In this document: one piece after another, positions 1-64,000 of the stretch
Layout: every line of letters begins with the position of its first letter
Numbering within the stretch: the first letter of the stretch is position 1
Assembly: GCA_036733925.1 (NCBI GenBank)
Contig: DAIMZO010000001.1
Span: 31,605-95,604, forward strand
Direction of reading: 5' to 3'
DNA: 64,000 nucleotides
From: Selenomonadaceae bacterium
GTDB taxonomy: Bacteria; Bacillota; Negativicutes; Selenomonadales; Selenomonadaceae
The notes under the pieces: model-generated
Databases searched by the model: none
The model's input: the letters and a program-made list of their open reading frames with translations, nothing else
Told to the model about the DNA's origin: nothing
Program-made: the position numbers and the translations under genes

Positions 1-90
1 GATATGACGCTGGAGGAGAAGGGAGCCATCAGCCATCGCGGCAAGGCGCTCCGCGAGCTCGTGAAGAAGATGGAGGATTACCTGAAATGA
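1..90 (+). CDS. rdgB: 3' end of RdgB/HAM1-type non-canonical purine NTP pyrophosphatase (5' part outside window)
   Basis: Open frame from base 1 to TGA 88-90 reads ...GAISHRGKALRELVKKMEDYLK*, which resembles the SHRG-K-A C-terminal signature of RdgB. Its stop overlaps the next ATG (ATGA). Confidence 0.55.
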   Translation, partial: DMTLEEKGAISHRGKALRELVKKMEDYLK

Positions 91-575
91 TCGTTGGAGT
101 TGTAAGCGACAGCCACGGGAACACGCGCGCCATCGACCAGATGCTGACGTTCCTCGCAGAGCAGGGCATCGAGCCCGACGCGTGGCTCCACGCCGGCGAT
201 ATGGCGCCGGATGCCGATTACCTCGCGCTGCTCACGCAGAAAGAGGCCTGCAAGGTTGCCGGGAACTGCGACTGGCCGGACTCGCGCGTGCCCTACGAGC
301 GCATCGTAGAGCTCGCGGGGCACCGCATCCTGCTGACGCACGGCCATACCTACGGCGCGCAGTACACGCTCGAGCTCATGGTGCAGGCGGCATCGGCGAA
401 GGACTGCGACGCGATCGTCTTCGGGCACACGCATGCCGCGACCTATTTCCCGGGCGCCATTACGATATTGAATCCGGGCAGCGTCGCACGTCCGCGCGAT
501 GACGGGCAGGGATCGTTCGCCCTGCTGACGCTCGAAAAAAATCAGGCGGTTTCCGCAAAAATTTTCCGGATTTAG
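87..575 (+). CDS. yfcE: YfcE/MJ0936-family metallophosphoesterase
   Basis: 162 aa. Has MIVGVVSDSHGN, GDM, LTHGH and FGHTH metallophosphoesterase motifs. Confidence 0.85.
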   Translation: MIVGVVSDSHGNTRAIDQMLTFLAEQGIEPDAWLHAGDMAPDADYLALLTQKEACKVAGNCDWPDSRVPYERIVELAGHRILLTHGHTYGAQYTLELMVQAASAKDCDAIVFGHTHAATYFPGAITILNPGSVARPRDDGQGSFALLTLEKNQAVSAKIFRI

Positions 576-701
576 AAGGAAAATTTTTGCGAATATCCAA
601 TATAGAACAATAGTGTAGTATACATTTTTGGGTCTGTGAGGAAATCACAAAAAGTGAACTCGGTTCATATTTTATGCGGCTTCATGGCACATTCTTCTTG
701 C

Positions 702-730
702 TTGTAAGACAAGATGAAATGTGCTACTAT
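702..730 (+). promoter_or_regulatory. candidate sigma-A promoter of the fumarase/sdh block (TTGTAA-17-TACTAT)
   Basis: Hexamers at 702-707 and 725-730 with a 17 nt spacer, about 45 nt upstream of the fumarase start. Confidence 0.4.
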
Positions 731-775
731 AGAGCTAAAGGTGTATGATAAGTTGTATTTATGGGAGGGATTACT

Positions 776-1618
776 TTGCGAGAACTCGACGTAAAGACAA
801 TCACGGAAAACGTGGCCGAGATGTGCAAGGAAGCAGCTTACTATCTGCCGGAAGATGTTGTGGCGGCGCTCAAGAAGGGCCGCGAGACGGAGAAGTCTCC
901 GGTAGGGCAGAACGTGCTCGACCAGATCATCAAGAATGCGGAGATCGCAAAGAATGAAGATCGTCCATACTGTCAGGATACGGGTCTCACGATTGTCTTC
1001 CTCGAAGTCGGTCAGGATCTTCATATCGTCGGCGGCGATTTGGAAGAAGCGGTCAACAAGGGCATCGGCAAGGGCTACACGGATGGCTACCTGCGCAAAT
1101 CCGTTGTCGGCGAGCCGCTGTTCAACCGCGTGAACACGGGCGACAACACGCCGGGCGTCATCTACACGAAGATCGTCCCGGGCGACAAGCTCAAGATCAC
1201 GGTCGAGCCGAAGGGTTTCGGTTCGGAGAACAAGGGCGGCGTCAAGATGCTCGTTCCGGCCGATGGCGTTGAGGGCGTGAAGAAAGCCGTCATGGACATC
1301 ATCCTCCATGCGAGCATGAACCCGTGTCCGCCGGAAGTCGTCGGTATCGGCATCGGCGGCACGATGGACAAGGCTGCGCTCATGAGCAAGGTCGCGCTGA
1401 CGCGTTCCGTCGATTCGCATAATCCGATGCCGGAATACGCGAAACTCGAGGATGAACTCCTCGATCTCATCAACCAGACGGGTATCGGACCGCAGCTCGG
1501 CGGCTCGACGACCTGCCTCGGCGTCAACATCGAATGGGGCCCGACGCATATCGCTGGCCTGCCGGTCGCTGTGACGATCTGCTGCCACGCTTGCCGTCAT
1601 AAGACCCGCACGCTTTGA
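776..1618 (+). CDS. class I (Fe-S) fumarate hydratase, alpha subunit (N-terminal catalytic domain type)
   Basis: The ORF 761-1618 translation has YCQDTG and GIGIGGT motifs of Fe-S hydro-lyases. TTG at 776 is preferred as start because GGGAGGG (763-769) lies 6 nt upstream. ATG 761 is the alternative. Confidence 0.9.
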   Translation: MRELDVKTITENVAEMCKEAAYYLPEDVVAALKKGRETEKSPVGQNVLDQIIKNAEIAKNEDRPYCQDTGLTIVFLEVGQDLHIVGGDLEEAVNKGIGKGYTDGYLRKSVVGEPLFNRVNTGDNTPGVIYTKIVPGDKLKITVEPKGFGSENKGGVKMLVPADGVEGVKKAVMDIILHASMNPCPPEVVGIGIGGTMDKAALMSKVALTRSVDSHNPMPEYAKLEDELLDLINQTGIGPQLGGSTTCLGVNIEWGPTHIAGLPVAVTICCHACRHKTRTL

Positions 1619-1661
1619 TGCGCGGACGTTTCGATGATCTGTGAGATAGGAGGATATAAAA

Positions 1662-2228
1662 ATGGCAGAACCAATCAAAATCCATACGCCGTTTACGGAA
1701 GAGATGTCGCACAAGCTCCATATCGGTGACGCGGTGCTCATCACGGGCGAGATCTACGCGGCACGCGACGCAGCGCACAAGAAGATGACGGAGGCTCTCG
1801 CACGCGGCGAGGAGCTCCCAATCGACTGGCACAACAAGATGGTCTATTACCTCGGCCCGACGCCGGCAAAACCGGGCGACCCGATCGGTTCCTGCGGCCC
1901 GACGACATCCGGCCGCATGGACGCTTACACACCGACGATGCTCGACCAGGGCATCAAGGGCATGATCGGCAAAGGCTCCCGCACGAAGGAAGTCGTCGAG
2001 TCCATGAAGAAGAACGGCGTCACGTATTTCGCGGCAGTCGGCGGCGCAGCAGCCCTGATTGCGAAATCCGTCAAGAAATACGAAGTGCTCGCGTATCCGG
2101 AACTCGGCCCGGAGGCTCTCGCAAAGCTTACGGTTGAGGATTTCCCGGCCATCGTCGTCATCGACTGCGAGGGCAACAACCTCTACGACGTCAATCAGGA
2201 GAAGTTCCGCACGCTGAAAGGCTATTGA
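1662..2228 (+). CDS. class I fumarate hydratase, beta subunit
   Basis: 188 aa. GEIYAARDAAHKK and GKG motifs are typical of the Fe-S hydro-lyase beta/C-terminal domain. Lies adjacent to the alpha subunit. Confidence 0.9.
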   Translation: MAEPIKIHTPFTEEMSHKLHIGDAVLITGEIYAARDAAHKKMTEALARGEELPIDWHNKMVYYLGPTPAKPGDPIGSCGPTTSGRMDAYTPTMLDQGIKGMIGKGSRTKEVVESMKKNGVTYFAAVGGAAALIAKSVKKYEVLAYPELGPEALAKLTVEDFPAIVVIDCEGNNLYDVNQEKFRTLKGY

Positions 2229-2248
2229 TACAGGTATAAGATGGGATG

Positions 2249-2294
2249 ACAGCAAGGCTCCCCGCGGCGTTCCGCCGCCCGTGGGCCTTGCTGT
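2249..2294 (+). other. intercistronic stem-loop between fumarase and sdhC
   Basis: Perfect 10 bp outer stem ACAGCAAGGC/GCCTTGCTGT (2249-2258 / 2285-2294) encloses an inner GCGGCG-ttc-CGCCGC hairpin (2264-2278). No U-tract follows. Confidence 0.4.
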
Positions 2295-2326
2295 ATACCC
2301 TGGAGAGAGTTTTTAGGAGGTACAGA

Positions 2327-2953
2327 ATGTATCATACAAGTTTCTATTTGCGCCGCCTGCATTCCTTAGTCGGTCTGCTCGTGCTCGGCGTGGTCATCTT
2401 CGAGCATATCTTCACGAACTCGATGGCTATGGGCGGCGCGGCAGCGCTGAACGGTGCACTCGCTATGATGGAACTCATCCCACGTCCGGTATTCCTCGCG
2501 ATTGAGGTATGCGGCATCGGCATTCCGCTGCTGTTCCATGGGATTTATGGTATCTACATCGCCCTGCAGGCCAACACGAACGCGCGTCATTACGGCTATT
2601 CCCGCAACTGGCAGTTCACGCTGCAGCGCGCGACGGCATGGTATCTGGTTGCCTTCCTGATCTGGCATGTCGGTTATCTCCGCGTCTTCACGAAGGGCGT
2701 AACGGGCACGCCGATTTCTTATGAGCTGCTCCAGAACCTCTTCACGAGCAGCCCGATTACGACGATTCTCTACATCATCGGTATGTTTGCGGCAATCTTC
2801 CACTTCACGAACGGCATCACGACGTTCTGCATGACCTGGGGCATTGCCAAGGGGCCGCGCTGCCAGAAAGTCATCAACTTCCTCTCGATGTGCCTCTGCG
2901 TCGTCCTCTGCCTCATCACGCTTGCGTTCATGGCAAGCTACTTCGTGATGTAA
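2327..2953 (+). CDS. sdhC: succinate dehydrogenase/fumarate reductase cytochrome b subunit (single-subunit, b558 type)
   Basis: Multi-TM protein with conserved His residues, directly upstream of the flavoprotein gene. ATG 2327 is preceded by AGGAGG. The longer ORF from 2246 is rejected as start. Confidence 0.85.
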   Translation: MYHTSFYLRRLHSLVGLLVLGVVIFEHIFTNSMAMGGAAALNGALAMMELIPRPVFLAIEVCGIGIPLLFHGIYGIYIALQANTNARHYGYSRNWQFTLQRATAWYLVAFLIWHVGYLRVFTKGVTGTPISYELLQNLFTSSPITTILYIIGMFAAIFHFTNGITTFCMTWGIAKGPRCQKVINFLSMCLCVVLCLITLAFMASYFVM

Positions 2954-2984
2954 GGCGAGCTGTGTAAGAAAAGGAGACAAATCC

Positions 2985-4892
2985 ATGGCTAAAAAACCAG
3001 AAAAGAAGATTATCGTCGTAGGCGGCGGCCTTTCCGGCCTCATGGCTACGCTGAAGATTTGCGAGGACGGCGGCAAGGTCGACCTGTTCTCCTATTGCCC
3101 GGTCAAGCGCTCCCATTCCCTCTGCGCGCAGGGCGGCATCAACGCCTGCATGGATACGAAGGGCGAGCATGACTCCATCTATGAGCATTTCGACGATACG
3201 GTCTACGGCGGCGACTTCCTCGCAGATCAGCTCGCAGTAAAGGGCATGGTCGAGGCTGCCCCGAAACTCATCAAGATGTTCGACCGCATGGGCGTCCCGT
3301 TCACGCGCACGGCTGAGGGCGTGCTCGACCTCCGCAACTTCGGCGGCCAGAAGAACAAGCGCACGGTCTTCGCGGGCTCCACGACGGGCCAGCAGCTCCT
3401 CTATGCGCTCGACGAGCAGGTTCGCCGCTGGGAAGTCAAGGGCGGCGTCAAGAAGTATGAGTTCTGGGAATTCATCAGGGTCATCAAGAGCAAGGACGGC
3501 ATCTGCCGCGGCATCGTCGCGCAGAACATGAACTCGAATGAGATTGTTGCGTTCCGTGCGGACGCGGTCATCCTCGCGACGGGCGGCCCGGGTCAGGTCT
3601 ACGGCCGCTGCACGGCTTCGACCATCTGCAACGGCTCCGCGGTCTCCGCTGTCTATCAGCAGGGTGCGGATCTCGGCAACCCGGAGTTCCTGCAGATCCA
3701 TCCGACGGCTATCCCGGGCTCCGACAAGAACCGCCTGATGAGCGAGGCTTGCCGCGGCGAGGGCGGACGCGTCTGGGTCTATCGCGAGAACCCGACGACG
3801 CACGAGAAAGAGCGCTGGTACTTCCTCGAGGATATGTATCCGGCATACGGCAACCTCGTGCCGCGTGACGTCGCATCCCGCGCCATCTACAAAGTCGTCG
3901 TGCACATGGGCCTCGGCATGCACAACCCGAACCGCGTCTACCTCGACCTCTCGCATATCCCGGCGGCTTATCTCGAGCGCAAGCTCGGCGGCATCCTCGA
4001 GATGTACAACGACTTCATGGGTCAGGATCCGCGCAAGGTTCCGATGGAAATCTTCCCGTCGATCCACTATTCGATGGGCGGCATCTGGGTCGACCGCATG
4101 CATCATACGAACATCCCGGGCCTGCTCGCATCCGGCGAGTGCGATTATCAGTACCATGGCGCAAACCGCCTCGGTGCGAACTCGCTGCTCTCCGCTACGT
4201 ATTCCGGCACGATCTCCGGTCCGGAGGCCCTGCGCGTCGCGCGCAGCGGCGAGCTCGGCGAGGAGCTCACGGATGAGGAGCTCGAGGCAGCACGTCAGGA
4301 GTGCGTCGATGAGTTCGACAAGATCCGCAACATGAACGGTTCGGTCAACGCGCATCAGCTCCACCACAAGCTCGGCGACATCATGTACAAGTACGTATCC
4401 GTTGAGCGCGATAACAACGGCCTTGAGCAGTGCGTGACGGAGCTCAAGGACCTCCTGAAAGAGTGGAACGACATCGGCGTCACGGATCACGGCACTTGGG
4501 CAAACCAGGAGGCTATGTTCGTCCGCCAGCTCCGCAACATGATCATCTACGCGATGGCCATCACGAAATCCGCTCTGCTGCGTGATGAGAGCCGCGGTGC
4601 GCATGCGAAGATTGTCCTGAAATCCGACTGGGATCAGCTCGATGACGCGCGCAAGGAAGGCCTTAAGAAGAAGTACGGCAAGTTCCACTTCGACGAGAAG
4701 ACGGGCCGCGCTATGACGGATGACGGCAAGGATGACCTCGTATTCTTCGAACGCGACGACAAGCGTTTCATGCGCACGACCATCGTTGACTTCGATGCGG
4801 ACAAGGAAGAGCCGGAAGTCACCTACCGTGAATTCGAGCACTCTCTCATCAAGCCGCGTCTGCGCAACTACGCCGTAGCTAAGAAAGAGTAA
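2985..4892 (+). CDS. sdhA: succinate dehydrogenase/fumarate reductase flavoprotein subunit
   Basis: 635 aa. Has the VVGGGLSGL FAD-binding fold, HSLCAQGGI (covalent FAD His), HPTA and HYSMGG motifs. Confidence 0.95.
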   Translation: MAKKPEKKIIVVGGGLSGLMATLKICEDGGKVDLFSYCPVKRSHSLCAQGGINACMDTKGEHDSIYEHFDDTVYGGDFLADQLAVKGMVEAAPKLIKMFDRMGVPFTRTAEGVLDLRNFGGQKNKRTVFAGSTTGQQLLYALDEQVRRWEVKGGVKKYEFWEFIRVIKSKDGICRGIVAQNMNSNEIVAFRADAVILATGGPGQVYGRCTASTICNGSAVSAVYQQGADLGNPEFLQIHPTAIPGSDKNRLMSEACRGEGGRVWVYRENPTTHEKERWYFLEDMYPAYGNLVPRDVASRAIYKVVVHMGLGMHNPNRVYLDLSHIPAAYLERKLGGILEMYNDFMGQDPRKVPMEIFPSIHYSMGGIWVDRMHHTNIPGLLASGECDYQYHGANRLGANSLLSATYSGTISGPEALRVARSGELGEELTDEELEAARQECVDEFDKIRNMNGSVNAHQLHHKLGDIMYKYVSVERDNNGLEQCVTELKDLLKEWNDIGVTDHGTWANQEAMFVRQLRNMIIYAMAITKSALLRDESRGAHAKIVLKSDWDQLDDARKEGLKKKYGKFHFDEKTGRAMTDDGKDDLVFFERDDKRFMRTTIVDFDADKEEPEVTYREFEHSLIKPRLRNYAVAKKE

Positions 4893-4909
4893 GAGGGAGG
4901 ATACATAGA

Positions 4910-5662
4910 ATGGCAGAACAGAAAATGGTAAGATTCATCATCGAACGCCAGGACGGCCCGAAGGACAAGCCGTATGAGCAGCAGTTCGATGTTCCGTACC
5001 GCCCCGGACTCAATGTCGTTGCGGCGCTCATGGAAATCCAGAAGAACCCGGTAACCGTCGATGGCAAGCGCGTCGCTCCTGTCGTTTGGGAGTGCAACTG
5101 CCTTGAGAAGGTCTGCGGCGCCTGCATGATGGTCATCAACGGCAAAGCCCGTCAGGCCTGCTGCTCGCTCGTCGACAAGCTCGACCAGCCGATCCATCTG
5201 GCACCGGCCCGCACGTTCCCGGTCATCCGCGACCTGCTGATCGACCGCTCCGTGATGTTCGAGTCCCTGAAGCGCATCCACGGCTGGATTGAGGTCGATG
5301 GCACTTGGGAGGTCAAGGACGCGCCAATCCAGAATCCGTACACGGCTCAGACGGCTTACGAGATCTCGCACTGCATGACCTGCGGCTGCTGCCTCGAGGC
5401 ATGCCCGAACGTTGGCCCGCAGTCCGACTTCATCGGCCCGGCTCCGACGGTCCAGGCTTATCTCTTCAACCTGCATCCGCTCGGGAAGTTCGATGCGCCG
5501 ACGCGCCTGAACGCGCTGATGGAAAAAGGCGGCATCACGAGCTGCGGCAACAGCCAGAACTGCGTCGAGGTCTGCCCGAAGAACATCAAGCTGACGACCT
5601 ACCTCGCACAGCTGAACCGCGACGTCAACAAGCAGGCTCTGCGCAACATCTTCGATCATTGA
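4910..5662 (+). CDS. sdhB: succinate dehydrogenase/fumarate reductase iron-sulfur subunit
   Basis: 250 aa. Cys clusters CxxxxCGxC, CMTCGCCLEACP and CxxCxxxCP fit 2Fe-2S/4Fe-4S/3Fe-4S centres. Confidence 0.95.
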   Translation: MAEQKMVRFIIERQDGPKDKPYEQQFDVPYRPGLNVVAALMEIQKNPVTVDGKRVAPVVWECNCLEKVCGACMMVINGKARQACCSLVDKLDQPIHLAPARTFPVIRDLLIDRSVMFESLKRIHGWIEVDGTWEVKDAPIQNPYTAQTAYEISHCMTCGCCLEACPNVGPQSDFIGPAPTVQAYLFNLHPLGKFDAPTRLNALMEKGGITSCGNSQNCVEVCPKNIKLTTYLAQLNRDVNKQALRNIFDH

Positions 5663-5697
5663 TCAAGACCCGCGCGGCCTGAGAACAGACTCGATAT

Positions 5698-5747
5698 GAA
5701 AAGCCCCATAGGGCATCCGCAATGCTGCGGGCCCTATGGGGCTTTTT
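5698..5747. terminator. bidirectional rho-independent terminator
   Basis: AAAAGCCCCATAGGGC ... GCCCTATGGGGCTTTTT: a 16 bp stem flanked by A-run and T-run, between the converging sdhB and the minus-strand regulator. Confidence 0.8.
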
Positions 5748-5783
5748 CTGTCTGCAAGGGAAATGCTGCGGGAGAAACAGGAT

Positions 5784-7299
5784 TCATCCGGTGCAGACGG
5801 CGGAATCTGCCTCAGCATCGTACTGCTCCAGTTCGTCGGCCAGGTTCAGGAGGTAGTCGTGCACGGATTTCTTGTCTTTGCGTTCCGGTGGGATATGGCG
5901 GATGCAGCGCTCGAGCGTGACGGAGGCGGCGGAGACGATACTCGCCTCGTCGCTCAGGCGGAACCCTTCCTTGTCCATCTGGATCAGCCAGGTATACTGC
6001 TTGCACCAGCAGTTGATGGCAGGCAGCGGCGCGTTGTCGGTCTCCGAGACCAGGACCACCGAAAAGTTGTCATAGCGGATCAGATCGTTGGCCAGCGTGC
6101 GGAGCTGGTGTGCGTAACGGTGGGGATGAATCTTGACATGGATCCCGCTGGCAAGGGAAAGGCTGCCGCTGACAAACGGCTGCGTATGGGCGCGGCGCAC
6201 CATTTCCTCGAGCTGGAAGATCTGGACGAACGGTTCCTTCCGGTCGGACAGTTCGTCGATATAGTCCGCTTCGGTTTCCGTGCCGACTTTGTTCAGTGCG
6301 AGGCATGCCGCGCGGGCCTCCTTGGACAAGGGGTTATCCTGCATGATGGCCTGCAGAAGTTCTTTCGGGGAGAAGAGGAAGGCCGGGGCGGGCAGGAAGG
6401 CGTAGAGCGCACCGCGCCGCCTCGATCGGAACATATTCGCCGCGATGCTGGGGAAGTCCCGTATGGGGATGTTCTCGAAGATCGGGCGGCAGCGGTGGAT
6501 GACCTGCTCCGCGAGGGACTCGTGCCGCATGATGAGCGGCAGATTTGTGAACGCCATCAGAGTGGCGGGGATATTGCCGGATGAGACCGCCATCAGGGAC
6601 AGCGTACGCCGCAGCAGGAAAAGCGAGGGGCGGAATAACGTATCGTCGTAATACTCGAAATAGTACCAGTCGACATTCCGCCGAAAGATCAGCGGGCTGA
6701 TTGCGGTGAACAGCTGGATGGAGTGCTCGCGGCTCGCGGAATAGTGGATGACGAAACGGACGCGGAAGCCGCAGGACAGCAGGTGGAGCAGCCGTTTCGT
6801 GAAGCGGGCCGCGAAGGTCTCATCCGTGACGAGCCAGCGGTACTCCGAGGTGTCGATGAAGATCAGCTCGCCGGGTTTGGAGAGGTTCTCCGCGCAGGCC
6901 AGCAGCTTCGATATGGCGCTGCGGATCCCGTCACTCCCATCGAAAAGGAATGCCGTCGTCTGCTCCCCGCCTTCCAGCAGCGGCATCGAGGAGGGATGCT
7001 GTCCGGGCAGCTTCTGCAGCGAGAGCGCCTTCCAGAGCAGGAGCTTCGGGTCATCCTGTGCTGAAATCTTATCCGAGGGCAGCATCTGGGAGAGCACCTC
7101 GGAGAATTCCTGCGGCATCTGTTTGGCAGAATCCGCCAGATAGGCGATGACGTCATCGAAGTAGACCGAGGCTTCGCCCGCCGCTTTTCCATTTGCTGAC
7201 GAGGCTCGCGTCGACATGCAGGTATCTGGCCATCGTGACGGTTTGGATCTTCATGGCGTCCATGAGAAAGCCGAGCGGTGAAAGGTGAGTAATACGCAT
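5784..7299 (-). pseudogene. XRE-type HTH regulator with large uncharacterised C-terminal domain, split by a frameshift near 7190-7200
   Basis: ATG at 7299 (GGAGG upstream) opens MRITHLSPLGFLMDAMKIQTVTMARYLHVDASLVSKWKSGGR, which stops at 7153. The 477-aa ORF (5784-7217) continues in another frame, overlapping at a GGCGGGCG run. Confidence 0.6.
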
Positions 7300-7344
7300 A
7301 GGGACAATCCTCCATTGAGAAAAAGAAAACAGAGTGGACAATTT

Positions 7345-7367
7345 TTGTCAGGAGCATTCTTTGACAA
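7345..7367. promoter_or_regulatory. inverted repeat TTGTCA-N11-TGACAA in divergent regulator/eamA intergenic region (candidate operator)
   Basis: Seen directly at 7345-7350 and 7362-7367. Lies between the HTH gene start and the candidate eamA promoter TTGCAC-17-TATTAT (7382-7410). Confidence 0.35.
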
Positions 7368-7520
7368 TCACGCAGAATCTCTTGCACAACTGGCTATCGT
7401 CCTATATTATAACATTATCTATATACAAAAATAAATAAAATCATCCAATTTCTATCGAAAAATGTTAATCCGTGTACATTGTATACAAACAACGCAGGAA
7501 AACAATAGGAGGCGAACGAT

Positions 7521-8393
7521 ATGCGCAGTCTCGTCTATATCTTGACCGCGGGTGTTCTCTGGGGCATCATCTCGATTTTTGTTTCCCGTCTTCAGGCGGC
7601 CGGCTTTGCATCACTGGAAGTGGTCGCCCTGCGGGCTCTATCGGCGGCGGGGTTCCTCTTCATCTGGATCCTCTGCCGGCATCCATCGGGTTTCCGGATC
7701 GAGCTGCGGGATATCCTGGTTTTCCTTGGCACCGGGATCGGCAGCATCGTCTTTTTCAACTACTGCTATTTCCATGCCATCCAGCTGATTGGCGGGGCGG
7801 CTGTACCGGCCCTGCTGCTGTATACGGCGCCCGCCTTTGTCCTGCTGCTCTCGGCAATCTTCTTCAAAGAGCGCGTGACGAAGGGCAAAGCGTTGGCGCT
7901 TCTCGTCATCTTGTTCGGCCTCTCCCTCGTGACCGGCGTCTGGGGCGGCGGTGAGGCGATATCGCTGCCGGCGCTTCTGCTGGGCTTGGGCTCCGGTCTC
8001 GGCTACGCGCTGTACAGCATCTTCGGCAAATCTGTGGTCGGGAAATACCGGGCGGAGACAATCACGTTCTATACGTTTCTCGTTGCGGCCATCGCCTCGA
8101 CGCTGTTTTCCAGCGTGATTCCGCATGCCATCGGCCTGCTGTCGCCGGACGTCGTCCTTTCGACCGTCTGCCTCGGCCTTTTCTGCACGGCCCTGCCATT
8201 CTTCCTCTATACGGCGGGGCTGTCCGGGATGGAGGCCGGGCGCGCGTCGCTCGCCGCGACAATCGAGCCTGTGGCGGCAGCGCTTACAGGCGTCCTATAT
8301 TTCGGCGAACGGATTTCACCCGCGGAGGGGATCGGCATGCTGCTCGTACTGCTTGCCATCTTGTCGCTGAACCTGGCATTGAGCAGGAAATAA
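7521..8393 (+). CDS. EamA/DMT-family transporter
   Basis: 290 aa, about 10 TM helices with two EamA-like halves. AGGAGG RBS. Confidence 0.9.
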   Translation: MRSLVYILTAGVLWGIISIFVSRLQAAGFASLEVVALRALSAAGFLFIWILCRHPSGFRIELRDILVFLGTGIGSIVFFNYCYFHAIQLIGGAAVPALLLYTAPAFVLLLSAIFFKERVTKGKALALLVILFGLSLVTGVWGGGEAISLPALLLGLGSGLGYALYSIFGKSVVGKYRAETITFYTFLVAAIASTLFSSVIPHAIGLLSPDVVLSTVCLGLFCTALPFFLYTAGLSGMEAGRASLAATIEPVAAALTGVLYFGERISPAEGIGMLLVLLAILSLNLALSRK

Positions 8394-8453
8394 ACCTTTG
8401 TATCTGTACAAGAACTGTCATGGTACAGTATCATGACAAAGCCATGAAATGTA

Positions 8454-8482
8454 TTGAAAACTTGTAACATATCCGTTATGAT
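8454..8482 (+). promoter_or_regulatory. candidate sigma-A promoter TTGAAA-17-TATGAT for the amidase/hydantoinase genes
   Basis: Hexamers at 8454-8459 and 8477-8482. An inverted repeat TGTCATG-N9-CATGACA lies just upstream at 8416-8438. Confidence 0.4.
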
Positions 8483-8573
8483 AAGGACAACAGTTGAACC
8501 GGCCTTCATCCGGAGGAAGCCCGAAGCCAGCTGTTCCCGTTTTTCTTTCCTGATGAGAGTGAGGTCGAGTATC

Positions 8574-9305
8574 ATGGCAAACAAGGACTACAAATTCGTG
8601 GATCATTATAACTTCGATGAAACGCTGCTGAAAAAAGCTTTTGCGGAAGCCCGTGCAATCTACAAGGAACGCGGCTTCATGAGGAAGATGGGATATGGCA
8701 AGGCGCCGGCTATCACGACGGTCGATATGGCGAAGGCCTGGATGAGCGAGGGTCACCCGTTCACCTGCGACCATTCCGAAGAGGTCTGTGCGGAGGCGCT
8801 GAAGGTACTGGAGGCCGGGCGCAAGGCTGGCGTGCCGATCTTCCATACGACGACCGGCTATGTCGGCAAGACGCAGTGGGATCTGCCGCGCTGGGATGAG
8901 AAAATCCCGATGAGCACGCTCGATATCGACAGCGACTGGATGGAGATCGATCCGAAGCTCAAGCCGCGTCCGGAGGAGCCCGTCATCCACAAGAAATACG
9001 CTTCGAATTTCTTCGGCACGCATCTCGCGCAGACGCTCAATTATCTCGGTGTGGATACCGTCATCGTCATGGGCGCGACGGCCTGCGCCTGCGTCCGCCA
9101 CACGGTTATGGATTCCACGGGCTACGGCTTCAAGACCATCGTACCGGAGGGGACGGTCGGCGACCGCGTCCCGGGCGTCATCGAATGGAACCTCTTCGAT
9201 ATGGAAGCGAAGTTCTGCGACGTCGTTCCCGTCGATGAAGTCGTGAAATATCTGGAAGGGATTGACAGCTCGGTGTATACGAAGCATGCCCGCGCGCTGG
9301 ACTGA
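8574..9305 (+). CDS. isochorismatase-family cysteine hydrolase (candidate N-carbamoylsarcosine amidase)
   Basis: Has the GATACACVRHTVMD nucleophile-Cys motif of isochorismatase-like hydrolases. ATG 8574 follows GAGGT. Sits directly upstream of hyuA/hyuB. Confidence 0.75.
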   Translation: MANKDYKFVDHYNFDETLLKKAFAEARAIYKERGFMRKMGYGKAPAITTVDMAKAWMSEGHPFTCDHSEEVCAEALKVLEAGRKAGVPIFHTTTGYVGKTQWDLPRWDEKIPMSTLDIDSDWMEIDPKLKPRPEEPVIHKKYASNFFGTHLAQTLNYLGVDTVIVMGATACACVRHTVMDSTGYGFKTIVPEGTVGDRVPGVIEWNLFDMEAKFCDVVPVDEVVKYLEGIDSSVYTKHARALD

Positions 9306-9360
9306 GCGGGAAAGCACAGGAGCTGGAACCAATGAAAAATGAACAGGAAGACAATGGTGT

Positions 9361-9418
9361 CTGCCTTTTTCAAAGCGTCAGGTTTTCCCTGGCGGTTTGA
9401 AAAAAGGCAGGCATTTTT
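9361..9418 (+). promoter_or_regulatory. long hairpin plus T-run between amidase and hyuA (internal attenuator/terminator candidate)
   Basis: CTGCCTTTTTCAAA ... TTTGAAAAAAGGCAG arms (9361-9374 / 9396-9410) with an inner CGTCAGG/CCTGGCG stem, followed by GCATTTTT. Confidence 0.4.
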
Positions 9419-9438
9419 GCTTGAAGGAGGTATTTGCG

Positions 9439-11511
9439 ATGAAGCGGATGGGCGTAGATGTCGGCGGTACGTTTACGGATTTCATTTACGTAGACGACGC
9501 CGGAAAGATTGAAGTGTACAAGACCTCGACAACGCCGGAGAATCCTTCAATCGGCATGATGGAGGGCATCAACGCGATTTGCGACAAGCTCAATCTGCCG
9601 CATGACGCGATTGACGAGATTTTCCACGGCACGACGATTGCGACGAACATGGTGCTCGAGCATAAGGGCGCCCGCGCGGGCATGATCACAACGAAGGGGT
9701 TCCGCGATATCATCCATATCGCGCGCCATAAGCGGCCGACGAACTTCTCCATCGTCGAAGATATCCCTTGGCAGAAGTATCCGGTCTGCAAGCGCCAGGA
9801 CCGCTACGGCGTGACGGAGCGCATGGTCGCACCGGATGGCAGGGAGCTGATTCCGCTTGACGAGGACGAAGTCCGTCAAGCCGTGCGCAAGATGAAGGCG
9901 GAGAAGGTCGAGGCCATCGCGGTCTGCTTCTTGTTCTCCTTCCTGAATCCGGCGCATGAGGAACGCGTCAGGGAAATCATCGAGGAGGAATACCCGGAGG
10001 TCTACCTCTCCCTCAGCTGCGAGGTTCTGCCGCAGTTCCGCGAGTACGAGCGATTCACGACGACGGGCCTCAACGCGTACATCGGTCCGACGACCTCGCG
10101 TTATATCCGCTCGCTCGAGAAGACGCTGCGCGACCAGGGCTATACAGCGAACGTCCACCTGATGCAGTCATTCGGCGGCGTGGCATCGACGGAGGCAGCG
10201 CAGAAAAAGCCGGTCAACCTGCTGCTCTCCGGTCCGGTCGGCGGCGTGCTCGGTGCCATCTGGACGACGAAGCTCACGCCAATCCAGAACGTCATCACGC
10301 TCGATATCGGCGGCACGTCGGCGGATATCTCGGTGCTGGCGAACCTGAAGCCGACGATGAAGCACCTCTTGGATACGAAGGTCGGCGGCTACTCCGCGAT
10401 GGTTCCGATGATCGATGTCGGCACGATTGGCGCGGGCGGCGGCTCCATCGCCTACATCGATGAGGGCGGCTTCTTCCGCGTCGGCCCGCAGAGCGCGGGC
10501 GCTGTGCCGGGCCCGGCATGCTATAACCGCGGCGGCACGGAGGCGACGGTATCGGATGCGAACATCATCCTCGGACGTCTCGGCACGAAACTTCTCGGCG
10601 GCCGCATGGAGATTAAGCCGGAGCTCGCGAAGAAAGCCATCATGGAGCATGTCGGCGAGCCGCTCGGCGAATCGCTCGATGAAGCTGCGCTCGGTATCAT
10701 CGATGTCATGAACAACAACATGATCCAGGAGATCGAGAAGGAATCCGTCCGCCGCGGCTTCGACCCGCGCGAGTTCTCGCTGTTCGCCTGCGGCGGCGCC
10801 GGTGCGCTCCATGCCTGCAGCGTGGCGCGCGAGCTCGGCATGAAGCACGTGATTATCCCGCGGAATCCGGGCGCGCTCTGCGCGGTCGGCCTCGTCAACA
10901 CGGATCTCATGTACGATTTCTCCAAGACGGAGATGCAGCTTTCGACGAAAGTCAATCTCGACGTGCTCGACAAAGACTACCAGATGCTCGAGGAAGAGGC
11001 GGAGGCCCGTCTGGGCGCGGATCATATGCCGGAGGACAAGATTGTCATCCAGCGCGTCGCCGACTGCCGCTACGAAGGCCAGGGCTACGAGATGCGCGTT
11101 CCCGTCATCGGCGGCAAGGTCACGGAAGAGACCATCGAGAAGATGAAGGAGTCGTTCCATCAGGCGCATAAGAAGCAGTTCGGCCGTTCGTTCCGCAAGG
11201 TCGCCGTGGAGATCGTCAATATCCGCGTCATCGGCACCGGCGCGATTGAGAATCTGGAGGCCGTGAAGATCCCGACCGGGGGTGGCGATATCTCGCGGGC
11301 ACAGGTCGATGAACGTCAGGTCACGTTCAAGGGCAAGGAGCATCCAGTACATCTGGCGACGAAGGTCTACGACCGCAGCCTGTTCTGCGCCGGCGATACG
11401 ATCCCGGGGCCGGCGGTCATCAATCAGATGGATACGACGATTGTCATCGAGCCGGGCTGCACGGGGCATGTCAACGACTACGGCATCATCATCATCGACA
11501 TTGACGCTTGA
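9439..11511 (+). CDS. hyuA: hydantoinase/oxoprolinase family, A (ATP-hydrolysing) subunit
   Basis: MGVDVGGTFTDF N-terminus and DIGGTSADIS motif. About 690 aa. ATG 9439 follows GGAGG. Confidence 0.9.
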   Translation: MKRMGVDVGGTFTDFIYVDDAGKIEVYKTSTTPENPSIGMMEGINAICDKLNLPHDAIDEIFHGTTIATNMVLEHKGARAGMITTKGFRDIIHIARHKRPTNFSIVEDIPWQKYPVCKRQDRYGVTERMVAPDGRELIPLDEDEVRQAVRKMKAEKVEAIAVCFLFSFLNPAHEERVREIIEEEYPEVYLSLSCEVLPQFREYERFTTTGLNAYIGPTTSRYIRSLEKTLRDQGYTANVHLMQSFGGVASTEAAQKKPVNLLLSGPVGGVLGAIWTTKLTPIQNVITLDIGGTSADISVLANLKPTMKHLLDTKVGGYSAMVPMIDVGTIGAGGGSIAYIDEGGFFRVGPQSAGAVPGPACYNRGGTEATVSDANIILGRLGTKLLGGRMEIKPELAKKAIMEHVGEPLGESLDEAALGIIDVMNNNMIQEIEKESVRRGFDPREFSLFACGGAGALHACSVARELGMKHVIIPRNPGALCAVGLVNTDLMYDFSKTEMQLSTKVNLDVLDKDYQMLEEEAEARLGADHMPEDKIVIQRVADCRYEGQGYEMRVPVIGGKVTEETIEKMKESFHQAHKKQFGRSFRKVAVEIVNIRVIGTGAIENLEAVKIPTGGGDISRAQVDERQVTFKGKEHPVHLATKVYDRSLFCAGDTIPGPAVINQMDTTIVIEPGCTGHVNDYGIIIIDIDA

Positions 11512-11545
11512 AAAAGAAGAATAGCAGTGGAAAGGAAGGATTGCT

Positions 11546-13336
11546 ATGGGCAAGATGATTGAAGGACTGAACATCCCACGCGTGGAAGTCGATCCGGTTA
11601 CCCTGCAGGTGCTCGGCGGCGCGTTCAAGATGGTTGCCCAGGAAATGGGCATGGTACTTTACCGGATGAGCTACTCGAGCATCATCCGCGAATCGGAGGA
11701 TATCGGCGCCGGCATCGTCGACATCGTCGGCCGCCAGCTCTGCGAAAGCGAGAGCACGCCGATGCACGTCGGCTCAATCGGCGGCAACGTCAAGGGCATC
11801 CTGACGCGCTGGAAGCTTGAGGATATCCACGAAGGCGATATCTTCATCCACAACCATCCGTATTATGGCACGAGCCATTCGCCGGATATCCATATCTGCC
11901 TGCCAATCTTCTATCAGGGCAAGCTCATCAGCTTCTCCTGCGTGCAGGCGCATCTGCTCGACAACGGCTCGCATACGCCGGGCATGGATGTATTCGCCCG
12001 CGATATCTACGCGGAGACGCGCATCTACTACGGCCTGAAGCTCTACGACCGCGGGAAGAAGAACGACCAGCTCTGGCAGATGATTCTCGACAATGTGCGC
12101 ACGCCGTCCATGAACGAGAATGACCTGAAGGCAATGATCGCTTCGGCGCGCCACGGCATCAAGCGCTTTACGGAGCTCGTCGATAAATACGGACTGGAAA
12201 CCGTCTTTTCCGCCATCGAGGATTGGATGGATTATTCTGAGCGCATGCTGCGCAGCGCCATCGCGAAAGTACCGGATGGCACGTACTACGCAGAGGGCTG
12301 GCTGGATAACGACGGCATCAATCTCGACAAACCGCTGAAGGTCTGCACGACCACGACAATCCACGGCGACAGCCTGACCATCGACCTGACGGGCAGCGCG
12401 GACGAAGTATATACCGCCTTCAACTGTTCGTTTGAGGGGACAACCCGCACCTCCATCAACTACATCATGCACGCCTTGTTCCTCGATGACGATATCTACA
12501 AGCAGTATATCCCGCAGAACGACGGTATGCGCCGTCCGGTCGAGATCATCGCGCCGAAGGGCTGCATCTTCAACCCAAATTTCCCGCGCGCGACGTTCTC
12601 CCGCTTCAATCAGGCCAATCTGCTTGCGGACTGCGTCATGCGTTCCCTGGCGGATGTCATGCCGGAGCGCGTTTCGGCCGGTACCAGCGCGCATATCCAT
12701 TTCGTCAGCTACAACGGATTCAACAAGGAGAAAGGCGAATACTGGGTCTATCTGGAAGTCGATGAGGGTTCGTACGGCGGGCGCTATGGCAAAGAGGCCA
12801 TCGATTCCTGCGACGCCCTCGTCGCGAATACGCGGAATGACCCGATCGAGGAGATTGAGTGGCACTATCCGCTGCGCGTCGAACGCTATGAGCTGAATCC
12901 AGAAAAGGTCGCACCGGGTAAATGGCGCGGAGGCCTCGGCATCATCCGCGAAACGCGTTTCCTGCAGGAAGGCACCGTCACCTGTGAGGGCGACCGGCAC
13001 ATGGAGGCGCCGAAGGGCATCTTCGGCGGCATGGACGGCCATTCCGCCAGCATGACGAAGAACCCGGGCACGGATCACGCCGTCAGCCTGCAGGCAAAAC
13101 TTTCCGATGAGGAATTCGGCAAGGGTGATGTCCTGCAGATCCGCACACCGTGCGGCGGCGGTTACGGCAATCCGCTCGAGCGCAACCCGAAGTCCGTGCT
13201 GTCCGACGTGCTCGATGACTTCACGGATATCGAGGACGCGCGCGAATCGTACGGTGTCGTCATCGACCCGGCGACGATGAAAATCGATGAAGCTGCCACG
13301 GAAAAGCTCCGTGCGGAACTGACGCAGGCAGGCTGA
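11546..13336 (+). CDS. hyuB: hydantoinase B/oxoprolinase family, B subunit
   Basis: 596 aa. DPVTLQVL...F..V..EMG N-terminus and GGGYGNPLERNP C-terminal motif are typical of HyuB. Confidence 0.9.
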   Translation: MGKMIEGLNIPRVEVDPVTLQVLGGAFKMVAQEMGMVLYRMSYSSIIRESEDIGAGIVDIVGRQLCESESTPMHVGSIGGNVKGILTRWKLEDIHEGDIFIHNHPYYGTSHSPDIHICLPIFYQGKLISFSCVQAHLLDNGSHTPGMDVFARDIYAETRIYYGLKLYDRGKKNDQLWQMILDNVRTPSMNENDLKAMIASARHGIKRFTELVDKYGLETVFSAIEDWMDYSERMLRSAIAKVPDGTYYAEGWLDNDGINLDKPLKVCTTTTIHGDSLTIDLTGSADEVYTAFNCSFEGTTRTSINYIMHALFLDDDIYKQYIPQNDGMRRPVEIIAPKGCIFNPNFPRATFSRFNQANLLADCVMRSLADVMPERVSAGTSAHIHFVSYNGFNKEKGEYWVYLEVDEGSYGGRYGKEAIDSCDALVANTRNDPIEEIEWHYPLRVERYELNPEKVAPGKWRGGLGIIRETRFLQEGTVTCEGDRHMEAPKGIFGGMDGHSASMTKNPGTDHAVSLQAKLSDEEFGKGDVLQIRTPCGGGYGNPLERNPKSVLSDVLDDFTDIEDARESYGVVIDPATMKIDEAATEKLRAELTQAG

Positions 13337-13537
13337 AACAGGCCGCGCAAAGAATGGGGCAATCCGCAGTACTACGACCTCTGCGTCAATACGAGCGGAA
13401 AAGCTCTGGACATCCTTTCCGAGCACATCATCGGCTACATCCAGATGAATCAGCCCGAATCCCCCACGCCGCTCAGCACAGAACCGGTTGCCGCAGCACC
13501 CGTAGATACGACCGCTCCCGCGGCCGAACTGGTCTGA
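13337..13537 (+). pseudogene. 3' remnant of a cytidylate-kinase-like (AAA) family gene
   Basis: Start-less frame reads NRPRKEWGNPQYYDLCVNTSGKALDILSEHIIGYIQMN..., resembling the C-terminus of cytidylate kinase-like family proteins. It has no upstream start and begins immediately after, and in frame with, the hyuB TGA. Confidence 0.45.
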
Positions 13538-13555
13538 ATGCTGACATAGTTCCAC

Positions 13556-13604
13556 AAAAAGATGGTGTGCCAGAATGCTTCTGCATTTTGGCACACCATC
13601 TTTT
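13556..13604. terminator. bidirectional rho-independent terminator
   Basis: AAAAAGATGGTGTGCCA-loop-TGGCACACCATCTTTT between the + strand module and the converging ulaA. Confidence 0.8.
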
Positions 13605-13665
13605 ATTGCCTCTGCATATTTTACCCGATGGAGATATTTTTCGGAAAGTGTCAAGCCACGATGAA

Positions 13666-15012
13666 TCAGGCTTTTGCCGGATCCTTTATCAATTTGCTGG
13701 CGATGCAGACCAGTGCAAGGAAGCCGAAGATACCGACAATCAGGGCCGCTTCACCGAGGGCGCCGATATTGCCGAGGATGATGCCCGGGATGAGGTAGTC
13801 CGTATCGGCGAACGTCGAGCTGGCAAGGCTGAGATTGCCGAGAACCGGCAGGATGAAGAGTGGGAGCCAGCTGATCAGGAGACTGTTGACGGCAGCGCCG
13901 ATGATGGCACCGCGGCGGCCACCAAAGGCATTGCCGTAAATCGCAGCGGCAGCACCGCAGAAGAAGTGTCCGACAACACCCGGGATGATGACGACGGTGC
14001 CGAGCGCGACCATGCCGAACATGGAGAGAGTGCCGACAATGAAGCTGACAAAGAAGCCGAGCAGTACAGCATTCGGAGCGTACGGGAAGATGATCGGTAC
14101 ATCCAGTGCTGGTTTCGAATTCGGCACCAGCTTCATGGCGATGCCCTGGAAAGCAGGGACGATTTCAGCTAAGATCATGCGGACGCCCTGCAGGACGACG
14201 GCAAAACCCGCTGCAAAAGTACCAGCCTGAACGATGGCATAAACGAGATAATTCGTGCCTTTGCTGAGGTTCGTCTCGACGAATTCCTGTCCGGTCATCA
14301 GGGCGAGAATGAGGTAGACGATGGCCATGACAATCGTGATGGATACCGTGGAATCGCGCAGGAAGGACATGCTTTTCGGCACGTTGATATCTTCCGTGCT
14401 GTGTTCCTTATTGCCGAACCATTTTCCGCACCAGCCGGCGAGCGCATAGCCGATATTGCCCGTGTGGCCCATGGCGACGGTATCGCCACCCGTGATGGCG
14501 CGCATGAAAGGCTGGCAGAGAGCCGGGGTCACCGTCAGCAATGTACCTTCGAAAATGCCGCCGAGGATGATGGTGAAGATACCCGTGCCGAAACCGGCCG
14601 AAACGAGGATGACAGCAGTCAGGCAAGAGACATAGAGCATGGCCTGACCGGTCAGGAAGATGTTTTTGAATTTCGTGAAACGGGCCAATGCGATATTGAC
14701 CAGCATGCCGACGAACATAATCATGGCCGTTACAGAGCCGTAATCGACCAATGCGATGGCTACAACGGCCTCATTGCTCGGGACAACGCCTTGGACACCT
14801 AGAGAGAACTGGAACATCTTGGCAAATGGATCCAGCGAATTCACGATAATGCCGGCACCGCCTGTTAAAATCAGGAAGCCCGCAAATGTCTTGATACCGC
14901 CCTGAATGACCTGTGTCGTCTTTTTGTGCTGCAGGATCAGTCCAAGAACGGCTAACAGGCCGACGAGAAGTGCCGGGGTCTGGACAATGCTGACAAAGAG
15001 ATTCTGAATCAT
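13666..15012 (-). CDS. ulaA: PTS ascorbate-family (SgaT/UlaA) EIIC permease
   Basis: 448 aa polytopic protein. N-terminus MIQNLFVSIVQTPALLVGLLAVLGLILQ is typical of SgaT/UlaA. GGAGG RBS. Confidence 0.9.
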   Translation of the reverse strand: MIQNLFVSIVQTPALLVGLLAVLGLILQHKKTTQVIQGGIKTFAGFLILTGGAGIIVNSLDPFAKMFQFSLGVQGVVPSNEAVVAIALVDYGSVTAMIMFVGMLVNIALARFTKFKNIFLTGQAMLYVSCLTAVILVSAGFGTGIFTIILGGIFEGTLLTVTPALCQPFMRAITGGDTVAMGHTGNIGYALAGWCGKWFGNKEHSTEDINVPKSMSFLRDSTVSITIVMAIVYLILALMTGQEFVETNLSKGTNYLVYAIVQAGTFAAGFAVVLQGVRMILAEIVPAFQGIAMKLVPNSKPALDVPIIFPYAPNAVLLGFFVSFIVGTLSMFGMVALGTVVIIPGVVGHFFCGAAAAIYGNAFGGRRGAIIGAAVNSLLISWLPLFILPVLGNLSLASSTFADTDYLIPGIILGNIGALGEAALIVGIFGFLALVCIASKLIKDPAKA

Positions 15013-15041
15013 GATTTAGCCTCCTTCCTGATGTCTATGCA

Positions 15042-15338
15042 TCAATCATGCGCAATGCTGTTATCGTCCAAGATCTTATTGACTGCCTCTTTGATTTCGT
15101 TCTGATCAATCAGGCTGTTCAACAGGACAACGCGGTCAGAAGGAAGCATGGAGACGGCATCGCCAAGCGTCTTCTCTACGAAGAAATAGTCCGCCATATC
15201 CGCGGTCGTGCTGCCAACATCGGAATGCTCCACGGAGATTTCGTCCGTGACATTTTCCGCATGGAGCAGGTTCTGGATGTTCATCTGAACCATGAAGCTG
15301 CTGCCGAGACCAGACTGGCAAATGCATAAGAATTTCAT
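15042..15338 (-). CDS. ulaB: PTS EIIB (SgaB/UlaB type)
   Basis: MKFLCICQSGLGSS phospho-Cys motif. ATG 15338 follows GGGGAGGAA. Confidence 0.85.
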   Translation of the reverse strand: MKFLCICQSGLGSSFMVQMNIQNLLHAENVTDEISVEHSDVGSTTADMADYFFVEKTLGDAVSMLPSDRVVLLNSLIDQNEIKEAVNKILDDNSIAHD

Positions 15339-15399
15339 TTTTTGTTCCTCCCCAATCAAATACCTATCTGCATGATGAAAGTAATTCTGGATCTATGTT

Positions 15400-15837
15400 T
15401 CAGCTGTTGAGAATATGAAGCAGATCCTGCTTGGAATCTGCCGCGAGAACTTTTTTCAGGAATGCGCTGTCCATCAGAAGGACAGCCAATTTCTGGATCA
15501 ACTCGATGTGGCTTTTGCTATCTGGCGTGGCCAGAAAAATCCAAAGCCTTGCCTTGTGCGCGGCATCATCGAGCAGCGCAGCTGGATTCTTTGAAAGAAG
15601 CAGTGCCATAGACGCTTTTTTTGTGCTTGGCAACGGTCTTGCATGCGCGAGAACGATATCCGGCCCGATATTCATATAAGGCCCTTTCTCTAAGCATGTA
15701 TGGATGATTTCATCTACATAATCTTGAGCAATCACCCCGTCATCCAAGAGCGGTTTCCCAGCCATCCGGATCATATCTTTCCAGGATATGTCCGGCTGGT
15801 CGGTATATTGCACATAACGATCATTGAAAAGCCCCAT
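15400..15837 (-). CDS. ulaC: PTS EIIA (type 2, SgaA/UlaC-like)
   Basis: 145 aa. Has the GPDIVLAHAR active-site His context of EIIA-2. Confidence 0.85.
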   Translation of the reverse strand: MGLFNDRYVQYTDQPDISWKDMIRMAGKPLLDDGVIAQDYVDEIIHTCLEKGPYMNIGPDIVLAHARPLPSTKKASMALLLSKNPAALLDDAAHKARLWIFLATPDSKSHIELIQKLAVLLMDSAFLKKVLAADSKQDLLHILNS

Positions 15838-15910
15838 TTGCTATTTCCCCCTTTCTTCTATCGCGATTTATCTTACATTGCTTATGATACTATACTATTC
15901 GATTTACAGC

Positions 15911-15955
15911 AAGTGCAATACGATATTGACAAAAGTGCAAAAATTGAACTACTAT
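15911..15955. promoter_or_regulatory. divergent PTS/regulator control region: direct repeats AAGTGCAA x2 and TTGACA-18-TACTAT
   Basis: AAGTGCAA occurs at 15911-15918 and 15933-15940 (22 bp period), flanking TTGACA (15926-15931). TACTAT is at 15950-15955. Confidence 0.35.
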
Positions 15956-15982
15956 AGAAAAAAAGGATTTTTGGAGGGAAAA

Positions 15983-18079
15983 ATGATTGCATTCTGCAGC
16001 TATAAAAATGGGAATAGACTGCTCAGCCTGCTCCTGCAGTCCGGGCATGCCATATCGATGGAGGGGCTGGAAGAAGCCTTGGGACTTTCTCGCCGCAGTA
16101 TCCTTTATCTGATCAAGAAGGTAAATCGTGCTTTAGATGCCGGAGATATCCCGTCCATCCAGAATAAAAAGGGGCAGGGCTATTTCCTGACGGACGCATC
16201 CCGGCAGCTGCTTTCTGTCTACGATACAGAACATGATGAGATGAATATCCTGACGCAGCCCAAGAAATGGCATATCCCGCTGAAGGATCTCCGACGCGAT
16301 GAACGCGATCTCTTGATCTGTTACATCCTCATCACGCAGCCGCCGGTATCCATACAGACATTCATGGGCATTTTTCAGGTATCCAGGAATACGATCCTGC
16401 AGGAACTTCGTCATCTTCAGGAACAGGGTGATGCGTCGCCTCTCTTCAAGATTGAAGTGACTTCGTCTGGCAGGATTGCGGCAGGCAGCGAACTGCAGCA
16501 AAGAAGATGGATTATCGAAAATCTTCCTGCAGTCCTGCGTTTATTGGAACGATATTACACGCTGCGCACGAGTGCGGATATTCCTGCTATTCTGCAGTCC
16601 TATGAAAGCATGATGGGCAGTCATCTGACGGATGATTCTCGTCATTTCATGACGTATTTTCTTTCCTGGTATGATGTCCGGTTATCCGGAAAGCATCTCC
16701 TGCCAGCATCAAGCGATATTCCGGAAGAGCAGGATGCCTTGCTCATGGACTGGGCATCCGCCTTTTTTGCACGGCATGATCTGACGGATCCACAGGAATG
16801 CAAGTATTTATGCACGGTCATGAACTTGCAGGCCTGTGCATCGATTACGCAGAAAACGGCGCTCTACGATAAACTGCATAGATCTGCGGAATCCCTTACA
16901 GAACGATTCGAATCCTTGACTGGCATGACAATCGGTGAGAATCGCAAGACGCTCATCGACCGGTTGACCGTTCATCTGATTTCAGCCTATCATCGTCTGA
17001 GGAATCATATCCAGTATCATAACCCGATGCTGGATAGCATAAAAAAAGAATATCAGAATTTATTCTATATCACGCAGGCAGCTGTGCGATCACAGGAAAA
17101 CCTTTGGCAGGCTCATTTTTCGGATGATGAAATCGCCTTGATTGCCACGTATTTTGGCGGAGAATTATTGAGCGGCAAAGGGAAGGAAGAATCCCGCCAG
17201 ATCCTGGTGGTCTGTTCCAGCGGCATCGGTACGTCGCAATTCCTTTTGCTGCAGCTCCGTGAACGGTATCCGAAGCTGCAGTTCACCGGCCCTCTGAGCA
17301 CGTCGGAATGCCTGAAGATGTCCCTGCAGGACGTCGGCCTGATTATCACCACGACCTCTTTGCAGCTGTTTACAGGTGTGCCGTGCCCCATTATGAAGGT
17401 TTCGCCGCTTCCTGCTGAGCGGGAATGGGAAGCTCTGCACAGTCGCCTGGTGGAACTGGATTTCCCGATTCATTCGCATCTTCGAGAGAGTGTCAGAAGC
17501 CTGATCCGCATCATATCCGATTACGCGCGGATTGAGGATGTGGAAGGCTTGCAGCATGCGCTCAGCAGGTATCTCTATCAGAAAAATCATTATGCATCCG
17601 GGCAGCAGATGAATCTGGATACCGATTCTCTGCTGAAATATGTCACTTATTGCAATAACGGAAAAGATGATCCGGAGAATAGCAAAGGTGGATCCTATTG
17701 GAAAACAGCAATCCGATTTTCCTGTCAATCGTTATTGCAGGGGCATTTCATCATCCAACCATACATCGACCGCATTCTGAAGCTTTTATCGCGGTACGGG
17801 GATTACATGATCCTCGGGAAGGGTGTATTATTGGCACATGCAAAAACCAAAGACGGCGTTCTTTCCAGCTCGGCTTCTCTTACCTTATTCCGCAATCCCG
17901 TCATGATGCAAAGCGGCAAAGAAGTCCGTTGCATCATCTGCCTTGCCCCGCAGAATCAGACCGACCATACCGGATTTCTGGCAATATTGCTGCAGAGGCT
18001 GAATGACGCATCCTGGTGCCAGAAATTTTTCTCTATCCGCGGCCAGAAGGAACTGGAGAATTTTATCTGGAATGGATAA
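15983..18079 (+). CDS. PRD-domain transcriptional regulator with EIIB(Gat)-like and EIIA-2 domains (BglG/MtlR/LicR class)
   Basis: N-terminal HTH, PRD repeats, VVCSSGIGTSQFLL (EIIB Cys) and a C-terminal EIIA-like domain. ATG 15983 follows GGAGGG. Confidence 0.85.
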   Translation: MIAFCSYKNGNRLLSLLLQSGHAISMEGLEEALGLSRRSILYLIKKVNRALDAGDIPSIQNKKGQGYFLTDASRQLLSVYDTEHDEMNILTQPKKWHIPLKDLRRDERDLLICYILITQPPVSIQTFMGIFQVSRNTILQELRHLQEQGDASPLFKIEVTSSGRIAAGSELQQRRWIIENLPAVLRLLERYYTLRTSADIPAILQSYESMMGSHLTDDSRHFMTYFLSWYDVRLSGKHLLPASSDIPEEQDALLMDWASAFFARHDLTDPQECKYLCTVMNLQACASITQKTALYDKLHRSAESLTERFESLTGMTIGENRKTLIDRLTVHLISAYHRLRNHIQYHNPMLDSIKKEYQNLFYITQAAVRSQENLWQAHFSDDEIALIATYFGGELLSGKGKEESRQILVVCSSGIGTSQFLLLQLRERYPKLQFTGPLSTSECLKMSLQDVGLIITTTSLQLFTGVPCPIMKVSPLPAEREWEALHSRLVELDFPIHSHLRESVRSLIRIISDYARIEDVEGLQHALSRYLYQKNHYASGQQMNLDTDSLLKYVTYCNNGKDDPENSKGGSYWKTAIRFSCQSLLQGHFIIQPYIDRILKLLSRYGDYMILGKGVLLAHAKTKDGVLSSSASLTLFRNPVMMQSGKEVRCIICLAPQNQTDHTGFLAILLQRLNDASWCQKFFSIRGQKELENFIWNG

Positions 18080-18173
18080 AGCAATGTGTTCTTCTGTCTT
18101 TTTTGGTATGATGGAGACAGGAAAGAACACTGCCCGATACACAGTGGACGGTAAGGGAATATTGTTTCAAGCA

Positions 18174-18202
18174 TTGCATTTTGAGCAGAGTTGGACTATA
18201 AT
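18174..18202 (+). promoter_or_regulatory. candidate sigma-A promoter TTGCAT-17-TATAAT of the thi operon
   Basis: Hexamers at 18174-18179 and 18197-18202, about 20 nt upstream of the riboswitch P1. Confidence 0.5.
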
Positions 18203-18220
18203 AGAAAAGAAAATTGTATA

Positions 18221-18322
18221 GCACGGGGAGCCTGCAGGGGACGGTCGTCCTCCGAGCGGCTGAGAGGGCAGTGGAGCTGCCGACCCGGAACCTGATTTGG
18301 ATAATGCCAACGTAGGGAGTGC
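18221..18322 (+). promoter_or_regulatory. TPP (THI-box) riboswitch aptamer
   Basis: GCACGGGGAGCC...GGCTGAGAGGG...ACCCGGAACCTGATTTGGATAATGCCAACGTAGGGAGTGC contains the CUGAGA and ACCUGAU.UGGAUAAUGCCA.CGUAGGGA cores. P1 is GCAC/GTGC. Confidence 0.9.
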
Positions 18323-18341
18323 AGGAATTTTGCAAGAAGCG

Positions 18342-18371
18342 GAGACCGTCCAGATTGGGGCGGTCTTTTTG
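18342..18371 (+). terminator. riboswitch expression-platform terminator
   Basis: GAGACCG-loop-CGGTCTTTTT immediately after the aptamer and before the thiS RBS. Confidence 0.7.
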
Positions 18372-18413
18372 ATAGAGAAAGTCTGGCGTTGCCTCGAAAA
18401 AGGAGAGAGCGAT

Positions 18414-18611
18414 ATGGTGAAAATCAATGGCGAGATGGAGCAGGCGGCGGGAAAAAGCGTCGCGGCGTACCTCGAAGAGGCCGGCTATGACAGCCGCGCC
18501 GTCGCGGTCGAGCGCAATGAGGTCATCCTGCCGAAGGAGCAGTATGCTTCGACGTTGCTGGCGGACGGCGATACGGTGGAGATCGTCTGCTTCATGGGCG
18601 GCGGCTGCTGA
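18414..18611 (+). CDS. thiS: sulfur carrier protein ThiS
   Basis: 65 aa MVKINGE...DTVEIVCFMGGGC. AGGAGAG RBS. Lies upstream of thiG. Confidence 0.85.
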   Translation: MVKINGEMEQAAGKSVAAYLEEAGYDSRAVAVERNEVILPKEQYASTLLADGDTVEIVCFMGGGC

Positions 18612-18661
18612 AAAGCTTGCCGCTGGCATCTTGGTGAAACGGAAGAGGAAGGAAAATCGAT

Positions 18662-19441
18662 ATGGATCAGAATGAGGAAGATGTGCTGGAACTCGGCGGA
18701 CGGAAATTCCATTCGCGCTTTATTCTCGGCTCGGGGAAGTATTCGCTGAAGCTCATCGAGGCGGCGGTGAAGGATGCGGGCGCGGAGCTCGTGACGGTCG
18801 CCGTGCGCCGCGCGAACACGAAGGAGCATGAGAATATCCTCGACTACGTGCCGGAGGGCGTGACGCTGTTGCCGAATACGTCCGGCGCGCGCACGGCGGA
18901 CGAGGCCGTGCGCATCGCGCATCTCGCGCGCGAGCTCGGCTGCGGGGATTTCGTGAAGATTGAGATCATGCGCGACACGAAGTACCTGCTGCCGGATAAC
19001 GAGGCGACAATCCGGGCAACGGAGACGCTCGCCAAGGAAGGCTTCATCGTGCTGCCCTACATGTATCCGGATCTCAACACGGCGCGCGACCTCGTGGATG
19101 CGGGCGCGGCCGCGGTCATGCCGCTCGCGGCGCCGATCGGTTCGAACAAGGGCCTTGTGACGAAGGAGTTCATCCAGATCCTGATCGATGAGATTGACCT
19201 GCCAATCATCGTGGACGCGGGCATCGGCAGCCCGGCGCAGGCCTGCGAGGCCATGCAGATGGGCGCGGCCGCGGTCATGGCGAACACGGCGCTCGCGACG
19301 GCCGGCGACCTGCCGCTCATGGCCTCGGCGTTCCGCGAGGCGATTTCGGCGGGGCGCAAGGCGTACCGCGCCGGGCTTGGCCGCGTGCTCTCGCGCGGCG
19401 CGTCCGCGTCGGATCCACTGACGGGATTCCTGCGGGACTGA
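18662..19441 (+). CDS. thiG: thiazole synthase ThiG
   Basis: 259 aa. [22 protein letters not shown] and VDAGIG motifs. Confidence 0.95.
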
Positions 19442-19454
19442 GGAGGGCGGCAGC

Positions 19455-20714
19455 ATGAGCGAAGAGAAAAACAATTTTTTCATCGATTCGAAGAAACTCA
19501 GCCCGAAGGCGCTTGAGAAGAAGCATCGTCTGGAAAACGATCCGTCCTGCCGCAAAGATCCGATGGAATATTTCCCGGATATGGAGCAGATCCATCCGGA
19601 CGTGCGCGAGAAGGTCATCGCACAGATGAACGGCTATGATCCGTCGAAATACACGTCCATCGACGTGCAGCGCGCGCTCGCGCATCCGCGCTGCAGCATC
19701 GAGGATTTCAAGGCGCTGCTCTCGGATGCGGCGGCCCCGTTCCTCGAGGAGATGGCGCAGCGCGCGCGGCGCGAGACGAGCCGGCATTTCGGCAACACGG
19801 TCTACCTGTTCACGCCGCTCTACATCGCGAATTACTGCGAGAACTACTGCGTCTACTGCGGGTTCAACTGCTACAACGATATTGAGCGCCTGCAGCTGAC
19901 GCCGGAGCAGGTCGCGCACGAGATGAAGGTCATCGCGGACAGCGGCATGGAGGAAATCCTGATCCTGACGGGCGAGAGCAAGGCGAAGAGCGATGTGCAC
20001 TACATCGGCGAGGCGTGCAAGCTCGCGCGGAAATATTTCAAGAACGTCGGGCTCGAGGTCTATCCGATGAATACGGAGGATTACCGGTATCTGCACGGAT
20101 GCGGCGCGGACTACGTGACGGTGTTCCAGGAGACCTACGACCTCAAGAAATACGAGACCCTGCATCTGCTCGGGCACAAGCGCGTCTGGCCGTACCGGTT
20201 CGAGGCACAGGAGCGTGCGCTGATGGGCGGCATGCGCGGCGTCGGCTTCTCTGCGCTGCTCGGGCTCTCGGACTACCATAAGGATGCGCTCGCGACGGCG
20301 CTCCATGTCTACTATCTGCAGCGCAAATACCCCCAGGCGGAGTTCTCGCTCTCGTGCCCGCGGCTGCGCCCCATCATCAACAACGAGAAGATCAACCCGC
20401 AGGACGTCAGCGAAAAGGTGCTCTGCCGGATCCTCTGCGCCTACCGCATCTTCCTGCCGTATGTCGGCATCACGGTCTCCTCGCGCGAGAACGCGCGGTT
20501 CCGTAACGGCATCGCGAAGATCTGCGCGACGAAGATCTCGGCAGGTGTCTCGACGGGCATCGGCGACCACGAGGAGAAATACACGGGCCATGAGACCGGC
20601 AAGACCGGCGACGAGCAGTTCGAGATCTCCGATACGCGCAGCATCCGCAATATGTACGGCGATATGGAGAGCGAGGGCCTGCAGCCGGTCCTGAACGATT
20701 ATCTTTATGTCTGA
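19455..20714 (+). CDS. thiH: 2-iminoacetate synthase ThiH (radical SAM)
   Basis: Has the CENYCVYCGF CxxxCxxC motif. Size and operon position match ThiH. Confidence 0.9.
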   Translation: MSEEKNNFFIDSKKLSPKALEKKHRLENDPSCRKDPMEYFPDMEQIHPDVREKVIAQMNGYDPSKYTSIDVQRALAHPRCSIEDFKALLSDAAAPFLEEMAQRARRETSRHFGNTVYLFTPLYIANYCENYCVYCGFNCYNDIERLQLTPEQVAHEMKVIADSGMEEILILTGESKAKSDVHYIGEACKLARKYFKNVGLEVYPMNTEDYRYLHGCGADYVTVFQETYDLKKYETLHLLGHKRVWPYRFEAQERALMGGMRGVGFSALLGLSDYHKDALATALHVYYLQRKYPQAEFSLSCPRLRPIINNEKINPQDVSEKVLCRILCAYRIFLPYVGITVSSRENARFRNGIAKICATKISAGVSTGIGDHEEKYTGHETGKTGDEQFEISDTRSIRNMYGDMESEGLQPVLNDYLYV

Positions 20715-21351
20715 CCGCATAGGGGAGGCGGGAGCGCTGTCCCGCGTGATCTGCGTGACAAACCGGCAACTCGTCTCGGGCGTGAGCAAGGCGGAGGGCG
20801 GCGAGGACTGGGCGCCGTTCCTGCATCGGCTCACGGCCATCGCGGCTGCGCGGCCGTGGGCCATTGTCCTGCGAGAAAAAGACCTGTCGCCGGACGCCTA
20901 CGAGGAACTCGCGCGCCGGGTTCTTGCCATCTGCCGTCATGCTGCAGTGCCCTGCATCCTGCATAGCCATGCGGAGATTGCGCGGCGGCTCGGGGCAGAC
21001 GGCCTGCACATGCCGCTTGCTTGCCTGCGCGGAACGCCAGCAGAGCAGCGGCGCGCGTTTCCAGCGCTCGGCACATCCTGCCATTCCGTCGAGGATCTGC
21101 TCGAGGCGGAGCAGATCGGCTGCAGCTATGCATTCCTCGGGCACATCTACGCGACGGCGTGCAAGCCGGGCCTGCCGCCGCGCGGGAGGGGACTCCTGCG
21201 GCACGGCTGCGCCGCGGTGCATATCCCGGTCTACGCCATCGGCGGCATCACGCCTGCGCGGCTGCAGGAAGTCCTGAGCGATGGCGCGGCTGGCGCCTGC
21301 GTCATGAGCGGCTTCATGCGCGGCGATGTCTGGCTGACGGAAGAAGAATGA
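20707..21351 (+). CDS. thiE: thiamine-phosphate synthase ThiE (TenI-like not excluded)
   Basis: 214 aa TIM-barrel-like sequence with GADGLHMP and YAIGGI motifs. Overlaps the thiH stop. Confidence 0.7.
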   Translation: MSDRIGEAGALSRVICVTNRQLVSGVSKAEGGEDWAPFLHRLTAIAAARPWAIVLREKDLSPDAYEELARRVLAICRHAAVPCILHSHAEIARRLGADGLHMPLACLRGTPAEQRRAFPALGTSCHSVEDLLEAEQIGCSYAFLGHIYATACKPGLPPRGRGLLRHGCAAVHIPVYAIGGITPARLQEVLSDGAAGACVMSGFMRGDVWLTEEE

Positions 21352-21496
21352 TTTTTCAGCAAGCGTGTCCTGCCTTTCAGGAAAAGGCGGGGCACGCTTG
21401 CTATTTCCCGCGGAAATGAGTAAGATAGAGATAATAGGTAAAGTGTATCCAAGGAAGGATCCACGCCGAAAAAGGGGACGTAACGGAAGAATTAGG

Positions 21497-23242
21497 ATGA
21501 TGAAGATGAAACGAAGCAATCGTATACCCTTGAGCCCAATCCTGAAGCGGGTGAAGCTTTATTTCGATTTGCTGAAGCGAAGTACAGACGCTTACCTTTA
21601 TGTCGAGGATATCCCATCGAAAATCGCGATGCTCTCGCCGAACCTCGTGCAGGACTTTGACCTGCCGAGCGAGGTCATGGAGAATTTGCACGAACGCTGG
21701 GCGCAATTGATCCATCCGGAGGAGCGGGTGAATTATGAGACGTCTTTGCGGGAGATTGTGGGAAATGAGAACGTCTTTGACTGGTCGAACGAATACCGTG
21801 TGAAGACGCGCAAAGGCGAATACATCTGGGTGCGGGCCCGCGGGCGGATCGGCATGGACAGCGAGGGGAAGCCGCTGCTGTCCGTCGGCGTCATGACGCG
21901 CATGGCGCGGCGCAATCAGGCGGACGAGGTCACGGGGTTGCTCAATAAGTATCAGTTCGAGCGCGGCGTGAAGGCCGCGCTTGCGAACTGGCGCGAGACG
22001 CAGGAGGGCGGCGCCGTCCTGATTTTCGGACTCGACAATTTCAAGATTGTCAATGAGACGAACAACCGGAGTTTCGGCGATCAGGCGCTCAAGCATGTCG
22101 CGCGCGCGGTCGAGAAGATTCTGCCGGAGGGCATGACGCTCTACAAGCTTGACGGCGATGAGTATGCGACCATATACCCGGGCGCCGATGAAAAGAAGGT
22201 CGAGGAGCTTTTCGAGAGCCTGCAGAGCACGCTCTCGCACCCGCATACGATTGACGGGCGGCCGTTCTTCTGCACGGTTTCGGCGGGGACGGCCTTCTAT
22301 CCGGCGGCGGGCAAGGACTACCTCGTCCTGCACAAGCATGCCGAGGCCGCGATGGATTTCGCGAAGCAGGAGGGCAAGAATCGGAACTGCCTGTTCACGA
22401 AAGAGCAGTACAACCGCTGGGTGCGCTCAATCTCCATCCGGGATGCGCTGTTCTCGAGCGTCGAGAACGGCTGTGAGGGGTTCAGCCTGTTCTATCAGCC
22501 GCAGGTCGACGCGCGGACGCAGAAGCTCATCGGCGCGGAGGCGCTTCTGCGCTGGAAAAGCCCGAAGGGCCGCATGGTCGCGCCGATGGAGTTCATCCCG
22601 GTTCTCGAGGAGACGAAGCTGATCATCCTCGTCGGCAAATGGATTTTCGAGCAGGCCGTCAAGACCTGCAAGAAATGGCGGGAAATCCAGCCCAATTTCC
22701 GCATGAGCATCAACCTGAGCTATGAGCAGGTCCGCGACCTGTCATTCCAGGACTTTGTGCTGACCTGTCTCGAGGCCTACCGCATGCCGCCAGATTCCGT
22801 GACGCTTGAGCTCACGGAGAGCAAAATCGTCGCGGACTGGAGCTTCGTCAACAAGCAGTTTGACCGGTTCCGGCAGTCCGGCGTCCGCATCGCGATGGAC
22901 GATTTCGGCACGGGCTATTCCTCGCTCTCCTCGCTGAAGAACCTGTCCTGCGATATCGTGAAGATTGACCGCGCATTCGTCAAGGAGATCCTAGAGAACG
23001 AATTTGACCGCGAGCTCGTGAAATACACGGTGGCGCTCTGCCACAGCATCGGGATTTATTGCTGCATCGAGGGCGTGGAGGATAACGATGTGTTCCGGCT
23101 GCTGCGCGATACCTGCATGGCGGACTCAATCCAGGGCTATCTGTTCGGCCACCCGGAGAGCGAGGAGAACTTCGAGAAAAACTTCTTCCACAGCGGCGGC
23201 GTGATGCCGGAACTGCCGCCGGAAGAACGCGCAAAATGGTAA
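21497..23242 (+). CDS. PAS - degenerate GGDEF - EAL signalling protein (predicted c-di-GMP phosphodiesterase)
   Basis: PAS-like region ([18 protein letters not shown]). GGDEF position reads DGDEY (22151-22165). EAL domain is intact ([32 protein letters not shown]). Start uncertain between 21365 and 21506. Confidence 0.85.
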
Positions 23243-23252
23243 AGGAGACAAA

Positions 23253-23744
23253 ATGCCAAGAGACAAAGAAAAAGAGAACATCACGCTTCTCGGCGAGAAG
23301 AATGTTCCCTATGACTACGACTACCATCCAGAGCGGCTCGAGACCTTCGAGAACAAGCATCCGGATCATGATTACTGGGTCAAGTTCAACTGCCCAGAGT
23401 TTACGGCGCTCTGCCCAATCACCGGGCAGCCGGACTATGCGACCATCTACATTTCGTATGTGCCCGATATCCGCATGGTCGAGAGCAAGTCGTTGAAGCT
23501 CTACCTCGTGAGCTTCCGGAACCACGGGGATTTCCACGAGGATGTGGTCAACGTCATCCTGAAGGATCTCGTGAAGCTCATGGATCCGAAGTACATCGAG
23601 GTCTGGGGCAAGTTCCTGCCGCGCGGCGGCATCTCCATCGACCCGTATACGAACTACGGCAGGCCGGGCACGAAATACGAGAAGCTCGCGGAGCACCGCT
23701 TCATGGAGCACGACCTCTATCCGGAAAAGGTGGATAACCGATGA
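23253..23744 (+). CDS. queF: NADPH-dependent 7-cyano-7-deazaguanine (preQ0) reductase
   Basis: 163 aa. [23 protein letters not shown] is the QueF type I signature. Confidence 0.9.
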
Positions 23745-24565
23745 AAAGACAGAAACGCATCGCACTCGTCAACGATATCACGGGCTTCGGCCGCTGCTCG
23801 GTGGCCGTGGAACTCCCGCTGATCTCGGCGATGAAGGTGCAGGCGTGCCCGCTGCCGACGGCAATCCTTTCGGCGCACACCGGCTTTCCGAATCATTTCC
23901 TCGACGATTATACGGATCGCATGAAGCCGTATATCGACAGCTGGGAGCAGAATCACCTTGAATTTGACGGCATCGCGACGGGGTTCCTCGGCTCGGCGGA
24001 ACAGATTGACATCGTCATCGACTTCATCCGGCGGTTCAAGCGGCCCGCGACGCGCGTGATGGTCGACCCCGTGATGGGGGACTACGGGAAGCTCTACTCG
24101 TCGTATACGGAGGAAATGTGCGTCCGCATGCGGAGGCTCCTCGCGTATGCGGATATCGTGACGCCGAACCTGACGGAGGCCTGCCAGCTGCTCGGGCGGC
24201 CGTATCCGGCAGGCGGCCGCGTCGACGAGCAGGAACTCGCGTACATGGCCGCGGAGCTTGCGGACCGCGGGCCGGCGCAGGTCGTGATCACGGGGCTCAG
24301 TGAGGGCGATGAGATCGAGAACTATATCTACGAGGCGAACCGCGGCAAGATGCTGCGGCAGAAGAAGATCGGCGGGGATCGGTCGGGGAGCGGCGACGCT
24401 TTTGCGGCCATCGTCAGCGCGAGCCTGATCAACGGCGACAGCCTTGAGCACGCGGTGAAGCGGGCGGCGGACTTCATCAGCAAATGCCTCGCCTACGCCG
24501 TGGAGCTCGACCTCCCGTGGAACTACGGCCTGCCGTTCGAGGAGTATCTGATCGAGCTTCGGTGA
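23741..24565 (+). CDS. pdxK: pyridoxal/pyridoxamine kinase
   Basis: 274 aa ribokinase-fold protein. Has N-terminal [14 protein letters not shown] and C-terminal GSGDAFAA anion-hole motifs. ATGA overlap with queF. Confidence 0.85.
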
Positions 24566-24581
24566 CACCTCAGATCAGCCT

Positions 24582-24614
24582 GCCCCTTCCGGCTTCGAAG
24601 AAGCCGGAAGGGGC
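24582..24614 (+). terminator. very stable GC-rich hairpin (terminator-like, no U-tract)
   Basis: GCCCCTTCCGGCTTC-gaa-GAAGCCGGAAGGGGC, a perfect 15 bp stem. Confidence 0.45.
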
Positions 24615-24650
24615 AAGTACCGGACAATTCTATCTTTAGGAGGCATCGTT

Positions 24651-25313
24651 ATGATAGTCTATGCAACGCATGCGGGCGGGCACTATCTGCCGCTCGACGA
24701 ATCCCTGAAAGAACAGCCGGAGGGGAAGCGCAATCTCTATGTCAACATCACGAACCAGTGCAACTGCAGCTGCACGTTCTGCCTGCGCAATATGAAGAAA
24801 ATGGGGGCGGAGGCGTCGCTCTGGCTCAAGAACGGCGAGCCGACGGTAGACGAAGTGAAGAAAGCGCTTGACGCGGTGCCTTGGGACTATATCCGGGAAG
24901 TCGTGTTCTGCGGTTTCGGTGAGCCGACCATGCGCCTGCCGGAGCTGCTCGAGCTGCTGGCCTATGTCAAAAAGACGCATCCGGGCATGCCGACGCGCCT
25001 GAACACGAACGGGCTTGCGGAACTCCAGTATGGGGCGGACGTCGCGAGCAAGTTCCAAGGCATCCTCGACACCGTTTCCATCAGCCTCAACGCGTCGAAC
25101 GCTGAACGCTATTACGAGCTGACGCGCGCGCGTTTCGGGCTCGCGTCCTACGAGGGCATACTGACTTTCGCCGAACATTGCAAGAAATACGTGCCGAACG
25201 TCGTCATGACGATTGTCGACAAGGTAGAAGGCCTCGAGGAAATCGAGAAGTGCAAGCAGATCTGCGCGGCGCGGCATCTGAAGCTCCGCATCCGCCCATA
25301 CGAGGACTCCTGA
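24651..25313 (+). CDS. radical SAM protein (small, TatD-associated-type architecture)
   Basis: 220 aa. NITNQCNCSCTFCLR CxxxCxxC motif near the N-terminus. AGGAGG RBS. Confidence 0.8.
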   Translation: MIVYATHAGGHYLPLDESLKEQPEGKRNLYVNITNQCNCSCTFCLRNMKKMGAEASLWLKNGEPTVDEVKKALDAVPWDYIREVVFCGFGEPTMRLPELLELLAYVKKTHPGMPTRLNTNGLAELQYGADVASKFQGILDTVSISLNASNAERYYELTRARFGLASYEGILTFAEHCKKYVPNVVMTIVDKVEGLEEIEKCKQICAARHLKLRIRPYEDS

Positions 25314-25330
25314 TTTATAGAGAAACGAAT

Positions 25331-25374
25331 TAGACCGGTTCACAACGCGATGCGTGCGAACCGGTCTATTTTTT
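25331..25374 (+). terminator. rho-independent terminator
   Basis: TAGACCGGTTC-loop-GAACCGGTCTA followed by TTTTTTGTTT. Confidence 0.8.
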
Positions 25375-25822
25375 GTTTAACATAGATACCTGTTTCCCTT
25401 TTCTATTCAGTTTTCGCGACGAACCTTCTCGAGCAAGTCCCTCGCTTTCCTCGGATATGAATCTTCGCTTTATCTTTATGTTCAGCTGAAACATGATCCG
25501 GGACACCGTCACATCTTTCCATTTATCTGACGTTGTGCGCCTGACTTCCGCCGGCCTCGGGGCTTCCGCGGCAGCTCCCTGAGCTATCGTCATCGGCCCT
25601 AACCACGCCTGATGCTGGATATTCTTTTTCTTCAACTATGCACTTGCTAGTCAGTTCGGAAAGAAGACTGGTGATGCAGAATGATCAAATAACCTTCACA
25701 TCCTTTCTATGTTACTAGAAAGCGGTTATCCGTAAGAGAAAGGCCAATTGGTTCTGAGCTTCCGCCACCCGCTCGCCCTACAGGACTCCTGGACTTCTGG
25801 CTAGCTCCTTTTCTCTTTTCAC
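25375..25822 (-). ncRNA. candidate ~450 nt structured non-coding transcript (unclassified)
   Basis: Gene-free ~590 bp gap. A minus-strand promoter lies at 25827-25855. The minus strand is purine-rich with nested hairpins (e.g. 25689-25729, 25478-25494). No RBS-preceded ORF. It runs into the hairpin at 25331-25374. Confidence 0.3.
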
Positions 25823-25826
25823 TTAC

Positions 25827-25855
25827 AGTATAGCATTATATTCAGATAATTGCAA
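25827..25855 (-). promoter_or_regulatory. candidate sigma-A promoter on minus strand (TTGCAA-17-TATACT)
   Basis: Minus-strand -35 at 25855-25850 and -10 at 25832-25827 with a 17 nt spacer. It points into the gene-free region. Confidence 0.4.
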
Positions 25856-25990
25856 GACCTATTGTCAATAAATTTGATAAAAATAGAGAGAATTCGACGG
25901 AATACGAGATAGAAACAAGAAAAAACTTTTGGTACATGGCACGCAGAATATAGTATAATAAGTAGGATGGAGTGGAAGAGAGGTATCGAA

Positions 25991-26833
25991 ATGAAACATC
26001 TGATTATCGTTCGTGGCGGCGGAGAACTCGCGACGGGTGTGATTCACTGCCTGCACCGCGCGGGTTTCCGCGTACTCGCACTCGAAAAGGCGCTGCCGAC
26101 GGCGACGCGCCGCCGCGTCGCGTTCTCGGACGCTATGTACCGCGGGAAGATGACGGTGGAGCGCGTGACCTGCTACAAGGCGGAGAGTCTCGAGGAGGCG
26201 AAGAAGCGCCTGAAGAATGGCGACGTCGTGATGCTCGACGATCCGGCAGGCAAATGCATCGAGAAGCTTTCGCCTGCCGTCGTCATCGACGCGATCACCG
26301 GCAAACATAACTATGGCACGAACCGGGCCATGGCGCCGCATACGATTGCGCTCGGCGCGGGGTTCTGCGCGGGCCGCGATGTCGACACGGTCGTTGAGAT
26401 CGCACGCGGGCACAACCTCGGCCGCCTGATCTACGAGGGCTACAGCGCGAAGGACGACCGCAGCAACGGCTATGTCGGCGTGGATCGCAATATCGAGCAT
26501 CTCGTTTTCGCGCCGGTTGGCGGGACGGTCGATGTACTCCGCACGATTTCCCAGTTCGTCAAGAAAGGGGAGTCCATCGCGCATATCCATGGCGAGGACG
26601 GCAGCATCGTCGAGATCCGGGCTACGATAGACGGCGTCCTGCGCGGCGCGGTGCACAGCGGCAGCGAGGCCGAGAAGGGACAGCGCATCGCGGATATCCA
26701 CCCGACGATGGGGCAGGAAGAGTGTTTCACGATTTCGGATAAGGCGCGCTGCATCGGCGGCAGCGTGCTCGAGGACGTCATGGCGTGGTGGCATGCGAGC
26801 CATCACCGCCGCGGCTTCCTCTCGCGCCTGTGA
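25991..26833 (+). CDS. yqeB: YqeB/EF2563-family selenium-dependent molybdenum hydroxylase accessory protein
   Basis: MKHLIIVRGGGELATGVIHCLHRAGF N-terminus is typical of the YqeB family. ATG 25991 follows AGAGAGG. Confidence 0.75.
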   Translation: MKHLIIVRGGGELATGVIHCLHRAGFRVLALEKALPTATRRRVAFSDAMYRGKMTVERVTCYKAESLEEAKKRLKNGDVVMLDDPAGKCIEKLSPAVVIDAITGKHNYGTNRAMAPHTIALGAGFCAGRDVDTVVEIARGHNLGRLIYEGYSAKDDRSNGYVGVDRNIEHLVFAPVGGTVDVLRTISQFVKKGESIAHIHGEDGSIVEIRATIDGVLRGAVHSGSEAEKGQRIADIHPTMGQEECFTISDKARCIGGSVLEDVMAWWHASHHRRGFLSRL

Positions 26834-27516
26834 GCGCGGGGAAGGGCAGCATAGCAGAGGCTTTGCTGTCCTTTTTATTTCCGCCGCACTGCCCGCACTG
26901 CCATGCCTATGTGGAAAAGCGCGGGGACTGGTGCCCGGAATGCCTTGCAGAGACCGCGCATTTCACGCTCTACCCGGGCTTCGGGAGCGTCGCGCGTGCC
27001 TGTTCGTTCGGCGCGTACCGGGGTGGCCTGCGTGACCTGATCCGCGGCCTGAAATACCAGCGGAAGGAGAGCGTGCTGCCGTATATCGGGGCAGTGCTGC
27101 ATTTCGTGTCGGAGGGCGGGCAGCGGGCGATGCTCAAGGATTTCCTGCTCCCCGGAATCCTCGCCGTGCCCGTCCCGCTTATCGAAAAGCGGCGCAAAGA
27201 GCGCGGCTTCAACCAGACGGAGCGCATCTTCGCGGTTTGCAAGCAGAAAACGGCATACGAGATGCACCAGGCCCTCATGCGGACACGGGAGACGCGGCCG
27301 ATGTACGGCCTCGGGCGCAGCGCGCGCCGCGAGAATCTGCGCGGGGCCTTCGCGCTTGCGGATGGGGCAGCGGCAGAGGAGCTCCGCGGACGCCGCATCC
27401 TGCTGCTCGACGACATCCTGACGACGGGAGCGACGCTCGACGCCTGTGCTTCCGTGCTGCGCAGGGCGGGAGCCAGCGAGGTTCTCGGTATGGTGCTCGC
27501 GAGCGACCATCGATGA
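26785..27516 (+). CDS. comF: ComF-family protein (phosphoribosyltransferase domain)
   Basis: Zinc-finger-like CPHC...CPEC N-terminus and ILLLDDILTTGATL PRTase motif. GTG 26785 follows GAGGA. GTG 26830 is an alternative start. Confidence 0.8.
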   Translation: MVACEPSPPRLPLAPVSAGKGSIAEALLSFLFPPHCPHCHAYVEKRGDWCPECLAETAHFTLYPGFGSVARACSFGAYRGGLRDLIRGLKYQRKESVLPYIGAVLHFVSEGGQRAMLKDFLLPGILAVPVPLIEKRRKERGFNQTERIFAVCKQKTAYEMHQALMRTRETRPMYGLGRSARRENLRGAFALADGAAAEELRGRRILLLDDILTTGATLDACASVLRRAGASEVLGMVLASDHR

Positions 27517-27612
27517 GTCCGATAAACTAATGTTATTTTTTTATAAAAATTCTATTGACAATGAATTTCAATTGCTATAAAATAAGAGGATAAGAAGGGA
27601 GGATGAAGTATT

Positions 27613-27819
27613 ATGTTTCAGAAAACGGATTTTTGGATTGGTCTCGCAGTAGGTGCCGTTGCCGGTATCTTCGGCTATCGCTTCATGCAGGAGCGCGAGC
27701 AGCAGATGGCAGCACTCCAGCAGGGCGCACCGACGGAGGATGTTCCGGTTGCTGAGCTGCAGCGTCAGAAGGAAGAACTTGAGGATCTGATCGCTGCACA
27801 GGAAGCTAAGCAGAAATAA
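27613..27819 (+). CDS. small single-TM protein with coiled-coil tail (function unknown)
   Basis: 68 aa. GGGAGGA RBS, hydrophobic WIGLAVGAVAGIFGY segment, own terminator downstream. Confidence 0.6.
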   Translation: MFQKTDFWIGLAVGAVAGIFGYRFMQEREQQMAALQQGAPTEDVPVAELQRQKEELEDLIAAQEAKQK

Positions 27820-27855
27820 GTTCATCGGTTTTTCAAGCTGCGATGAAGCGGGGGA

Positions 27856-27885
27856 GGGAACTGCACAAGGGCAGTTCCCTTTTCT
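27856..27885 (+). terminator. rho-independent terminator
   Basis: GGGAACTGC-acaagg-GCAGTTCCC followed by TTTTC. Confidence 0.75.
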
Positions 27886-27909
27886 TGTAGCAAGTCAGGG
27901 GGGGATGGC

Positions 27910-28209
27910 GTGAGCCTTTTCGATAGTTTGCAGATACCGACGAATCAGCTGGATCTGTTTATCCGTTCAGTGAAGATTTCGTCGTATATCCCGGGGCGCG
28001 TGCGCCTGTACAGCAAGAAGCTCATCGGGAACGCGGACCTCGAACGGCAGATCCAGGAACAGCTCGGCGCGTTCGTGGAGATCGACGCGGTGAAGACGAA
28101 TACGGTGACGGGATCGATCCTGATCCTGTATACGCCGGCAATCTTGCAGCGGAATGCGGAACTGCGCAAAGTGGAGCAATATATCATGACGCATGTCAAG
28201 AAGCGTTGA
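27910..28209 (+). CDS. HMA2-like (heavy-metal-associated-like) domain protein
   Basis: 99 aa, GTG start after a G-rich RBS. IPGRVRLYS...VTGSILILYTP pattern is shared with the next ORF and the ATPase N-terminus. Confidence 0.65.
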   Translation: MSLFDSLQIPTNQLDLFIRSVKISSYIPGRVRLYSKKLIGNADLERQIQEQLGAFVEIDAVKTNTVTGSILILYTPAILQRNAELRKVEQYIMTHVKKR

Positions 28210-28240
28210 CATCGTTCAGTTTTTTCAGAGGAGGCACAAG

Positions 28241-28888
28241 ATGTCCTATGTATCGGGATTCATGATGGGGGCGGCCATCGGCAAGGGGCTCCGTCAGATG
28301 TTTGCCGGCGCGCCGGCGAGGACGGAACAGGCAGGAAGGAAGGCGCTGGCTGCAGGGAAACGCACGGTGAAAAGCGGCGTGCAGAAAGGCGTGCAGAAGC
28401 TCGCGGGCGAAAAGGCGCTGCAGCTCGTCGCGAGCCTGCCGGGCCGCCGCCGCTACCGTGCGAAGGCGATTTCGCCGGAGCTCGCCATCCTGCTCGAGGT
28501 CAAGCTCGGAGAGCTCGGCTATATCAAGACGGTGTCCGTCAGCGCAACGACGGGCAGTATCCTGCTGACGTTCGACCCGTCGGCCGCGGATCGCGTAGAC
28601 CGGCTCGCGTTCTGGCTCGAGATCAATATCTTCTCGGCGGTGCGGTCAGGGAATTTCCTGGACGAGCGCCATGCGGGGGCTGTCACGCGCAGCATCCGGC
28701 ATTCTGCGCGGAACCTGTCGTCGTGGATGAAGGATCACACAGGTGGCACGCTTGACCTGTCGGCCCTTGCGGCGGTGATCTTCATGATCCGCGGTATGCG
28801 GAAAATGCTTATGTATAATCAGAACCCATCGGGCCCGCAGATGCTCTGGTGGGCGTTGTCGTTGCTGAGAGGATGGCGAACCGTATGA
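28241..28888 (+). CDS. HMA2-like domain protein with C-terminal membrane segment
   Basis: LPGRRRYRAK...TTGSILLTFDP repeats the motif of the previous ORF. Has a hydrophobic C-terminus. GAGGAGG RBS before ATG 28241. Confidence 0.65.
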   Translation: MSYVSGFMMGAAIGKGLRQMFAGAPARTEQAGRKALAAGKRTVKSGVQKGVQKLAGEKALQLVASLPGRRRYRAKAISPELAILLEVKLGELGYIKTVSVSATTGSILLTFDPSAADRVDRLAFWLEINIFSAVRSGNFLDERHAGAVTRSIRHSARNLSSWMKDHTGGTLDLSALAAVIFMIRGMRKMLMYNQNPSGPQMLWWALSLLRGWRTV

Positions 28889-30984
28889 AATACGGAACTT
28901 GCTGCATGAATCTGGGCCTCGCCCTGCCACGCGAGGAGCGGGCGAGGATGGCGGCGGAGATCCGCCGCTTCCGCTCGGTAAAGGCGGTGTCGGTCGAGGA
29001 AAGGCGCGTGCGCATCTGGTACGTTGGCGCATTGCCCATCGAGCGTATCCGCTCCCTGGTCCTCGCGGATTTGCACCGCGTCAAAGAGGCGTCGGTGACG
29101 CCGGCGGAGCGCCTTGCGGAATACCGGCGCGACGCGCTGGTCTCGCTCGCGGTATTCGCGGGCATGCAGATCGTGAAGCGCGCCGCGCCGCAGCTTTTCG
29201 TCGGGACGAAGATCCTGCGCTCGGCGGTCACGCTGGCCATCGCGCGCAAATTCATCCATAACGGCGTGCACGGCATGATTGCGGACCGCCAGCCGAATGC
29301 AGACACGCTGACGGCGACGGCGGTCATCGCGTCGGTGCTCGCGGGCAAGCCGGAGTCGAGCCTGACGCTCCTGACGCTGAGCAACGGCGCGGAGATGCTG
29401 ACGAGCTACGCCGCGGAACGCGCGCGCACGCAGATTTCCGGCCTGCTGTCGCTCGATCAGCGCTTCGTCTGGCTCGTCGGGCCGGACGGCGTCGAGCGGA
29501 AGGTACCGGTCGAGCAGGTCAAGGCGGGCGATACGATTTCGGCGCATACCGGCGAGAAGATTGTCGTCGATGGCCGCGTGCGCTCGGGCGACGCCGCCAT
29601 CAATCAGGCGTCCATCACGGGCGAGTCGAACCCCGCGATGAAGCAGAAGGGTTCGCCCGTCTACGCCGGCTCGGTCGTCGAGGCCGGCGAGCTCGTGATC
29701 CGCGTCGAGAAGGTCGGCAAGGATACGAGCCTCGCGCATATCGTGCACCTCGTCGAAGAGGCGCAGAACCGCAAGGCGCCGGTGCAGAATTTCGCGGATC
29801 AGATGGCGAACTTCCTCGTGCCGGTCTCGTTCATCGCGGCGGCTATCGTCTACGGCGCGACGCGCGACTGGCAGCGCGTGCTGAACCTGCTGTTCATCGA
29901 TTTTTCTTGCGGGCTGAAGCTCTCGACGGCGACGGCAATCTCGGCGGCGATCTCGGCGGCGGCAAAGCGCGGCATCCTCGTCAAGGGCGGCAACTACATC
30001 GAGGCGCTCGCCGAGACGGATACGGTCGTCCTCGACAAGACGGGGACGCTGACCATCGGTATCCCGCAAATCTCGTTCATCAAGACGGCGAAGGGCGTCG
30101 ACGAGAAGGAGATGATCCTGCTTGCAGCGTCGGCGGAGGAGCACTCCGTGCATCCGCTCGCCGTGGCCATCCAGAAATACGTCAAGGAAAAGGATTGGCA
30201 GGTGCCGCAGCATCTCTCGTCGAAGACGGTGGTCGCGCGCGGCATGCTCGCCGAGGTGCCGGACTTCGAAGGCTATTCCGGCGGCACAATCCGCGTCGGC
30301 TCGAAGAAATTCCTGCGTGAGAACGGCGTGAAGGATGAGGAAGCGCTCGACGCCGAGCTCGCGGGCAAGAACCTCCTGTACGTCGCCCGTGACCAGAAAC
30401 TGCTCGGCGTCATCGGCATCGAGGATCCGATCCGCCCGAACATGAAGAAGACCTTGAACCAGATGCGCCGCCATGGCATCGACGAGATCGTCATGCTGAC
30501 CGGGGACTCGAAGGCCGTCGCGGCGGAAGTCGCGCGCGATATGGATATCGATTCGTACTGCGCGGAGATCCTGCCGGAGGATAAGTCCAGCTATGTCAAC
30601 AAGCTCAAGCAGGGCGGCACGGTCATGATGGTCGGCGACGGCGTCAACGACGCGCCGGCGCTCGCGTTCGCGGATGTCGGCGTCTCGCTCGGCGGCCGCC
30701 AGACCGATATCGCGGCGGATTCCGCGGCGGTCACGATTCATACGGAGGATCCGGAGAAGCTTATGGAGGCGCTGGAACTCGGCCGCCGTACGATGCGGCT
30801 GGTGCATCAGAACTTCCGCGCGACGATCCTCGTGAACTCCGCCGCGATGATGCTCGGCGCGCTCGGGCGCATCAATCCGCTCTGGGCCGCGGTCATCCAC
30901 AACACGGCGACGCTTGCCGTCGTGCTGAACAGCTGCCGCATCCTGCGCACGCCGCGGCGCGGTTTCGCGCATCGGCGGGTCTGA
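28885..30984 (+). CDS. P1B-type (heavy-metal) P-type ATPase with non-canonical SCG transmembrane motif
   Basis: DKTGTLT (30034-30048), TGDS and GDGVNDAPAL motifs are present. The position of the CPC/CPx motif reads FSCGLKLSTA (SCG at 29905-29913). ATGA-coupled start at 28885. Confidence 0.9.
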   Translation: MKYGTCCMNLGLALPREERARMAAEIRRFRSVKAVSVEERRVRIWYVGALPIERIRSLVLADLHRVKEASVTPAERLAEYRRDALVSLAVFAGMQIVKRAAPQLFVGTKILRSAVTLAIARKFIHNGVHGMIADRQPNADTLTATAVIASVLAGKPESSLTLLTLSNGAEMLTSYAAERARTQISGLLSLDQRFVWLVGPDGVERKVPVEQVKAGDTISAHTGEKIVVDGRVRSGDAAINQASITGESNPAMKQKGSPVYAGSVVEAGELVIRVEKVGKDTSLAHIVHLVEEAQNRKAPVQNFADQMANFLVPVSFIAAAIVYGATRDWQRVLNLLFIDFSCGLKLSTATAISAAISAAAKRGILVKGGNYIEALAETDTVVLDKTGTLTIGIPQISFIKTAKGVDEKEMILLAASAEEHSVHPLAVAIQKYVKEKDWQVPQHLSSKTVVARGMLAEVPDFEGYSGGTIRVGSKKFLRENGVKDEEALDAELAGKNLLYVARDQKLLGVIGIEDPIRPNMKKTLNQMRRHGIDEIVMLTGDSKAVAAEVARDMDIDSYCAEILPEDKSSYVNKLKQGGTVMMVGDGVNDAPALAFADVGVSLGGRQTDIAADSAAVTIHTEDPEKLMEALELGRRTMRLVHQNFRATILVNSAAMMLGALGRINPLWAAVIHNTATLAVVLNSCRILRTPRRGFAHRRV

Positions 30985-31140
30985 TCCGGATCTCCTTTTT
31001 TGTCGTCGATTCCGTCGCGGGAAAAAAGGAAATCCGCGGTTCCCTGTCGAATCTTAACGGCATGAGAAGATGCGAGGGGAAATCCCCGAATTTCTGCAGG
31101 CCGCTCATTGGCGCGGCCCCGATGATGGAGTGACTTGCTT

Positions 31141-31569
31141 ATGGCTGGGAAACTGAAGAACTGCCCGATCTGCGGCAAACTGTATATGGATACGGGCCTG
31201 CATGTCTGCAGGGACTGCTACGACAAGCGAGAGAAGATGGAGTCGGAGATCATCAATTTCGTGCGCGACAACCCGAACTCGACCGTGCCGGAAATCATCG
31301 ACGCGACCGGTGCCAGCGAGAAGCTCATCAAAGAGATGATCCGGCAGGGCCGCTTCATCCAGATTGGCGTGAAGATGACCTATCCGTGCAAGAAATGCGG
31401 CGCGCCAATCATGACGGGCGAGATCTGCAAGTCCTGCATGGCGGAAATGCAGAAAGATCTGCAGGCGCAGGCCGCGAAGATCACGGCGGCCAAGCAGGCG
31501 GAGAAAGAGCGTCGCCAGCGTGGCATGTATTCACTGCATGAAAACCGGAAAAGTAACCGGAAAAAGTAA
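31141..31569 (+). CDS. yvyF: flagellar-region zinc-ribbon protein (YvyF family)
   Basis: CPICGK...CRDC and CKKCG...CKSC Cys pairs. Sits immediately upstream of flgM as in Bacillus. Confidence 0.75.
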   Translation: MAGKLKNCPICGKLYMDTGLHVCRDCYDKREKMESEIINFVRDNPNSTVPEIIDATGASEKLIKEMIRQGRFIQIGVKMTYPCKKCGAPIMTGEICKSCMAEMQKDLQAQAAKITAAKQAEKERRQRGMYSLHENRKSNRKK

Positions 31570-31579
31570 CCGGAAAAGG
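31543..31579 (+). repeat. 12/13-nt tandem repeat (AACCGGAAAA(A)GT) x3 spanning the yvyF stop codon
   Basis: Copies at 31543-31554, 31555-31567 (one extra A) and 31568-31579. The TAA stop at 31567-31569 straddles the junction of copies 2 and 3. Confidence 0.8.
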
Positions 31580-31605
31580 AACTGAAAAAAAGGAACAAAA
31601 GAGAG

Positions 31606-31641
31606 AAAAAGGGCGCGAGGCTTAAGTCTTGCGCCCTTTTT
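31606..31641 (+). terminator. rho-independent terminator after yvyF
   Basis: AAAAAGGGCGCGAG-loop-CTTGCGCCCTTTTT. Confidence 0.7.
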
Positions 31642-31649
31642 CTCGATAC
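31623..31649 (+). promoter_or_regulatory. candidate sigma-28 (SigD/FliA) promoter for flgM operon: TAAG-N15-CTCGATAC
   Basis: Shares the GCTTAAGTCTT box with the flagellin promoter. The -10 matches 5 of 8 positions of GCCGATAA. Embedded in the descending arm of the yvyF terminator. Confidence 0.4.
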
Positions 31650-31693
31650 AGTTACTAGGAAAACGATTTATTTCTTTTAAGGTGGTGAGGGTT

Positions 31694-31975
31694 ATGACCA
31701 TCAATCATGGAATTCAGGCGGTATCGAGCGTCTACGCGAATACGCCGGTTTCGTCGGCCGCGCGCAAGACACCGGCGGCGAAGGCACGGGCGCAGGGCGA
31801 TGAATTCGTCGTGTCGAACGAGGCGAAGAGCTTCAGCAGCATGCTCGAGGAACTGCGGAACATGGATGAAGTCCGCGAGGATAAGGTCGCGGCGGTCACG
31901 CAGCAGATCGAGGCGGGAACATATTCGGTCTCGTCGGAAAATGTTGCGGCAAGCCTTTTACATGCGAGATTCTAA
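31694..31975 (+). CDS. flgM: anti-sigma-28 factor FlgM
   Basis: 93 aa. The C-terminal VREDKVAAVTQQIEAGTYSVSSENVAASLL is the FlgM signature. Confidence 0.85.
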   Translation: MTINHGIQAVSSVYANTPVSSAARKTPAAKARAQGDEFVVSNEAKSFSSMLEELRNMDEVREDKVAAVTQQIEAGTYSVSSENVAASLLHARF

Positions 31976-31993
31976 GGCAGAGGTGATACCGTT

Positions 31994-32479
31994 ATGTGGC
32001 GTGAACTCATCGTGCTGCTCCAGCAGATCCGCGATGCCTATGCAAGGAGCATCGAAATCGGGAAAAAGAAGCACAATGCCCTCGTCGGGCTGGATTTCCG
32101 GGCACTGGACGAACTGAACAAGCAGGAAGAGAAGCTCACCGGTGAGATCCGTCAGCTCGAGGAGAAACGCCTGAAATTGATGGCGGAGCTCTCCAAGGAG
32201 CAGGCCGGTATCGAACAGGACATCAAGCTCAGCCGGCTGATCGCGAAGCTTCCGTCTGGTCCGATCCGTTCGTCGCTCTATACGCTTTACGCGGAGCTTT
32301 CGAAAAAGGTCAAGGCGGCCAAACAGCTTTCGGACGACAACCGTGTGCTGATTCGCGCGGCTATGTCGGCGGTTTCCTACCATCTGAACCGCGTCGGCGG
32401 CGTGCGCGCGAACTCCACGTACGGTAGCGGCGGCGATGAGGGCGGTACGCAGCGGCGGAATCTGGACTTTCACGCATAA
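31994..32479 (+). CDS. flgN: FlgN-family flagellar export chaperone
   Basis: 161 aa helical protein. The LL..I......IE.GK.K..AL.. pattern and the position after flgM fit FlgN. Confidence 0.8.
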   Translation: MWRELIVLLQQIRDAYARSIEIGKKKHNALVGLDFRALDELNKQEEKLTGEIRQLEEKRLKLMAELSKEQAGIEQDIKLSRLIAKLPSGPIRSSLYTLYAELSKKVKAAKQLSDDNRVLIRAAMSAVSYHLNRVGGVRANSTYGSGGDEGGTQRRNLDFHA

Positions 32480-32518
32480 GATGTAGAGCTGATTCCGGAT
32501 CAGAAAGGAGGCTATGGG

Positions 32519-33040
32519 ATGGAGCAAGGAGAAAAAACGGGGGGGGAGGCATCGGCCTATGGTGTGGATGCCGATACGGATGCCGTTTCCCTGCTTTACC
32601 AGCAGCTCGGGCTCCTGAACGATGCCTCGGCGCGGGTAAAGGCCTTGCAGGAAACGCTGAAGCACAGCACATCCGGCAAGGGCGTGCGCGAAGCGGTCAA
32701 GGAGCTCGAGAAGAGCCTGACAGGGCTGTTTTCGTTTGAAAAGGTACAAGAAGCGTTCCTGCGGCAGCGAGGCTTCCATGCGATGAGCGACAGTCTTGCG
32801 GCACTGCCGTTGGCAAGACAGGCGGCCACGCAGAAGCTCCTGCGCGCGAATGCCGCGCTCGAGCGGCGGCTGCGCAGGCAGCTCGTCAGCGCGCAGACCC
32901 TCCTGCAGCACAGCAAGGAGTTTGTCGACTTCCACGTCAACGTCATGAATCAGGCACAGGCGAGCGAGACCTACGCGCCGCCGGGTGCCGCAACCATAGA
33001 GAATCCCCGCGGCGTCAAGATGTTTGACGCCAATGTTTAA
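32519..33040 (+). CDS. second FlgN-like helical protein (hypothetical)
   Basis: 173 aa, AAGGAGG RBS. C-terminus (SETY...G...MFDANV) parallels the flgN C-terminus (NSTYGSGG...LDFHA). Contains a G8 homopolymer at 32539-32546. Confidence 0.55.
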   Translation: MEQGEKTGGEASAYGVDADTDAVSLLYQQLGLLNDASARVKALQETLKHSTSGKGVREAVKELEKSLTGLFSFEKVQEAFLRQRGFHAMSDSLAALPLARQAATQKLLRANAALERRLRRQLVSAQTLLQHSKEFVDFHVNVMNQAQASETYAPPGAATIENPRGVKMFDANV

Positions 33041-33063
33041 GAAAGAAAGTATAGGTGACCGAA

Positions 33064-34812
33064 ATGCGTTCAACCTTTGCCGGACTCAACACGATGGTGC
33101 GCGGCATCAACGCGAACCAGGTTTCTCTCGATACCGTCGGGCATAACATCACGAATGCGGCGACAACCGGCTATTCCCGTCAGAGCGTGAACCTCGTGGC
33201 GGCGAAGTCGCAGTCGTATCCGACCGTTAACGGAGACGCACGCGTCGGCTCGGGCGTAGAGTCTCTCTCCATCACGCGCGCGCGCAACGTCTACGCGGAC
33301 AAGCAGTACTGGGCTGAGACGGCGACGCAGAACTATTATTCGACGACGCAGACCAACTACGATAAGGTCGAGGCCATTTTCGATGACTCGGATAAGACAG
33401 GCATCCAGAACGCCCTATCGGAGTTCTACAACGCCCTGCAGGATCTCTCGACCGGCGCGAGCACGGCGAGCAACCGCACCGCGGTCGTCGAGAAAGCGAC
33501 GAACTTCGTCGACAAGGTGCAGACGGCGGCCGAACAGATGCAGTCGCAGATCAAGTCGCAGTACGATGACCTGTCGAGCGCGGTGACGGATGTCAACTCA
33601 ATCACGGAGCAGATTGTCGAGCTGAACAAGAACATCATGACGACCGAGGCCAATGGTGCGTCGGCAAACGACCTGCGCGACCAGCGCGATCTGCTCGTCG
33701 ATAAATTGTCGAAATACACGAGCGTCAATGTCTATGAGAGTTCGGACGGCATGTATTCCGTCGTGTCGAACGGCATCACGCTCGTCGGCGGCGTCAACCG
33801 CCTGACGCTCCAGATGTCGGATCCGATCAGCAACGCGGATTACGGCATCAACGACTACAACATCCAGATCAAGGAGTCCGGCATCAACTTCATGCCGACG
33901 AACGGCACGATGAAGGCCCTGCAGGACACAATCGCCGAGGACAAAGGGTATATCGATGATCTGTCGGCGATTTCCGGCACGTTCCTGACGACGTTCAACA
34001 ACATCCATCAGCAGGGCGCCGGCATCGACGGCTCGGATTCGGAGCTCGGTAAAAGCGGTGGCCCGTCGTTCGGGCTGAACTTCTTCGGCGACGATGATAC
34101 GGTCTACCAGTGGGATGATACGAAGCAGGCCGTCACGGCGACGAAGCTCAGCAGCATCCAGCGCACGATCGAGCCGCAGAAGGGCAAGGTCTCCAACGCG
34201 TCAATCACCGTGAATATCACCGGTAAGGTCGATAGCACGCAGGAGCTCAAGGGCATCAACATCATCAAGGCGCTTGGCGTCAACACGGCCATCAAGGCGG
34301 ACAACAACAAGATTGCGGCACGCATCTTCCAGGTCACGCAGGACGTGACCTCCACAGGGGCGAACGCCGGCACCTATTCGGCCTCGCTGAACGGCACGGC
34401 CGACGGCACGAACGCGGTCAACTTCGCGAGCGTCATCAACATGGAGCAGAAGAATGTCTCGAATACGGCGACGGTCAAGCTGAACGGCAAGGCAGTCAAC
34501 ACCGTGACGGACGGCGCGGACACGACGACCGAGCGCATGATCGGCAAGAACTCCATCAACGCCTACTACAACGCGATGATGAGCCAGCTCGGCAGCGACT
34601 CCGAGTCGATGGACGACAAGGCGGACGCGCAGGATGACCTCGTCGAGCAGATCACGGACTGGCGCTCGTCGACCTCTGGCGTCGACTGGAACGAGGAGCT
34701 CTCGAACATGATCATGTTCCAGCAGGGCTACAGCGCGTGCTCGCGCTGCCTGACGACGATGGACGAGATGCTCGACCGGCTCGTCAACAACACCGGTACG
34801 GTCGGCAGGTAA
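33064..34812 (+). CDS. flgK: flagellar hook-associated protein 1 FlgK
   Basis: MRSTFAGLNTMVRGINANQVSLDTVGHNITNA N-terminus and SGVDWNEELSNMIMFQQGYSA C-terminus. Confidence 0.9.
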   Translation: MRSTFAGLNTMVRGINANQVSLDTVGHNITNAATTGYSRQSVNLVAAKSQSYPTVNGDARVGSGVESLSITRARNVYADKQYWAETATQNYYSTTQTNYDKVEAIFDDSDKTGIQNALSEFYNALQDLSTGASTASNRTAVVEKATNFVDKVQTAAEQMQSQIKSQYDDLSSAVTDVNSITEQIVELNKNIMTTEANGASANDLRDQRDLLVDKLSKYTSVNVYESSDGMYSVVSNGITLVGGVNRLTLQMSDPISNADYGINDYNIQIKESGINFMPTNGTMKALQDTIAEDKGYIDDLSAISGTFLTTFNNIHQQGAGIDGSDSELGKSGGPSFGLNFFGDDDTVYQWDDTKQAVTATKLSSIQRTIEPQKGKVSNASITVNITGKVDSTQELKGINIIKALGVNTAIKADNNKIAARIFQVTQDVTSTGANAGTYSASLNGTADGTNAVNFASVINMEQKNVSNTATVKLNGKAVNTVTDGADTTTERMIGKNSINAYYNAMMSQLGSDSESMDDKADAQDDLVEQITDWRSSTSGVDWNEELSNMIMFQQGYSACSRCLTTMDEMLDRLVNNTGTVGR

Positions 34813-34834
34813 CAGACAGCAGAGGTGAGAGAAA

Positions 34835-36184
34835 ATGGCAATCCGGGTAGCAAGCACCCAGAACGTTTATAACTACCAGAAATCGTTGAACGAGGCGAGC
34901 AAGCGGCAGTCGGATCTCTTGGAGCAGGGCGACGGCAGCAAGCTGCACCGCCCGTCTGACGACAGCGTGGCCTATGCGAAATATCTGCGTTATCAGATTT
35001 CGGATAACGAGAACACGCAGTATCAGGAGAACGTCGATACGGCGATTTCCTGGATGAAGACGTCGGACTCGGCACTGGTCAGCATGACGGATATCCAGAC
35101 GACGTTCAAGGAAAAGACAGTTTCCGCGGCGAACGAAACGAACAACACGAACGACATGCAGGCCATCGCCAAAGAGATGATGGCCGAGATCCAGCAGCTC
35201 GTTTCGCTAGGCAACACGCAGCAGGGTGACCGCTATGTGTTCGCGGGGCAGAGCGATACGACGATGCCGTTCGCGATGTCCGTGGACGAGGTCGACCGCG
35301 GCCTCGCAAAGACGCTTTCCGATAAGCAGTCCGCGTATTTCACGAATGCGGACGATGCGGGAACCGTGCAGCAGATGCTGACGCTGAGCGGCAGCGATGG
35401 CAACACCTACTACCTCAACACGAAAGACGGCTATATCTACACGAAGGATTTCGTCGAGAGCGGCTATCAGGACAAGGTGGCGAAGGATGCCAACGCGACG
35501 GTTGACCATAGCAAGGATGCGGTCGGGCAACTGACGGGCTGGGACACGGCAAAAGGTGGCACGGAAAAGGTTTCGAAATATTTCCACAACACTGGCGAGA
35601 TCATCGACAGCACGAAGGAGCTTTCCGGTGCGACGAACGTCGGCTCCGGCGATGTCAGCAAACTGACGTTCAAGTTCGCGACGGTCAAGCAGAAAATCGT
35701 CACCTATAACGGCGACGAGAACGGCATCTCGATGGTCAAGAAGAACGGCACGACAGAGCCGACCTCCGATACGATCAATGTGACCGGCTCGGATATCTGG
35801 GGGAAGGATATCTTCGATGACGCGAACTCCGGCAACTCGACTTCCGGCACGGCGATGCTCAACGAGATGCTGACGGTCTGTTCGAAGGTCAGCGCCGATG
35901 ACCACAGCTGGCTTTCCGGCGATGGGCAGACGATTTCCGATCAGGCGCACGCGACGACCGTCAACACGGAGACGAAGCTCGGCGCCCGCCAGCAGCTCTA
36001 CACGTCGGTCAAGACGATGCTCGGCAACCAGAACGAGAACATCACGAACGATATCACGACGGTCAGCTCGACGGATGTCGCGCAGCTCTCCGTGAAGCTC
36101 ATGGAGGAGACGACCATCTACAATATGAGTCTCGCGCTCGGCGCCCGCCTGCTGCCGTCCAGCCTCGCGGATTACCTGTCTTAA
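34835..36184 (+). CDS. flgL: flagellar hook-associated protein 3 FlgL (long variant)
   Basis: Flagellin-like N- and C-terminal helices (RPSDDSVAYAKYLRY ... LSVKLMEETTIYNMSLALGARLLPSSLADYL) with an enlarged central domain. Confidence 0.85.
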   Translation: MAIRVASTQNVYNYQKSLNEASKRQSDLLEQGDGSKLHRPSDDSVAYAKYLRYQISDNENTQYQENVDTAISWMKTSDSALVSMTDIQTTFKEKTVSAANETNNTNDMQAIAKEMMAEIQQLVSLGNTQQGDRYVFAGQSDTTMPFAMSVDEVDRGLAKTLSDKQSAYFTNADDAGTVQQMLTLSGSDGNTYYLNTKDGYIYTKDFVESGYQDKVAKDANATVDHSKDAVGQLTGWDTAKGGTEKVSKYFHNTGEIIDSTKELSGATNVGSGDVSKLTFKFATVKQKIVTYNGDENGISMVKKNGTTEPTSDTINVTGSDIWGKDIFDDANSGNSTSGTAMLNEMLTVCSKVSADDHSWLSGDGQTISDQAHATTVNTETKLGARQQLYTSVKTMLGNQNENITNDITTVSSTDVAQLSVKLMEETTIYNMSLALGARLLPSSLADYLS

Positions 36185-36255
36185 AACCGCGTGACGCGGC
36201 CCCGCTTTCATGCTAAAATGAAAGCGGGATATCCCATGGAAGGGAGATGAAGCCA

Positions 36256-36834
36256 ATGGAATACCTGAACATCCGCCTGACGCAGCCGATGATCGGCATG
36301 CACACGCAGCTCGGCCAGCTCGAGGCGCATTCGACGCCGGCCCGCCTGCATTCGGAGAACCGTCAGGCCCGCTCGAACGTCGGTATCGAGCAGTCATCGA
36401 TTTCCATTGATACCTATCCGAGCCGCCATTCCTACGGCTTCACGGATCATGCCGATTTTGCGAAGGAACACGGGGAGCAGGGCTTCTCGGATCTTGCGGA
36501 ATCGACGTCCGGTCACACGCAGGAAGCGTGGAACTATATCGACAATGCGGCGCGCCCCGGCAGCGACGAGCCGGCCGCGACGTATACGCGCGAGGTATGG
36601 TCGCAGCTCAAGAAGCAGCGGTATATCGTCGCGAACCTCATCCCCAATCCCGAGATACACGGGACACCAGCGAAGGTCGTCGGTGATATTGACCCTGGCG
36701 ATGTCACGGTCGACATCGATACCGACGCGTTCGCGCAGACGCACTTCACACCAGGGCAGGTGGAAGTCTATATGAAACAGAAAGGCGAAGTTCGCCAATG
36801 GGTCACGGAAGGCCATTACGATATTTATGCCTGA
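36256..36834 (+). CDS. YviE-like (DUF6470-type) flagellar-region protein
   Basis: Sits between flgL and fliW as yviE does in Bacillus. ATG 36256 is better spaced from GGGAG than ATG 36247. Confidence 0.55.
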   Translation: MEYLNIRLTQPMIGMHTQLGQLEAHSTPARLHSENRQARSNVGIEQSSISIDTYPSRHSYGFTDHADFAKEHGEQGFSDLAESTSGHTQEAWNYIDNAARPGSDEPAATYTREVWSQLKKQRYIVANLIPNPEIHGTPAKVVGDIDPGDVTVDIDTDAFAQTHFTPGQVEVYMKQKGEVRQWVTEGHYDIYA

Positions 36835-36873
36835 CGCAGGGCGCCGGGCAGATGATGGAGGCGTAACAGAACA

Positions 36874-37323
36874 ATGAGCAGAAAGGTGCATACGCTCCGC
36901 TTCGGTGACATTACCATCGACGAGGACAAGGTCATTCATTTCGAGGAAGGCATCCCGGCCTTCGAGGACGAACACGAGTTCGCAATCATCCCCTACGATG
37001 ACGCGAGCCCCTATGTGTTCCTGCAGTCGCTTTCGACGCCGGATCTCGCATTCCTGATGACCGTGCCGTTCGTCTTTTTCCCGGATTACGAGTTCGAGCT
37101 CGATGACGCGAACCAGCAGAAACTCGGCCTTGAGAAAGAGGAGGATCTGCTGATCTACACCTTGCTGACGATTCCCGCTGGCAAGGTGGCGGACATGACG
37201 GCAAACCTCATGGCCCCAATCGTCATCAATGCGCAGACGAAGCAGGCTAAGCAGGTCGTGCTCGAGAACAGCCCATATACGACAAAGCACAGGCTTTTCC
37301 AGAACAAGAAAGAGGAGGCCTGA
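36874..37323 (+). CDS. fliW: flagellar assembly factor FliW
   Basis: ITIDEDKVIHFEEGIPAFEDEHEFAIIP motif. Adjacent to csrA. Confidence 0.9.
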   Translation: MSRKVHTLRFGDITIDEDKVIHFEEGIPAFEDEHEFAIIPYDDASPYVFLQSLSTPDLAFLMTVPFVFFPDYEFELDDANQQKLGLEKEEDLLIYTLLTIPAGKVADMTANLMAPIVINAQTKQAKQVVLENSPYTTKHRLFQNKKEEA

Positions 37324-37326
37324 GGT

Positions 37327-37554
37327 ATGCTCGTATTGACTCGTAAACCCAAACAGCAGATCATGATCGGCGAGAACATCGTCATCAACATCGTCGAGGT
37401 GCAGGGCGACAACGTCCGCATCGCCATCGACGCGCCGCGGGAGGTCAAGATCTACCGCGGGGAGATATACCGTGCCATTCAGGAGGAGAACAAGCAGGCG
37501 GCTGTGCAGGTACCAAAGGATTTGGATCTGAGCAGCGCGTTGCCGAAGAAGTAA
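37327..37554 (+). CDS. csrA: carbon storage regulator CsrA
   Basis: MLVLTRKPKQQIMIGENIVINIVEVQGDNVRIAIDAPREVKIYRGEIY. Confidence 0.95.
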   Translation: MLVLTRKPKQQIMIGENIVINIVEVQGDNVRIAIDAPREVKIYRGEIYRAIQEENKQAAVQVPKDLDLSSALPKK

Positions 37555-37600
37555 CCTGCGGGCATATAAGGACAGCGTTTTTTTCTATGGAGGGATAATC

Positions 37601-38074
37601 ATGATTGGGGCAGTTTCAGGCGCGCAGAACATGACGGCGGCCGCGAGCACGGCCGGGAGCGTCGTGCAGAGCGCGGATTACGCCGTGCGCGACACACAGG
37701 ACGCGCAGGCCGTGGAGGGCGCGCAGTCCGGCGGGACGCTGCAGACCTTGAACGAGCAGGCGATTGCCGGCGCGGTCAAGCAGGCGCAGGAAACCCAGGA
37801 CGCGAAAGCGGACAAGAAACAGCAGGACGAGCAGGACAATCAGAAGCTCAGTGAGGATCAGGTCGATTACATCACCAAAGAGCTGAACAAGCTCATGAGC
37901 AAGATCAACTGCAATCTGCAGTTCACCTATCACAAGGAACTCAACACCATGTCCGTCAAGATGCTGGACAAGAAGACCCATGAAGTGATCAAGGAGGTTC
38001 CGCCGGAGAAACTGATCAAGCACATGATCAAGGCGAAGGACTGGCTCGGGGCCTTCCTCGATAAGAAGATTTAA
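37601..38074 (+). CDS. flaG: FlaG-family protein
   Basis: C-terminal LQFTYHKELNTMSVKMLDKKTHEVIKEVPPEKLI is the FlaG signature. Confidence 0.8.
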   Translation: MIGAVSGAQNMTAAASTAGSVVQSADYAVRDTQDAQAVEGAQSGGTLQTLNEQAIAGAVKQAQETQDAKADKKQQDEQDNQKLSEDQVDYITKELNKLMSKINCNLQFTYHKELNTMSVKMLDKKTHEVIKEVPPEKLIKHMIKAKDWLGAFLDKKI

Positions 38075-38125
38075 GCGCGGATTCCAGGTTCTGCCATGGC
38101 AGGACGTGCAGAGGAGGAATAGAAA

Positions 38126-39871
38126 ATGTCCGTTACAAGAGGTATATACGGTCTCTCGGGCTCCGGTATCGACGTTGACTCCATGGTCAAGGTCGGCATG
38201 ATGAGCTATCAGAACCGTTACGACAAGATGTACAAGCAGGAGGTCAAGAACGAGTGGATGAAAGAGGCCTACTCCGACATCTACAACGACCTCAACACAT
38301 TCAATATGTCAACGCTGTCGAGCTACAAGATGACGTCGAAGACGAGCCCGATGCTCGCGACGAGTTCAAATACGACGGCCGTGACGGCCGTTGCGAATGC
38401 CGACGCCGCGACGATGTCCCATACCGTGACGGTCTCGGATCTCGCGTCGAATGCGTATTTGCTGACGGGCGGCGATTCGTCGGCGAATATCAAGGGACTC
38501 ACGCGTGCGAATACGGATAGCACCGCATCGAGCAGTGTGAAGCTCAAGGATATCGTGTTCACGGCGGATCAGCAGGCAAACTACGAAGAAGCGCTGAAAA
38601 ATGGTACCATCAAGGACACGGATACGCTCATCAGCTTCCAGATCGCGGATGGGGATTCCACGAACAGCAATGCGAAAACGGCGACGATTTCGCTGACTTA
38701 TGCGGATCTGTTCACCAGCGAAGAGACGATGAACGACCTCGCCTCGAAAATCAATTCGTCCGGCGTCAATATCCGTGCATCGTTCGATGCGACGAACGAC
38801 GCGTTCTCGCTCTATCAGAAAGATGGCGGAACCAAGAATAAGATCATCCTTTCCGCAGCGCCGACAACCGGGACGGACGCGGTCAGCCCAGATGCGCAGA
38901 CCAATGGAACGAACCTGCTGAACAACCTGAATCTGTATGAGGTCACGCAGAGCGTCGACAAGACGACGGGAGAGAAATCAAGTTCTCTTTCCAAGAAGGT
39001 TTCTGTGGCAGCGGACAGCAGTTATACGGCTTCTGGTACGCAGGCGACTGTGGTCATCGACGGCAAAACATACGATTCTGACACGGGCCGCGTGACGGTC
39101 GGCGGCGTCACGTACACGCTGAACTCAATCGGTTCGTCGACGGTTTCCGTTTCGCAGGATACGGATACGCTGGTCAAGAACGTGCAGGCGTTCGTCGATG
39201 ACTACAACAAGATGTTCGACGAGCTCACGGACAAATACTACGAGACGCAGTACAGCGACTACGGTGTCCTGACGAAGACGCAGGAAAACGGCATGACGGC
39301 TGACCAGATCACGAAGTGGAACGAGAAGGCGAAATCCGGCCTGCTCTACCATGATCAGACGCTCAGCAAGATCATCTCGGCGATGCGCGAGGCCATCGCG
39401 ACGCCGGTCGACTCGTCGACAAGCTCCTACAACTCGATGATGTCCATCGGCATTTCGTCTTCGACGGATCAGGGACACCTGACGCTCGACACGAATAAGC
39501 TCAAGACCGCACTCGCGGCAGATCCGGACTGCGTGCGCAATATCTTCGCGGCGTCCGGCGACGTCACGACGACGAAGAACGGCGAGACCACGACGACGAC
39601 GGATTACGACAGCGAGGGCGTGCTGAACCGCATCAGCAATTCGCTCTACACGAACCTCAAGGCGCTGAAATCCTACGCGGGCACCTCGACGGAGTCGTCC
39701 GATGGCTCCACGCTCGGCACGCTGATCGAGACGCTCAAGACAAAGATGTCGGATTTCCAGGTTCAGATGGACGCGTACGAGGAGCAGCTCTACGACAAAT
39801 ACGACGCGATGGAGACCGCCATCCAGCAGCTCTCCGCACAGCTCGGCTACATCACCGGCAGCTCGTCGTGA
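38126..39871 (+). CDS. fliD: flagellar filament cap protein FliD
   Basis: 581 aa. N-terminal GLSGSGIDVDSMV and C-terminal YDKYDAMETAIQQLSAQLGYI motifs. Confidence 0.9.
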   Translation: MSVTRGIYGLSGSGIDVDSMVKVGMMSYQNRYDKMYKQEVKNEWMKEAYSDIYNDLNTFNMSTLSSYKMTSKTSPMLATSSNTTAVTAVANADAATMSHTVTVSDLASNAYLLTGGDSSANIKGLTRANTDSTASSSVKLKDIVFTADQQANYEEALKNGTIKDTDTLISFQIADGDSTNSNAKTATISLTYADLFTSEETMNDLASKINSSGVNIRASFDATNDAFSLYQKDGGTKNKIILSAAPTTGTDAVSPDAQTNGTNLLNNLNLYEVTQSVDKTTGEKSSSLSKKVSVAADSSYTASGTQATVVIDGKTYDSDTGRVTVGGVTYTLNSIGSSTVSVSQDTDTLVKNVQAFVDDYNKMFDELTDKYYETQYSDYGVLTKTQENGMTADQITKWNEKAKSGLLYHDQTLSKIISAMREAIATPVDSSTSSYNSMMSIGISSSTDQGHLTLDTNKLKTALAADPDCVRNIFAASGDVTTTKNGETTTTTDYDSEGVLNRISNSLYTNLKALKSYAGTSTESSDGSTLGTLIETLKTKMSDFQVQMDAYEEQLYDKYDAMETAIQQLSAQLGYITGSSS

Positions 39872-39921
39872 TGCGCGCGGCCATAGGATCTACATAACGG
39901 ACACGAAATAGGAGGAATATC

Positions 39922-40335
39922 ATGGTCAATCCAGCAGCGGAAGCCTACAAGCGTCAGCAGGTCATGACAGCAACGCCGGAGGCGCTCACGCTGATGCTCT
40001 ATAATGGCTGCCTGAAATTTATCGATGAAGGGATTCAGCATGTCGATGCCAAGGATTGGGAGAAGGCGAATATCGCACTGCAGAAGGCGCAGAACATCAT
40101 CAGCGAGTTCCGCATCACGCTGAACATGGATTATGATATCTCCCACCAGCTCATGCCGCTCTACAACTACGCCTACGACCGTCTCGTCGAGGGCAATATG
40201 AAGAGCGACACCAACCAAATCCAGGAGGCGCGCGACATCATCAAAGAGCTGCGTGACGCCTGGGCACAGGCCATGAAGAAGGCGCGCGCCGAAAAAGGTA
40301 CGCAGGGCGCGCAGGGAGGCAGCTATGTCGGATGA
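39922..40335 (+). CDS. fliS: flagellin export chaperone FliS
   Basis: YKRQQVMTATPEALTLMLYNG... is typical of FliS. Confidence 0.9.
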   Translation: MVNPAAEAYKRQQVMTATPEALTLMLYNGCLKFIDEGIQHVDAKDWEKANIALQKAQNIISEFRITLNMDYDISHQLMPLYNYAYDRLVEGNMKSDTNQIQEARDIIKELRDAWAQAMKKARAEKGTQGAQGGSYVG

Positions 40336-40699
40336 GAAAAATCCGGACCCAACGACGCAGAAAGCGCGGGATCTCTGGCAGATGTACCGCATGCTCTCGC
40401 AAGAGCTCCTGAAATTCATCGACAAAGAGGATATCGACGAGTTCCTCGATCTCGTGCGTCAGCGCGGCATCGTCGTCGACCGCATGAAGGCCATCGACGA
40501 GGCGAAGATGCAGGCGTTCCGGCAGACGCAGGAATGTCAGGGCTATATCCAGGAAATCCGCCCGCTCGACATGCAGATCGTCTACAAGGCGCGCGCGTGG
40601 CTCAACAAGAGCCGCCGCAAGAACGCGATGATTCGCAGCTACGACCTCAACGCGCTGTCCGTGAATCCTGCGGGGAATCTCGTCAATCAGAAGTATTGA
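40325..40699 (+). CDS. FliT-like helical protein (by position)
   Basis: 124 aa helical ORF overlapping the fliS stop, in the position occupied by fliT in Bacillus. Confidence 0.5.
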   Translation: MSDEKNPDPTTQKARDLWQMYRMLSQELLKFIDKEDIDEFLDLVRQRGIVVDRMKAIDEAKMQAFRQTQECQGYIQEIRPLDMQIVYKARAWLNKSRRKNAMIRSYDLNALSVNPAGNLVNQKY

Positions 40700-40746
40700 A
40701 AGGGTGCAGAAAGGGCGAAAAAAAGAAAAAAACTTCGAAAAACGCT

Positions 40747-40773
40747 TAAGTCTTTCCAGACCACTTCCGATAA
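40747..40773 (+). promoter_or_regulatory. sigma-28 (SigD/FliA) promoter of flagellin: TAAG-N15-TCCGATAA
   Basis: -35 at 40747-40750 and -10 at 40766-40773, matching 7 of 8 positions of GCCGATAA with the canonical 15 nt spacer. Confidence 0.65.
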
Positions 40774-40850
40774 TACTAGTGAAAGCAAGGGGAAAGGAAC
40801 AGCAAGGCAGGTCAGCTAGCAGCCTGCCGGGGTGTCCCGAGGCCCTTGAA

Positions 40851-40915
40851 CGGACGGGCATGGATGTCCGCCCAAAATGGTAAATGAGGGAGCGCGATGC
40901 TCCCACTCAAGGAGG
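40851..40915 (+). promoter_or_regulatory. flagellin 5' UTR with two candidate CsrA binding sites
   Basis: Hairpin CGGAC-gggcatGGAt-GTCCG (40851-40870) presents GGA in its loop. A second GGA lies in the SD AAGGAGG (40909-40915). Confidence 0.45.
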
Positions 40916-40924
40916 AAAAATATC

Positions 40925-42232
40925 ATGGCAATGGTAGTCAAAAACAACATGTCGGCAATCAGCACGCTGAATACGCTGAACAAGAACTCGTCCGCACTCA
41001 GCAAGAGCCTGCAGAAGGTCTCTTCGGGCATGAAGATCAACTCGGCAGCTGACGATGCTTCCGGGTATGCCATCTCTGAGCGTATGCGCGTCCAGATTCG
41101 CGGCCTCGATCAGGCAAACCAGAACACGCAGAACGGCAGCAGCATGATGAAGGTCGCTGAGGGCGCAGTTTCCTCGACGGTGGACATCCTGAAGACCCTC
41201 AAGGAGAAGGTCATCAACGCAGCCAACGATACGAACACGGACGCAGACCGTCAGACGATTCAGAAAGAGCTCAACCAGAGCATCGACCAGATTGACGACA
41301 ACGCGAACGTCACGTACAACGGCAAATATCTCGTCGATGGTTCGAAGAACACGGTCGGCACGGCAACGTATACGGCGCTGACGAATGAGAGCCTTTCCAC
41401 GGATACGGCTTCGAATTCGGCTCTGACGAGTCTGGCGTCCCGTTCCGGCGATGCGCTCGAGATTTCGACGGACGATAAAATTACGATTTCGTTCGTTCAG
41501 GGCGGCAAGACTTACACGACGAACTACACGGTCGGCTCGACGACGCTCAGCGATATTCTGACGAGCGCAAATGGTATGTCATCCGCTTTCAACACCTCGA
41601 TTACCACGGGCTCTGCTGTCGGCACGGCGACGTCCGGCGCAATGACCTACACGGCAAGCGGTGCAAGCGGCATCACGTTCACGGCAGCTACGGCTGGCGT
41701 TACGTCTCAGGTCGCTGCCCTGACAATCAGCATCACGGATAAGGAAGGCAATGTCAAGAAGTCCGCGAACGCTTCGCTCGATGCGTTCAATGAGACGGTT
41801 CGTGCGCAGAACAAGTCCGAGGACAACGCTATCACGTTGCAGGTCGGCACGAAAGCCAACCAGAGCATCAAGGTCGGCCTGACGGATATGCGCTCTGAGG
41901 CGCTCGGCCTGAAGGGCTCCGATGGCACGAAGCTCAACATCTCGACGCAGGCTAAGGCAAACGCTGCGGTCAACGTCCTCGACAACGCGGTGCAGAAAGC
42001 ACTCGATCAGCAGACGACAATCGGTTCCGTTGAGTCCCGCCTCGATTACACGAGCAGCAACTTGACGACGGCTTCCGAGAACGTCCAGAGCTCCGAGTCC
42101 ACAATCCGCGATGCCGATATGGCAAAGGAAATGACGGAATACACGAAGAACAACGTTCTTCTGCAGGCCGCACAGTCCATGCTCGCACAGGCAAACCAGA
42201 ACAGCAGCTCGGTACTGAGCCTGCTCCAGTAA
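40925..42232 (+). CDS. fliC: flagellin
   Basis: MAMVVKNNMSAISTLNTLNKN...SSGMKINSAADDASGYAISERM N-terminus and ...NVLLQAAQSMLAQANQNSSSVLSLLQ C-terminus. The central domain is S/T-rich. Confidence 0.95.
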   Translation: MAMVVKNNMSAISTLNTLNKNSSALSKSLQKVSSGMKINSAADDASGYAISERMRVQIRGLDQANQNTQNGSSMMKVAEGAVSSTVDILKTLKEKVINAANDTNTDADRQTIQKELNQSIDQIDDNANVTYNGKYLVDGSKNTVGTATYTALTNESLSTDTASNSALTSLASRSGDALEISTDDKITISFVQGGKTYTTNYTVGSTTLSDILTSANGMSSAFNTSITTGSAVGTATSGAMTYTASGASGITFTAATAGVTSQVAALTISITDKEGNVKKSANASLDAFNETVRAQNKSEDNAITLQVGTKANQSIKVGLTDMRSEALGLKGSDGTKLNISTQAKANAAVNVLDNAVQKALDQQTTIGSVESRLDYTSSNLTTASENVQSSESTIRDADMAKEMTEYTKNNVLLQAAQSMLAQANQNSSSVLSLLQ

Positions 42233-42260
42233 TCTGGAATCGGCCATCGGCAAAATCCAA

Positions 42261-42289
42261 CCTCTCCCCTCCTGGGGGGAGGTTTTTTT
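42261..42289 (+). terminator. rho-independent terminator after flagellin
   Basis: CTCCCC-loop-GGGGAG followed by a T7 run. Confidence 0.75.
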
Positions 42290-42303
42290 GTAGGGAGAAC
42301 GCA

Positions 42304-44895
42304 ATGCAGCTAAGTGCTTGTTATATCGTAGGGACAGAGGCGGAGGATCTCGCGCATTCCATTGCTTCACTGGCGGGCGCCTATGACGAACTCATCGTCG
42401 TGCAGACAGCGGACAGCCCGGCGGTGCGCGGCGTGATTGAGCGCTATGGCGCGCGCACCGCTGTGAGCCCCTGGCAGGAAAATTTCTCAATCCCGCGCAA
42501 CGCCGCGCTCGGGCTCGTCCGCGGGGACTGGGTGCTGTTCCTGGACGCGGACGAATCCTTCCGCTCGAGCGTGGGACTGCGCGCGGCAATTGAAGAGGCC
42601 GTGCAGCGGGAGCCGGAGGCCGAGGGGTTCCTGTTGCCACGCATCGATATCGAACCGGAAAATGGGAGCGAAATCGCGCGGGGCATGTCCCTGCGCCTGT
42701 TCCGGCATTTGGACGATATCGTCTATCAGGGCAGCGTGCATGAGAATGCCTGTCACCGCGACGGCAGTCCCCTGCGCTTCGCGGTGGCCGGGGATGCGCT
42801 GACGCTGATCCATACGGGATACTCCCGGGATGCAGCACGGCGCAAGAAAGACCGGAACCTCCGCATGATGCGGCGCGCCATCGAAAGGAACGGCCCGATT
42901 CCGGCCTATGACGGCCCAATGGCGCAGTCGTATTTCGGCGAGGGGAAGTACCGGGAGGCCGCGCGCTATGCCCGGCGCGCGCTGGAATCGGAGATCCGGG
43001 AAGCCGTGCCGGACAGCGGCATCTATCACGTATGGATCGAGTCGCTGCGCCAGCTCGGCGCACCGCTCGACGAGCAGCTGGCGGCAGCGGAGCGCGCGGT
43101 GCAGGAGCTTCCAGCTTTCCCGGAACTATGGGGCGAGCTCGGCATGATTCTCTGCGGCCTCGGGCGCCTGCCCGAGGCAGACAGGGCGTTCCAGAGGGCA
43201 TTTGCGCTGTATGCGGATCCCGGGAATGTCTCGCACCGATCCGGCTATATGACGGCGGCCATTGCGGATCAATTGAAGGAAAAACAGGATGCCGTGGAGA
43301 GAATCTTGAAAGGAGATGGGACGATGAAACAGCCTCTGCGTATTTTTGCGGGGTATATCGTGCCGGAGGAGAATGAAGACCTGCGCCGTTCCATACGGAG
43401 CGTGCAATCGACGGTCGACCATATCCTGGTCTGTCACACAGCGGAAAAGCAGATGGGAGCATTGGAGCGTACAGTTGGCGCGGAGGTATTCTTCCGCCCT
43501 TGGGATGGAGACTTTGCCGCGGCCCGCAACGCTGTCCTGCAGCGCGCGGCGGGGCGCTGCGACTGGCTCATCTTCCTCGATGCCGATGAATCGTTCACCG
43601 AGGCGTCGCAGGCGCATCTGCGTGCAATCATCGAGCGGGCAGATGTACGGGCCGAGGGCCTGCTGATCCCGCTCGTGAATATCGACGCCGACCATGGAGG
43701 AGAAACGCAGGATAAGATGCTCGCCATGCGCGTCATCCGCATGCTGCCGGGAATCCATTACGTCGGAAGAATCCACGAAAGCCTCCGCCATGCGGATGGG
43801 ACAACGCTGGTCTCCGAGCGCATCCACGAGAAGGATCTGCAGATCCTTCATACAGGCTATTCCGCTAAGAGGCGTGCCGCAAAGGGGCAGAGGAATCTGG
43901 CGATGCTCGAGCAGGAGATGCGCGAGACCAAGCATCCGGAACTGCTCTATCATTATTTCGCAGATACTTATTTCGCGATGGACCGGCTGGAGGAAGCGGA
44001 GCATTATGCGAGACTCGACGTCGGGCTCGGCCGGCAGCCGCGGACGTTTGCCTCGAAATCCTACCGGATCCTGCTCCAGATCCTCGGGAAACAGCCGGAA
44101 CGGCGCGCAGAGTATGGAAGCATCGTCCGGGACGCCGTGCGCGACTTCCCGGAGCTGCCGGAATTCCGGGCGGAGTACGCGACCGTGCTCGCGCAGGAGA
44201 AGCGATGGAAAGAGGCAGCAGACGAGATGGAACAGGCCCTTTCCCTGCTCGGCAAACCGCAGGAAGGCACGGAGATCAGCCTGTTCCCGCCGGAGTTGCT
44301 CGAGACCGCGAAAAAAGAACTCGCCCGGTGGCGGGAGAAAACCCGTCCCGCGTCGGCGGAGCACTGCCTCGCGGCGCTCGCGCAGGCAGAGGGAAGGCTG
44401 CTCATGGCCCTGCTCGCCATGGGAGATCCGGACTACCGGGCAGACCGGACGAAAGCGGAGCTGCCGGAGCGCACGCGGCGGATCCTCGACGCGCAGCATG
44501 GCATAGGCACACTGCGCGTCGAGGATGCGGACGGATACCTTTCCGTTCTCGAGGTCGTGCTGCTCGCGGATTGTCCGGCGCTCTGGGCGCGCTACGCGGA
44601 GATGGCGGCGGTGCTGCCGCGGAAGATACGCCTTCAGGCAGCCGCGCATTTTGAGGCGCGCGGGGCAATCCGGGAAGCGCGGATGCTCTATGACAGCCTT
44701 CTTGTGGAAGGCGAGCAGGATGCCGGGGTAACTCTGCACCGCGGGATATGCGCGTATCGGCTCGGAGACCGCGCAGCAGCCCGGCGCGATTTCGACCGGC
44801 TCGGGCAGGATGGCGTGCAGCTGGATGAAAAGGAGCGCCATATCCTCGAATCGTATCGGATATGGAGCAGGAGCAAAGGGGAGGAACGGTCATGA
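42304..44895 (+). CDS. tandem [GT2 glycosyltransferase - TPR] x2 protein
   Basis: 863 aa. Two paralogous modules each carry ..PW..(N/D)F...RN.AL...DW.LFLDADE and .HTGYS....K..RNL motifs followed by TPR-like helices. The second module starts at ATG 43324, which has its own AAAGGAG. Confidence 0.8.
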   Translation: MQLSACYIVGTEAEDLAHSIASLAGAYDELIVVQTADSPAVRGVIERYGARTAVSPWQENFSIPRNAALGLVRGDWVLFLDADESFRSSVGLRAAIEEAVQREPEAEGFLLPRIDIEPENGSEIARGMSLRLFRHLDDIVYQGSVHENACHRDGSPLRFAVAGDALTLIHTGYSRDAARRKKDRNLRMMRRAIERNGPIPAYDGPMAQSYFGEGKYREAARYARRALESEIREAVPDSGIYHVWIESLRQLGAPLDEQLAAAERAVQELPAFPELWGELGMILCGLGRLPEADRAFQRAFALYADPGNVSHRSGYMTAAIADQLKEKQDAVERILKGDGTMKQPLRIFAGYIVPEENEDLRRSIRSVQSTVDHILVCHTAEKQMGALERTVGAEVFFRPWDGDFAAARNAVLQRAAGRCDWLIFLDADESFTEASQAHLRAIIERADVRAEGLLIPLVNIDADHGGETQDKMLAMRVIRMLPGIHYVGRIHESLRHADGTTLVSERIHEKDLQILHTGYSAKRRAAKGQRNLAMLEQEMRETKHPELLYHYFADTYFAMDRLEEAEHYARLDVGLGRQPRTFASKSYRILLQILGKQPERRAEYGSIVRDAVRDFPELPEFRAEYATVLAQEKRWKEAADEMEQALSLLGKPQEGTEISLFPPELLETAKKELARWREKTRPASAEHCLAALAQAEGRLLMALLAMGDPDYRADRTKAELPERTRRILDAQHGIGTLRVEDADGYLSVLEVVLLADCPALWARYAEMAAVLPRKIRLQAAAHFEARGAIREARMLYDSLLVEGEQDAGVTLHRGICAYRLGDRAAARRDFDRLGQDGVQLDEKERHILESYRIWSRSKGEERS

Positions 44896-47234
44896 TCCGG
44901 ATATCGGCCTGTGTGATTGTCAGGAATGAAGAGGAGAATCTGCCAGTATGGCTGGAAAACGTCCGCCCGTTTGCGGATGAGATCCTTGTCGTCGATACCG
45001 GTTCGACGGATGCGACGCGAGAAATCGCGCGCCGCGCAGGGGCGGAGCTCTATGACTTTCCCTGGCGGAACGACTTCTCCGCGGCGAAGAATTACGCGCT
45101 CGATCAGGCGACGGGCGACTGGATTGTGTTCCTCGATGCCGATGAATATTTTGCCCCAGAGTCGCAGGCGGAGCTCCGCGGTTATCTGGAACAGATGGAC
45201 GGCGACTTCCGCATTGCCGGCCTCGTCACGCCGCTTTACAATATCGATACGGACATGGATAACCGCATCGTGAACAAGCAGTATCAGATGCGCGTTTTCC
45301 GGCGCGACCGCTATCTGCGCTTTGAAGGGAGCATCCATGAAGCGGTCATCAACCATGAGCCCGACGGGAAAAAGCGCACGCTCCGCAAGGTAGAACAATT
45401 CGTCATCTATCATACGGGATATTCCACGCATATCCTGAAGGAAAAGGGCAAGCGCAATCTCGCCTTGCTCAAGAAGGCAATTGCGCGTGACGGGGAGATG
45501 CCAATTTATGATAACTACCTGTCCGATTGCTATGCGATTGCCGGCGATTATGAGAAAGCCGCTTATTACGCGGAAAAAGCACTGAAGGCGAATCCAGCAG
45601 ATGTCGGTGTCGGGCAGAGAGAAAAGCTGTATACGACGCTCATTTCTGCCAATTTTCAGTTGAAAGCGCCGTGGGCTAGGCGCTATGCGCTGCTGGAGCG
45701 CGCGGAAAAGGAGGTGCCCGGGACGTTTATCTTTCCCGGGTGGCGCGCAGGGATGCTGTTGGAGGACGGCAGGCTTGCGGAGGCAAAAAAAATCCTGTCC
45801 CGATGCCTCGCCATGGGATATCAGGAGAAAGAACCGAGCGACGCCTGCATGACGACAGATGGCATGGTCAAGCTTCCTCATTTTGAAGCACGGATGGCAG
45901 AAATCCAGCGCGCCTGCGGGGATGAGGCGGCAGAAGAAGCGCATCTGCAGAAGTCGCTTGAGCTTTGGCCTGAGCAGAAGGGAGTCCTGCGGCGTTATCT
46001 CGAATGCATCGGGAAGCGGCCGCCGCAGTGGCAGATCCAGGAGCTCGAACGGCTGTTCGCGGGCCGTCAGAAAAAGATCCTCGAGGAGGAACTGGCCCGG
46101 AAATTCCCGTCACCGGTCACGCAGCATTTCCTGAAGCACGCAGAGGGTTCCTATGCGGCTGCTTTCGCCTCTGGCGACCTCTGCGGCGCCGCGCAGCTCG
46201 CTGCCGCAGAGGTGCGCGAAACGCGCCAGAGAGGGGAAGGGCAGGATGGCTGGAACGCGGTGCAGAAAAAGGCATGGGCTATGCTCGCGGTCCATCCAGC
46301 AGCAGAGCCGAAAATCAGCATCCTGCTGCCGACCTTCGAGCGCCCAGAGCTGTTTGAGGAGACGCTGAGGAGCGCCCTCGCACAGGACTATGCGCCGCTC
46401 GAAATCCTGGTTTGCGACAACAGCCGGGACGACCGGACGGAAACGCTCGTGCAGAAATATCTCGGGGATGCGAGGCTATCGTACTGCCATCAGCGCAATG
46501 CGCGGACGAAGGCGGAGAATTTCCAGTCCTTCCGCCAGCTCGCGACGGGCGATTATTTCCAATGGCTCATGGATGATGATCTGCTCCTGCCCAAGAAGCT
46601 CAGCAAGATGGCGGCTATTCTCAAAACGAATCCGCAGGTCCGTCTCGTGACGTCGGAACGCGCTTTTATCGATGCAGAGGGCCGGATCATCGAGCAGCCG
46701 CGCCCGTTCTCGATTCAGGGGGAGTACGGCGTATTTGACGGTGCGGAGCTTAGCCGGATCATGCTGCGGGAATGCCGCAATCCGGTCGGGGAGCCGTCGG
46801 CGGTACTGTTCCGCCGCAATGACCTCGAGGATCATTATTTCGATGCGGCATGCCGCGGCTACCGGACGATATCCGACGTCGCGATGTGGCTGGAACTCAT
46901 GGAGAAAGGCGATATCGCCGTATTTGCGGAGCCGCTTTCCTGCTATCGCCGCCACGCGGGACAGGAGGGGCAGCAGCCCGATGTGCTCGTGCTCTCGCGT
47001 ATCGAGTGGTTCGAGCTCAATACCGATTATCTGGAGAAACGGCATGCCTTCGGCTATGGGAAGCCGGACTACCTCGCGGCATGCCGGAAACTGCTCGCGG
47101 TCAGTGAGAGACTCCTTCCGCTGGAGGCGCAGGTGCGGCCGGCACTATGGGAGCTGTACGAGGGCTGCCTCGGAACCATACGTCATATTCTGAAGGAGGC
47201 CAAAGAAGTTGAACCGGGAAAAGAAAATCCTTGA
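44892..47234 (+). CDS. GT2 - TPR - GT2 multidomain glycosyltransferase
   Basis: The N-terminal module is paralogous to the previous gene (FPWRNDFSAAKNYAL..GDWIVFLDADE, YHTGYS). The C-terminal module is a classical GT2 (ISILLPTFERPELFEETLRSALAQDY...VCDNSRDD). ATGA overlap with the upstream gene. Confidence 0.8.
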   Translation: MIRISACVIVRNEEENLPVWLENVRPFADEILVVDTGSTDATREIARRAGAELYDFPWRNDFSAAKNYALDQATGDWIVFLDADEYFAPESQAELRGYLEQMDGDFRIAGLVTPLYNIDTDMDNRIVNKQYQMRVFRRDRYLRFEGSIHEAVINHEPDGKKRTLRKVEQFVIYHTGYSTHILKEKGKRNLALLKKAIARDGEMPIYDNYLSDCYAIAGDYEKAAYYAEKALKANPADVGVGQREKLYTTLISANFQLKAPWARRYALLERAEKEVPGTFIFPGWRAGMLLEDGRLAEAKKILSRCLAMGYQEKEPSDACMTTDGMVKLPHFEARMAEIQRACGDEAAEEAHLQKSLELWPEQKGVLRRYLECIGKRPPQWQIQELERLFAGRQKKILEEELARKFPSPVTQHFLKHAEGSYAAAFASGDLCGAAQLAAAEVRETRQRGEGQDGWNAVQKKAWAMLAVHPAAEPKISILLPTFERPELFEETLRSALAQDYAPLEILVCDNSRDDRTETLVQKYLGDARLSYCHQRNARTKAENFQSFRQLATGDYFQWLMDDDLLLPKKLSKMAAILKTNPQVRLVTSERAFIDAEGRIIEQPRPFSIQGEYGVFDGAELSRIMLRECRNPVGEPSAVLFRRNDLEDHYFDAACRGYRTISDVAMWLELMEKGDIAVFAEPLSCYRRHAGQEGQQPDVLVLSRIEWFELNTDYLEKRHAFGYGKPDYLAACRKLLAVSERLLPLEAQVRPALWELYEGCLGTIRHILKEAKEVEPGKENP

Positions 47235-50200
47235 ACGCCTGCGGGAAATGGAGCGGGCATACGACCGGGGGGATCGGCAGGGCACTCTGTCCATCGCCAA
47301 GGAAATCCTGAAGCAGCGTCCGAGAAACCGCCAGATGCTGGAGCGGCTGCTGTCCCTGTTCGTCGACTGCTCGGAGAAGGAGGCGGCGAGGGACTGCCTC
47401 GCGCTGCTCAAGCGCTTTTTCCCGGAGACGGGCTATCAATGTTTCCTCGAGAGCCGTGTCGACGAGATCTGCGGTGAGCTGGAGGAGAGCATACGGATGG
47501 CGGAAAAGGCGCTCTCCTATCCGGATCTGCTGCCGTGGCAGCGGTCGATGACCGAGAATATCCTCGGCCATACCTGCCGCATGCTCGGCGACGCAGAGAA
47601 GGCGGCAAAGCATTATCTGGCATCGGCGCGCATGCGGCATTCCTCCGTTCAGGGGGATGACCGGCTCGCAGTACAGGACTACAGCAACTACCTATTCACG
47701 ATACACAATCTGCCAATCAGCCGCGAGGAGATGTTTGCACGCATCTGCGATTACGGCAAGTATTTCCGATCGGTAAAGCCCTTCGCGCACCAGCGCAGGA
47801 ACCGCCACGAGAAGCTGCGCATCGGGTATCTGTCGCCGGATCTCCGCTTCCACGTGGTCGCGTTCTTCAGCTATGCCCTGCTGAAATCCTATGACAGGAA
47901 CAGCTTCGAGGTCTATGCCTATGCCGCCTGTGAGGAGGACAGCGCGAGCCGGGAGTTTGCGGCGGGCGTCGACGTCTGGCGCAATGTGCGGCTGATGGAG
48001 CCCGAGGAAACGGCGCGGCGGATCTATGAGGACCAGATAGACATCCTGTTCGATTTGTCCGGGCATACGGCGAATAACTGCCTGCCGGTGCTGGCCTACC
48101 GGCCCGCCCCCGTGCAGATTTGCGGAATCGGCTGGTTTGATTCCACGGGGCTTCCCACGGTTGACGCGTTCCTTGCCGACCGGTACACGGATCCGCCCGG
48201 ACTGAACGACGCTTTTTTCACCGAGAAACTGATCCGGCTGCCGCACAGCCATTTCTGCTATATGTGGCATGATAAGCCGATGGGGGTCGGGGCGCCGGCC
48301 TGCCGGCAGAACGGCTATGTGACGTTCGGCTCCTTCAACAATTTCGCGAAGGTCACCGACGAGATGCTCGGACTCTGGAAGCAGATCCTCGCGCGCGTGC
48401 CGCACTCGCGCTTGTATCTCAAGGCGGCTATTTTCAATACGGAGGATGGCTGCGCGCGCGTCCGGGCGCGCCTGCATGCCGCGGGCATCGACGAGGGACG
48501 CGTGCGCTTCGGCCGGCAGGAGCCGGTATACCTGAAGGAGTACCGGCAGGTGGACATCGCGCTCGACACCTTCCCCTATCCGGGCGGCGGGACGACCTGC
48601 GATGCGCTCTATATGGGCGTGCCGGTCATCACGCTGACGGGCAGGCGGCATAACGCGCGGTTCGGCTACAGCCTGCTGATGAATATGGGCCTGCCGGAGC
48701 TCTGCGCGGCGTCACCGGAAGAGTATGTCGAAAAGGCCGTCTCGCTCGCGGCGGATACCAAGCGGCTGACGCAGTACCACCTGACCCTCCGGCGCAGGAT
48801 GCGGGAATCGCCGGTCATGCAGGACGGGCCGTATATGGCGGAAGTGGAGTCCGCCTATCATGCACTCTATCAGGACTGGCTCTGCCAAGGGCAGGAAAAG
48901 GAGCAGGAGGACGCGCAGGCGCGTTGGCGCGGCGCGATGCGGGCCGCGGAGCAGAAGGAGGCATACGGGGATGTCGTCCGCTATGGCAGCCGCCTGCTGA
49001 CAGAGAAATGGGAACAGGCGGCATCTGCAGAGGAGGTGCGTGCCTGCCGCCTCTCGTTCGGCATGGCCTATGCGCGCCTCGCAGAGGGCGGCAATACAGA
49101 TGCGAAACGCGCCGCTTACTGGCTTGCCCGCACGGAGGGAAAGGATGAGCGTGAAGAACTCTGGCGGCTCGCTTTCCTCGGGGAGATGCGGACGGCGGTC
49201 ATGGACTATGCCGGTGCCCGCGATGCGTTCCGGCAGGCCCTGCCGCTGGCATGGGCGCAGCGGAGCGCCGAACCGGAGCTGTGCACCGAGCTTTTCGGGG
49301 AGGCTGCCGGCGTTTTCCTCGACTGTGGTGATCCCGCGGCCGCCTTTGAACTGTATCAGAAGCAGCTGATGACCGCGGGAAAATGGGAAAAGATGCTAAG
49401 CGCGTACAGCTCCTTGCTGCTCGTCGCGCACTACCTGCCGCTGAATCAGGCAGAGCTTTGGAACCTGCATCAGGGCTATGCCGAACTGTTCCGCGGCGTG
49501 GAGCCGCTGCCGCCCGCGCGCTGGAAGAACAAGAAGCTGCGGATCGGCTATCTGTCCGCGGATTTCCGCATGCATGTGATGTTCCCCTTCTATTTCGGGT
49601 TGCTGGCCTGCCATGACTGCACGCGCTTTTCCGTGACCTGCTACAGCCTGAGCCGGACGCAGGACGCTTTTACCGGGGAAGTGCGCCGCAGGGCCGAACG
49701 TTTCGTCGACCTTTCGGCGCTGAATGTTGCGGAGGCGGCAAGGGTCATCCGGGAGGATTGTATCGATATCCTCGTGGATCTCGGCGGGCATTCCGGGGGG
49801 AGCGGGCTGCCAATCCTCGCCTATCGCCCGGCGCCCCTGCAGGTCTCCGGCATCGGGTATCTGGACACGACGGGCCTGCCGGCGGTGGACGCCCTGATTA
49901 CCGATGATGTGCTGGATCTGCCGGAGACCCGGGAAAAGTATATCGGGGAGCGGCGGCTCGTGCTGCCCTGTGCGTTCTGCTATGTGGGGCGCAGCGATAT
50001 CGCACCGTCTACGGGAACGCCGGCCGCGTCGGGAAAGCCGCTGGCGTTCGGCGTATTCAACCACTACCGGAAGATCACGGATGAGATGCTTGACGCGTGG
50101 CGTCAGATCCTCGAACGGGTACCCGGAAGCCGGCTGCTCCTGAAATCGCAGGAATTCGGGAGCGATACCGTCACGGATCTGGCGTATGCACGCTGCCAGA

Positions 50201-50676
50201 AGCTCGGCTTCGATATGACGCGCGTCGGATTCGAGCCGGCGACGCTCGATTATATGGAGCGGTACCGGTCTGTAGATATTGCTCTCGATACGTATCCCTA
50301 TCCGGGCGGCGGGACGACGTTTGACGCACTCTATATGGGGGTTCCGGTCGTCACGCGCTATGGGGAGCGGCGCAACACGCGCTTCGGCCTGAGCATCCTG
50401 AAGAGCGTTGGGCTCGAACAGCTCGCGGCGGACAGTCTCGAGGGATATATCGAGCGCGCGGCGGCGCTGGCAAAGGACATCGAGCTGCTCTCCGCGCTGC
50501 ACCAGCAGCTCCGCGGCATGCTTACCGCGTCTGCGGCAGGAGATCCGCGCGCTTACACGAAGAGAATGGAGCAGGAACTTCTGGCCTTATGGGAGGAAAA
50601 ACAGCGCGGCGTGGAGAATGAAGAAAGAGAAGAAACACAGACAGGCAGGAGTGATCGGAAGACGCAGGAATCGTGA
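47209..50676 (+). CDS. tandem [TPR - GT41/SPINDLY-like O-GlcNAc-transferase-type domain] x2 protein
   Basis: 1155 aa. The motif set LRIGY(L)S.D(L/F)R.H ... DIL.DL.GH(T/S) ... LAYRPAP.Q..GIG(W/Y).D(S/T)TGLP.VDA occurs twice. TTG 47209 follows AAGGAGG. Confidence 0.8.
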   Translation: MNREKKILERLREMERAYDRGDRQGTLSIAKEILKQRPRNRQMLERLLSLFVDCSEKEAARDCLALLKRFFPETGYQCFLESRVDEICGELEESIRMAEKALSYPDLLPWQRSMTENILGHTCRMLGDAEKAAKHYLASARMRHSSVQGDDRLAVQDYSNYLFTIHNLPISREEMFARICDYGKYFRSVKPFAHQRRNRHEKLRIGYLSPDLRFHVVAFFSYALLKSYDRNSFEVYAYAACEEDSASREFAAGVDVWRNVRLMEPEETARRIYEDQIDILFDLSGHTANNCLPVLAYRPAPVQICGIGWFDSTGLPTVDAFLADRYTDPPGLNDAFFTEKLIRLPHSHFCYMWHDKPMGVGAPACRQNGYVTFGSFNNFAKVTDEMLGLWKQILARVPHSRLYLKAAIFNTEDGCARVRARLHAAGIDEGRVRFGRQEPVYLKEYRQVDIALDTFPYPGGGTTCDALYMGVPVITLTGRRHNARFGYSLLMNMGLPELCAASPEEYVEKAVSLAADTKRLTQYHLTLRRRMRESPVMQDGPYMAEVESAYHALYQDWLCQGQEKEQEDAQARWRGAMRAAEQKEAYGDVVRYGSRLLTEKWEQAASAEEVRACRLSFGMAYARLAEGGNTDAKRAAYWLARTEGKDEREELWRLAFLGEMRTAVMDYAGARDAFRQALPLAWAQRSAEPELCTELFGEAAGVFLDCGDPAAAFELYQKQLMTAGKWEKMLSAYSSLLLVAHYLPLNQAELWNLHQGYAELFRGVEPLPPARWKNKKLRIGYLSADFRMHVMFPFYFGLLACHDCTRFSVTCYSLSRTQDAFTGEVRRRAERFVDLSALNVAEAARVIREDCIDILVDLGGHSGGSGLPILAYRPAPLQVSGIGYLDTTGLPAVDALITDDVLDLPETREKYIGERRLVLPCAFCYVGRSDIAPSTGTPAASGKPLAFGVFNHYRKITDEMLDAWRQILERVPGSRLLLKSQEFGSDTVTDLAYARCQKLGFDMTRVGFEPATLDYMERYRSVDIALDTYPYPGGGTTFDALYMGVPVVTRYGERRNTRFGLSILKSVGLEQLAADSLEGYIERAAALAKDIELLSALHQQLRGMLTASAAGDPRAYTKRMEQELLALWEEKQRGVENEEREETQTGRSDRKTQES

Positions 50677-50685
50677 CCTCAAAAA

Positions 50686-50728
50686 ATGGTAGAAATGGCA
50701 ATGGTAATGGTATGGCAATGGTATGGAG
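50686..50728 (+). repeat. ATGG(T/C)A hexamer/pentamer microsatellite (7 units) upstream of the TPR gene
   Basis: ATGGTA gaa ATGGCA ATGGTA ATGGT ATGGCA ATGGT ATGGAG. The last unit supplies the GGAGG RBS for ATG 50738. Confidence 0.85.
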
Positions 50729-50737
50729 GCATTTGGC

Positions 50738-51766
50738 ATGAGCAAGGCCAGTCACAAATTCAATAGGAAAAGGCAGAGAAGACAGCAGGCACAGAACACA
50801 TCGCATAGAGATTCGTTGGCGGGGGAAATCCGTTCGCTCTATCAGGACAGGTCGTACGCTGAGGTCATCAACACCTTGGCGGAGTACATCCAGATGGGCG
50901 GGCGCGATGCGGAAATGTACGCCTTGGGGGCATGGAGCTACTACCGTCTCGGCGATTATGAACGCGCCGGGAAATGGGTGGATGCTACCCTCACGCAGAA
51001 TCCGGGCGATGTTTCCATGCGGATCCTGCTGGCACATCTCTGCCTGCATGACGACCGCGTGGGCGATGCCTTAGCGGTTCTTTCTTTTATTCTCGAAAAG
51101 GATATGGCGCTTGACGGGCAGCAGCGCGTTGAGATCGAGGATATGCTGGCCTTTTATGGCAAGCACGAAGCAGAAATGCTGCAGAAAGATTACCCGGCAT
51201 GCTGGGCCTTCCTGCAAGAGCTCCGGGAGGAAAAGAAAAGCGGGGCGGATACATCCAGCCTTTCTAGCGCGGCGGCTAAGAACCCGCAGCAGATTCTGCA
51301 GGATCTGAAGGAGCGCCTGAAAGCAGAGGATACGGCAGCTGAGAACAAAGACGGCGAAGCCGTATCACCGGAAGGTACGGAAGACAGCGGAACGGTACCG
51401 TCGGAAAATAACGAAGACAGAGAGGCCGTGTTATCGGAAGACAGCGAAGCTGACGGAAAGGCATCGGCAGATGATCCATCCCTGCAGCAGGTGATGGAGG
51501 AGATCTCGGATAAACCGGTTTCCCTCAGCGAGAAAGTTGAGCTTTTCCGGGCGTTTGCCGCGGCCAGCTTCTGGAAGAAGGACTATGCAGGGGCGCGCCA
51601 GCTCCTCTCGCAGGCGCTTGCCATCGATGGACGGGATGATACGGCGCTGCGGGACATGGTCATTACCTGCGCCACGCTCGGCGAGAAGGAAGAAGCGGCC
51701 GGTTACCTCGCGAAAATGAAACATATCGATTTTGCCCTTTTATGGATGCTGCAGCACAATTTCTGA
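50738..51766 (+). CDS. stand-alone TPR protein with acidic low-complexity linker
   Basis: TPR-like helices at both ends with an E/D/S-rich centre. ATG 50738 lies 9 nt after GGAGG. ATG 50723 is the alternative. Confidence 0.65.
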   Translation: MSKASHKFNRKRQRRQQAQNTSHRDSLAGEIRSLYQDRSYAEVINTLAEYIQMGGRDAEMYALGAWSYYRLGDYERAGKWVDATLTQNPGDVSMRILLAHLCLHDDRVGDALAVLSFILEKDMALDGQQRVEIEDMLAFYGKHEAEMLQKDYPACWAFLQELREEKKSGADTSSLSSAAAKNPQQILQDLKERLKAEDTAAENKDGEAVSPEGTEDSGTVPSENNEDREAVLSEDSEADGKASADDPSLQQVMEEISDKPVSLSEKVELFRAFAAASFWKKDYAGARQLLSQALAIDGRDDTALRDMVITCATLGEKEEAAGYLAKMKHIDFALLWMLQHNF

Positions 51767-51817
51767 TCGACGTGCAGGCATCGGAGGAATACGTGGATTC
51801 ACGAGGAGGGCAGAATC

Positions 51818-54697
51818 GTGGGAAAAAGGGTCATGGAGGCCGGGCATAAGACGAGCATTGTGATTCTGAGCTATCACACGCTCGCGTACACGCGCCTCTG
51901 CATAGAAAGTATCCGCACCTATACGGAGCCGGGGACGTATGAAATCATTGTCGTGGACAACGGCTCTCAGGACGGATCGGTGGAATATCTGAAGCAGCAG
52001 GAGGACGTGCACGGCATTTTCAATGCCGAGAATCAGGGCTTCCCGCGCGGCTGCAATCAAGGGATGCAGATCGCAAAGGGGGATGAGATCCTGCTGCTCA
52101 ACAGCGATACGGTCGTGACGGCGCACTGGCTCGGGCAGCTGCGCGCCGGTCTTTACAGTGCTGAGGATGTCGGTGCGGTCGGATGCGTGACGAACTACTG
52201 TTCGAACGGGCAGCAGATCGAGGTGCCGTATCACTCGGTCGAGGAAATGCAGGCATTCGCCGCAGGCTATAACCATACGGATCCGTCGCAATGGGAGGAA
52301 CGGACGACGCTCGTCGGCTACTGCCTGCTGTTCCGGCGGGAAGTCTATCAGAAAATCGGCGGGCTCGATGAAAGGTTCAATCCCGGGAATTTCGAGGATG
52401 ATGACTACTGCGTCCGCATCTGGCAGGCGGGATACCGTTGCCTGCTGCTCAAGGATACGTTCATCCATCATTTCGGCAGCGTTTCCTTTGCGCGCGACGA
52501 GAGCCCGGAGGCGCAGAAGGAAAAGACGGAAAAATATCAGGCGCTGCTCCGGCGGAACCAGCACCTGTTCCAGAAAAAATGGCATTTGCCGGAAAACTAT
52601 AAGAGTATGCCGCCGAAGCAGCTCGTTTCTTTTCTGTCGGGCCGGGAACAGGAATCCGATGCGGCAGGCAATGTGATGAATGACGGCAGGATTGCCATTT
52701 TCGTCCCGCCGGGAGGCAAAGACGAGCGCGATGCGTGCCTGGCATCCATCCGCACGCTGAAGGTGCCGGAAGGCTATGAACTGAAGATCGTGCAATGGCA
52801 GGACAGAGGAGAGAGCCTGCCGGAGATTGAGCGGCAGCTCACGCAGGCGAACGCCGCGAAGTATAAGATTTTTCTCGATCCGCGCGTTTCCTTTGTCGCA
52901 GAGGATGTCCTTTTCTCCGTACTCGAGATATTCCGTTCCAATCCGGAGGTAGGGGCAATCGGCGTATGCGGGAGCCGCTGTTTTTCCCGTGACGAGGCGG
53001 GGCTCGACCGCGTGGGCGGCTTCTTTGCCATGGACGGAAATGGCAAGCCAAGAGAATATAACTGGCCGCTCCAGCATGAGGATGCGGCCTATGAATACGT
53101 ACAGCATCTGAATGGCATGATGTTCGCGACGCAATACGATTTGCCCGCACAGGAAACGGGCGCCGTCTCCTGGCTCGGGGAGCATCTCCTGCGTTCGTTC
53201 GATTACGCGGACTTCGGCTATCGCCTCGCGGTACCGCGGCAGGAGCATCCATGGTGTTTCTTCGCCGCAGATATGCCCGCGTGGCTGGATGGCGTGCCCA
53301 TGGACTGCCTTGACCGGTTTTACCATGGCGGCGTATGGGGAAGCTGCGGGGCCGGCACACAGATCGGGGAAGTCACGGCAGACCACCCTGAGCGGGTGCG
53401 GATCAGCGTGCAGTCCGTCATCGGGGATAAGGTATCCATGACAGCGGGCGCGGGTATCCGTATCGGCGATTCGGTGTCCATCGGACAGGGCGCGGAAATC
53501 GCGGCGTCCGGGGCCGAGCTGGTGATTGGGAACCGTGCAGAAATCGGTGCCGGGGCAGTCCTTGAGGGTGCACTGCGGATCGGCACCGGTGCGGTCGTCG
53601 CGCCGGGCAGCCATGTCTTGGGAGATGTGCCGCCGTATTGCCATGTGCAGGGCAGTCCGGCAAAAATCACCTCCTTTTTTGATGTGGAGAAATGCGCCTG
53701 GCAGTCCGCGCTGCTGGGCGCGAAGCGGGTGGAGCGGCCGGTCCTGACGGTAGCAATCCCAACGTTCAACCGCGCGCGTTTCCTGGCCAAGAGCCTGCAT
53801 GCCATCTGTGCACAGGCGGGGGATAACCCCTTTGTCGAAATCTTCGTTTCGGATAATGCCTCTACGGACGACACGCCGCGGATCACCGGGTTTTATGAAA
53901 AGCAGTATTCCAATGTCCGCATCGTCCGGCAGAAGGAAAATATCGGCGGCGCGAAGAACTTCGATTTCCTGCGGCGGCATGCACGCGGAAAATTCGTGGT
54001 GACGATCGGCGATGACGATTATTTCTGTCCGGATGTCATCCACAGCATGCTGCGCACGATATTCCTGCACCCGGATTCGGCCATCCTCACGATGCTCTGG
54101 GCGCCTTCCGGCTACCGCGAAGAGGCCGGAGACGGCATGGATTACTATCTGCAGAAAGCATCCTTCACTATCACTTATATTACTGCTTTGCTCTTTCGGA
54201 CGGAGTATGTGCGGGATGTGGTTATCCCGGAGAAGTTCGAACATGGGTTCATCCCGCAGGTTGCCGTCCAGATGGAAATCCTGCGGCGTCATCCGGAATT
54301 TGCGACATTCTCCATGCATTACCTGCTGCCGTCGTCCGGCGAAGCCGTCCGCACTTCCGCAGAGGAGCGGAATACGTGGAAGAACAACTCTGGACTTCTG
54401 AATTTCGGGAAAGTCTTTATCGATGAGTACTTCACGATCCTGCAGTATTATATCGGAAAAGGACTGTCGGAAGCGTCGTACCGTATGGAAATGAAGAAGG
54501 AACTGGAAGGGCACTTGCTGCCATGGTCGAAAATGATTCAGCAGGGCACGACGCTTTATCACACCGGAGACGTCCTGAAATACTACGATCAGTATTACCG
54601 GCAGGAACCGTATTATGCGGAGGAACGTCGCCTGCTTGAGGCATACGTGGAGACGGATACCGTTTACCAGGATATGCCGGACGACAGGGGGGTGTGA
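51818..54697 (+). CDS. GT2 - GT-A-like - hexapeptide acyltransferase - GT2 four-module protein
   Basis: 959 aa. N-terminal GT2 (IVILSYHT...VVDNGSQDGS...EDDDYC), central GT-A-like region, LbH repeats (IGDSVSIGQGAEI...IGNRAEIGAGAVL...GSPAKI), and C-terminal GT2 (VAIPTFNRARFL...VSDNASTDDT). GTG 51818 follows GAGGAGGG. Confidence 0.8.
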   Translation: MGKRVMEAGHKTSIVILSYHTLAYTRLCIESIRTYTEPGTYEIIVVDNGSQDGSVEYLKQQEDVHGIFNAENQGFPRGCNQGMQIAKGDEILLLNSDTVVTAHWLGQLRAGLYSAEDVGAVGCVTNYCSNGQQIEVPYHSVEEMQAFAAGYNHTDPSQWEERTTLVGYCLLFRREVYQKIGGLDERFNPGNFEDDDYCVRIWQAGYRCLLLKDTFIHHFGSVSFARDESPEAQKEKTEKYQALLRRNQHLFQKKWHLPENYKSMPPKQLVSFLSGREQESDAAGNVMNDGRIAIFVPPGGKDERDACLASIRTLKVPEGYELKIVQWQDRGESLPEIERQLTQANAAKYKIFLDPRVSFVAEDVLFSVLEIFRSNPEVGAIGVCGSRCFSRDEAGLDRVGGFFAMDGNGKPREYNWPLQHEDAAYEYVQHLNGMMFATQYDLPAQETGAVSWLGEHLLRSFDYADFGYRLAVPRQEHPWCFFAADMPAWLDGVPMDCLDRFYHGGVWGSCGAGTQIGEVTADHPERVRISVQSVIGDKVSMTAGAGIRIGDSVSIGQGAEIAASGAELVIGNRAEIGAGAVLEGALRIGTGAVVAPGSHVLGDVPPYCHVQGSPAKITSFFDVEKCAWQSALLGAKRVERPVLTVAIPTFNRARFLAKSLHAICAQAGDNPFVEIFVSDNASTDDTPRITGFYEKQYSNVRIVRQKENIGGAKNFDFLRRHARGKFVVTIGDDDYFCPDVIHSMLRTIFLHPDSAILTMLWAPSGYREEAGDGMDYYLQKASFTITYITALLFRTEYVRDVVIPEKFEHGFIPQVAVQMEILRRHPEFATFSMHYLLPSSGEAVRTSAEERNTWKNNSGLLNFGKVFIDEYFTILQYYIGKGLSEASYRMEMKKELEGHLLPWSKMIQQGTTLYHTGDVLKYYDQYYRQEPYYAEERRLLEAYVETDTVYQDMPDDRGV

Positions 54698-54699
54698 GC

Positions 54700-55479
54700 A
54701 TGAAAGCAGTAATCCTGGCCGGCGGGTACGGCACGCGGATCTCAGAGGAGTCGCAGTACAAGCCGAAGCCGATGGTCGAGATCGGCGGCATGCCGATCCT
54801 ATGGCATATCATGAAGGAATATTCGGCTTATGGCATACAAGATTTCATCATCTGTGCCGGCTATAAACAAGAAATAATCAAGGAGTGGTTCAACAACTAC
54901 TTCCTGTACATGAGCGACGTGACGTTCGACATGACGGATGGCAAGAAGGTCATCCTGCACGAGCAGCATGCGGAACCGTGGCGTGTGACCGTCGTTGATA
55001 CGGGGGAGGCGACGCTGACGGGCAGCCGCATCAAACGCGTGCAGAAATACGTTGGGAATGAGACCTTCTGCATGACGTACGGCGACGGCGTCTGCGATGT
55101 CGATATCCAGAAGGTCATCGCGTTCCATCGGAAGCATGGCAAGATTGCGACGCTCACGGCGGTCCTGCAGAAGCAGTCGAAGGGCGTGCTGAATATCGGC
55201 GGCGATTTCGCCGTGAAATCCTTCCGCGAGAAATCGCAGATGGACAGTGCGCCCATCAATGCCGGCTACATGGTCTTGGAGCCGGAAATCTTCGACTATC
55301 TGACAGAGGACGGCTGCATCTTTGAGCAGGAGCCCATGCGCCGCCTTGCGGCAGAGGGACAGCTCATGAGCTATCAGCACCGCGGTTTCTGGCAGTGCAT
55401 GGACACGCTTTATGAGAAAATGGAACTAGAACGGCTTTGGGAAAGCGGGGCGGCACCATGGAAAGTATGGGACAAGTGA
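54700..55479 (+). CDS. rfbF: glucose-1-phosphate cytidylyltransferase
   Basis: MKAVILAGGYGTRISEESQYKPKPMVEIGGMPILWHIMK is the RfbF/DdhA signature. Confidence 0.9.
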   Translation: MKAVILAGGYGTRISEESQYKPKPMVEIGGMPILWHIMKEYSAYGIQDFIICAGYKQEIIKEWFNNYFLYMSDVTFDMTDGKKVILHEQHAEPWRVTVVDTGEATLTGSRIKRVQKYVGNETFCMTYGDGVCDVDIQKVIAFHRKHGKIATLTAVLQKQSKGVLNIGGDFAVKSFREKSQMDSAPINAGYMVLEPEIFDYLTEDGCIFEQEPMRRLAAEGQLMSYQHRGFWQCMDTLYEKMELERLWESGAAPWKVWDK

Positions 55480-56576
55480 ATGGCGCGCCCGCCTGGCGTG
55501 ACTTCTATCGGGGCAGGCGCGTGCTCATCACCGGGCATACCGGGTTCAAGGGAATCTGGCTCGTGAAAATGCTCCAGCATCTCGGCGCGGAGGTTGCGGG
55601 CTATGCCTTGGCATCGCCGACGGAGGAAGGTGCAAGGCTCTATCGGGCACTCGGCATCGGCCGGAGCCTCATACAGGATGTGCGCGGCGACGTGCGGAAT
55701 CTGGCGTCTTTGGCGCGCGTGTTCGCGGATTTCCGCCCGGAGGTCGTGCTGCATCTCGCCGCACAGCCAATCGTGCGCGAGAGCTATCGCGACCCCGTCG
55801 GTACGTACGAGACGAACGTCATGGGGACGGTCCATGTCCTCGAATGCGCGCGGCAGACAGAGAGCGTCCGGTCGCTGCTCAATGTGACCACCGACAAGGT
55901 CTATGAGAACCGGGAATGGTGCTGGGGCTACCGCGAGAATGAGCCGCTCGACGGCTTCGACCCGTACTCGAACAGCAAGAGCTGCAGCGAGCTTGTGACG
56001 CACAGCTATGCAAAAAGCTTTTTCGCGGACGGGCGGTGCGCCATCTCGACGGCGCGTGCCGGCAACGTCATCGGCGGCGGAGATTTCTCGCCGGATCGCA
56101 TCGTGCCGGATTGTATCCGCGCAGCGGCTGCCGGGCGCAAGATCCGGGTGCGCAACCCGTATTCGACGCGCCCCTATCAGCATGTGCTCGAGCCGCTCTA
56201 CGCCTATCTCATGCTTGCGGCAGGGCAGCGGAAGCGGCCAGAGCTCGCTGGGGCCTACAATGTCGGCCCGGACGAATGCGACTGTGTGACGACTGGTGAA
56301 CTCGCGACGCTTTTCTGCCAGATCTGGGGAGATGGCGCGGAGTGGGAGAGCGGGGCGGAGCAGGATGCGCCGCATGAGGCCAATTTCCTGAAGCTCGACT
56401 GCTCGAAGCTGAAGGCTGCGTTTGGCTGGCAGCCGCGCTGGCATATCGCCGACGCTATGGCAAAGACGGTCGGATGGGCCAAGGCATGGCAGAAACAGGA
56501 AGACATCGCAGCGGTCATGGAAAGGCAGATCCAAGACTTTATGGAAACAGGGGAAGCGAGGGAAGATCTACGATGA
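55458..56576 (+). CDS. rfbG: CDP-glucose 4,6-dehydratase
   Basis: RVLITGHTGFKGIWL Rossmann motif and YSNSK catalytic motif. Overlaps the rfbF stop. ATG 55467 is the alternative. Confidence 0.9.
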   Translation: MESMGQVNGAPAWRDFYRGRRVLITGHTGFKGIWLVKMLQHLGAEVAGYALASPTEEGARLYRALGIGRSLIQDVRGDVRNLASLARVFADFRPEVVLHLAAQPIVRESYRDPVGTYETNVMGTVHVLECARQTESVRSLLNVTTDKVYENREWCWGYRENEPLDGFDPYSNSKSCSELVTHSYAKSFFADGRCAISTARAGNVIGGGDFSPDRIVPDCIRAAAAGRKIRVRNPYSTRPYQHVLEPLYAYLMLAAGQRKRPELAGAYNVGPDECDCVTTGELATLFCQIWGDGAEWESGAEQDAPHEANFLKLDCSKLKAAFGWQPRWHIADAMAKTVGWAKAWQKQEDIAAVMERQIQDFMETGEAREDLR

Positions 56577-57898
56577 ATCAGCAGGAAATGCACGACAAGA
56601 TCCTAGAGATGGTCAAGGAGTATTGCGATACGTACCACCAGCCAAAGCCGTACCACGAGGGTGACCGCATCCCGTATGCGTCCCGCGTCTACGACCACGA
56701 GGAGATGTGCAACCTCGTCGACAGCGCGCTCGAGTTCTGGCTGACGGCCGGCCGCTATGTGGATGAGTTCGAGAAAGAGCTCGCGAAATACCTCGGCGTC
56801 CGCTTCGTGTCGGTCGTGAACTCGGGTTCGTCCGCGAACCTGCTCGCGTTCATGACGCTGACCTCGCCGAAGCTCGGCGACCGCCGGATCCGCCGCGGCG
56901 ACGAGGTCATCACAGTCGCGGCCGGCTTCCCGACGACCGTTTCACCAATCGTGAACTACGGCGCGGTGCCGGTATTCGTCGACGTCACGATCCCGCAGTA
57001 CAACATCGACGTGACGAAGCTCGAGGCGGCCTTCTCGGACAAAACGAAAGCCGTCATGATCGCCCATACGCTCGGCAACCCGTTTGACCTGCAGGCGGTC
57101 AAGGCGTTCTGCGACAAGCACGGCCTCTGGCTCATCGAGGATAACTGCGACGCGCTCGGCTCGCTCTACACGATCGACGGCGAGGAGAAGTTCACCGGCA
57201 GCGTCGGCGACATCGGCACGTCGAGCTTCTACCCGCCGCATCACATGACGATGGGGCAGGGCGGCGCCGTCTACACGGATAGTCCGCTCCTCAACCGCAT
57301 CGCGCGTTCCTTCCGCGACTGGGGCCGCGACTGCGTCTGCGCGCCCGGCGAGGACAACCACTGCGGCCACCGTTTCGACGGGCAGTACGGCGAGCTGCCG
57401 AAAGGCTACGACCATAAATACGTCTACTCCCATTTCGGCCTGAACCTCAACATCTCCGACATGCAGGCCGCCGTCGGCTGCGCCCAACTCAAGAAGTTCC
57501 CGGGCTTCGTCGAGCGCCGCCGCCATAACTTCAATTACCTCAAAGCGGGCCTCCGTGACCTCGAGGACAAGCTCATCCTGCCCAAGGCTGCCCCGAACAG
57601 CAAGCCGAGCTGGTTCGGTTTCCTCATGACCTGCCGCGAGGGCGTCGACCGGAGGGAAGTCGTGCCCTACATCGAGAGCAAAGGCGTCCAGACCCGCATG
57701 CTCTTCGCTGGCAACCTCATCAAGCACCCATGCTTCGACGAGATGCGTGAGACAGGTGAGGGCTACCGCATCGTCGGCTCCCTCGAGAACACCGACCGCA
57801 TCATGAACGACACCTTCTGGGTCGGCGTCTACCCCGGCATGACTGACGAGAAACTCGACTACATGATCAAAGTCATCCATGAAGCCGTGAAGGCGTAA
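56573..57898 (+). CDS. rfbH: CDP-6-deoxy-L-threo-D-glycero-4-hexulose-3-dehydrase (E1, RfbH/DdhC)
   Basis: ITVAAGFPTTV, SFYPPHHMTMGQGG and SFRDWGRDCVCAPGEDNHCGHRF (Fe-S Cys cluster) match RfbH along its length. ATGA-coupled to rfbG. Confidence 0.9.
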   Translation: MNQQEMHDKILEMVKEYCDTYHQPKPYHEGDRIPYASRVYDHEEMCNLVDSALEFWLTAGRYVDEFEKELAKYLGVRFVSVVNSGSSANLLAFMTLTSPKLGDRRIRRGDEVITVAAGFPTTVSPIVNYGAVPVFVDVTIPQYNIDVTKLEAAFSDKTKAVMIAHTLGNPFDLQAVKAFCDKHGLWLIEDNCDALGSLYTIDGEEKFTGSVGDIGTSSFYPPHHMTMGQGGAVYTDSPLLNRIARSFRDWGRDCVCAPGEDNHCGHRFDGQYGELPKGYDHKYVYSHFGLNLNISDMQAAVGCAQLKKFPGFVERRRHNFNYLKAGLRDLEDKLILPKAAPNSKPSWFGFLMTCREGVDRREVVPYIESKGVQTRMLFAGNLIKHPCFDEMRETGEGYRIVGSLENTDRIMNDTFWVGVYPGMTDEKLDYMIKVIHEAVKA

Positions 57899-57949
57899 AC
57901 GCCGGACTATCGGTTATCTGTACGTTTATACGTTTATAGGAAGAAGTGT

Positions 57950-59554
57950 ATGGCAATGGCAACGAGAGAATTATTAGATTGTACGCTGCGCGATGGTGGC
58001 TACGTCAACGATTGGGAATTCGGGCACGACAAGATTACGGAGATTTTCAAACGTCTGGTGAGTTCGGGGGTCGAATTCATTGAAATCGGATTCCTCGATG
58101 AACGCCGTGAATTTGATAGGAATCGCACGATTTTCCCGGATACGCAGTCTGCTAACAAGATTTTTGCCGGACTCGATAAGGGGAATGCGACCGTCCTCGC
58201 GATGATTGATTATGGCACTTGCGGCATCGAGCATCTGCAGCCGGCCAAGGATACCATCATCGACGGAATCCGCGTGATTTTCAAAGAACATCTGATGTAC
58301 GAAGCGCTGGACTTCTGCAAGCAGGTCAAGGCCCTCGGCTACAAGGTCTTTGCACAGATGGTTTCCGTTACAACCTATACGGACGAGAAACTGAAAGTTT
58401 ACGCGGAGGAATGCAATAAACTCATGCCATTCGCGACGTCCATGGTCGATACGTACGGTCTGCTCGATCAGGAGCATCTGATGCACATCTTCGGCATCCT
58501 GGATGCGAACCTCAATCCGGCCATCAAAGAGGGGTTCCATGCGCACAACAATTTCCAGCTCGGCTATGCTAATGCAAAAGCATTTCTCGCCTGTGACAGT
58601 AGCAGAGATCTGTTGGCGGATGGCACGCTGTATGGCATGGGGAAAAGCGCGGGCAATGCGCCGCTCGAACTGCTCCTCATGTACCGCAATGAGAAACAGG
58701 GTGCGCACTATGACGTCAGTCAGGCGCTCGAGGCTATCGACAATGTAATCCTCGATATCTATCGGAAGCAGTATTGGGGCTATAATATGTTCTTTTATAT
58801 TGCCGCCTCGACGCAGTGCCACCCGAACTATGTGCGCTATTTCATGAACAAGAAGACGCTGTCCGTCAAACAGATTCTGGACATCCTGCACAGCCTGAAA
58901 AAAGAGAAGCAGCTCCTTTACGATGCCAAGTACGCCGAGCAGATGTATCTGGAGTATCAGAGTGTCGAATGCGATGACAAAAAGACGCTGAACGAGCTCA
59001 AGAAACGGTTCAGCAATCAGGATATCCTGCTGATCGGCCCGGGTAGGAACATCCAGCGGCAGAAATCGAAGGTGCGTGACTATATCGTTGAGCACCGTCC
59101 CCTGACTGTTGCCGTGAACTATGCGCCGAAGGACATCAAAGTGGACTACATCTTCCTGACGAAATCCAAGCGCTATACCCAGCTCATGAACGACCTGCAG
59201 GGCAGCATCAACGAGGATGTGGACATCCTTGCGACGTCCAACGTGACGAAGACTGCCGGTACATTCCGCTACGTGCTGAAATACGAATCCCTGATCGATC
59301 CGGACACGGAAATCATCGATAACTCGCTGGTCATGCTCATCAAAGCGATGATGGAAATCGGCGTCAAAGCGGTCAATCTGGCGGGATTCGACGGATACTC
59401 CAAGAGCGAGGATAACTATTTCGACATCAGCCGGGAGTACAGCTTTGTCAAGGAGAAATCCGGCTACCTGAACCAGTACGTCAAGGACTTCCTGCAAAAA
59501 GTCTCCGACGAAATAGCTGTTCAGTTTATCACTCGTTCCTACTATAAAGACTGA
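57950..59554 (+). CDS. HMGL-like aldolase-domain protein fused to a C-terminal Maf/MptE(DUF115)-like region
   Basis: N-terminal LLDCTLRDGGYVNDWEFG is a pyruvate-carboxyltransferase/aldolase TIM-barrel signature. The C-terminal ~190 aa (ILLIGPG...NLAGFDGY) is a separate domain, and its assignment is tentative. Confidence 0.65.
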   Translation: MAMATRELLDCTLRDGGYVNDWEFGHDKITEIFKRLVSSGVEFIEIGFLDERREFDRNRTIFPDTQSANKIFAGLDKGNATVLAMIDYGTCGIEHLQPAKDTIIDGIRVIFKEHLMYEALDFCKQVKALGYKVFAQMVSVTTYTDEKLKVYAEECNKLMPFATSMVDTYGLLDQEHLMHIFGILDANLNPAIKEGFHAHNNFQLGYANAKAFLACDSSRDLLADGTLYGMGKSAGNAPLELLLMYRNEKQGAHYDVSQALEAIDNVILDIYRKQYWGYNMFFYIAASTQCHPNYVRYFMNKKTLSVKQILDILHSLKKEKQLLYDAKYAEQMYLEYQSVECDDKKTLNELKKRFSNQDILLIGPGRNIQRQKSKVRDYIVEHRPLTVAVNYAPKDIKVDYIFLTKSKRYTQLMNDLQGSINEDVDILATSNVTKTAGTFRYVLKYESLIDPDTEIIDNSLVMLIKAMMEIGVKAVNLAGFDGYSKSEDNYFDISREYSFVKEKSGYLNQYVKDFLQKVSDEIAVQFITRSYYKD

Positions 59555-59569
59555 TAGGGGAAATGTACG

Positions 59570-60310
59570 ATGTGTAAGTTCAAAGGTAAAGTGGCTCTGG
59601 TCACTGGTGGCTCCTCAGGAATAGGGGGGGCGACATCTGTCCTTCTGGCACGGAGTGGAGCTGACGTAATATTTGTTGGAAGAGATTCTGTCAAAGGAAA
59701 AGAGCAGGAAGAACGGATACGGTCCGAACATGGGAAGGCAAGATTCATTCCGGCGGACGTTTCGAAACGGTCGGATATCGAGCGATTGAAGGATATCATC
59801 GTTAACGAATATGGCCATTTAGATGTATTGTTCAATAACGCGGGAATCCTATTGACTGGTGCATTGGATGAGCTGACGGATGAAGAATGGGATAAGAGCT
59901 ATGAAGTGAACGTCAAGGCGACTCTGCATATGTGCCAGGCATTCATGGGGATGCTGCAGGCCTCGCATGGCGTTATCCTGAATAATGCCTCTATCAATGG
60001 ATTGCATACCTATATCAAGGGGAAACGCAGCTATATGTATGCAACTTCCAAGGCCGCGAATATTCAGCTGACAAGATATCTGGCAAAGAACTATGCGCCA
60101 GAAGTCCGCGTGAACGCCATTTGCCCGGGGATGACGAAGACGAATTTATTCACGAACCGCGATTTTTCCCGTTTCAAGGATGTCAATCTGCTAGGTCGTA
60201 TGGCGGATCCAATGGAAATTGCGAAAACGGCACGGTTCTTACTGTCCGATGATTCCTCGTTCATGACAGGATCGATTGTTGTCGTAGACGGGGGTGAAAC
60301 CATCCGCTGA
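59570..60310 (+). CDS. short-chain dehydrogenase/reductase (candidate YerF-like ketoreductase)
   Basis: TGGSSGIGGAT, NNAG and Y-x3-K (YATSKAA) SDR motifs. Confidence 0.85.
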   Translation: MCKFKGKVALVTGGSSGIGGATSVLLARSGADVIFVGRDSVKGKEQEERIRSEHGKARFIPADVSKRSDIERLKDIIVNEYGHLDVLFNNAGILLTGALDELTDEEWDKSYEVNVKATLHMCQAFMGMLQASHGVILNNASINGLHTYIKGKRSYMYATSKAANIQLTRYLAKNYAPEVRVNAICPGMTKTNLFTNRDFSRFKDVNLLGRMADPMEIAKTARFLLSDDSSFMTGSIVVVDGGETIR

Positions 60311-60388
60311 AAATGGTGCGGATGGTTTGGATATGGATGGAATCGTATATCGCCTTTTGTGATATGTGAGGATGAGGGAAGAATTTCT

Positions 60389-62194
60389 ATGAAACAGAAG
60401 GTATCGGATTATATAGCAGATTTTTTTGTTCATCATGGACTGAGTCAGGTTTTCTGCGTCGTCGGCGGTGGGGCTATGCATCTGAATGATTCGTTCGGGC
60501 ACCGAGACGATATGCATGTCCTGTATAATCACCATGAGCAGGCATCGGCTATGGCGGCAGAAGCTTATGCTAGGGTAGCCGGAAAACCTGCTGTCCTGTG
60601 CGTGACCAGCGGCCCCGGTGCAATCAATGCGTTGAATGGTGTCGTTGGTGCGTATCAGGATTCCATTCCGATGCTTGTGGTTTCCGGGCAGACGAAATCC
60701 ACCCTTACGGTCAAGCATAGCGGCCTGAACCTTCGGACTCTTGGCAATCAAGAATTTGATATCGTATCGACCTTGGATCATGTAGCGAAATATGCGGAAA
60801 CAATCATGGAGCCGAAAAAAATCCGTTACTGTTTAGAGAAAGCCTATATATCCGCCGTTTCCGGGCGGCCAGGACCGGCGTGGCTGGATATTCCATTGGA
60901 TATTCAGGGTTCTTATGTTGAGACGGATGAATTGGAAGGCTATGAACCGTCTGCGGCTGAAAATCATCATACCGATTTATCGCTGGTCATGCCTAGAATT
61001 TCGAGACTGCTGAAGAAAGCGAAACGGCCGGTGCTTTACGCTGGAAATGGCATTCGGATTGCAGGCGGCAGCGAGCTTTTCAAAAAACTTGTCGATAGGT
61101 ATCGTATTCCCGTTGTGACCTGTTGGGACAGCATCGACCTGATGCCTACGGACAGTCCCTACTACTGCGGCCGCGGTGGTACGATGGGAGACCGCGCCGG
61201 CAATTTTGCCGTCCAGAACAGTGATTTGCTGATCTGTATTGGAACAAGGCTGAACATCTATCAGGTCGGGTATAATGTCAAAACATGGGCAAGAGCGGCG
61301 ACAACGGTCGTAGTAGACATTGATCCGGAAGAGCTGAAAAAGCCGATCCTGCGCGCGGATATTCCAGTTTGTGCGGACGCCGTCGACTTCATGACTGCCT
61401 TTATCGAATCCGTAGATGAGGTGAAAGCTGACGAAGATTGGATCCGTCAATGCCAAGCATGGAAGAAGAACTATCCAGTCGTGCGGCCCGAACAGCTGGC
61501 CCAATCCGGCGCAGTGAATGTCTACGCGTTCATGGATGCCCTGAGCAAGCATCTTCCCGATGCGTCGATAACCGTGGTGACGAATGGATCTGCCAGCGTG
61601 GTCGGGAGCCAGTCTTATTATATCAAGAATCACGACCGTTTTATCATGAACTGCGGATTGTCCTCGATGGGGTATGGGCTCCCCGCTGCAATCGGTGCGT
61701 GTGTGGCAAGTCACCATCATCCTGTTGTTTGCCTAGAGGGCGATGGAAGCATCATGATGAATCTTCAGGAACTGCAGACGATGGTAACGAATCAGCTGTC
61801 AATCAAGCTTTTTGTTATCAATAATCATGGCTATCATCAAATCCGGCAGACGCAGAATAATATTTTCCACAATGGTTTGATTGGTGTAGGGCCGGAGAGT
61901 GGTGATTTAGGTTTTCCAGATTTCCAGAAACTTGCCGCAGCCTTTGGTATCCGTTATGTCGGAATCAAGAACAATCAGCGCATCCAAGATGGCCTGAATG
62001 AAGTTTGGCTGGATGAGGATGCCTGCCTATGCGAAGTCTTCGTGACGACCACGCAGAAGTTCGAACCGAAGTCGGCGACCAAGAAGTTGCCGGACGGAAC
62101 ATTGGTCAGTCCGCCACTGGAGGATATGGCCCCGTTCCTGCCAAGGGAAGAGTTGAAGAAGAATATGTATATTCCGCTGGTTCCAGAGGTATAA
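60389..62194 (+). CDS. thiamine-diphosphate-dependent acetolactate-synthase-like enzyme (candidate YerE-like C-branching enzyme)
   Basis: N-terminal Pyr domain (HEQASAMAAEAYARVAGKPAVLCVTSGPGAINAL) and C-terminal ThDP motif (GDGSIMMNLQELQT...NN). No small regulatory subunit gene is nearby. Confidence 0.85.
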   Translation: MKQKVSDYIADFFVHHGLSQVFCVVGGGAMHLNDSFGHRDDMHVLYNHHEQASAMAAEAYARVAGKPAVLCVTSGPGAINALNGVVGAYQDSIPMLVVSGQTKSTLTVKHSGLNLRTLGNQEFDIVSTLDHVAKYAETIMEPKKIRYCLEKAYISAVSGRPGPAWLDIPLDIQGSYVETDELEGYEPSAAENHHTDLSLVMPRISRLLKKAKRPVLYAGNGIRIAGGSELFKKLVDRYRIPVVTCWDSIDLMPTDSPYYCGRGGTMGDRAGNFAVQNSDLLICIGTRLNIYQVGYNVKTWARAATTVVVDIDPEELKKPILRADIPVCADAVDFMTAFIESVDEVKADEDWIRQCQAWKKNYPVVRPEQLAQSGAVNVYAFMDALSKHLPDASITVVTNGSASVVGSQSYYIKNHDRFIMNCGLSSMGYGLPAAIGACVASHHHPVVCLEGDGSIMMNLQELQTMVTNQLSIKLFVINNHGYHQIRQTQNNIFHNGLIGVGPESGDLGFPDFQKLAAAFGIRYVGIKNNQRIQDGLNEVWLDEDACLCEVFVTTTQKFEPKSATKKLPDGTLVSPPLEDMAPFLPREELKKNMYIPLVPEV

Positions 62195-62207
62195 GGAGAT
62201 AATGGAT

Positions 62208-63266
62208 ATGGAAATTCAATCGAGATTCAAAATCTATTCTGTGAACTTCGTAGATTCTTTGCGGGATATTGCAGATTTGGCAGATAAGCCAGAGACATTC
62301 TTTGTTTTTGATTGTCAGGTTTACACGAAATATCAATCGGAACTGCCAGATCTTCCAGAAGGAAAGCTGTTCCTGATGGATGCGGAAGAAACGAATAAGA
62401 ACATGGATACGGTCTTGGCGATATGCGAACAGATGACCAATATGCCGTCAAAACGGAACACGCATCTCATATCCGTTGGAGGCGGTATTGTCCAGGATAT
62501 TACCGGCTTTGTTGCATCGAGCTTGTACCGCGGAATACGATGGACGTTTTATCCATCTACCTTGCTCGCATCCTGCGATAGCTGCATCGGCGGGAAATCT
62601 TCCTTGAATTACAAAGGCTTCAAGAATCTTCTAGGATCGTTTTACCCTCCAGATGAAATCCGTATCTATCCACAGTTTTTCCATACTTTATCCGCACGGG
62701 ACTATTGCAGCGGGTTGGGCGAAGTCGTGAAATTCAACGTCATTGCGGGCGGTTCTGCGTTCGATAAGATGGAGAAAGACATCGATGCTATTCTGAGCCA
62801 TGATTATGACAAGCTGCAGCAATATATCCAGACATCCCTGCATTTCAAGAAAACGTTTATTGAAGAAGATGAGTTTGACCGTGGCGTACGTATCCTGCTG
62901 AATTTCGCACATACGTTCGGGCATGGATTTGAAGTCAGCAGCAATTATGTCATTCCGCATGGGACGGCGGTTGCTTTGGGGATGATTACGGCAAACAATA
63001 TTTCGGTGCAGCGCGGCTGGATGGATTCGGCATATGCGGAGCGGATCGAAAAAGTATGCCGGAGAATCCTCACCGAAATCGTATGGAAATCGGAATATTT
63101 CCATCTGGACGTCCTGCTGCGCGCCATTCACAAAGACAAGAAACAGACGAGCCATGCGATTACCGCGGTCTTGATCCAGAAAGATGGTACCCTTGGCCTG
63201 GTGCACGATGTTCAGGAATCCGAGATCGAGCAGGCGGTACATCATCTTATAGAATGTCTCGTGTAA
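62208..63266 (+). CDS. 3-dehydroquinate-synthase-like (sugar phosphate cyclase superfamily) enzyme
   Basis: GGGIVQDITGF, PSTLLASCDSCIGGKSSLNY, KNLLGSFYPP, HTFGHGFE and HGTAVALGM align with DHQS motifs. ATG 62208 lies 9 nt after AAGGAG. ATG 62202 is the alternative. Confidence 0.8.
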   Translation: MEIQSRFKIYSVNFVDSLRDIADLADKPETFFVFDCQVYTKYQSELPDLPEGKLFLMDAEETNKNMDTVLAICEQMTNMPSKRNTHLISVGGGIVQDITGFVASSLYRGIRWTFYPSTLLASCDSCIGGKSSLNYKGFKNLLGSFYPPDEIRIYPQFFHTLSARDYCSGLGEVVKFNVIAGGSAFDKMEKDIDAILSHDYDKLQQYIQTSLHFKKTFIEEDEFDRGVRILLNFAHTFGHGFEVSSNYVIPHGTAVALGMITANNISVQRGWMDSAYAERIEKVCRRILTEIVWKSEYFHLDVLLRAIHKDKKQTSHAITAVLIQKDGTLGLVHDVQESEIEQAVHHLIECLV

Positions 63267-63293
63267 ACGTACGTGTCGTGAGGTGTGATATCG

Positions 63294-64000
63294 ATGGCAG
63301 AGGAAGTAAGGGAATTAGAGAATGGGAATCGGGTCGTCGGGCAGGCATACGGGAACGCAAACCTGCAGTTTCAGGGGCATGATTCCAGTATCGTTTTTGG
63401 TGAGAATTGTTATTTTTCCAATGTCCGGCTTTTTATCGGCAGCAATGTCAAGGTTTCATTCGGCAGCAATGTGGTATGGAATCATGGCGATATTTTTTTG
63501 CCGGAGGGCGAATCATCTTTCGTGGTGGAGAATGGATGCAGTCTGGGAGGGGATATAGAAATCGCCCGATACGGTGCCGTTCATATCGGGGAGGGAACGA
63601 CAACGCCTTCTGGAAGAATCGGGATGCCGGGCAATGTCTTTTCGGTCAGCCCGTGGACGTCGCTCGATATCGGCAAAGGATGTGCAATCTCTTGGGGCGT
63701 AACATTCCTGACGAATGACGGGCACACGATTTTCGACGTGCGCACGGGGCAGAACCTCAATTCTACAGAGGAAATCAGCAGGAAGAGGAAAATCGTCGTT
63801 GGCGATCATGTGTGGATCGGCTGCATGTCGACAATTCTCTACGGGAGCGTCATCGGTGATGGGAGCATCATAGGGGCACACAGTCTGGTAAAAAGGCGCA
63901 TACCGAATAACTGTCTGGCGGCGGGCAATCCGACGCGGATCATACGCCGCGATGTAGCTTGGAGCCGCACGAATTGCAACATGGATATGGCACATTGTAT
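63294..64000 (+). CDS. hexapeptide-repeat (LbH) acetyltransferase, 3' end outside window
   Basis: My own translation from ATG 63294 (GAGGTG RBS) stays open to the window end. ...VVGDHVWIGCMSTILYGSVIGDGSIIGAHSLVKRRIPNNCLAAGNPTRIIR is a typical LbH O-acetyltransferase C-terminus. It is not in the supplied ORF track because no stop lies in the window. Confidence 0.8.
   Translation, partial: MAEEVRELENGNRVVGQAYGNANLQFQGHDSSIVFGENCYFSNVRLFIGSNVKVSFGSNVVWNHGDIFLPEGESSFVVENGCSLGGDIEIARYGAVHIGEGTTTPSGRIGMPGNVFSVSPWTSLDIGKGCAISWGVTFLTNDGHTIFDVRTGQNLNSTEEISRKRKIVVGDHVWIGCMSTILYGSVIGDGSIIGAHSLVKRRIPNNCLAAGNPTRIIRRDVAWSRTNCNMDMAHC

Follow-up and report, generated by a model that had tools for sequence, protein, structure and literature searches.

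The 64,000-nucleotide stretch of Selenomonadaceae DNA analysed here (the window) includes a gap between the stop codon of a TatD-associated radical-SAM gene at 25313 and the start of yqeB at 25991. An initial annotation had described this region as gene-free and had proposed for it a candidate large structured non-coding RNA on the minus strand; the gap is real, and the RNA reading is supported in every part that could be tested. It is very likely that the locus is a stand-alone, vertically inherited gene for a large structured RNA of a new family, which would run on the minus strand from 25820 to ~25330 (~490 nt, rather than the ~450 nt first suggested), and it should be noted that there is no expression evidence for it. 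The flanking genes and delimiting elements are:

24651–25313, plus strand: TatD-associated radical-SAM gene (TIGR04100/TIGR04038)
25991–26833, plus strand: yqeB (TIGR03309)
25850–25855, minus strand: −35 hexamer TTGCAA from the promoter scan, with TTG(C/T)A(A/T) at a fixed distance in 54/57 distinct homologues
25827–25835, minus strand: extended −10 element TGCTATACT from the promoter scan, with TGnTAnnAT conserved
25332–25367, no strand assigned: terminator hairpin with a 16-bp stem, common to the RNA and the convergent radical-SAM gene, as read from the sequence

The window promoter is near-consensus (TTGCAA-17-TGcTATACT), and a transcription start at ~25820 was inferred from spacing only. 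A lone match of this kind is not above chance (2 sites found compared with 1.1 expected in shuffles); the complete pattern, TTG(C/T)A(A/T)-17-TGnTAnnAT, recurs at the same distance in 54 of the 57 distinct homologues. The promoter originally annotated as TTGCAA-17-TATACT (25855–25827, minus strand) has held, and we add to it the TG extension and its conservation across genera. At the other end, a GC-rich hairpin terminates the RNA in all lineages and is followed in most by a U-run on the RNA strand. The window hairpin has a T-run on the plus strand only, with the RNA strand reading on as UAAUUCGUUUCU, and its poor RNA-strand U-tract is a caveat; it is homologous to the terminators of other genera in which a proper U-tract is found on the RNA strand, and the transcript end earlier placed at a hairpin at 25374–25331 holds as the homologue of these terminators (25367–25332). 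The Selenomonadaceae RNA is present as one copy per genome; its strong promoter, of the sigma-70 type, is conserved and it has an intrinsic terminator, while the transcript itself is inferred from the sequence alone (the conserved promoter, the terminator and the structured body), without expression evidence.

The base composition of the region is the reverse of its flanks. On the plus strand between 25200 and 25874 the GC skew is −0.11 to −0.18 and the AT skew is approximately −0.15 to −0.16, with flanks of opposite sign, and the minus strand is G- and A-rich, as had been claimed when a purine-rich strand asymmetry was first pointed out. The minus-strand RNA folds better than shuffles (MFE z-score −3.6), and the distance from the −10 element to the terminator varies from 340 to 604 nt among relatives, with the window form at ~490 nt.

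We found no known RNA family at this locus. At gathering thresholds the only Rfam match in the window was a TPP riboswitch outside the gap, and no credible match was found at E≤10 over 25250–26050 or at E≤1 in the long-form homologue L023, with the loose matches (C/D-box sRNA, mir-128 at E=0.17) being noise. The Infernal/Rfam search that the initial annotation had proposed has been run without a match to any family, including OLE, ROOL, GOLLD and raiA, and its by-eye observation that the region does not resemble RNase P, tmRNA, SRP or 6S RNA has also held. The genome has its RNase P RNA on another contig (contig 43, 292 bits), and the best 6S-like match is weak (contig 8, 36 bits). No oapA-like, oapB, oapC or raiA gene lies beside the RNA at the locus. 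Protein-coding readings fared no better: we rejected an 89-aa frame (25635–25366, minus strand) which has no Pfam match and is open only in the window and an 89%-identical relative, and a short 5' frame (MDMQTTTE) which was noticed by eye in Mitsuokella and is missing elsewhere. No conserved protein frame of more than 14 codons was found in the homologues examined. The decayed protein gene that was to have refuted the RNA is not borne out, since no other genus keeps the 89-aa frame intact.

Distribution and genomic neighbourhood

A BLASTN comparison with relatives identified patches that are conserved and colinear in four genera within the family, all at the same intergenic position. When the most conserved block (CTGACTAGCAAG...TGAAG) was used as an exact pattern to scan 185,579 species genomes, 29 loci were recovered, all of them in the Selenomonadaceae (Mitsuokella multacida, M. 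jalaludinii, Selenomonas montiformis, S. caprae, S. ruminis, Megamonas and rumen MAGs); ten more matches were due to chance, with every other conserved block missing. For family counts we used a covariance model built on the central domain (R1), which found exactly one copy in 60/151 Selenomonadaceae genomes and in 17/40 genera, including Selenomonas, Mitsuokella and Megamonas, with genera almost wholly positive or wholly negative for the RNA. The same model found no copy in 130 genomes from 28 other Negativicutes families. A further 29 copies are on human-gut and rumen metagenome contigs, and among viral contigs there were two pattern matches, both of which fail the covariance model and leave no confirmed copy, on which grounds a phage origin was rejected. 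The RNA occupies a fixed site in the core genome, and the open-access literature searched contains no account of an RNA of this kind in Selenomonadales. The family is very likely confined to a subset of the Selenomonadaceae and absent both from Rfam and from that literature.

The RNA was convergent with the radical-SAM gene at every locus in the first 22 species inspected. However, in three genera the radical-SAM gene is on a different contig from the RNA or 30 kb away, and in one genus rpsB is co-directional with and downstream of the RNA; more generally, the gene downstream differs between genera and is convergent in most genomes. The radical-SAM gene is found in 142/151 family genomes irrespective of the presence of the RNA and yqeB in 97/151, with whole genera having yqeB without the RNA and others the reverse. 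We conclude that the RNA is not a cis-regulator because its neighbours vary and its distribution is followed neither by the radical-SAM gene nor by yqeB. Control of the radical-SAM operon by antisense or attenuation was rejected on the variable neighbourhoods and a functional link with yqeB on the phyletic mismatch. Nor is a constant co-directional position upstream of a regulated gene seen, as would be expected of a riboswitch or cis-acting leader, and the terminator follows the RNA.

The three-domain fold

The RNA has a three-domain fold which is backed by many compensatory base changes and in which the unpaired junction bases are invariant. The 5' domain and the helix which follows it consist of:

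25736–25815, minus strand: 5' domain, from the structure-blind MAFFT alignment A3
25815–25807 with 25743–25736, minus strand: helix P1 of the 5' domain, GAGAAAAGG with CCUUUCUC
25808–25798 with 25767–25756, minus strand: helices P2/P3 of the 5' domain
25787–25773, minus strand: conserved AGUCCUGUAGGGCGA in the 5' domain
25751–25744, minus strand: palindrome CCAAUUGG, in whose place other genera have a GCC-GAAACA-GGC hairpin
25689–25729, minus strand: helix AUAACC (25729–25724) / GGUUAU (25694–25689), with counterparts in other genera that differ in sequence and were identified by eye only
25722–25703, minus strand: lineage-specific hairpin inside this helix

In alignment A3 the four helices of the 5' domain were paired in 75% of cells, compared with 39–50% when slid, with compensatory changes in 16/20 pairs and an observed value reached by 0/500 shuffles. 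One example is GGAGA/UCUCU, found in most genera, which is GAACC/GGUUC in the genus of the window. In that genus the 5'-domain hairpin is a perfect palindrome; the window has CCAAUUGG, and its relatives have a 16-mer, for example AUGCCGCCGGCGGCAU. Two inverted repeats had been noted earlier between this domain and the next; of these, ATAACC/GGTTAT holds as a helix, subject to the by-eye status of its counterparts, and CTTTCTA/TAGAAAG is a real helix and a lineage-specific insert.

The central domain is the basis of model R1 and consists of:

25514–25664, minus strand: central domain (model R1 and alignment A2), including the closing helix UCUUUCC (25664–25658) / GGAAAGA (25520–25514)
25654–25650 with 25531–25527, minus strand: helix H1, CUGAC / GUCAG
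Minus strand, within the central domain: invariant junction UAGCAAG
25643–25640 with 25538–25535, minus strand: helix H2, GUGC / GCAC
25635–25617, minus strand: UGAAG...AUAUCC, with inner helices also present
25585–25573, minus strand: hairpin AGCUC-AGG-GAGCU

In alignment A2, which holds 57 distinct sequences, model R1 gave pairing in 93.3% of the cells of the central domain and compensatory changes in 22/25 pairs; 0/500 shuffles reached the observed value, and sliding the partner by 1–3 columns reduced pairing to 25–40%. It should be noted that A2 was fitted to the structure model, which favours pairing. One pair in this domain is U-G in 41/57 sequences and G-U pairs are common elsewhere; both would be A-C mismatches on the opposite strand, and their frequency therefore fixes the RNA strand as minus. 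The closing helix joins a pyrimidine stretch 5' of CUGAC to a purine stretch 3' of GUCAG, and its partners differ yet remain complementary in most lineages (UCUUUCC/GGAAAGA in the window, and elsewhere UUUCUUUG/CAAAGAAA, CUUCUC/GAGAAG and UCUUUUG/CAAAAGA; mean duplex z-score −1.1). The invariant unpaired junction bases are UAGCAAG, GAAAGGAUG, UGAAG, GGAAGU and ACAAC. A pairing of GGAUGU with AUAUCC was dropped, as the UCC already pairs with GGA in a covarying helix.

The 3' domain consists of:

25478–25494, minus strand: hairpin HA, AUGUU-U[CAGCUG]-AACAU, with a 6-nt palindromic loop self-complementary in 39/39 sequences
25421–25440, minus strand: hairpin HB, GGACUU-G[CUCGAG]A-AGGUUC, with a 6-nt palindromic loop and a covarying stem
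25415–25403, minus strand: conserved single-stranded GA(A/C)AA(C/A)UGAAUA, within the conserved alignment block 25389–25415
25402–25389, minus strand: purine-rich Shine-Dalgarno-like stretch, 3' of GA(A/C)AA(C/A)UGAAUA

The two 3' hairpins and the helix enclosing them were paired in 85.6% of cells compared with 36–50% when slid, and a further pairing of 3' AUCUAUG with 5' AUAGAU was dropped because several genera lack the 5' partner. A column-pair covariation scan of a full-length MAFFT alignment recovered only three helices because the variable hairpins are misaligned, and domain-wise alignments were used in its place. The covariation analysis proposed in the initial annotation has in this way been run, and compensatory changes back helices in all three domains; the GC-rich pairings it had marked at 25545–25585 fall within the covariation-supported central domain, and its ATGTT..AACAT at 25478–25494 is the conserved hairpin HA.

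Palindromic loops and ribosome-like features

The loop of HA occurs in five types (CAGCUG, UAGCUA, CGAUCG, UCUAGA and UCGCGA) and is self-complementary in every one of the 39 sequences aligned. Covariation extends to each of the three mirror positions, the adjacent central bases among them (GC in 35 sequences, AU in three and UA in one). HB has four loop types (CUCGAG, UCGCGA, CUUAAG and UCUAGA), and these are palindromic in ~40/43 sequences if a 1-nt register shift is allowed. Longer forms of the RNA have extra palindromic loops, AUCGAU and UUGCAA, and a linear palindrome of 6–10 nt at one position (GUGUACAC, UGUGCACA, GUACGUAC, UGCACGUGCA, UGAUGCAUCA or GCGCGCGC), and short forms in the window's own genus are without most of the 3' domain and both HA and HB.

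Kretsch et al. used palindrome-to-palindrome covariation in support of the symmetric intermolecular kissing loops seen by cryo-EM in OLE and GOLLD (PMC12286853). As the central bases of the HA loop are adjacent they are unable to pair within one chain, and because the loops covary from palindrome to palindrome we infer homo-oligomerisation; HA and HB satisfy the criterion of symmetric kissing loops for homo-oligomeric ornate RNAs, which are a functional kind rather than a homology family, namely loop palindromes which covary into other palindromes, adjacent bases included. Copies joined by symmetric kissing of CAGCUG and CUCGAG would form a dimer or a larger oligomer, like those of OLE, ROOL and GOLLD. 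Counted per sequence, the enrichment of palindrome-in-loop motifs is weak (36 observed compared with 13.3 expected in 16 sequences, ~2.7-fold, with none significant alone) and the argument therefore rests on positional conservation. It is also limited by the small number of independent switches, approximately 3–4 per loop, by the short forms in the window's own genus that are without both hairpins, and by the one such loop that occurs by chance in the genome's RNase P RNA. On balance we lean towards an RNA that acts in trans as a self-assembling particle, a physical oligomer being inferred from sequence alone.

The RNA also has features which recall the ribosome or its messages:

25708–25697, minus strand: loop motif (A)GAAAGGAUGUGA, extended Shine-Dalgarno-like, within the AUAACC/GGUUAU helix and nearly invariant in alignments A1 and A2
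25647–25688, minus strand: candidate small ORF 'A' of 13 codons, (M)IILHHQSSFRTD, from UUG (25688–25686) to an invariant UAG (25649–25647)
25366–25383, minus strand: 3' mini-ORF AUG UUA AAC AAA AAA UAG (MLNKK*), with its stop at the 5' foot of the terminator

The motif (A)GAAAGGAUGUGA fits 12/13 positions of the complement of GGAUCACCUCCUUUCU, the 3' tail of 16S rRNA. This 16-mer occurs 4–7 times in complete family genomes, as expected for the 16S 3' end, and the window's own MAG has no assembled rRNA. A conserved UUG sits 7–12 nt downstream of the motif and opens a frame of 12–14 codons which crosses the 5' strands of the closing helix and the CUGAC/GUCAG helix, and which ends in 40/57 homologues at the invariant UAG of CUGAC-UAG-CAAG. 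It is open in 55/57 homologues, compared with 12/57 and 36/57 for the other two frames, and changes in the length of its span are mostly in threes (+3 in four lineages, −3, +1 and −1). This is weak evidence, as the comparison among lineage representatives is 23/24 against 15/24 in another frame and the bias towards 3-nt changes is borderline (approximately p=0.05 by a hand estimate), and the peptide of ORF 'A' is not conserved.

The AUG of the 3' mini-ORF was kept, on inspection, in nearly all distinct homologues (L007 excepted), with a purine-rich stretch upstream. The frame has 4–6 codons, five in most, and a UAA, UAG or UGA stop which abuts the terminator stem except in L004, L007 and L083; here too the peptides are not conserved. 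Both P1 (GAGGAG/CUCUUC) and the closing helix (CUUCUUUCC/GGAAAGA) set a Shine-Dalgarno-like strand against an anti-Shine-Dalgarno-like strand. A 12-nt Shine-Dalgarno-like loop is exposed ahead of a 13-codon frame, the translation of which would open up the helices that close the central domain, and the 5-codon mini-ORF stops at the terminator foot. These features suggest engagement with ribosomes without demonstrating it, and we hold this inference as tentative, with the balance slightly against it.

Alternative readings and comparison with known systems

The reading that is all but excluded is that there is no RNA gene here, only a decayed protein gene or a DNA-level element in which the palindromes are protein-binding sites. 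The open 89-aa frame in the window and the many perfect DNA palindromes speak for it; against it, that frame is broken in other genera and without a Pfam match, and a promoter and terminator flank the element in at least 50 genomes. The covariation refutes it, and so do the strand-specific G-U pairs, with which the helices stay paired on one strand only. It is also very unlikely that the RNA is a divergent member of the OLE, ROOL, GOLLD, raiA, RNase P, 6S, tmRNA or SRP families which the Rfam models missed. Its size and ornate architecture are alike, and OLE has been reported from all the Bacillota classes but the Negativicutes (PMC11332333), which leaves room for a replacement. Neither the window nor the long-form homologue gave a credible Rfam match, however, the RNase P RNA and the 6S-like match are on other contigs, and there is no oapA-like or raiA neighbour. 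A CsrB-like GGA sponge was judged unlikely from the fixed complex fold alone.

Two further readings grant the transcript and give it another role. As a cis element, it might be a structured leader that controls read-through at the terminator and yields a regulated antisense RNA to the convergent radical-SAM, pyridoxamine kinase and queF genes, or else a divergent regulator of yqeB. Antisense RNAs under riboswitch control occur in Listeria and Clostridium acetobutylicum, the first 22 species inspected all have the RNA convergent with the radical-SAM gene, and a ribosome at the mini-ORF stop, at the terminator foot, would impede folding of the hairpin. We nevertheless regard it as very unlikely, given the three genera in which the radical-SAM gene is unlinked or 30 kb distant, the one with co-directional rpsB, and the occurrence of neither neighbour gene (142/151 and 97/151) matching that of the RNA (60/151). 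The other possibility is an mRNA for tiny peptides or a dual-function RNA, whose main product would be the 13-aa peptide, the 5-aa peptide or both, and whose structure would be a regulatory UTR gating translation. In its favour are the extended Shine-Dalgarno-like motif, with the sequence of the 16S 3' tail confirmed in family genomes, the UUG frame (open in 55/57, with the invariant UAG end in 40/57 and length changes mostly in threes), and the AUG mini-ORF in nearly all homologues. Against this, the peptide sequences are not conserved, the conserved C-terminal residues overlap bases constrained as helix strands, another frame is open in 36/57, and a covarying structure of 300–500 nt far exceeds the needs of known translational control elements; we consider this reading unlikely.

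Our preferred reading remains that of a real and previously undescribed RNA gene which probably acts in trans and probably self-associates, and we consider this likely as a whole in the absence of expression evidence. A bolder reading, which we regard as no more than possible, is that the RNA represents a new large bacterial class forming a symmetric multimer through its palindromic kissing loops, with assembly or folding gated by ribosomes. Here the 12-nt Shine-Dalgarno mimic would load the 30S subunit onto the 13-codon frame, and translation would unzip the central-domain helices, while a ribosome terminating on the second, 5-codon frame would come to rest on the terminator stem; if true, the particle may sense or buffer free ribosome capacity in the Selenomonadaceae, in a class reportedly without OLE. 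Few bacterial RNAs outside the translation machinery are both large and highly structured, and RNase P, tmRNA, OLE, ROOL, GOLLD and raiA have each opened a line of research. The covarying palindromic loops amount to a sequence-only prediction of RNA–RNA self-assembly and offer a test of the idea that RNA-only quaternary structures are widespread, and the Shine-Dalgarno mimic and position-conserved mini-frames suggest a link between particle and ribosome which might connect with the binding of OLE by bS21. The hosts include cultivable gut and rumen bacteria (Mitsuokella multacida DSM 20544, M. jalaludinii DSM 13811, Selenomonas ruminis, S. caprae and S. montiformis, and also Megamonas), and genetics, Northern blots and cryo-EM are therefore feasible.

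Among known systems, the raiA motif RNA (RF03072) is a structured non-coding RNA of Bacillota with its own promoter and terminator, an unknown biochemical function and a possible ribosome link through the neighbouring raiA (PMC10861870). The Selenomonadaceae RNA shares with it the structured body, the promoter and terminator and the possible ribosome connection, but the raiA motif is only ~200 nt, its model does not match and there is no raiA nearby. The raiA motif RNA is a monomer. Long structured regulatory RNAs with a translated small ORF are also known, such as Staphylococcus aureus RNAIII/hld and Bacillus subtilis SR1/SR1P; these have conserved functional peptides, whereas the RNA described here conserves only the position and length of the frame.

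OLE RNA (RF01071; ~600 nt; Bacillota) shares with the Selenomonadaceae RNA its large size, ornate form, single chromosomal copy and many invariant unpaired bases. OLE forms a homodimer which includes a symmetric kissing loop with a covarying palindrome (GGCC, GAUC or AGCU; PMC12286853), and it has a mimic of the Shine-Dalgarno/anti-Shine-Dalgarno duplex bound by the ribosomal protein bS21 (PMC12054373), which P1 and the closing helix of our RNA resemble. The two differ in that there is no similarity of sequence or model and no adjacent oapA, oapB or oapC, and in that the Selenomonadaceae RNA has at least two 6-nt palindromic loops, an exposed Shine-Dalgarno-like loop and mini-ORFs which are undescribed for OLE. 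ROOL (RF03087) and GOLLD (RF01998) are RNAs of 580–800 nt, partly of rumen origin, which form RNA-only cages through kissing loops, including symmetric ones (PMC12286853). They are typically found in prophages or near tRNAs. In contrast, the Selenomonadaceae RNA does not match their models, has a fixed core-genome site, is unconfirmed in viral contigs, and its assembly is inferred only. A last comparison can be made with the hairpin of the HIV-1 dimerisation initiation site (DIS), a stem and 6-nt palindromic loop flanked by unpaired purines through which two copies kiss, and which has the variants GCGCGC and GUGCAC. The stem-closed 6-nt palindromic loop that switches between palindromes is common to both, but the DIS belongs to a viral genomic RNA and is a single loop, whereas the Selenomonadaceae RNA is the predicted product of a bacterial gene and has several such loops per molecule.

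A possible additional self-pairing site in the 5' domain

The 5' domain of the predicted RNA includes a conserved segment containing a near-palindrome:

25773-25787, minus strand: conserved AGUCCUGGAGG, containing the near-palindrome UCC-U-GGA.

The near-palindrome is unable to fold back on itself, and where other homologues carry UCC-U-GGA, the L083 lineage of homologous loci has UCC-GAAA-GGA, which is a proper hairpin. A perfect 12-nt palindrome (CCUGCAUGCAGG) occupies the site of AGUCCUGGAGG in the L084 group, which belongs to another genus, and it is possible that this site and its counterparts in the homologues constitute an additional self-pairing site.

The homologues L004, L005 and L006, from the same genus as the window, are short forms of 340–370 nt in which hairpins HA and HB (the 3' hairpins with 6-nt palindromic loops) are missing, along with the greater part of the 3' domain. 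These forms retain the 5' and central domains, the AUG mini-ORF and the terminator, and have a perfect 16-nt palindrome hairpin within the 5' domain.

The UUG frame and the shared terminator

An extended Shine-Dalgarno-like loop (25708-25697, minus strand) is located upstream of a short reading frame:

25647-25688, minus strand: 13-codon frame running from a conserved UUG to an invariant UAG, open in 55 of 57 homologues.

Length changes in this frame amongst the homologues are mostly multiples of three. The frame might be a translated small ORF within a structured RNA, or it might be a side effect of fixed spacing.

The RNA and the convergent radical-SAM gene have a terminator in common:

25332-25367, both strands: 16-bp terminator hairpin.

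It is followed by TTTTTT on the plus strand (the radical-SAM side) and has a poor U-tract on the minus strand (the RNA side); in other genera the gene and the RNA have separate termination signals. At L088 and L095, from another genus of the Selenomonadaceae, rpsB (ribosomal protein S2) replaces the radical-SAM gene and lies downstream of and co-directional with the RNA, while yqeB remains divergent upstream.

Likeness to known RNAs

The only Rfam match at gathering score across the window is a TPP riboswitch (RF00059, 61 bits; 18214-18336, plus strand) upstream of thiamine genes. Elsewhere in the genome, the top 6S RNA match (contig 8, 10424-10580, minus strand) scores 36 bits, below the Rfam gathering score of 46.4 bits, and may be a divergent 6S RNA.

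The Rfam search also returned a weak C/D-box sRNA-like match (E=0.17) in the central domain (GGCCGAUGACGAU...CCGAGGCC; 25573-25600, minus strand). A conserved UGAUGA adjoins a 3-nt bulge in this segment, and together these could form a kink-turn-like motif.

Follow-up and report, generated by a model that had tools for sequence, protein, structure and literature searches.

A four-gene operon in a Selenomonadaceae bacterium that looks like a ferrosome gene cluster and encodes a P1B-type ATPase from a sister branch of FezB

Ferrosomes are iron-storage organelles for which FezB, the ATPase of the P1B-6 subgroup, is needed (bioRxiv 10.1101/2020.01.10.902569; PMC13463818). The P1B-6/FezB pumps are defined by the motifs D[Y/F]SCA and HNxxT, and FezB-type gene clusters consist of the P1B-6 pump, GxxxG proteins and R-rich proteins (bioRxiv 10.1101/2020.01.10.902569). 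The ferrosomes of Clostridioides difficile are Fur-repressed and formed under iron limitation (PMC13463818), and FezC is a haem-binding protein with conserved histidines (PMC11334425). Expression of the Shewanella fez operon in laboratory E. coli gives rise to granules. To date, every experimental link between ferrosomes and a pump concerns a FezB with the SCA motif. Supplementary Table 1 of Grant et al. (bioRxiv 10.1101/2020.01.10.902569) marks pumps with D[Y/F][S/V/C/I/A]CG and HNxxT motifs as a distinct, differently coloured group, which includes Selenomonas ruminantium Z108 Ga0066880_1297, Megamonas hypermegale and Centipeda periodontii. The table lists sequences only, and we found no description of the gene clusters or the function of this group. 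Our search of the literature yielded no experiment on any member of the clade, here referred to as D[F/Y]xCG, and nothing relevant on ferrosomes in Selenomonas, Fusobacterium or Bacillus.

The DNA analysed here, referred to as the window, is a stretch of 64,000 nucleotides from a Selenomonadaceae bacterium. It contains an operon of four genes (27613-27819, 27910-28209, 28241-28888 and 28885-30984, all on the + strand) which, judged from its sequence, looks like a ferrosome gene cluster with a pump from a sister branch of FezB. The features of the region are:

27555..27583, + strand: sigma-70-type promoter TTGACA-17-TAAAAT, 11 of 12 consensus positions
27556..27574, + strand: Fur-like operator over the -35 hexamer and spacer, 7-1-7 match plus 13-mer
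27613..27819, + strand: FezA-like small membrane protein, 68 aa
27848..27888, + strand: terminator-like hairpin with a U-rich tail, separating the small gene from the three genes behind it, -24.7 kcal/mol, z = -5.0
27898..27904, + strand: G7 run within the ribosome-binding site of the first CoBaHMA gene
27910..28209, + strand: soluble CoBaHMA/HMA_2 protein (ORF1), 99 aa, R-rich motif PGRVRLY, no CxxC, PF19991 52.6 bits
28241..28888, + strand: CoBaHMA/HMA_2 protein (ORF2), 215 aa, PF19991 83.4 bits, profile positions 6-153
28885..30984, + strand: P1B-type ATPase of 699 aa, member of the D[F/Y]xCG / HNxxT sister clade of FezB
29896..29913, + strand: metal-site motif I-D-F-S-C-G in membrane helix M4, aligned to I-A-C-P-C-A of Legionella CopA
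30898..30912, + strand: H-N-T-A-T motif in membrane helix M6, aligned to CopA M-A-L-S-S
30977..31002, + strand: terminator-like hairpin at the end of the operon

The order of all four genes was kept in 19-20 of the 20 Selenomonadaceae sampled for a synteny comparison, and the pump was found in 85 of 121 genomes of this family. The D[F/Y]xCG pump lineage is also present in Pectinatus, Peptacetobacter, Fusobacterium, Clostridium and Bacillus, and the partner set recurs next to D[F/Y]xCG pumps of just 45-65% identity. A second assembly that carries the locus is 100% identical over 7.3 kb and represents the same DNA, and is thus not independent evidence. The carriers of the four-gene operon are gut or rumen bacteria of the Selenomonas family; culturable ones include Selenomonas ruminantium TAM6421, with the cluster around SELR_02380, and Mitsuokella jalaludinii. 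The original prediction described three translationally coupled genes and overlooked the fourth gene (27613-27819), the promoter with the Fur-like box and the internal hairpin. The coupling was not upheld, since only ORF2 and the ATPase gene overlap (ATGA, 28885-28888), whereas ORF2 starts at the ATG at 28241 after GAGGAGG, 31 nt past the stop codon of ORF1.

The ATPase gene starts at 28885 (MKYG...), as in its homologues, and its product scored 526.4 bits against the P1B model TIGR01525 (cut-off 346.25). All P-type catalytic motifs, of which the original prediction had named DKTGTLT, TGDS and GDGVNDAPAL, are in place in an intact reading frame: DKTGT (30034-30048), TGES (29617-29628), TGDS (30499-30510), the HP dipeptide and GDGxNDxP in the form of GDGVNDAPAL (30634-30663). 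The AF2 model (pLDDT 83.4) has the P1B fold, in which helices MA/MB and M1-M6 are joined by domains A, P and N. Its best structural matches were CopA, ZntA and ATP7B, and Foldseek aligned 674 columns with CopA 4bbj (E 2.8e-43). The N-terminus adopts a beta-alpha-beta-beta-alpha fold in the model. It had been thought to share the PGRxR signature of the two upstream proteins, but the segment in question, RRVRIWY, is strand beta-3, where the upstream proteins read GSILILY. Strand beta-1 reads GTCCMN and lacks the R-rich (RxR) motif, HMMs of both upstream proteins scored about zero on the N-terminus, and a Pfam search returned no HMA_2 match there.

When aligned with Legionella CopA, the pump has F-S-C opposite C-P-C, with the conserved cysteine corresponding to the second cysteine of CPC, a serine in place of the proline and a glycine where CopA has the alanine of CPCA. 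The idea that SCG (29905-29913) replaces CPC was correct in that the motif lies in the transmembrane metal site and that the CPx/xPC proline of M4 is absent, but it is F-S-C that pairs with C-P-C. In M6, the H and the last T of HNTAT pair with the M and the last S of the CopA segment, which we take to be M717 and S721. Across the clade, D, C and G of the M4 motif and H, N and T of the M6 motif are invariant, and the S position is occupied by S, V, C, I or A. In the 699-residue protein, the Asp, Cys and Gly of M4 are D339, C342 and G343, and the His and last Thr of M6 are H672 and T676. The motifs IDFSCG and HNTAT were both found in 120 of the 120 closest homologues (78-100% identity) and are hence not sequencing errors. 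HNTAT agrees with the HNxxT motif of P1B-6/FezB, while M4 reads DFSCG rather than D[Y/F]SCA, with G in each of these 120 homologues.

We also examined the phylogenetic placement of the pump, with outgroups taken from P1B pumps in a scan of contigs with the clade alignment and generic P-type motifs; the matches listed also included three canonical fezB loci. In two trees, the pump was located in a monophyletic D[F/Y]xCG clade (support 100), which was sister to the clade with the canonical D[Y/F]SCA FezB pumps (support 98-99). This sister clade is composed of FezB and a cysteine-less group in the tree, and CtpC-like pumps with CPC and HNxS[ST] motifs are the next relatives beyond the two clades. 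The pump had been suggested to fall in or near P1B-6; near is appropriate, given the sister relationship in both trees, but its position is outside the FezB clade. The view of P1B-6 as an orphan subgroup is out of date, since P1B-6 corresponds to FezB, the ferrosome pump (bioRxiv 10.1101/2020.01.10.902569; PMC13463818). The pump shares identical motifs (DFSCGLK and HNTAT) and the same taxa with the D[Y/F][S/V/C/I/A]CG group of Grant et al., and is an orthologue of its members.

The two proteins encoded immediately upstream of the pump are members of the described CoBaHMA / R-rich family. This is in line with their earlier description as HMA2-like proteins without CxxC: both exceed the 30-bit cut-off for Pfam HMA_2 (PF19991), and neither has a CxxC motif. 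Orthologues of the 99-aa protein were identified in 20 of 20 relatives, with invariant PGR.RL and GS.L motifs. ORF2 is composed of an N-terminal Gly-rich helix, a variable linker, a core with PGRRRYR and a conserved C-terminal helical hairpin, PSGPQMLWWALSLLRGWR. Its AF2 model has a core with a pLDDT of ~97, an extra beta-0 strand and three C-terminal helices, with strands at residues 60-66 and 69-74 ahead of helix 1; a Foldseek search with this CoBaHMA-hairpin model gave weak HMA matches (E ~1e-2). There were 191 homologues of ORF2, and the named ones among the best 120 were all from Selenomonadaceae (Selenomonas, Mitsuokella). The R-rich proteins of fez clusters, such as FezC/FezD, have their counterparts in these two proteins with PGRVRLY and PGRRRYR. 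We considered ORF2 as a candidate FezC cytochrome and rejected this because the C-terminal helices contain no histidine that is conserved across 21 orthologues.

The hydrophobic GxxxG protein of fez clusters is represented by ORF 27613-27819, which carries GxxxG repeats in a hydrophobic N-terminal helix, GLAVGAVAGIFG, as well as an acidic helix that is conserved, ELQRQKEELEDLIAAQE. The predicted products of the operon thereby include all three partner types of FezB-type clusters. The small protein is present in 19 of 20 relatives (54-91% identity), and in distant genomes its HMM retrieved partners (E 4.5e-37 to 3.6e-15) next to pumps of the D[F/Y]xCG type. Against the genes in the FezA position of canonical fezB loci, the HMM gave weak scores of 16.3 bits (L137) and 11.1 bits (L008) in tiny databases. 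A Pfam search with the small protein produced only weak sub-threshold matches and no match to the PacL family.

The promoter at 27555-27583 is the sole promoter-like site in 27300-31300. Within it, a 7-1-7 Fur-box match, TGACAATGAATTTCA (27556-27570), has 3 mismatches and is not significant in this window alone. The 13-mer TGAATTTCAATTG (27562-27574) occurs in just 2 exact copies in the 1.97 Mb genome, the other being located immediately upstream of feoA-feoB. Fur-like boxes were recovered in the promoters of relatives (shuffle p <= 0.035 in 11 of 20), and the consensus was not found upstream of the distant modules outside Selenomonadaceae. Furthermore, feoA/feoB adjoin the module in three other genomes. 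The Fur-like boxes, the 13-mer shared with feoAB and the adjacency to feoAB all point to iron. No classical ferritin was found in this genome, which is 88% complete.

The hairpin at 27848-27888 has a counterpart with a T-run at the same position in 20 of 20 relatives and is probably an attenuator; no Rfam match was obtained for the leader and hairpin region. The G7 run that had been noted in the ribosome-binding site of ORF1 was confirmed at 27898-27904. Relatives have AGGAGG-type sites at this position and the second assembly of the same DNA also has G7, and the run is simply this genome's form of the ribosome-binding site. With no sign of length variation in the sites of relatives or in the second assembly, phase variation at G7 was rejected as unsupported.

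The sequence shows which genes the operon contains, where their products fall among known families, how well they are conserved and how they are tied to Fur and Feo. The best reading, to which we give about even credence, is a Fur-controlled, ferrosome-like module for Fe(II) sequestration, in which the metal moved, the way the regulation runs and the presence of a compartment are inferred. Several features count against it: the departure of the pump from D[Y/F]SCA and its placement outside FezB, the lack in ORF2 of the conserved histidines of haem-binding FezC, a Fur-box match that is not significant here on its own and for which modules outside Selenomonadaceae yielded no counterpart, and the weak putative homology of the small protein to FezA-position proteins (11-16 bits). 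In addition, CtpC, the nearest characterised relative outside FezB, resides in the plasma membrane and exports Zn/Mn in concert with a small GxxG membrane partner. The same gene set could constitute a metal-efflux platform of the CtpC/PacL ('effluxosome') type in the plasma membrane, with no internal compartment. In that case the pump would be scaffolded and stabilised, through CoBaHMA domains, by the small GxxxG protein and its Glu/Ala-rich helix, and would expel a divalent metal such as Fe, Mn, Zn or Co. The CtpC-like pumps are indeed the next relatives of the FezB and D[F/Y]xCG clades, and the small protein has a PacL-like layout. PacL proteins, which are small and sit in the membrane, combine a GxxG motif with EA repeats and attach to CtpC at its metal-binding domain, a domain that bears an R-rich motif (table of Grant et al., bioRxiv 10.1101/2020.01.10.902569). 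However, the likeness to PacL is one of layout only, with no membership in the Pfam family, and the pump is nearer to FezB than to CtpC. To our knowledge, every P1B pump of known location and direction exports metal from the cytosol, which also agrees with efflux. On the other hand, the operator in repressor position and the 13-mer in common with the uptake genes feoAB point to induction at low iron, which would be odd for a detoxifying exporter; a further point against efflux is the presence of feoAB beside the module in three genomes. We regard efflux as the main rival, though rather unlikely.

We think it quite improbable that the metal is another than iron (e.g. Mn, Co, Ni, Zn) and the Fur/Feo links incidental. 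The Asp/Cys/His/Asn/Thr ligands would also suit other borderline divalent ions, and the genome has three Fur-family paralogues, so that a Zur-, PerR- or Mur-like regulator could be the one that uses the box. Yet the box, judged by the B. subtilis consensus sequences, has the Fur pattern (TGA...TCA) and not that of Zur or PerR, and both the 13-mer shared with feoAB and the Feo adjacency indicate iron. An artefact or a decaying gene as the source of SCG has practically no credibility: none of the 120 close homologues departs from IDFSCG or HNTAT, the reading frame is intact with every catalytic motif, and the second assembly, albeit of the same DNA, is identical over 7.3 kb. Both a sequencing artefact and a pseudogene were rejected as lacking any support.

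If the operon is a ferrosome-like module for Fe(II) sequestration, the four genes would be driven by a single strong promoter with a Fur-family operator, and Fur repression would be lifted at low iron, as for feoAB. A leaky terminator after the small gene would probably result in an excess of the small GxxxG protein. The ATPase would move Fe(II) from the cytosol via a hard-ligand site to which M4 contributes Asp and Cys, M5 Asn, and M6 His, Asn and Thr; the invariant Gly after the Cys probably provides the helix flexibility that the proline, missing here, gives in CPC pumps. The iron would end up in a compartment enclosed by membrane and organised in part by the small proteins; the small GxxxG protein may use its acidic helix to dock onto the basic CoBaHMA patch, and the CoBaHMA protein encoded by the third gene is predicted to carry a membrane-associating helical hairpin. 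We tentatively propose, with somewhat more doubt than belief, that the D[F/Y]xCG clade, the detached CoBaHMA proteins and the over-produced small protein build a ferrosome-like iron store in Selenomonadaceae, other Negativicutes, Clostridia, Bacilli and Fusobacteria; where a genome lacks ferritin, this may be where most of the iron is kept.

If true, a second and far less studied pump lineage, common in gut, rumen and oral anaerobes, would also have membrane-bound iron organelles. Iron storage by this lineage would change the view of iron economy in such anaerobes and offer a natural comparison for the metal-selectivity residues of proline-less pumps, whereas an efflux platform would join the mycobacterial CtpC/PacL system to a far wider family. 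Either way, the question is testable in culturable hosts such as Selenomonas ruminantium and Mitsuokella.

Among the nearest known systems are the fez clusters of Desulfovibrio magneticus, Shewanella putrefaciens, Rhodopseudomonas palustris and Clostridioides difficile. These resemble the operon in the motifs of the P1B pump, D[F/Y]xC for M4 and HNxxT for M6, in that it is encoded together with a small GxxxG membrane protein and R-rich (CoBaHMA) proteins, in Fur/Feo links and in an anaerobic host. They differ in that the pump described here has Gly rather than Ala after the Cys and belongs to the sister clade, in that the R-rich signature is gone from the N-terminal domain of the pump and found instead on two separate proteins, and in that the membrane-anchored CoBaHMA protein is devoid of the haem-binding histidines of FezC. 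The CtpC/PacL1 'effluxosome' of Mycobacterium tuberculosis likewise has a related P1B pump with HNxS[ST] in M6, an R-rich N-terminal domain without CxxC and a co-encoded small membrane protein with a Gly motif and an acidic helix. However, CtpC has retained CPC and carries Zn/Mn out through the plasma membrane, PacL is a member of another Pfam family, and there are no stand-alone CoBaHMA proteins. With the CoBaHMA family (Pfam HMA_2; Gaschignard et al. 2024), the upstream proteins share the Cys-less HMA fold, the extra beta-0 strand and the basic patch, and ORF2, a CoBaHMA domain followed by a C-terminal helical hairpin, is similar to the CoBaHMA-DUF454-like hairpin architecture found beside calcyanin genes, although the setting here is a P1B pump with iron links rather than a calcium carbonate biomineralisation locus.

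The pump belongs to a compact unit composed of the following elements.

27555-27583: strong promoter TTGACA-17-TAAAAT, the sole promoter-like site in the region searched
27613-27819: small ORF of 68 residues, downstream of the promoter
immediately 3' of the small gene: hairpin (-24.7 kcal/mol, z = -5.0), then a U-rich tail
27910-28209: ORF1, 99-aa CoBaHMA protein
28241-28888: ORF2, 215-aa CoBaHMA-hairpin protein
28885-30984: pump, 699-aa P1B ATPase
3' of the pump: second terminator-like hairpin

The promoter, the small ORF and the terminal hairpin thus define a transcription unit of four genes. The small protein, which combines a hydrophobic N-terminal helix rich in GxxxG repeats with a conserved acidic helix, is probably made in excess via partial termination. 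The pump was present in 85 of the 121 sampled genomes of the family, covering 28 of 40 genera. Among 20 relatives whose pumps are 59-82% identical, 19-20 retain the gene order, with the small protein followed by the CoBaHMA protein, the CoBaHMA-hairpin protein and the pump. The small protein was the best conserved partner (54-91% identity), and a terminator-like hairpin followed its gene in all 20. The full four-gene anatomy in Selenomonadaceae and the conserved internal hairpin are new in this analysis. The module is flanked by comFC (26785-27516) on one side and by a yvyF-like zinc-ribbon gene, flgM and flgN on the other (26785-31975 in total), genes that form a contiguous block in Bacillus subtilis. 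Since neither comFC nor yvyF was found beside the module at any of about 31 relatives' loci, its position between these genes looks lineage-specific.

The pump was identified as a P1B-type ATPase by a score of 526 bits against TIGR01525 (cut-off 346) and by matches to Pfam E1-E2_ATPase and Hydrolase, and the P-type motifs DKTGT, TGES, TGDS and GDGVNDAPAL were located where the original prediction had placed them. The S-C-G at 29905-29913, HNTAT at 30898-30912 and the G7 run at 27898-27904 were likewise verified. IDFSCG and HNTAT were conserved in all 120 closest homologues (78-100% identity; the named members are Mitsuokella and Selenomonas), which shows the motif to be genuine and maintained by selection. 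A HMMER alignment to Legionella CopA placed 'idfscglkls' opposite 'iacpcalgla', so that C-P-C in CopA corresponds to F-S-C in the pump, with the pump cysteine at the second cysteine of CPC, serine for proline and glycine at the alanine that follows. The asparagine of 'LVNS' fell opposite that of CopA 'IYNV', and the histidine and last threonine of HNTAT opposite the methionine and serine of the M-A-L-S-S stretch. We take these CopA residues to be the copper ligands N689, M717 and S721, and the pump motifs, including the S-C-G, thus lie within the membrane metal site.

P1B-6 pumps have been equated with the ferrosome pump FezB on the basis of the motifs D[Y/F]SCA and HNxxT and an N-terminal R-rich motif, with GxxxG proteins (FezA) and R-rich proteins (FezC) encoded alongside (Grant et al., bioRxiv 10.1101/2020.01.10.902569). 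Supplementary Table 1 of that study gives FezB one colour and pumps with D[Y/F][S/V/C/I/A]CG and HNxxT another; the latter include Selenomonas ruminantium Z108, Megamonas, Centipeda and Anaerovibrio, all with DFSCGLK and HNTAT, as well as Pelosinus, Sporomusa, Fusobacterium, Clostridium and Bacillus species. The second group is thus previously listed, uncommented, and no experiments on it were found in the searchable literature. The FezB of C. difficile has DFSCALK. The same split appeared among the 150 representatives (50% identity) that we surveyed. In trees of 152 P1B pumps (FastTree) and 61 pumps (IQ-TREE, LG+C20), the D[F/Y]xCG group was monophyletic with a support of 100 and sister to FezB plus a cysteine-less group (support 98-99), while CtpC-like and FezH-like pumps were the next relatives outside. 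Members of the clade share invariant D, C, G, H, N and T but differ at the 'S' position, and the true signature is therefore not SCG but D[F/Y]xCG. The cysteine-less clade, nearest sister of canonical FezB (representatives P0185, P0207, P0213, P0219, P0237, P0240, P0266 and P0267), has DY(G/A/E)(T/S)G in M4 and (S/N)NGS in M6; one member is from a Melainabacteria MAG. The genome itself encodes two more P1B pumps (G000:C4:54751-56508 and G000:C31:11579-13222), one CopA-like and grouping with CopA of Citrobacter, Bacillus and Phocaeicola, the other on a long branch within the Zn/Cd/Co-type group.

Both ORFs described as HMA2-like matched Pfam HMA_2 above threshold. This family corresponds to the CoBaHMA domain, an HMA fold that has no cysteines, carries an additional strand at its N-terminus together with a basic patch, and in some proteins continues into a helical hairpin (Gaschignard et al. 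2024). In the AF2 model of ORF2 (core pLDDT near 97), strands at residues 60-66 and 69-74 precede helix 1, and the core is followed by three C-terminal helices, a predicted layout that matches the CoBaHMA family exactly. No conserved histidine was found in ORF2, and a FezC-type cytochrome was rejected for this reason. In more distant Selenomonadaceae genera (loci L113, L115, L116, L117 and L118) the first CoBaHMA protein, at 157-197 aa, exceeds the 99 residues of ORF1, and its N-terminal extension contains hydrophobic helices and a conserved H.WQYRKK that are absent from ORF1.

The PGR-type domain thought to be common to these two proteins and the pump N-terminus did not hold for the pump, which lacks the R-rich signature and on whose N-terminus HMMs from the ORF1 and ORF2 proteins scored about zero. 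The pump N-terminus is beta-alpha-beta-beta-alpha in its AF2 model, with GTCCMN as strand 1 and 'RRVRIWY' on the third strand. The signature has been lost from the pump and retained on detached proteins, an observation new in this analysis. Pump homologues start with M(M/K)YG, which sets the start at ATG 28885; the conserved MKYG supports this start and a length of 699 aa over the public gene call, which begins MNLGL and has 692 aa (28849-28906). Translational coupling of all three genes, as proposed, does not hold: an overlap exists only between ORF2 and the pump, where ATG 28885 overlaps the ORF2 stop as ATGA. ORF2 starts at ATG 28241, preceded by GAGGAGG, and the two are therefore 31 nt apart without overlap. 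Orthologues of ORF2 start with MSYVSGFM, and an identical 215-residue product is present in the public protein collection.

A Fur-type 7-1-7 match with three mismatches, not significant alone, covers the -35 hexamer and spacer of the operon promoter. The upstream sequences of the 20 relatives are mostly unalignable; 12 contain a match with at most three mismatches, and the matches of 11 beat dinucleotide shuffles (p <= 0.035). No such boxes were found ahead of distant modules outside Selenomonadaceae. Overlapping the box is the exact 13-mer TGAATTTCAATTG, of which the 1.97 Mb genome has only two copies; the second is immediately upstream of feoA-feoB, where the promoter (G000:C12:52524-52560) carries a Fur-type box with 3 mismatches, TCATAATCATTGTAA. 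In one genome the module comes directly after feoA-feoA-feoB (Pfam-confirmed), and feoA/feoB or feoB adjoins it in two more. These links to Fur and Feo, read from sequence, are new in this analysis. Three genes of the Fur family are present in the genome under study. As weak evidence, the 88% complete assembly gave no match to classical ferritin, rubrerythrin only. Elsewhere in this genome, an enolase gene is preceded by a perfect Fur 7-1-7 box, TGATAATGATTATCA, and a rubrerythrin-like gene by a box with 2 mismatches (loci G000:C33:11777 and G000:C12:15541).

The evidence best supports a ferrosome-like module under Fur control, in which the pump would move Fe(II) out of the cytosol and into a membrane compartment that the small proteins organise. 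The precedent of CtpC and PacL suggests that the acidic helix of the small protein may dock on the basic CoBaHMA patch. The same precedent provides the main rival, a plasma-membrane efflux platform; in that system PacL, a small membrane protein that combines a Gly motif with Glu/Ala repeats, binds the R-rich domain of CtpC. An operator that is in a repressor position and shared with an uptake system fits storage better than detoxification.

D[F/Y]xCG pumps of other families of the phylum (45-65% identical) are likewise preceded by genes for a CoBaHMA and a CoBaHMA-hairpin protein, and small-protein homologues were found near these pumps (HMM E values of 4.5e-37, 2.8e-20 and 3.6e-15); the FezA-position gene at two canonical fezB loci matched weakly (16 and 11 bits). 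At locus L133 (G220:C12:28200-38600), one genome carries two pumps about 1.8 kb apart, one with CPC/HNIST and the other with DYACG/HNATT, accompanied by an HD-domain protein, a CoBaHMA-hairpin protein and a small-protein homologue, similar to the larger two-pump fez clusters with FezH. In C. difficile, ferrosomes form under iron limitation and are constitutive in a fur mutant (PMC13463818).

Follow-up and report, generated by a model that had tools for sequence, protein, structure and literature searches.

Background and locus studied

In Listeria monocytogenes, flagellin is glycosylated by the glycosyltransferase (GT) domain of GmaR, a GT2 plus TPR protein functioning both as flagellin O-GlcNAc transferase and as MogR antirepressor (PMC9638930). 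In Caulobacter, the soluble cytoplasmic enzyme FlmG binds flagellins through its TPR domain and transfers the sugar by its GT part (PMC7591256). Furthermore, Maf-2 requires the separate adaptor GlfM, according to a passage of PMC13317340 citing Unay et al. Flagellin glycosylation islands (FGIs), which adjoin the flagellin gene and contain variable GT2/GT41, nucleotide-sugar, and acetyl- and methyltransferase genes, were described for Enterobacteriaceae (De Maayer & Cowan 2016, PMC4875605) and Clostridium (PMC13317340). In the FGI literature, GT2 with TPR already serves as a marker for flagellin GTs, and a 3,6-dideoxyhexose was predicted for C. sporogenes flagellin (PMC4875605, PMC13317340). 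Enterobacterial FGIs were reported to encode one to three GTs, GT2 and GT41 being mutually exclusive (PMC4875605). Moreover, the flagellin of Selenomonas sputigena is described as heavily O-glycosylated in passages of two papers (PMC13339959; bioRxiv 10.1101/2024.05.20.594992), both citing Rath 2018.

In this study, a stretch of 64,000 nucleotides (the window) originating from a member of the Selenomonadaceae (Negativicutes) was analyzed. Because its genes from position 42304 onwards encode GmaR-like and GT41 modules and predicted soluble products, and in view of the synteny with fliC, they most probably constitute an island for cytoplasmic O-glycosylation of flagellin.

Organization of the island

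Upstream of the island, flgN, flgK, flgL, fliW, csrA, flaG, fliD, fliS and fliT precede fliC (Table 1). The element CCGATAAT of the putative fliC promoter occurs once in the window and is followed by a leader of ~150 nt; the strict consensus TAAA-N14-17-CCGATA yielded no match. The mechanical fliC ORF begins at 40877, and the RBS AAGGAGG precedes ATG 40925. A strong terminator separates fliC (stop at 42232) from G1 (ATG at 42304); its hairpin appeared in both MFE and centroid folds and ends 19 nt before the G1 start codon.

Thirteen co-directional genes on the + strand, closely spaced or overlapping, extend from 42304 to the end of the window. G1/G2 and G5/S1 overlap by 4 nt, as do S2/S3 if S3 starts at its probable ATG 56573, and the remaining intergenic gaps measure 7-80 nt. 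The island runs past 64000, as the partial gene S8' (from about 63294) reaches the window end. An earlier note on this DNA had described a co-directional, tightly packed gene set just behind the flagellin terminator, encoding five large proteins and followed by a nucleotide-sugar pathway. The ORFs G1-G5 (863, 780, 1155, 347 or 342, and 959 aa) agree with this description and with the sizes given there, and the pathway was recovered by means of Pfam and NCBIfam and continues beyond 64000.

Table 1. Features of the fliC region and the downstream island, with positions counted from the first nucleotide of the window.
Feature	Coordinates	Strand	Evidence
fliC promoter, sigma-28/sigma-D-like (putative)	40745..40774	+	TTAAG-N16-CCGATAAT, read directly from the sequence
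fliC, flagellin, 435 aa from ATG 40925	40925..42232	+	Pfam Flagellin_N 128.5 bits, Flagellin_C 79.5 bits
Intrinsic fliC terminator	42259..42294	+	11-pair G+C-rich hairpin 42259-42284 plus T run
G1, 863 aa, two tandem GmaR/SunS-like GT2	42304..44895	+	Pfam Glycos_transf_2 (2 stretches), TPR_2
G2, 780 aa from ATG 44892	44892..47234	+	Pfam Glycos_transf_2 142.5 bits, Glyco_tranf_2_3, TPR_14
G3, 1155 aa, two tandem GT41 modules	47209..50676	+	Pfam Glyco_transf_41 277.9 bits, 4 stretches
G4, 347 aa, TPR-only	50723..51766	+	Pfam TPR_19 40.4 bits, ANAPC3 31.9 bits
G5, 959 aa, GT2 + Glyco_tranf_2_5 + Hexapep + GT2	51818..54697	+	Pfam; PDB
S1, glucose-1-phosphate cytidylyltransferase (RfbF/DdhA type)	54694..55479	+	NCBIfam TIGR02623 385.7 bits, cut-off 300.25
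S2, CDP-glucose 4,6-dehydratase (RfbG/DdhB type)	55437..56576	+	NCBIfam TIGR02622 431.1 bits, cut-off 278.45
S3, RfbH/E1-type CDP-4-keto-6-deoxyglucose 3-dehydrase	56474..57898	+	NCBIfam NF011936 718 bits, cut-off 423
S4, two-domain aldolase-like protein	57950..59554	+	Pfam HMGL-like 74.8 bits; PDB 3dxi E 5.9e-24
S5, short-chain dehydrogenase/reductase (SDR)	59570..60310	+	Pfam adh_short_C2 184 bits
S6, YerE/JanthE-like ThDP-dependent carboligase	60359..62194	+	three TPP domains, GDG-x26-NN motif; PDB
S7, AroB-related putative sugar-phosphate cyclase	62202..63266	+	NCBIfam TIGR04425 447.3 bits, cut-off 400
S8', hexapeptide-repeat O-acetyltransferase (WbbJ/maltose O-acetyltransferase-like), partial	63294..64000	+	translation; NCBIfam

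Glycosyltransferase modules and their closest relatives

Pfam and self-comparison identified nine GT modules in G1, G2, G3 and G5, slightly exceeding the earlier count of at least eight: three GmaR/SunS-like GT2 modules with TPR, two SPINDLY/OGT-like GT41 modules, three generic GT2 modules and one Glyco_tranf_2_5 module. The embedded hexapeptide acyltransferase mentioned in the same note corresponds to the Pfam Hexapep domain of G5. Its many TPR arrays were confirmed only in part: those in G1 (after module a), G2 and G4 exceeded the Pfam cut-offs, whereas matches were weak and under these cut-offs (E 0.002-0.02) behind module b of G1, in its tail and in the two N-terminal arms of G3.

FlmG had been suggested as the architectural model. 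Based on sequence comparison, however, the closest characterised enzyme and best solved relative of G1 and G2 is GmaR (GT2 followed by TPR), and FlmG is likened here by description only. The N-terminal GT-A GT2 domain of GmaR (~190 residues) is homologous to G2a (E 5.6e-34, 38% identity, 186 aa; SunS E 1.3e-18) and to G1, for which GmaR 22ao was the best PDB match (E 1.1e-17), followed by ThuS/SunS; G1 scored 91 bits against the NCBIfam SunS family, which is under the cut-off. Common motifs are ISAC-IV-NEE, DTGSTD (G2a only), W-x-NDFS-x-A-x-N, DADE, IHE, YH-x-GY and K-x2-RN, and GmaR likewise features TPR repeats after the GT domain, solubility and a flagellar gene context (PMC9638930). In contrast to GmaR, the modules of the island are tandem-duplicated (G1) or joined to a generic GT2 (G2), and the nucleotide-binding motif is altered in G1a and G1b. 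Furthermore, no counterpart of the C-terminal TPR/linker/antirepressor part of GmaR was detected in G1 or G2.

The two GT2 modules of G1 (residues 1-200 and 345-548; 33% identity in self-comparison) are each followed by a helical/TPR stretch, and a helical tail occupies residues about 650-863. At the DTGSTD position, G1a reads VQTADSP and G1b CHTAEKQ, whereas the motif is kept in GmaR, G2a and the main clusters, accounting for roughly 240 of 270 related modules. Loss of this nucleotide-binding Asp motif could have left G1a and G1b inactive or non-catalytic. The modularity would then partly represent decay, with G1a, G1b and possibly one GT41 half being dead and acting as flagellin-binding scaffolds only, and fewer active GTs producing a simpler glycan. 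This explanation is regarded as rather unlikely: DAD(E), HE, H-x-GY and K-x2-RN are retained in G1a (DADE) and G1b (DADE) and invariant in both modules among 13 homologues down to 28% identity, the 'VVQT' variant motif of G1a is conserved among G1 homologues, and the motif is likewise missing from a clade of 18 first-position modules of oral Selenomonas, which looks like a conserved donor change. Since G1a and G1b lack the DTGSTD motif kept by GmaR and G2a, they are candidates for the use of a non-UDP donor.

G2, with a mechanical ORF starting at 44862 (790 aa), is composed of a GmaR-like GT2 module with DTGSTD (1-205), a TPR/helical region (about 205-470) and a generic SpsA/TuaG-like GT2 module (about 473-673; residues 473-589 matched SpsA with E 4.5e-9).

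G3 consists of two halves, 41% identical in self-comparison, in each of which a helical, weakly TPR-like arm precedes a complete GT41 catalytic domain (about 173-562 and 770-1145). PDB matches included SPINDLY (E 2.4e-74), Thermobaculum OGT (TtOGT 5djs, E 1.5e-59), Xanthomonas XcOGT (E 2e-40) and human OGT (about 1e-36), with which G3 shares the TPR-plus-GT-B layout, the N-terminal helical arm and the His, Lys and GGTT signatures. DFxxH, GH[TS], FNxxxK and GGGTT, which we take to be the GT41 signature motifs, were all present in both halves, which also argues against decay of the GT41 part. Unlike these enzymes, G3 carries two complete modules per polypeptide (relatives up to three), its arms are only weakly TPR-like, and its flagellin-adjacent location suggests a single dedicated substrate.

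G4 (342 aa if ATG 50738 is used) contains an acidic low-complexity linker, and homologues are located downstream of GT41 genes in many related loci. By analogy to GlfM, it is a candidate trans-acting flagellin-binding adaptor.

G5 combines GT2 (13-225), Glyco_tranf_2_5 (305-483), hexapeptide acyltransferase (about 525-630) and a second GT2 (about 640-760+). Its counterpart in close relatives consists of two adjacent ORFs: residues 10-279 align with 81% identity to the N-terminal part of a 626-aa ORF, and residues 281-959 with 71% identity to the entire 674-aa ORF that follows it in locus L082, while the match to L086 extends to the point where that locus stops. As deduced from these alignments, G5 appears to have arisen by recent gene fusion, which is counted among the new points of this study.

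Compared with enterobacterial FGIs, the island features GT2 and GT41 together and nine modules in four proteins; the co-occurrence of protein-directed GT2 and GT41 modules represents a further new point. Since the GmaR-like modules are accompanied by GT41 enzymes and an extensive set for sugar tailoring, an oligosaccharide is to be expected, as opposed to the single GlcNAc of GmaR. The glycan may be long and complex, with the S. sputigena flagellin providing the sole experimental support.

Synteny with flagellin genes in related loci

To place the island in context, 76 related loci, nearly all from Selenomonadaceae, were compared, and adjacency was scored in the 58 loci with enough upstream DNA. 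In 37 of these, fliC is located directly upstream of the G1 homologue (<700 nt from the first GmaR-like module), and in three more it lies within 1.5 kb. A recurrent gene order is fliC, GmaR-like, GT41 and TPR protein, e.g., in S. sputigena ATCC 33150 (L055). This majority arrangement, together with GmaR/GT41 homology and predicted solubility, supports the preference of the earlier note for cytoplasmic flagellin O-glycosylation over LPS/CPS synthesis. As to its question whether the island always follows the flagellin gene, this is not the case: about 16 loci, i.e., about a quarter to a third, lack a flagellar gene in the available flanks (to 10 kb in some), and one five-module protein neighbours transporter and methylmalonyl-CoA mutase genes.

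The degree of module fusion and duplication, previously considered unusual, proved to be typical and even modest. Relatives carry one to three GmaR-like plus one to three GT41 modules per protein, and some ~2140-aa proteins join five. Because GmaR-like and GT41 modules are fused in ORFs measuring between about 1480 and 2140 aa (e.g., L024, L027-L029, L034, L035, L078), the two module kinds are functionally tied.

Flagellin is the presumed glycan acceptor. The reported Ser/Thr richness was reproduced: Ser+Thr amount to 32% in the central domain of flagellin (residues 151-320; 41375-41885), with a 50-residue peak of 46%, and to 26%, 22% and 20% in FliD, FlgL and FlgK, respectively, versus 10% in the island proteins. 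For flagellin, this composition is no evidence on its own, because Ser/Thr-rich variable domains are common in flagellins.

Alternatively, the GmaR-like and GT41 modules may constitute a cytoplasmic system of broader scope for protein O-glycosylation or regulation, flagellin being one of several targets, or may regulate like the GmaR antirepressor. GmaR is bifunctional (PMC9638930), the GT41 enzymes OGT and SPINDLY are multi-substrate and a cyanobacterial OGT acts on pilin (PMC9306852); moreover, some five-module proteins stand alone, remote from flagellar genes, and the Ser/Thr richness of FliD, FlgK and FlgL offers further potential targets. The tight fliC adjacency, the absence of a detectable homologue of the GmaR antirepressor region in G1 or G2 and the lack of any other candidate acceptor in the island speak against such a system, which is considered improbable.

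Nucleotide-sugar pathway

Likely start codons are ATG 54700 for S1, 55458 or 55467 for S2 and ATG 60389 for S6. S1, S2 and S3 were assigned to RfbF, RfbG and RfbH at equivalog level. S3 contains the cysteine motif C-x61-C-x-C-x7-C and His-His at the position of the aminotransferase PLP lysine, which are presumably E1 hallmarks. S4 consists of a 4-hydroxy-2-oxovalerate-aldolase-like TIM barrel (1-320) and a conserved C-terminal alpha/beta domain (338-534); fold matches of its AF2 model (pLDDT 84) were aldolases, and the model of the C-terminal domain (pLDDT 89) had no significant PDB match. S5 reached no NCBIfam equivalog at cut-off and is a candidate branch keto-reductase with a YerF-like role. 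S6 matched JanthE (8rph) over its full length with E 2e-130. It scored under every NCBIfam ALS cut-off, and true acetolactate synthases matched it less well (E 2.5e-67 or weaker). The best PDB matches of S7 were 3-dehydroquinate synthases (E 2.7e-45), and S8' matched WbbJ (E 1e-17) and Vat (E 8e-16), both under the NCBIfam cut-offs.

JanthE was described as YerE-like; YerE and ErwE use CDP-3,6-dideoxy-4-keto-glucose as substrate, and ErwE and JanthE accept 4-hydroxy-2-oxo acids (PMC12247030, PMC12188165). The gene set thereby resembles the yersiniose/erwiniose pathways (DdhA-C + YerE/ErwE + YerF), in which SDR S5 could be the reductase and aldolase S4 could make hydroxy-keto-acid donors (PMC12247030). 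It differs from them in its location in a flagellin island instead of an O-antigen cluster, in the additional AroB-related cyclase S7, in the C-terminal domain of S4 and in that no E3-type reductase gene was seen in the window. In relatives, S4 was found together with the dehydratase, the cytidylyltransferase, RfbH and the ThDP enzyme; close relatives possess a HAD hydrolase in place of the SDR, and their S6 is just 47% identical. Judging from these homologies, a pathway to a 4-C-branched 3,6-dideoxyhexose is predicted, which is likewise counted as new. In comparison to FGIs and FlmG/Maf-type systems, the island adds a YerE-type branching step to the dideoxyhexose pathway, and neither a Maf (MAF_flag10) domain nor pseudaminic, legionaminic or other nonulosonic acid genes were found in it by Pfam.

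Sugars of this type also raise the alternative that the whole cluster or, at a minimum, its G5 and S genes produce a glycan of the cell envelope (LPS O-antigen, capsule or S-layer), adjacency to fliC being due to chance or shared regulation. YerE-like enzymes and 4-C-branched 3,6-dideoxyhexoses are known from LPS/LOS (PMC12247030), selenomonads possess an outer membrane and the cassette might serve LPS, and the G2c and G5 modules are akin to the polysaccharide GT2 enzymes SpsA, chondroitin synthase, TuaG and EpsD. Moreover, G+C falls from about 0.60 to about 0.49-0.50 from S4 through S8', suggesting a mobile cassette, and certain homologous giant GTs are encoded away from flagellar genes. However, as already stated in the earlier note for Wzx/Wzy/Wzz, ABC exporter and phosphoglycosyl transferase, none of these, no ligase and no membrane protein is encoded in the 21.7 kb of the island, and no such genes occur within 10 kb downstream of S4 in relatives. 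No + strand ORF of 42304-64000 contains a membrane-like segment (maximum 19-residue Kyte-Doolittle mean 1.52); - strand ORFs with such segments are antisense shadows of G5, S3 and S4, and the island proteins are thus all predicted to be soluble. In addition, the same sugar cassette follows fliD-fliS-fliT in L079-L081 and GT41/TPR/GT2 genes in L082, and five modules are members of GT families that act on proteins or peptides. An envelope function is considered highly improbable.

Proposed mechanism and implications

For the favoured flagellin O-glycosylation, the following course is proposed. Transcription of the operon would occur mainly by read-through of the fliC terminator, yielding much flagellin and little enzyme. 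The five protein-directed modules (GmaR-like G2a, G1a and G1b; GT41 modules G3a and G3b) would dock cytoplasmic flagellin through their own helical/TPR arms, perhaps aided by the free TPR protein G4, and transfer the first sugars onto Ser/Thr of its surface-exposed central domain. Docking and sugar transfer would precede export via the flagellar type III apparatus. The glycan may then be extended by the generic modules G2c, G5a, G5b and G5d and acylated by the G5 Hexapep domain and the acetyltransferase S8'.

Concerning sugar supply, S1-S3 would provide CDP-4-keto-3,6-dideoxy-D-glucose, a step requiring an E3-type reductase. The aldolase S4 may form a 4-hydroxy-2-oxo acid, which S6 would decarboxylate and add at C-4, followed by reduction of the branch by S5. 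This route would yield a CDP-activated, yersiniose/erwiniose-type 3,6-dideoxyhexose with a branch at C-4, possibly serving as donor for one of the modules. The island well illustrates an established type of system, in which enzyme modules are shuffled between related species.

Gene Organization of the Island and Its Boundary with fliC

In the region 42304-64000, located downstream of the flagellin gene fliC, ORF calling revealed 13 co-directional genes, all of them on the + strand. The five large glycosyltransferase (GT)/TPR proteins G1 to G5 have sizes of 863, 780 (counted from the ATG at 44892), 1155, 347 or 342, and 959 aa, in agreement with those read earlier from the sequence alone, and are followed by the sugar-pathway genes S1 to S8'. 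Four-nucleotide overlaps were found at G1/G2 and G5/S1, and also at S2/S3 if S3 starts at the probable ATG at 56573; the remaining intergenic gaps amount to 7-80 nt. Since the O-acetyltransferase ORF S8' is cut at the end of the window, the island extends beyond it. Upstream of fliC, the genes flgN, flgK, flgL, fliW, csrA, flaG, fliD, fliS and fliT were identified. GT and sugar-biosynthesis genes thus directly adjoin the flagellin gene inside the flagellar locus, which is the arrangement defining flagellin glycosylation islands (FGIs).

The fliC terminator hairpin ends 19 nt before the G1 start codon (42304), which leaves no room for a promoter, so that the GT operon would be transcribed by read-through of this terminator. 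Searching for the fliC promoter with the strict sigma-28 consensus TAAA-N14-17-CCGATA yielded no match, and the sigma-28-like element listed in the table was read by eye. The fliC leader comprises approximately 150 nt; fliW, csrA and a flagellin leader are components of the FliW-CsrA-flagellin partner-switch controlling flagellin translation in other Firmicutes. Long - strand ORFs within the island (e.g., 51740-54562, 940 aa) were dismissed as antisense shadows because the + strand genes at these positions have strong family matches and homologues of 70-90% identity.

Upstream of the flagellar genes, a P-type ATPase is encoded, as is a PAS-GGDEF-EAL protein through which c-di-GMP might act on motility. 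Still further upstream, hydantoinase/oxoprolinase A and B genes, thiG/thiH-like genes and a fumarate reductase flavoprotein gene are located.

Features of the window and their positions
Feature	Position	Strand	Description
PTS EIIC-GAT permease	13666-15012	-	within the low-G+C block 14001-18000
PRD/EIIA/HTH regulator	15824-18079		within the same low-G+C block
PAS-GGDEF-EAL protein and P-type ATPase	within 21365-23242 and 28849-30984		upstream of the flagellar genes
fliW	36874-37323		
csrA	37327-37554		75 aa, MLVLTRKPKQQ...
fliC promoter, sigma-28-like	40745-40774	+	TTAAG-N16-CCGATAAT, read by eye
fliC	40925-42232	+	Pfam Flagellin_N and Flagellin_C
fliC terminator	42259-42284	+	hairpin, 11 pairs, G+C-rich, followed by a T run
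S1		+	glucose-1-phosphate cytidylyltransferase; TIGR02623, 385.7 bits (cut-off 300)
S2		+	CDP-glucose 4,6-dehydratase; TIGR02622, 431.1 bits (cut-off 278)
S3		+	RfbH/E1 3-dehydrase; NF011936, 718 bits (cut-off 423)
Low-G+C block	58000-64000		G+C 0.49-0.50 vs 0.58-0.61
S4 C-terminal domain	58961-59554	+	residues 338-534
S7	62202-63266	+	AroB-related putative sugar-phosphate cyclase; above TIGR04425 cut-off
S8'	from ~63294, cut at 64000	+	hexapeptide O-acetyltransferase

Modular Architecture of G1 to G5

Pfam scans combined with module-by-module BLAST identified nine GT modules in G1, G2, G3 and G5, where the earlier note had counted at least eight. G1 consists of two GT2 units, each with a helical/TPR part (residues 1-344 and 345-~650, 33% identical; modules G1a and G1b), and a helical tail. 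The N-terminus of G2 represents a further unit of this type (G2a), being 31-35% identical to each G1 unit; behind it come a helical region and another GT2 of generic type (G2c, Glyco_tranf_2_3). In G3, two units composed of a helical arm and a GT41 domain are 41% identical to each other, and the Pfam model Glyco_transf_41 matched with 277.9 bits (cut-off 25) in four stretches spanning both halves. G4 is a TPR-only protein with an acidic linker, and G5 comprises GT2, Glyco_tranf_2_5, Hexapep and GT2 modules in this order.

The many TPR arrays proposed previously were recovered in part. Matches above curated cut-offs were obtained after G1a (TPR_2 33.3 bits, cut-off 27; TPR_12 30.5; TPR_1 28.0), after G2a (TPR_14 24.4 bits, cut-off 23.5) and in G4, whereas matches after G1b (TPR_19, E 0.0015), in the G1 tail and in both G3 arms (residues 1-195 and 560-775; TPR_12/TPR_14, E 0.003-0.013) were sub-threshold.

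Similarity of the GT Modules to Characterized Enzymes

Among solved structures, the best relative of the N-terminal GT2 module of G2 is the GT domain of GmaR, the Listeria flagellin O-GlcNAc transferase (PDB 22ao, E 5.6e-34, 38% over 186 residues), followed by the peptide S-glycosyltransferases SunS and ThuS. The same ranking was obtained for G1, with GmaR in first place (22ao, E 1.1e-17). The SunS family also is the best NCBIfam model for both proteins; scores were far under its cut-off, and an assignment as SunS-type S-glycosyltransferases was rejected on this basis. No functional equivalog was found for G1 to G5 in Pfam and NCBIfam. The likeness to GmaR comprises the homologous N-terminal GT-A (GT2) domain, the DxD motif (DADE) in all three modules and the TPR following the GT domain after G1a and G2a. 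In GmaR, the N-terminal domain transfers GlcNAc to flagellin and the TPR domain was proposed to recognise flagellin (PMC9638930). A counterpart of the C-terminal linker/antirepressor region, by which GmaR binds MogR and acts as a bifunctional thermosensor, was not found: in PDB sequence searches with G1 (E <= 0.01) and G2 (E <= 0.001), the 204-residue entry for the GT domain was the sole GmaR hit, and no chain spanning the TPR/antirepressor part appeared. For the island proteins, a wider range of targets or a regulatory function is regarded as improbable.

The motifs DAD(E), HE, H-x-GY and K-x2-RN are kept in G1a, G1b and G2a and are invariant in both G1 modules in a 13-sequence alignment. GmaR and G2a have the motif DTGSTD, as do the main clusters, to which roughly 240 of 270 related modules belong, but it is absent from G1a (VQTADSP) and G1b (CHTAEKQ). 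This could point to partial catalytic decay of the G1 modules, although that is the less probable reading and the conservation of the modules argues against it. Moreover, the loss is common to an 18-member clade of first-position modules from oral Selenomonas. We infer that it would represent a conserved change, possibly of the nucleotide donor, rather than decay.

Searches with G3 retrieved SPINDLY (E 2.4e-74), Thermobaculum OGT (1.5e-59), XcOGT (2e-40) and human OGT (~1e-36). The motifs DFxxH, GH[TS], FNxxxK and GGGTT, which are catalytic and donor-binding signatures of OGT, occur in both G3 halves. The His of DFxxH, the Lys of FNxxxK and the GGTT loop are located at residues 211/785, 376/950 and 459/1033, which probably correspond to H498, K842 and T921-T922 of human OGT. 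Regarding FlmG, the analogy concerns the architecture, with a helical arm preceding a GT-B domain in the G3 modules (PMC7591256). The G2c and G5 GT2 modules resemble polysaccharide-type GT2 enzymes (SpsA, chondroitin synthase, TuaG, EpsD) and, from this resemblance, are best seen as putative elongating enzymes. No Pfam match to a Maf-type domain (MAF_flag10/DUF115) or to nonulosonic-acid genes was obtained for any island protein.

Furthermore, no membrane-like segment was detected in any island protein (maximum 19-residue hydropathy 1.52), nor any + strand ORF with multiple membrane segments in the region 42304-64000. The possibility that the cluster builds an envelope glycan is considered quite unlikely, as it would have to do so without export or polymerase machinery and with core modules that are protein-directed.

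Predicted Nucleotide-Sugar Pathway

The sugar pathway claimed to follow the GT genes was substantiated by S1 to S3, all of which scored above NCBIfam equivalog cut-offs. S3 features the motif C-x61-C-x-C-x7-C, corresponding to Fe-S cysteines, and His-His where the PLP lysine is expected, which we take to be E1 hallmarks. The expected product of S1 to S3, as judged from their family assignments, is CDP-4-keto-3,6-dideoxy-D-glucose. An E3 reductase of the ferredoxin-reductase type (AscD/RfbI/DdhD) was not found in the part of the island covered by the window, and relatives showed none in the 10 kb that follow S4; it may be encoded beyond base 64000 or elsewhere in the genome.

S6 matched JanthE over its full length (PDB 8rph, E 2e-130), ahead of the best acetolactate synthase (E 2.5e-67), and also PDB 5ahk (E 2.3e-59), presumably PpYerE. 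An acetolactate synthase function was rejected, since S6 remained under every NCBIfam cut-off for this enzyme. Through the JanthE match, S6 is classified as a YerE-like ThDP carboligase. JanthE belongs to the YerE-like ThDP lyases. CDP-3,6-dideoxy-4-keto-glucose is the substrate to which YerE and ErwE attach decarboxylated 2-oxo acids, and 4-hydroxy-2-oxo acids are used by ErwE as well as by JanthE (PMC12247030, PMC12188165). The N-terminal domain of S4 is a 4-hydroxy-2-oxovalerate-aldolase-like barrel that could provide 4-hydroxy-2-oxo acid donors, and the SDR S5 could reduce the branch. Based on S1 to S3, the JanthE-like S6, the S4 aldolase and S5, the predicted pathway product is a CDP-activated 4-C-branched 3,6-dideoxyhexose of the yersiniose/erwiniose class. 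The putative cyclase S7 is without counterpart in the otherwise similar cassettes of the related loci L079-L085, and with it the sugar could be carbocyclic or undergo additional cyclisation.

Fused to the aldolase barrel of S4 is a conserved alpha/beta domain of ~195 residues with the motifs GPG, VNYAP, ATSNV and LAGFDGYS and a mean column identity of 67%. Its confident AF2 model (pLDDT 89, pTM 0.88) had no significant match among PDB folds, the best being a weak resemblance to the cell-division regulator SteA (TM 0.52, E 4e-3). A Maf/MptE-like or sialyltransferase-like fold had been suspected from the GPG and NYA motifs but found no support among these matches.

Homologues of S4 are abundant and highly conserved in Selenomonadaceae and co-occur with dehydratase, cytidylyltransferase, RfbH and ThDP enzyme genes. 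The rest of the relatives' cassettes is variable: a HAD protein stands in for the SDR, the S6 counterpart is only 47% identical, and genes for methyltransferases and a radical SAM enzyme occur. The sugar cassette is located after fliD-fliS-fliT in L079-L081 and after GT41/TPR/GT2 genes in L082, which argues for a flagellar role. From S4 onwards, the G+C content drops from ~0.60 to 0.49-0.50, suggesting that S4 to S8' represent a mobile cassette. Both low-G+C blocks of the window look like acquired DNA. The short Logan contigs L001 and L002, covering S4 to the start of S7, encode protein sequences identical to those of the window.

Related Loci in the Selenomonadaceae

Homologues of G1 were found in Selenomonas and Mitsuokella. 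A scan of one genome per species, in which the best G1 relative was ~40% identical, retrieved 76 loci, nearly all from Selenomonadaceae (Selenomonas, Centipeda, Mitsuokella, Schwartzia, Pectinatus, Megamonas, Anaerovibrio, Quinella). Upstream DNA of at least 1.6 kb was available for 58 loci. In 37 of them, fliC is on the same strand and its end lies less than 700 nt ahead of the first GmaR-like module, and in three more it lies within 1.5 kb; the flagellins encoded there are 60-80% identical to that of the window. In about 16 loci, no flagellar gene was seen in the available flanks. As to the question raised earlier whether the island always follows the flagellin gene, the association is thus conserved in many loci but not universal: adjacency is frequent, not obligatory. 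The recurring order is fliC, GmaR-like proteins, GT41 proteins and a G4-like TPR protein, as exemplified by S. sputigena ATCC 33150 (L055).

According to HMM counts, ORFs of relatives have 1-3 GmaR-like and 1-3 GT41 modules each. In oral Selenomonas, a three-module protein of ~1305 aa is typically accompanied by another GmaR-like protein and up to five GT41 modules. In rumen lineages (L027-L029, L034), three GmaR-like and two GT41 modules are fused in one ORF of ~2140 aa, and further fusions of ~1480 to 1810 aa occur in L078, L024 and L035. With 3 + 2 modules spread over three proteins, the window therefore is no outlier and lies within the family range, so that its module fusion and duplication, thought to be unusual in the earlier note, is not. 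Such fusions provide Rosetta-stone evidence that GmaR-like and GT41 modules would work together.

The five-module gene of L029 (9953-16369) is located among genes for a Na+ symporter, an SbmA-like ABC transporter and methylmalonyl-CoA mutase, and no flagellar gene was found within 10 kb of it. L044 (JBGVKL010000016.1), from a MAG labelled Acetatifactor sp. (Lachnospiraceae), has a fliC of Selenomonadaceae type (69% identical), behind which the GmaR-like/TPR/GT41 arrangement recurs, together with an RfbH fragment 83% identical to S3; this indicates either mis-binning or horizontal transfer.

Rapid Turnover of the Island and Fusion of G5

The closest island, L086 extended by L082, shows identities of 62% (G1), 68% (G2), 75.5% (G3) and 50% (G4), and its G5 counterpart consists of two ORFs. 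The first of these, encoding a 626-aa GT2-Hexapep protein, aligns through its N-terminus with G5 residues 10-279 (81%), and the product of the second, of 674 aa, aligns over its entire length with residues 281-959 (71%). G5 thus corresponds to an in-frame fusion with loss of ~350 residues; judged from these alignments, it is apparently a fresh two-gene fusion, caught in the act.

The closest genome found, as judged by flagellar proteins, is the MAG SUG529 (L048, JALFBM010000014.1; 78-96% identical, including FlgK 91%, FlgL 91% and FliS 96%). There, the genes directly behind fliT encode five GmaR-like modules whose identity to G1 is only ~33%; fliC is absent between fliT and the GT genes, and neither GT41 nor fliC was found within 13 kb downstream. 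The module set thus differs, and the island is completely different between these close relatives. Similar flagellar proteins next to divergent GTs show that the island is hypervariable compared with the flanking genes, which is what a surface-antigen locus would be expected to show.

Proposed Mechanism and Relation to Known Systems

According to the proposed mechanism, flagellin would be bound, while still in the cytoplasm, by the soluble GmaR-like and GT41 modules, which would initiate glycan chains at Ser/Thr residues of its central domain, in which Ser and Thr account for 32%. Generic GT2 modules would then extend the glycans, acyltransferases would decorate them, and G4 may act as an adaptor in trans, by analogy with GlfM for Maf-2 (PMC13317340). 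Flagellin would be exported after glycosylation.

As a kind of system, FGIs are well known. Enterobacterial FGIs include GT41 genes, with the GT2 and GT41 families being mutually exclusive (PMC4875605). In Clostridium, GT2 + TPR proteins serve as flagellin-GT markers, and a 3,6-dideoxyhexose on flagellin was predicted (PMC13317340). In FlmG, it is the TPR domain that binds flagellin (PMC7591256). For S. sputigena, flagellin is reported to be heavily O-glycosylated, with 22 distinct glycopeptides (PMC13339959; bioRxiv 10.1101/2024.05.20.594992; both citing Rath 2018), which is indirect evidence for glycosylation of the flagellin in the window. In view of these precedents, the kind of system is already known. 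Unlike in enterobacterial FGIs, GmaR-like GT2 and GT41 modules occur together in the window; further differences from known FGIs are the tandem duplication and combinatorial module fusion across the whole family Selenomonadaceae, the G5 gene fusion and the predicted YerE-type branching pathway inside the flagellin island.

A joint reading of these results, put forward tentatively, is that flagellin glycosylation in Selenomonadaceae may draw on a combinatorial set of protein-directed modules. These would be of two unrelated types, GmaR-like GT2 and GT41, and each would possess a binding arm of its own. Within short evolutionary times, modules would be copied, exchanged, separated and joined, with 1-5 per polypeptide, and each strain would produce several distinct glycans per flagellin. 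In the present strain, a 4-C-branched 3,6-dideoxyhexose would be part of one of these glycans; the AroB-like enzyme might cyclise this sugar further, and GmaR-like modules switched from UDP- to CDP-sugar donors would deliver it.

Acceptor and site choice by cytoplasmic O-glycosyltransferases is poorly understood. With GmaR-like and GT41 modules in differing numbers and orders, the Selenomonadaceae represent a natural domain-swap series, which could help to resolve how acceptors are recognised and could serve the engineering of protein glycosylation. YerE-type branched sugars are so far known only from LPS/LOS (PMC12247030); if such a sugar ends on flagellin, branched dideoxyhexoses would be extended from LPS to protein glycosylation. 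Moreover, the island offers candidate enzymes for the unusually heterogeneous flagellin glycans reported for the oral pathobiont Selenomonas sputigena, in which these glycans may influence recognition by TLR5 or antibodies as well as adhesion between species.
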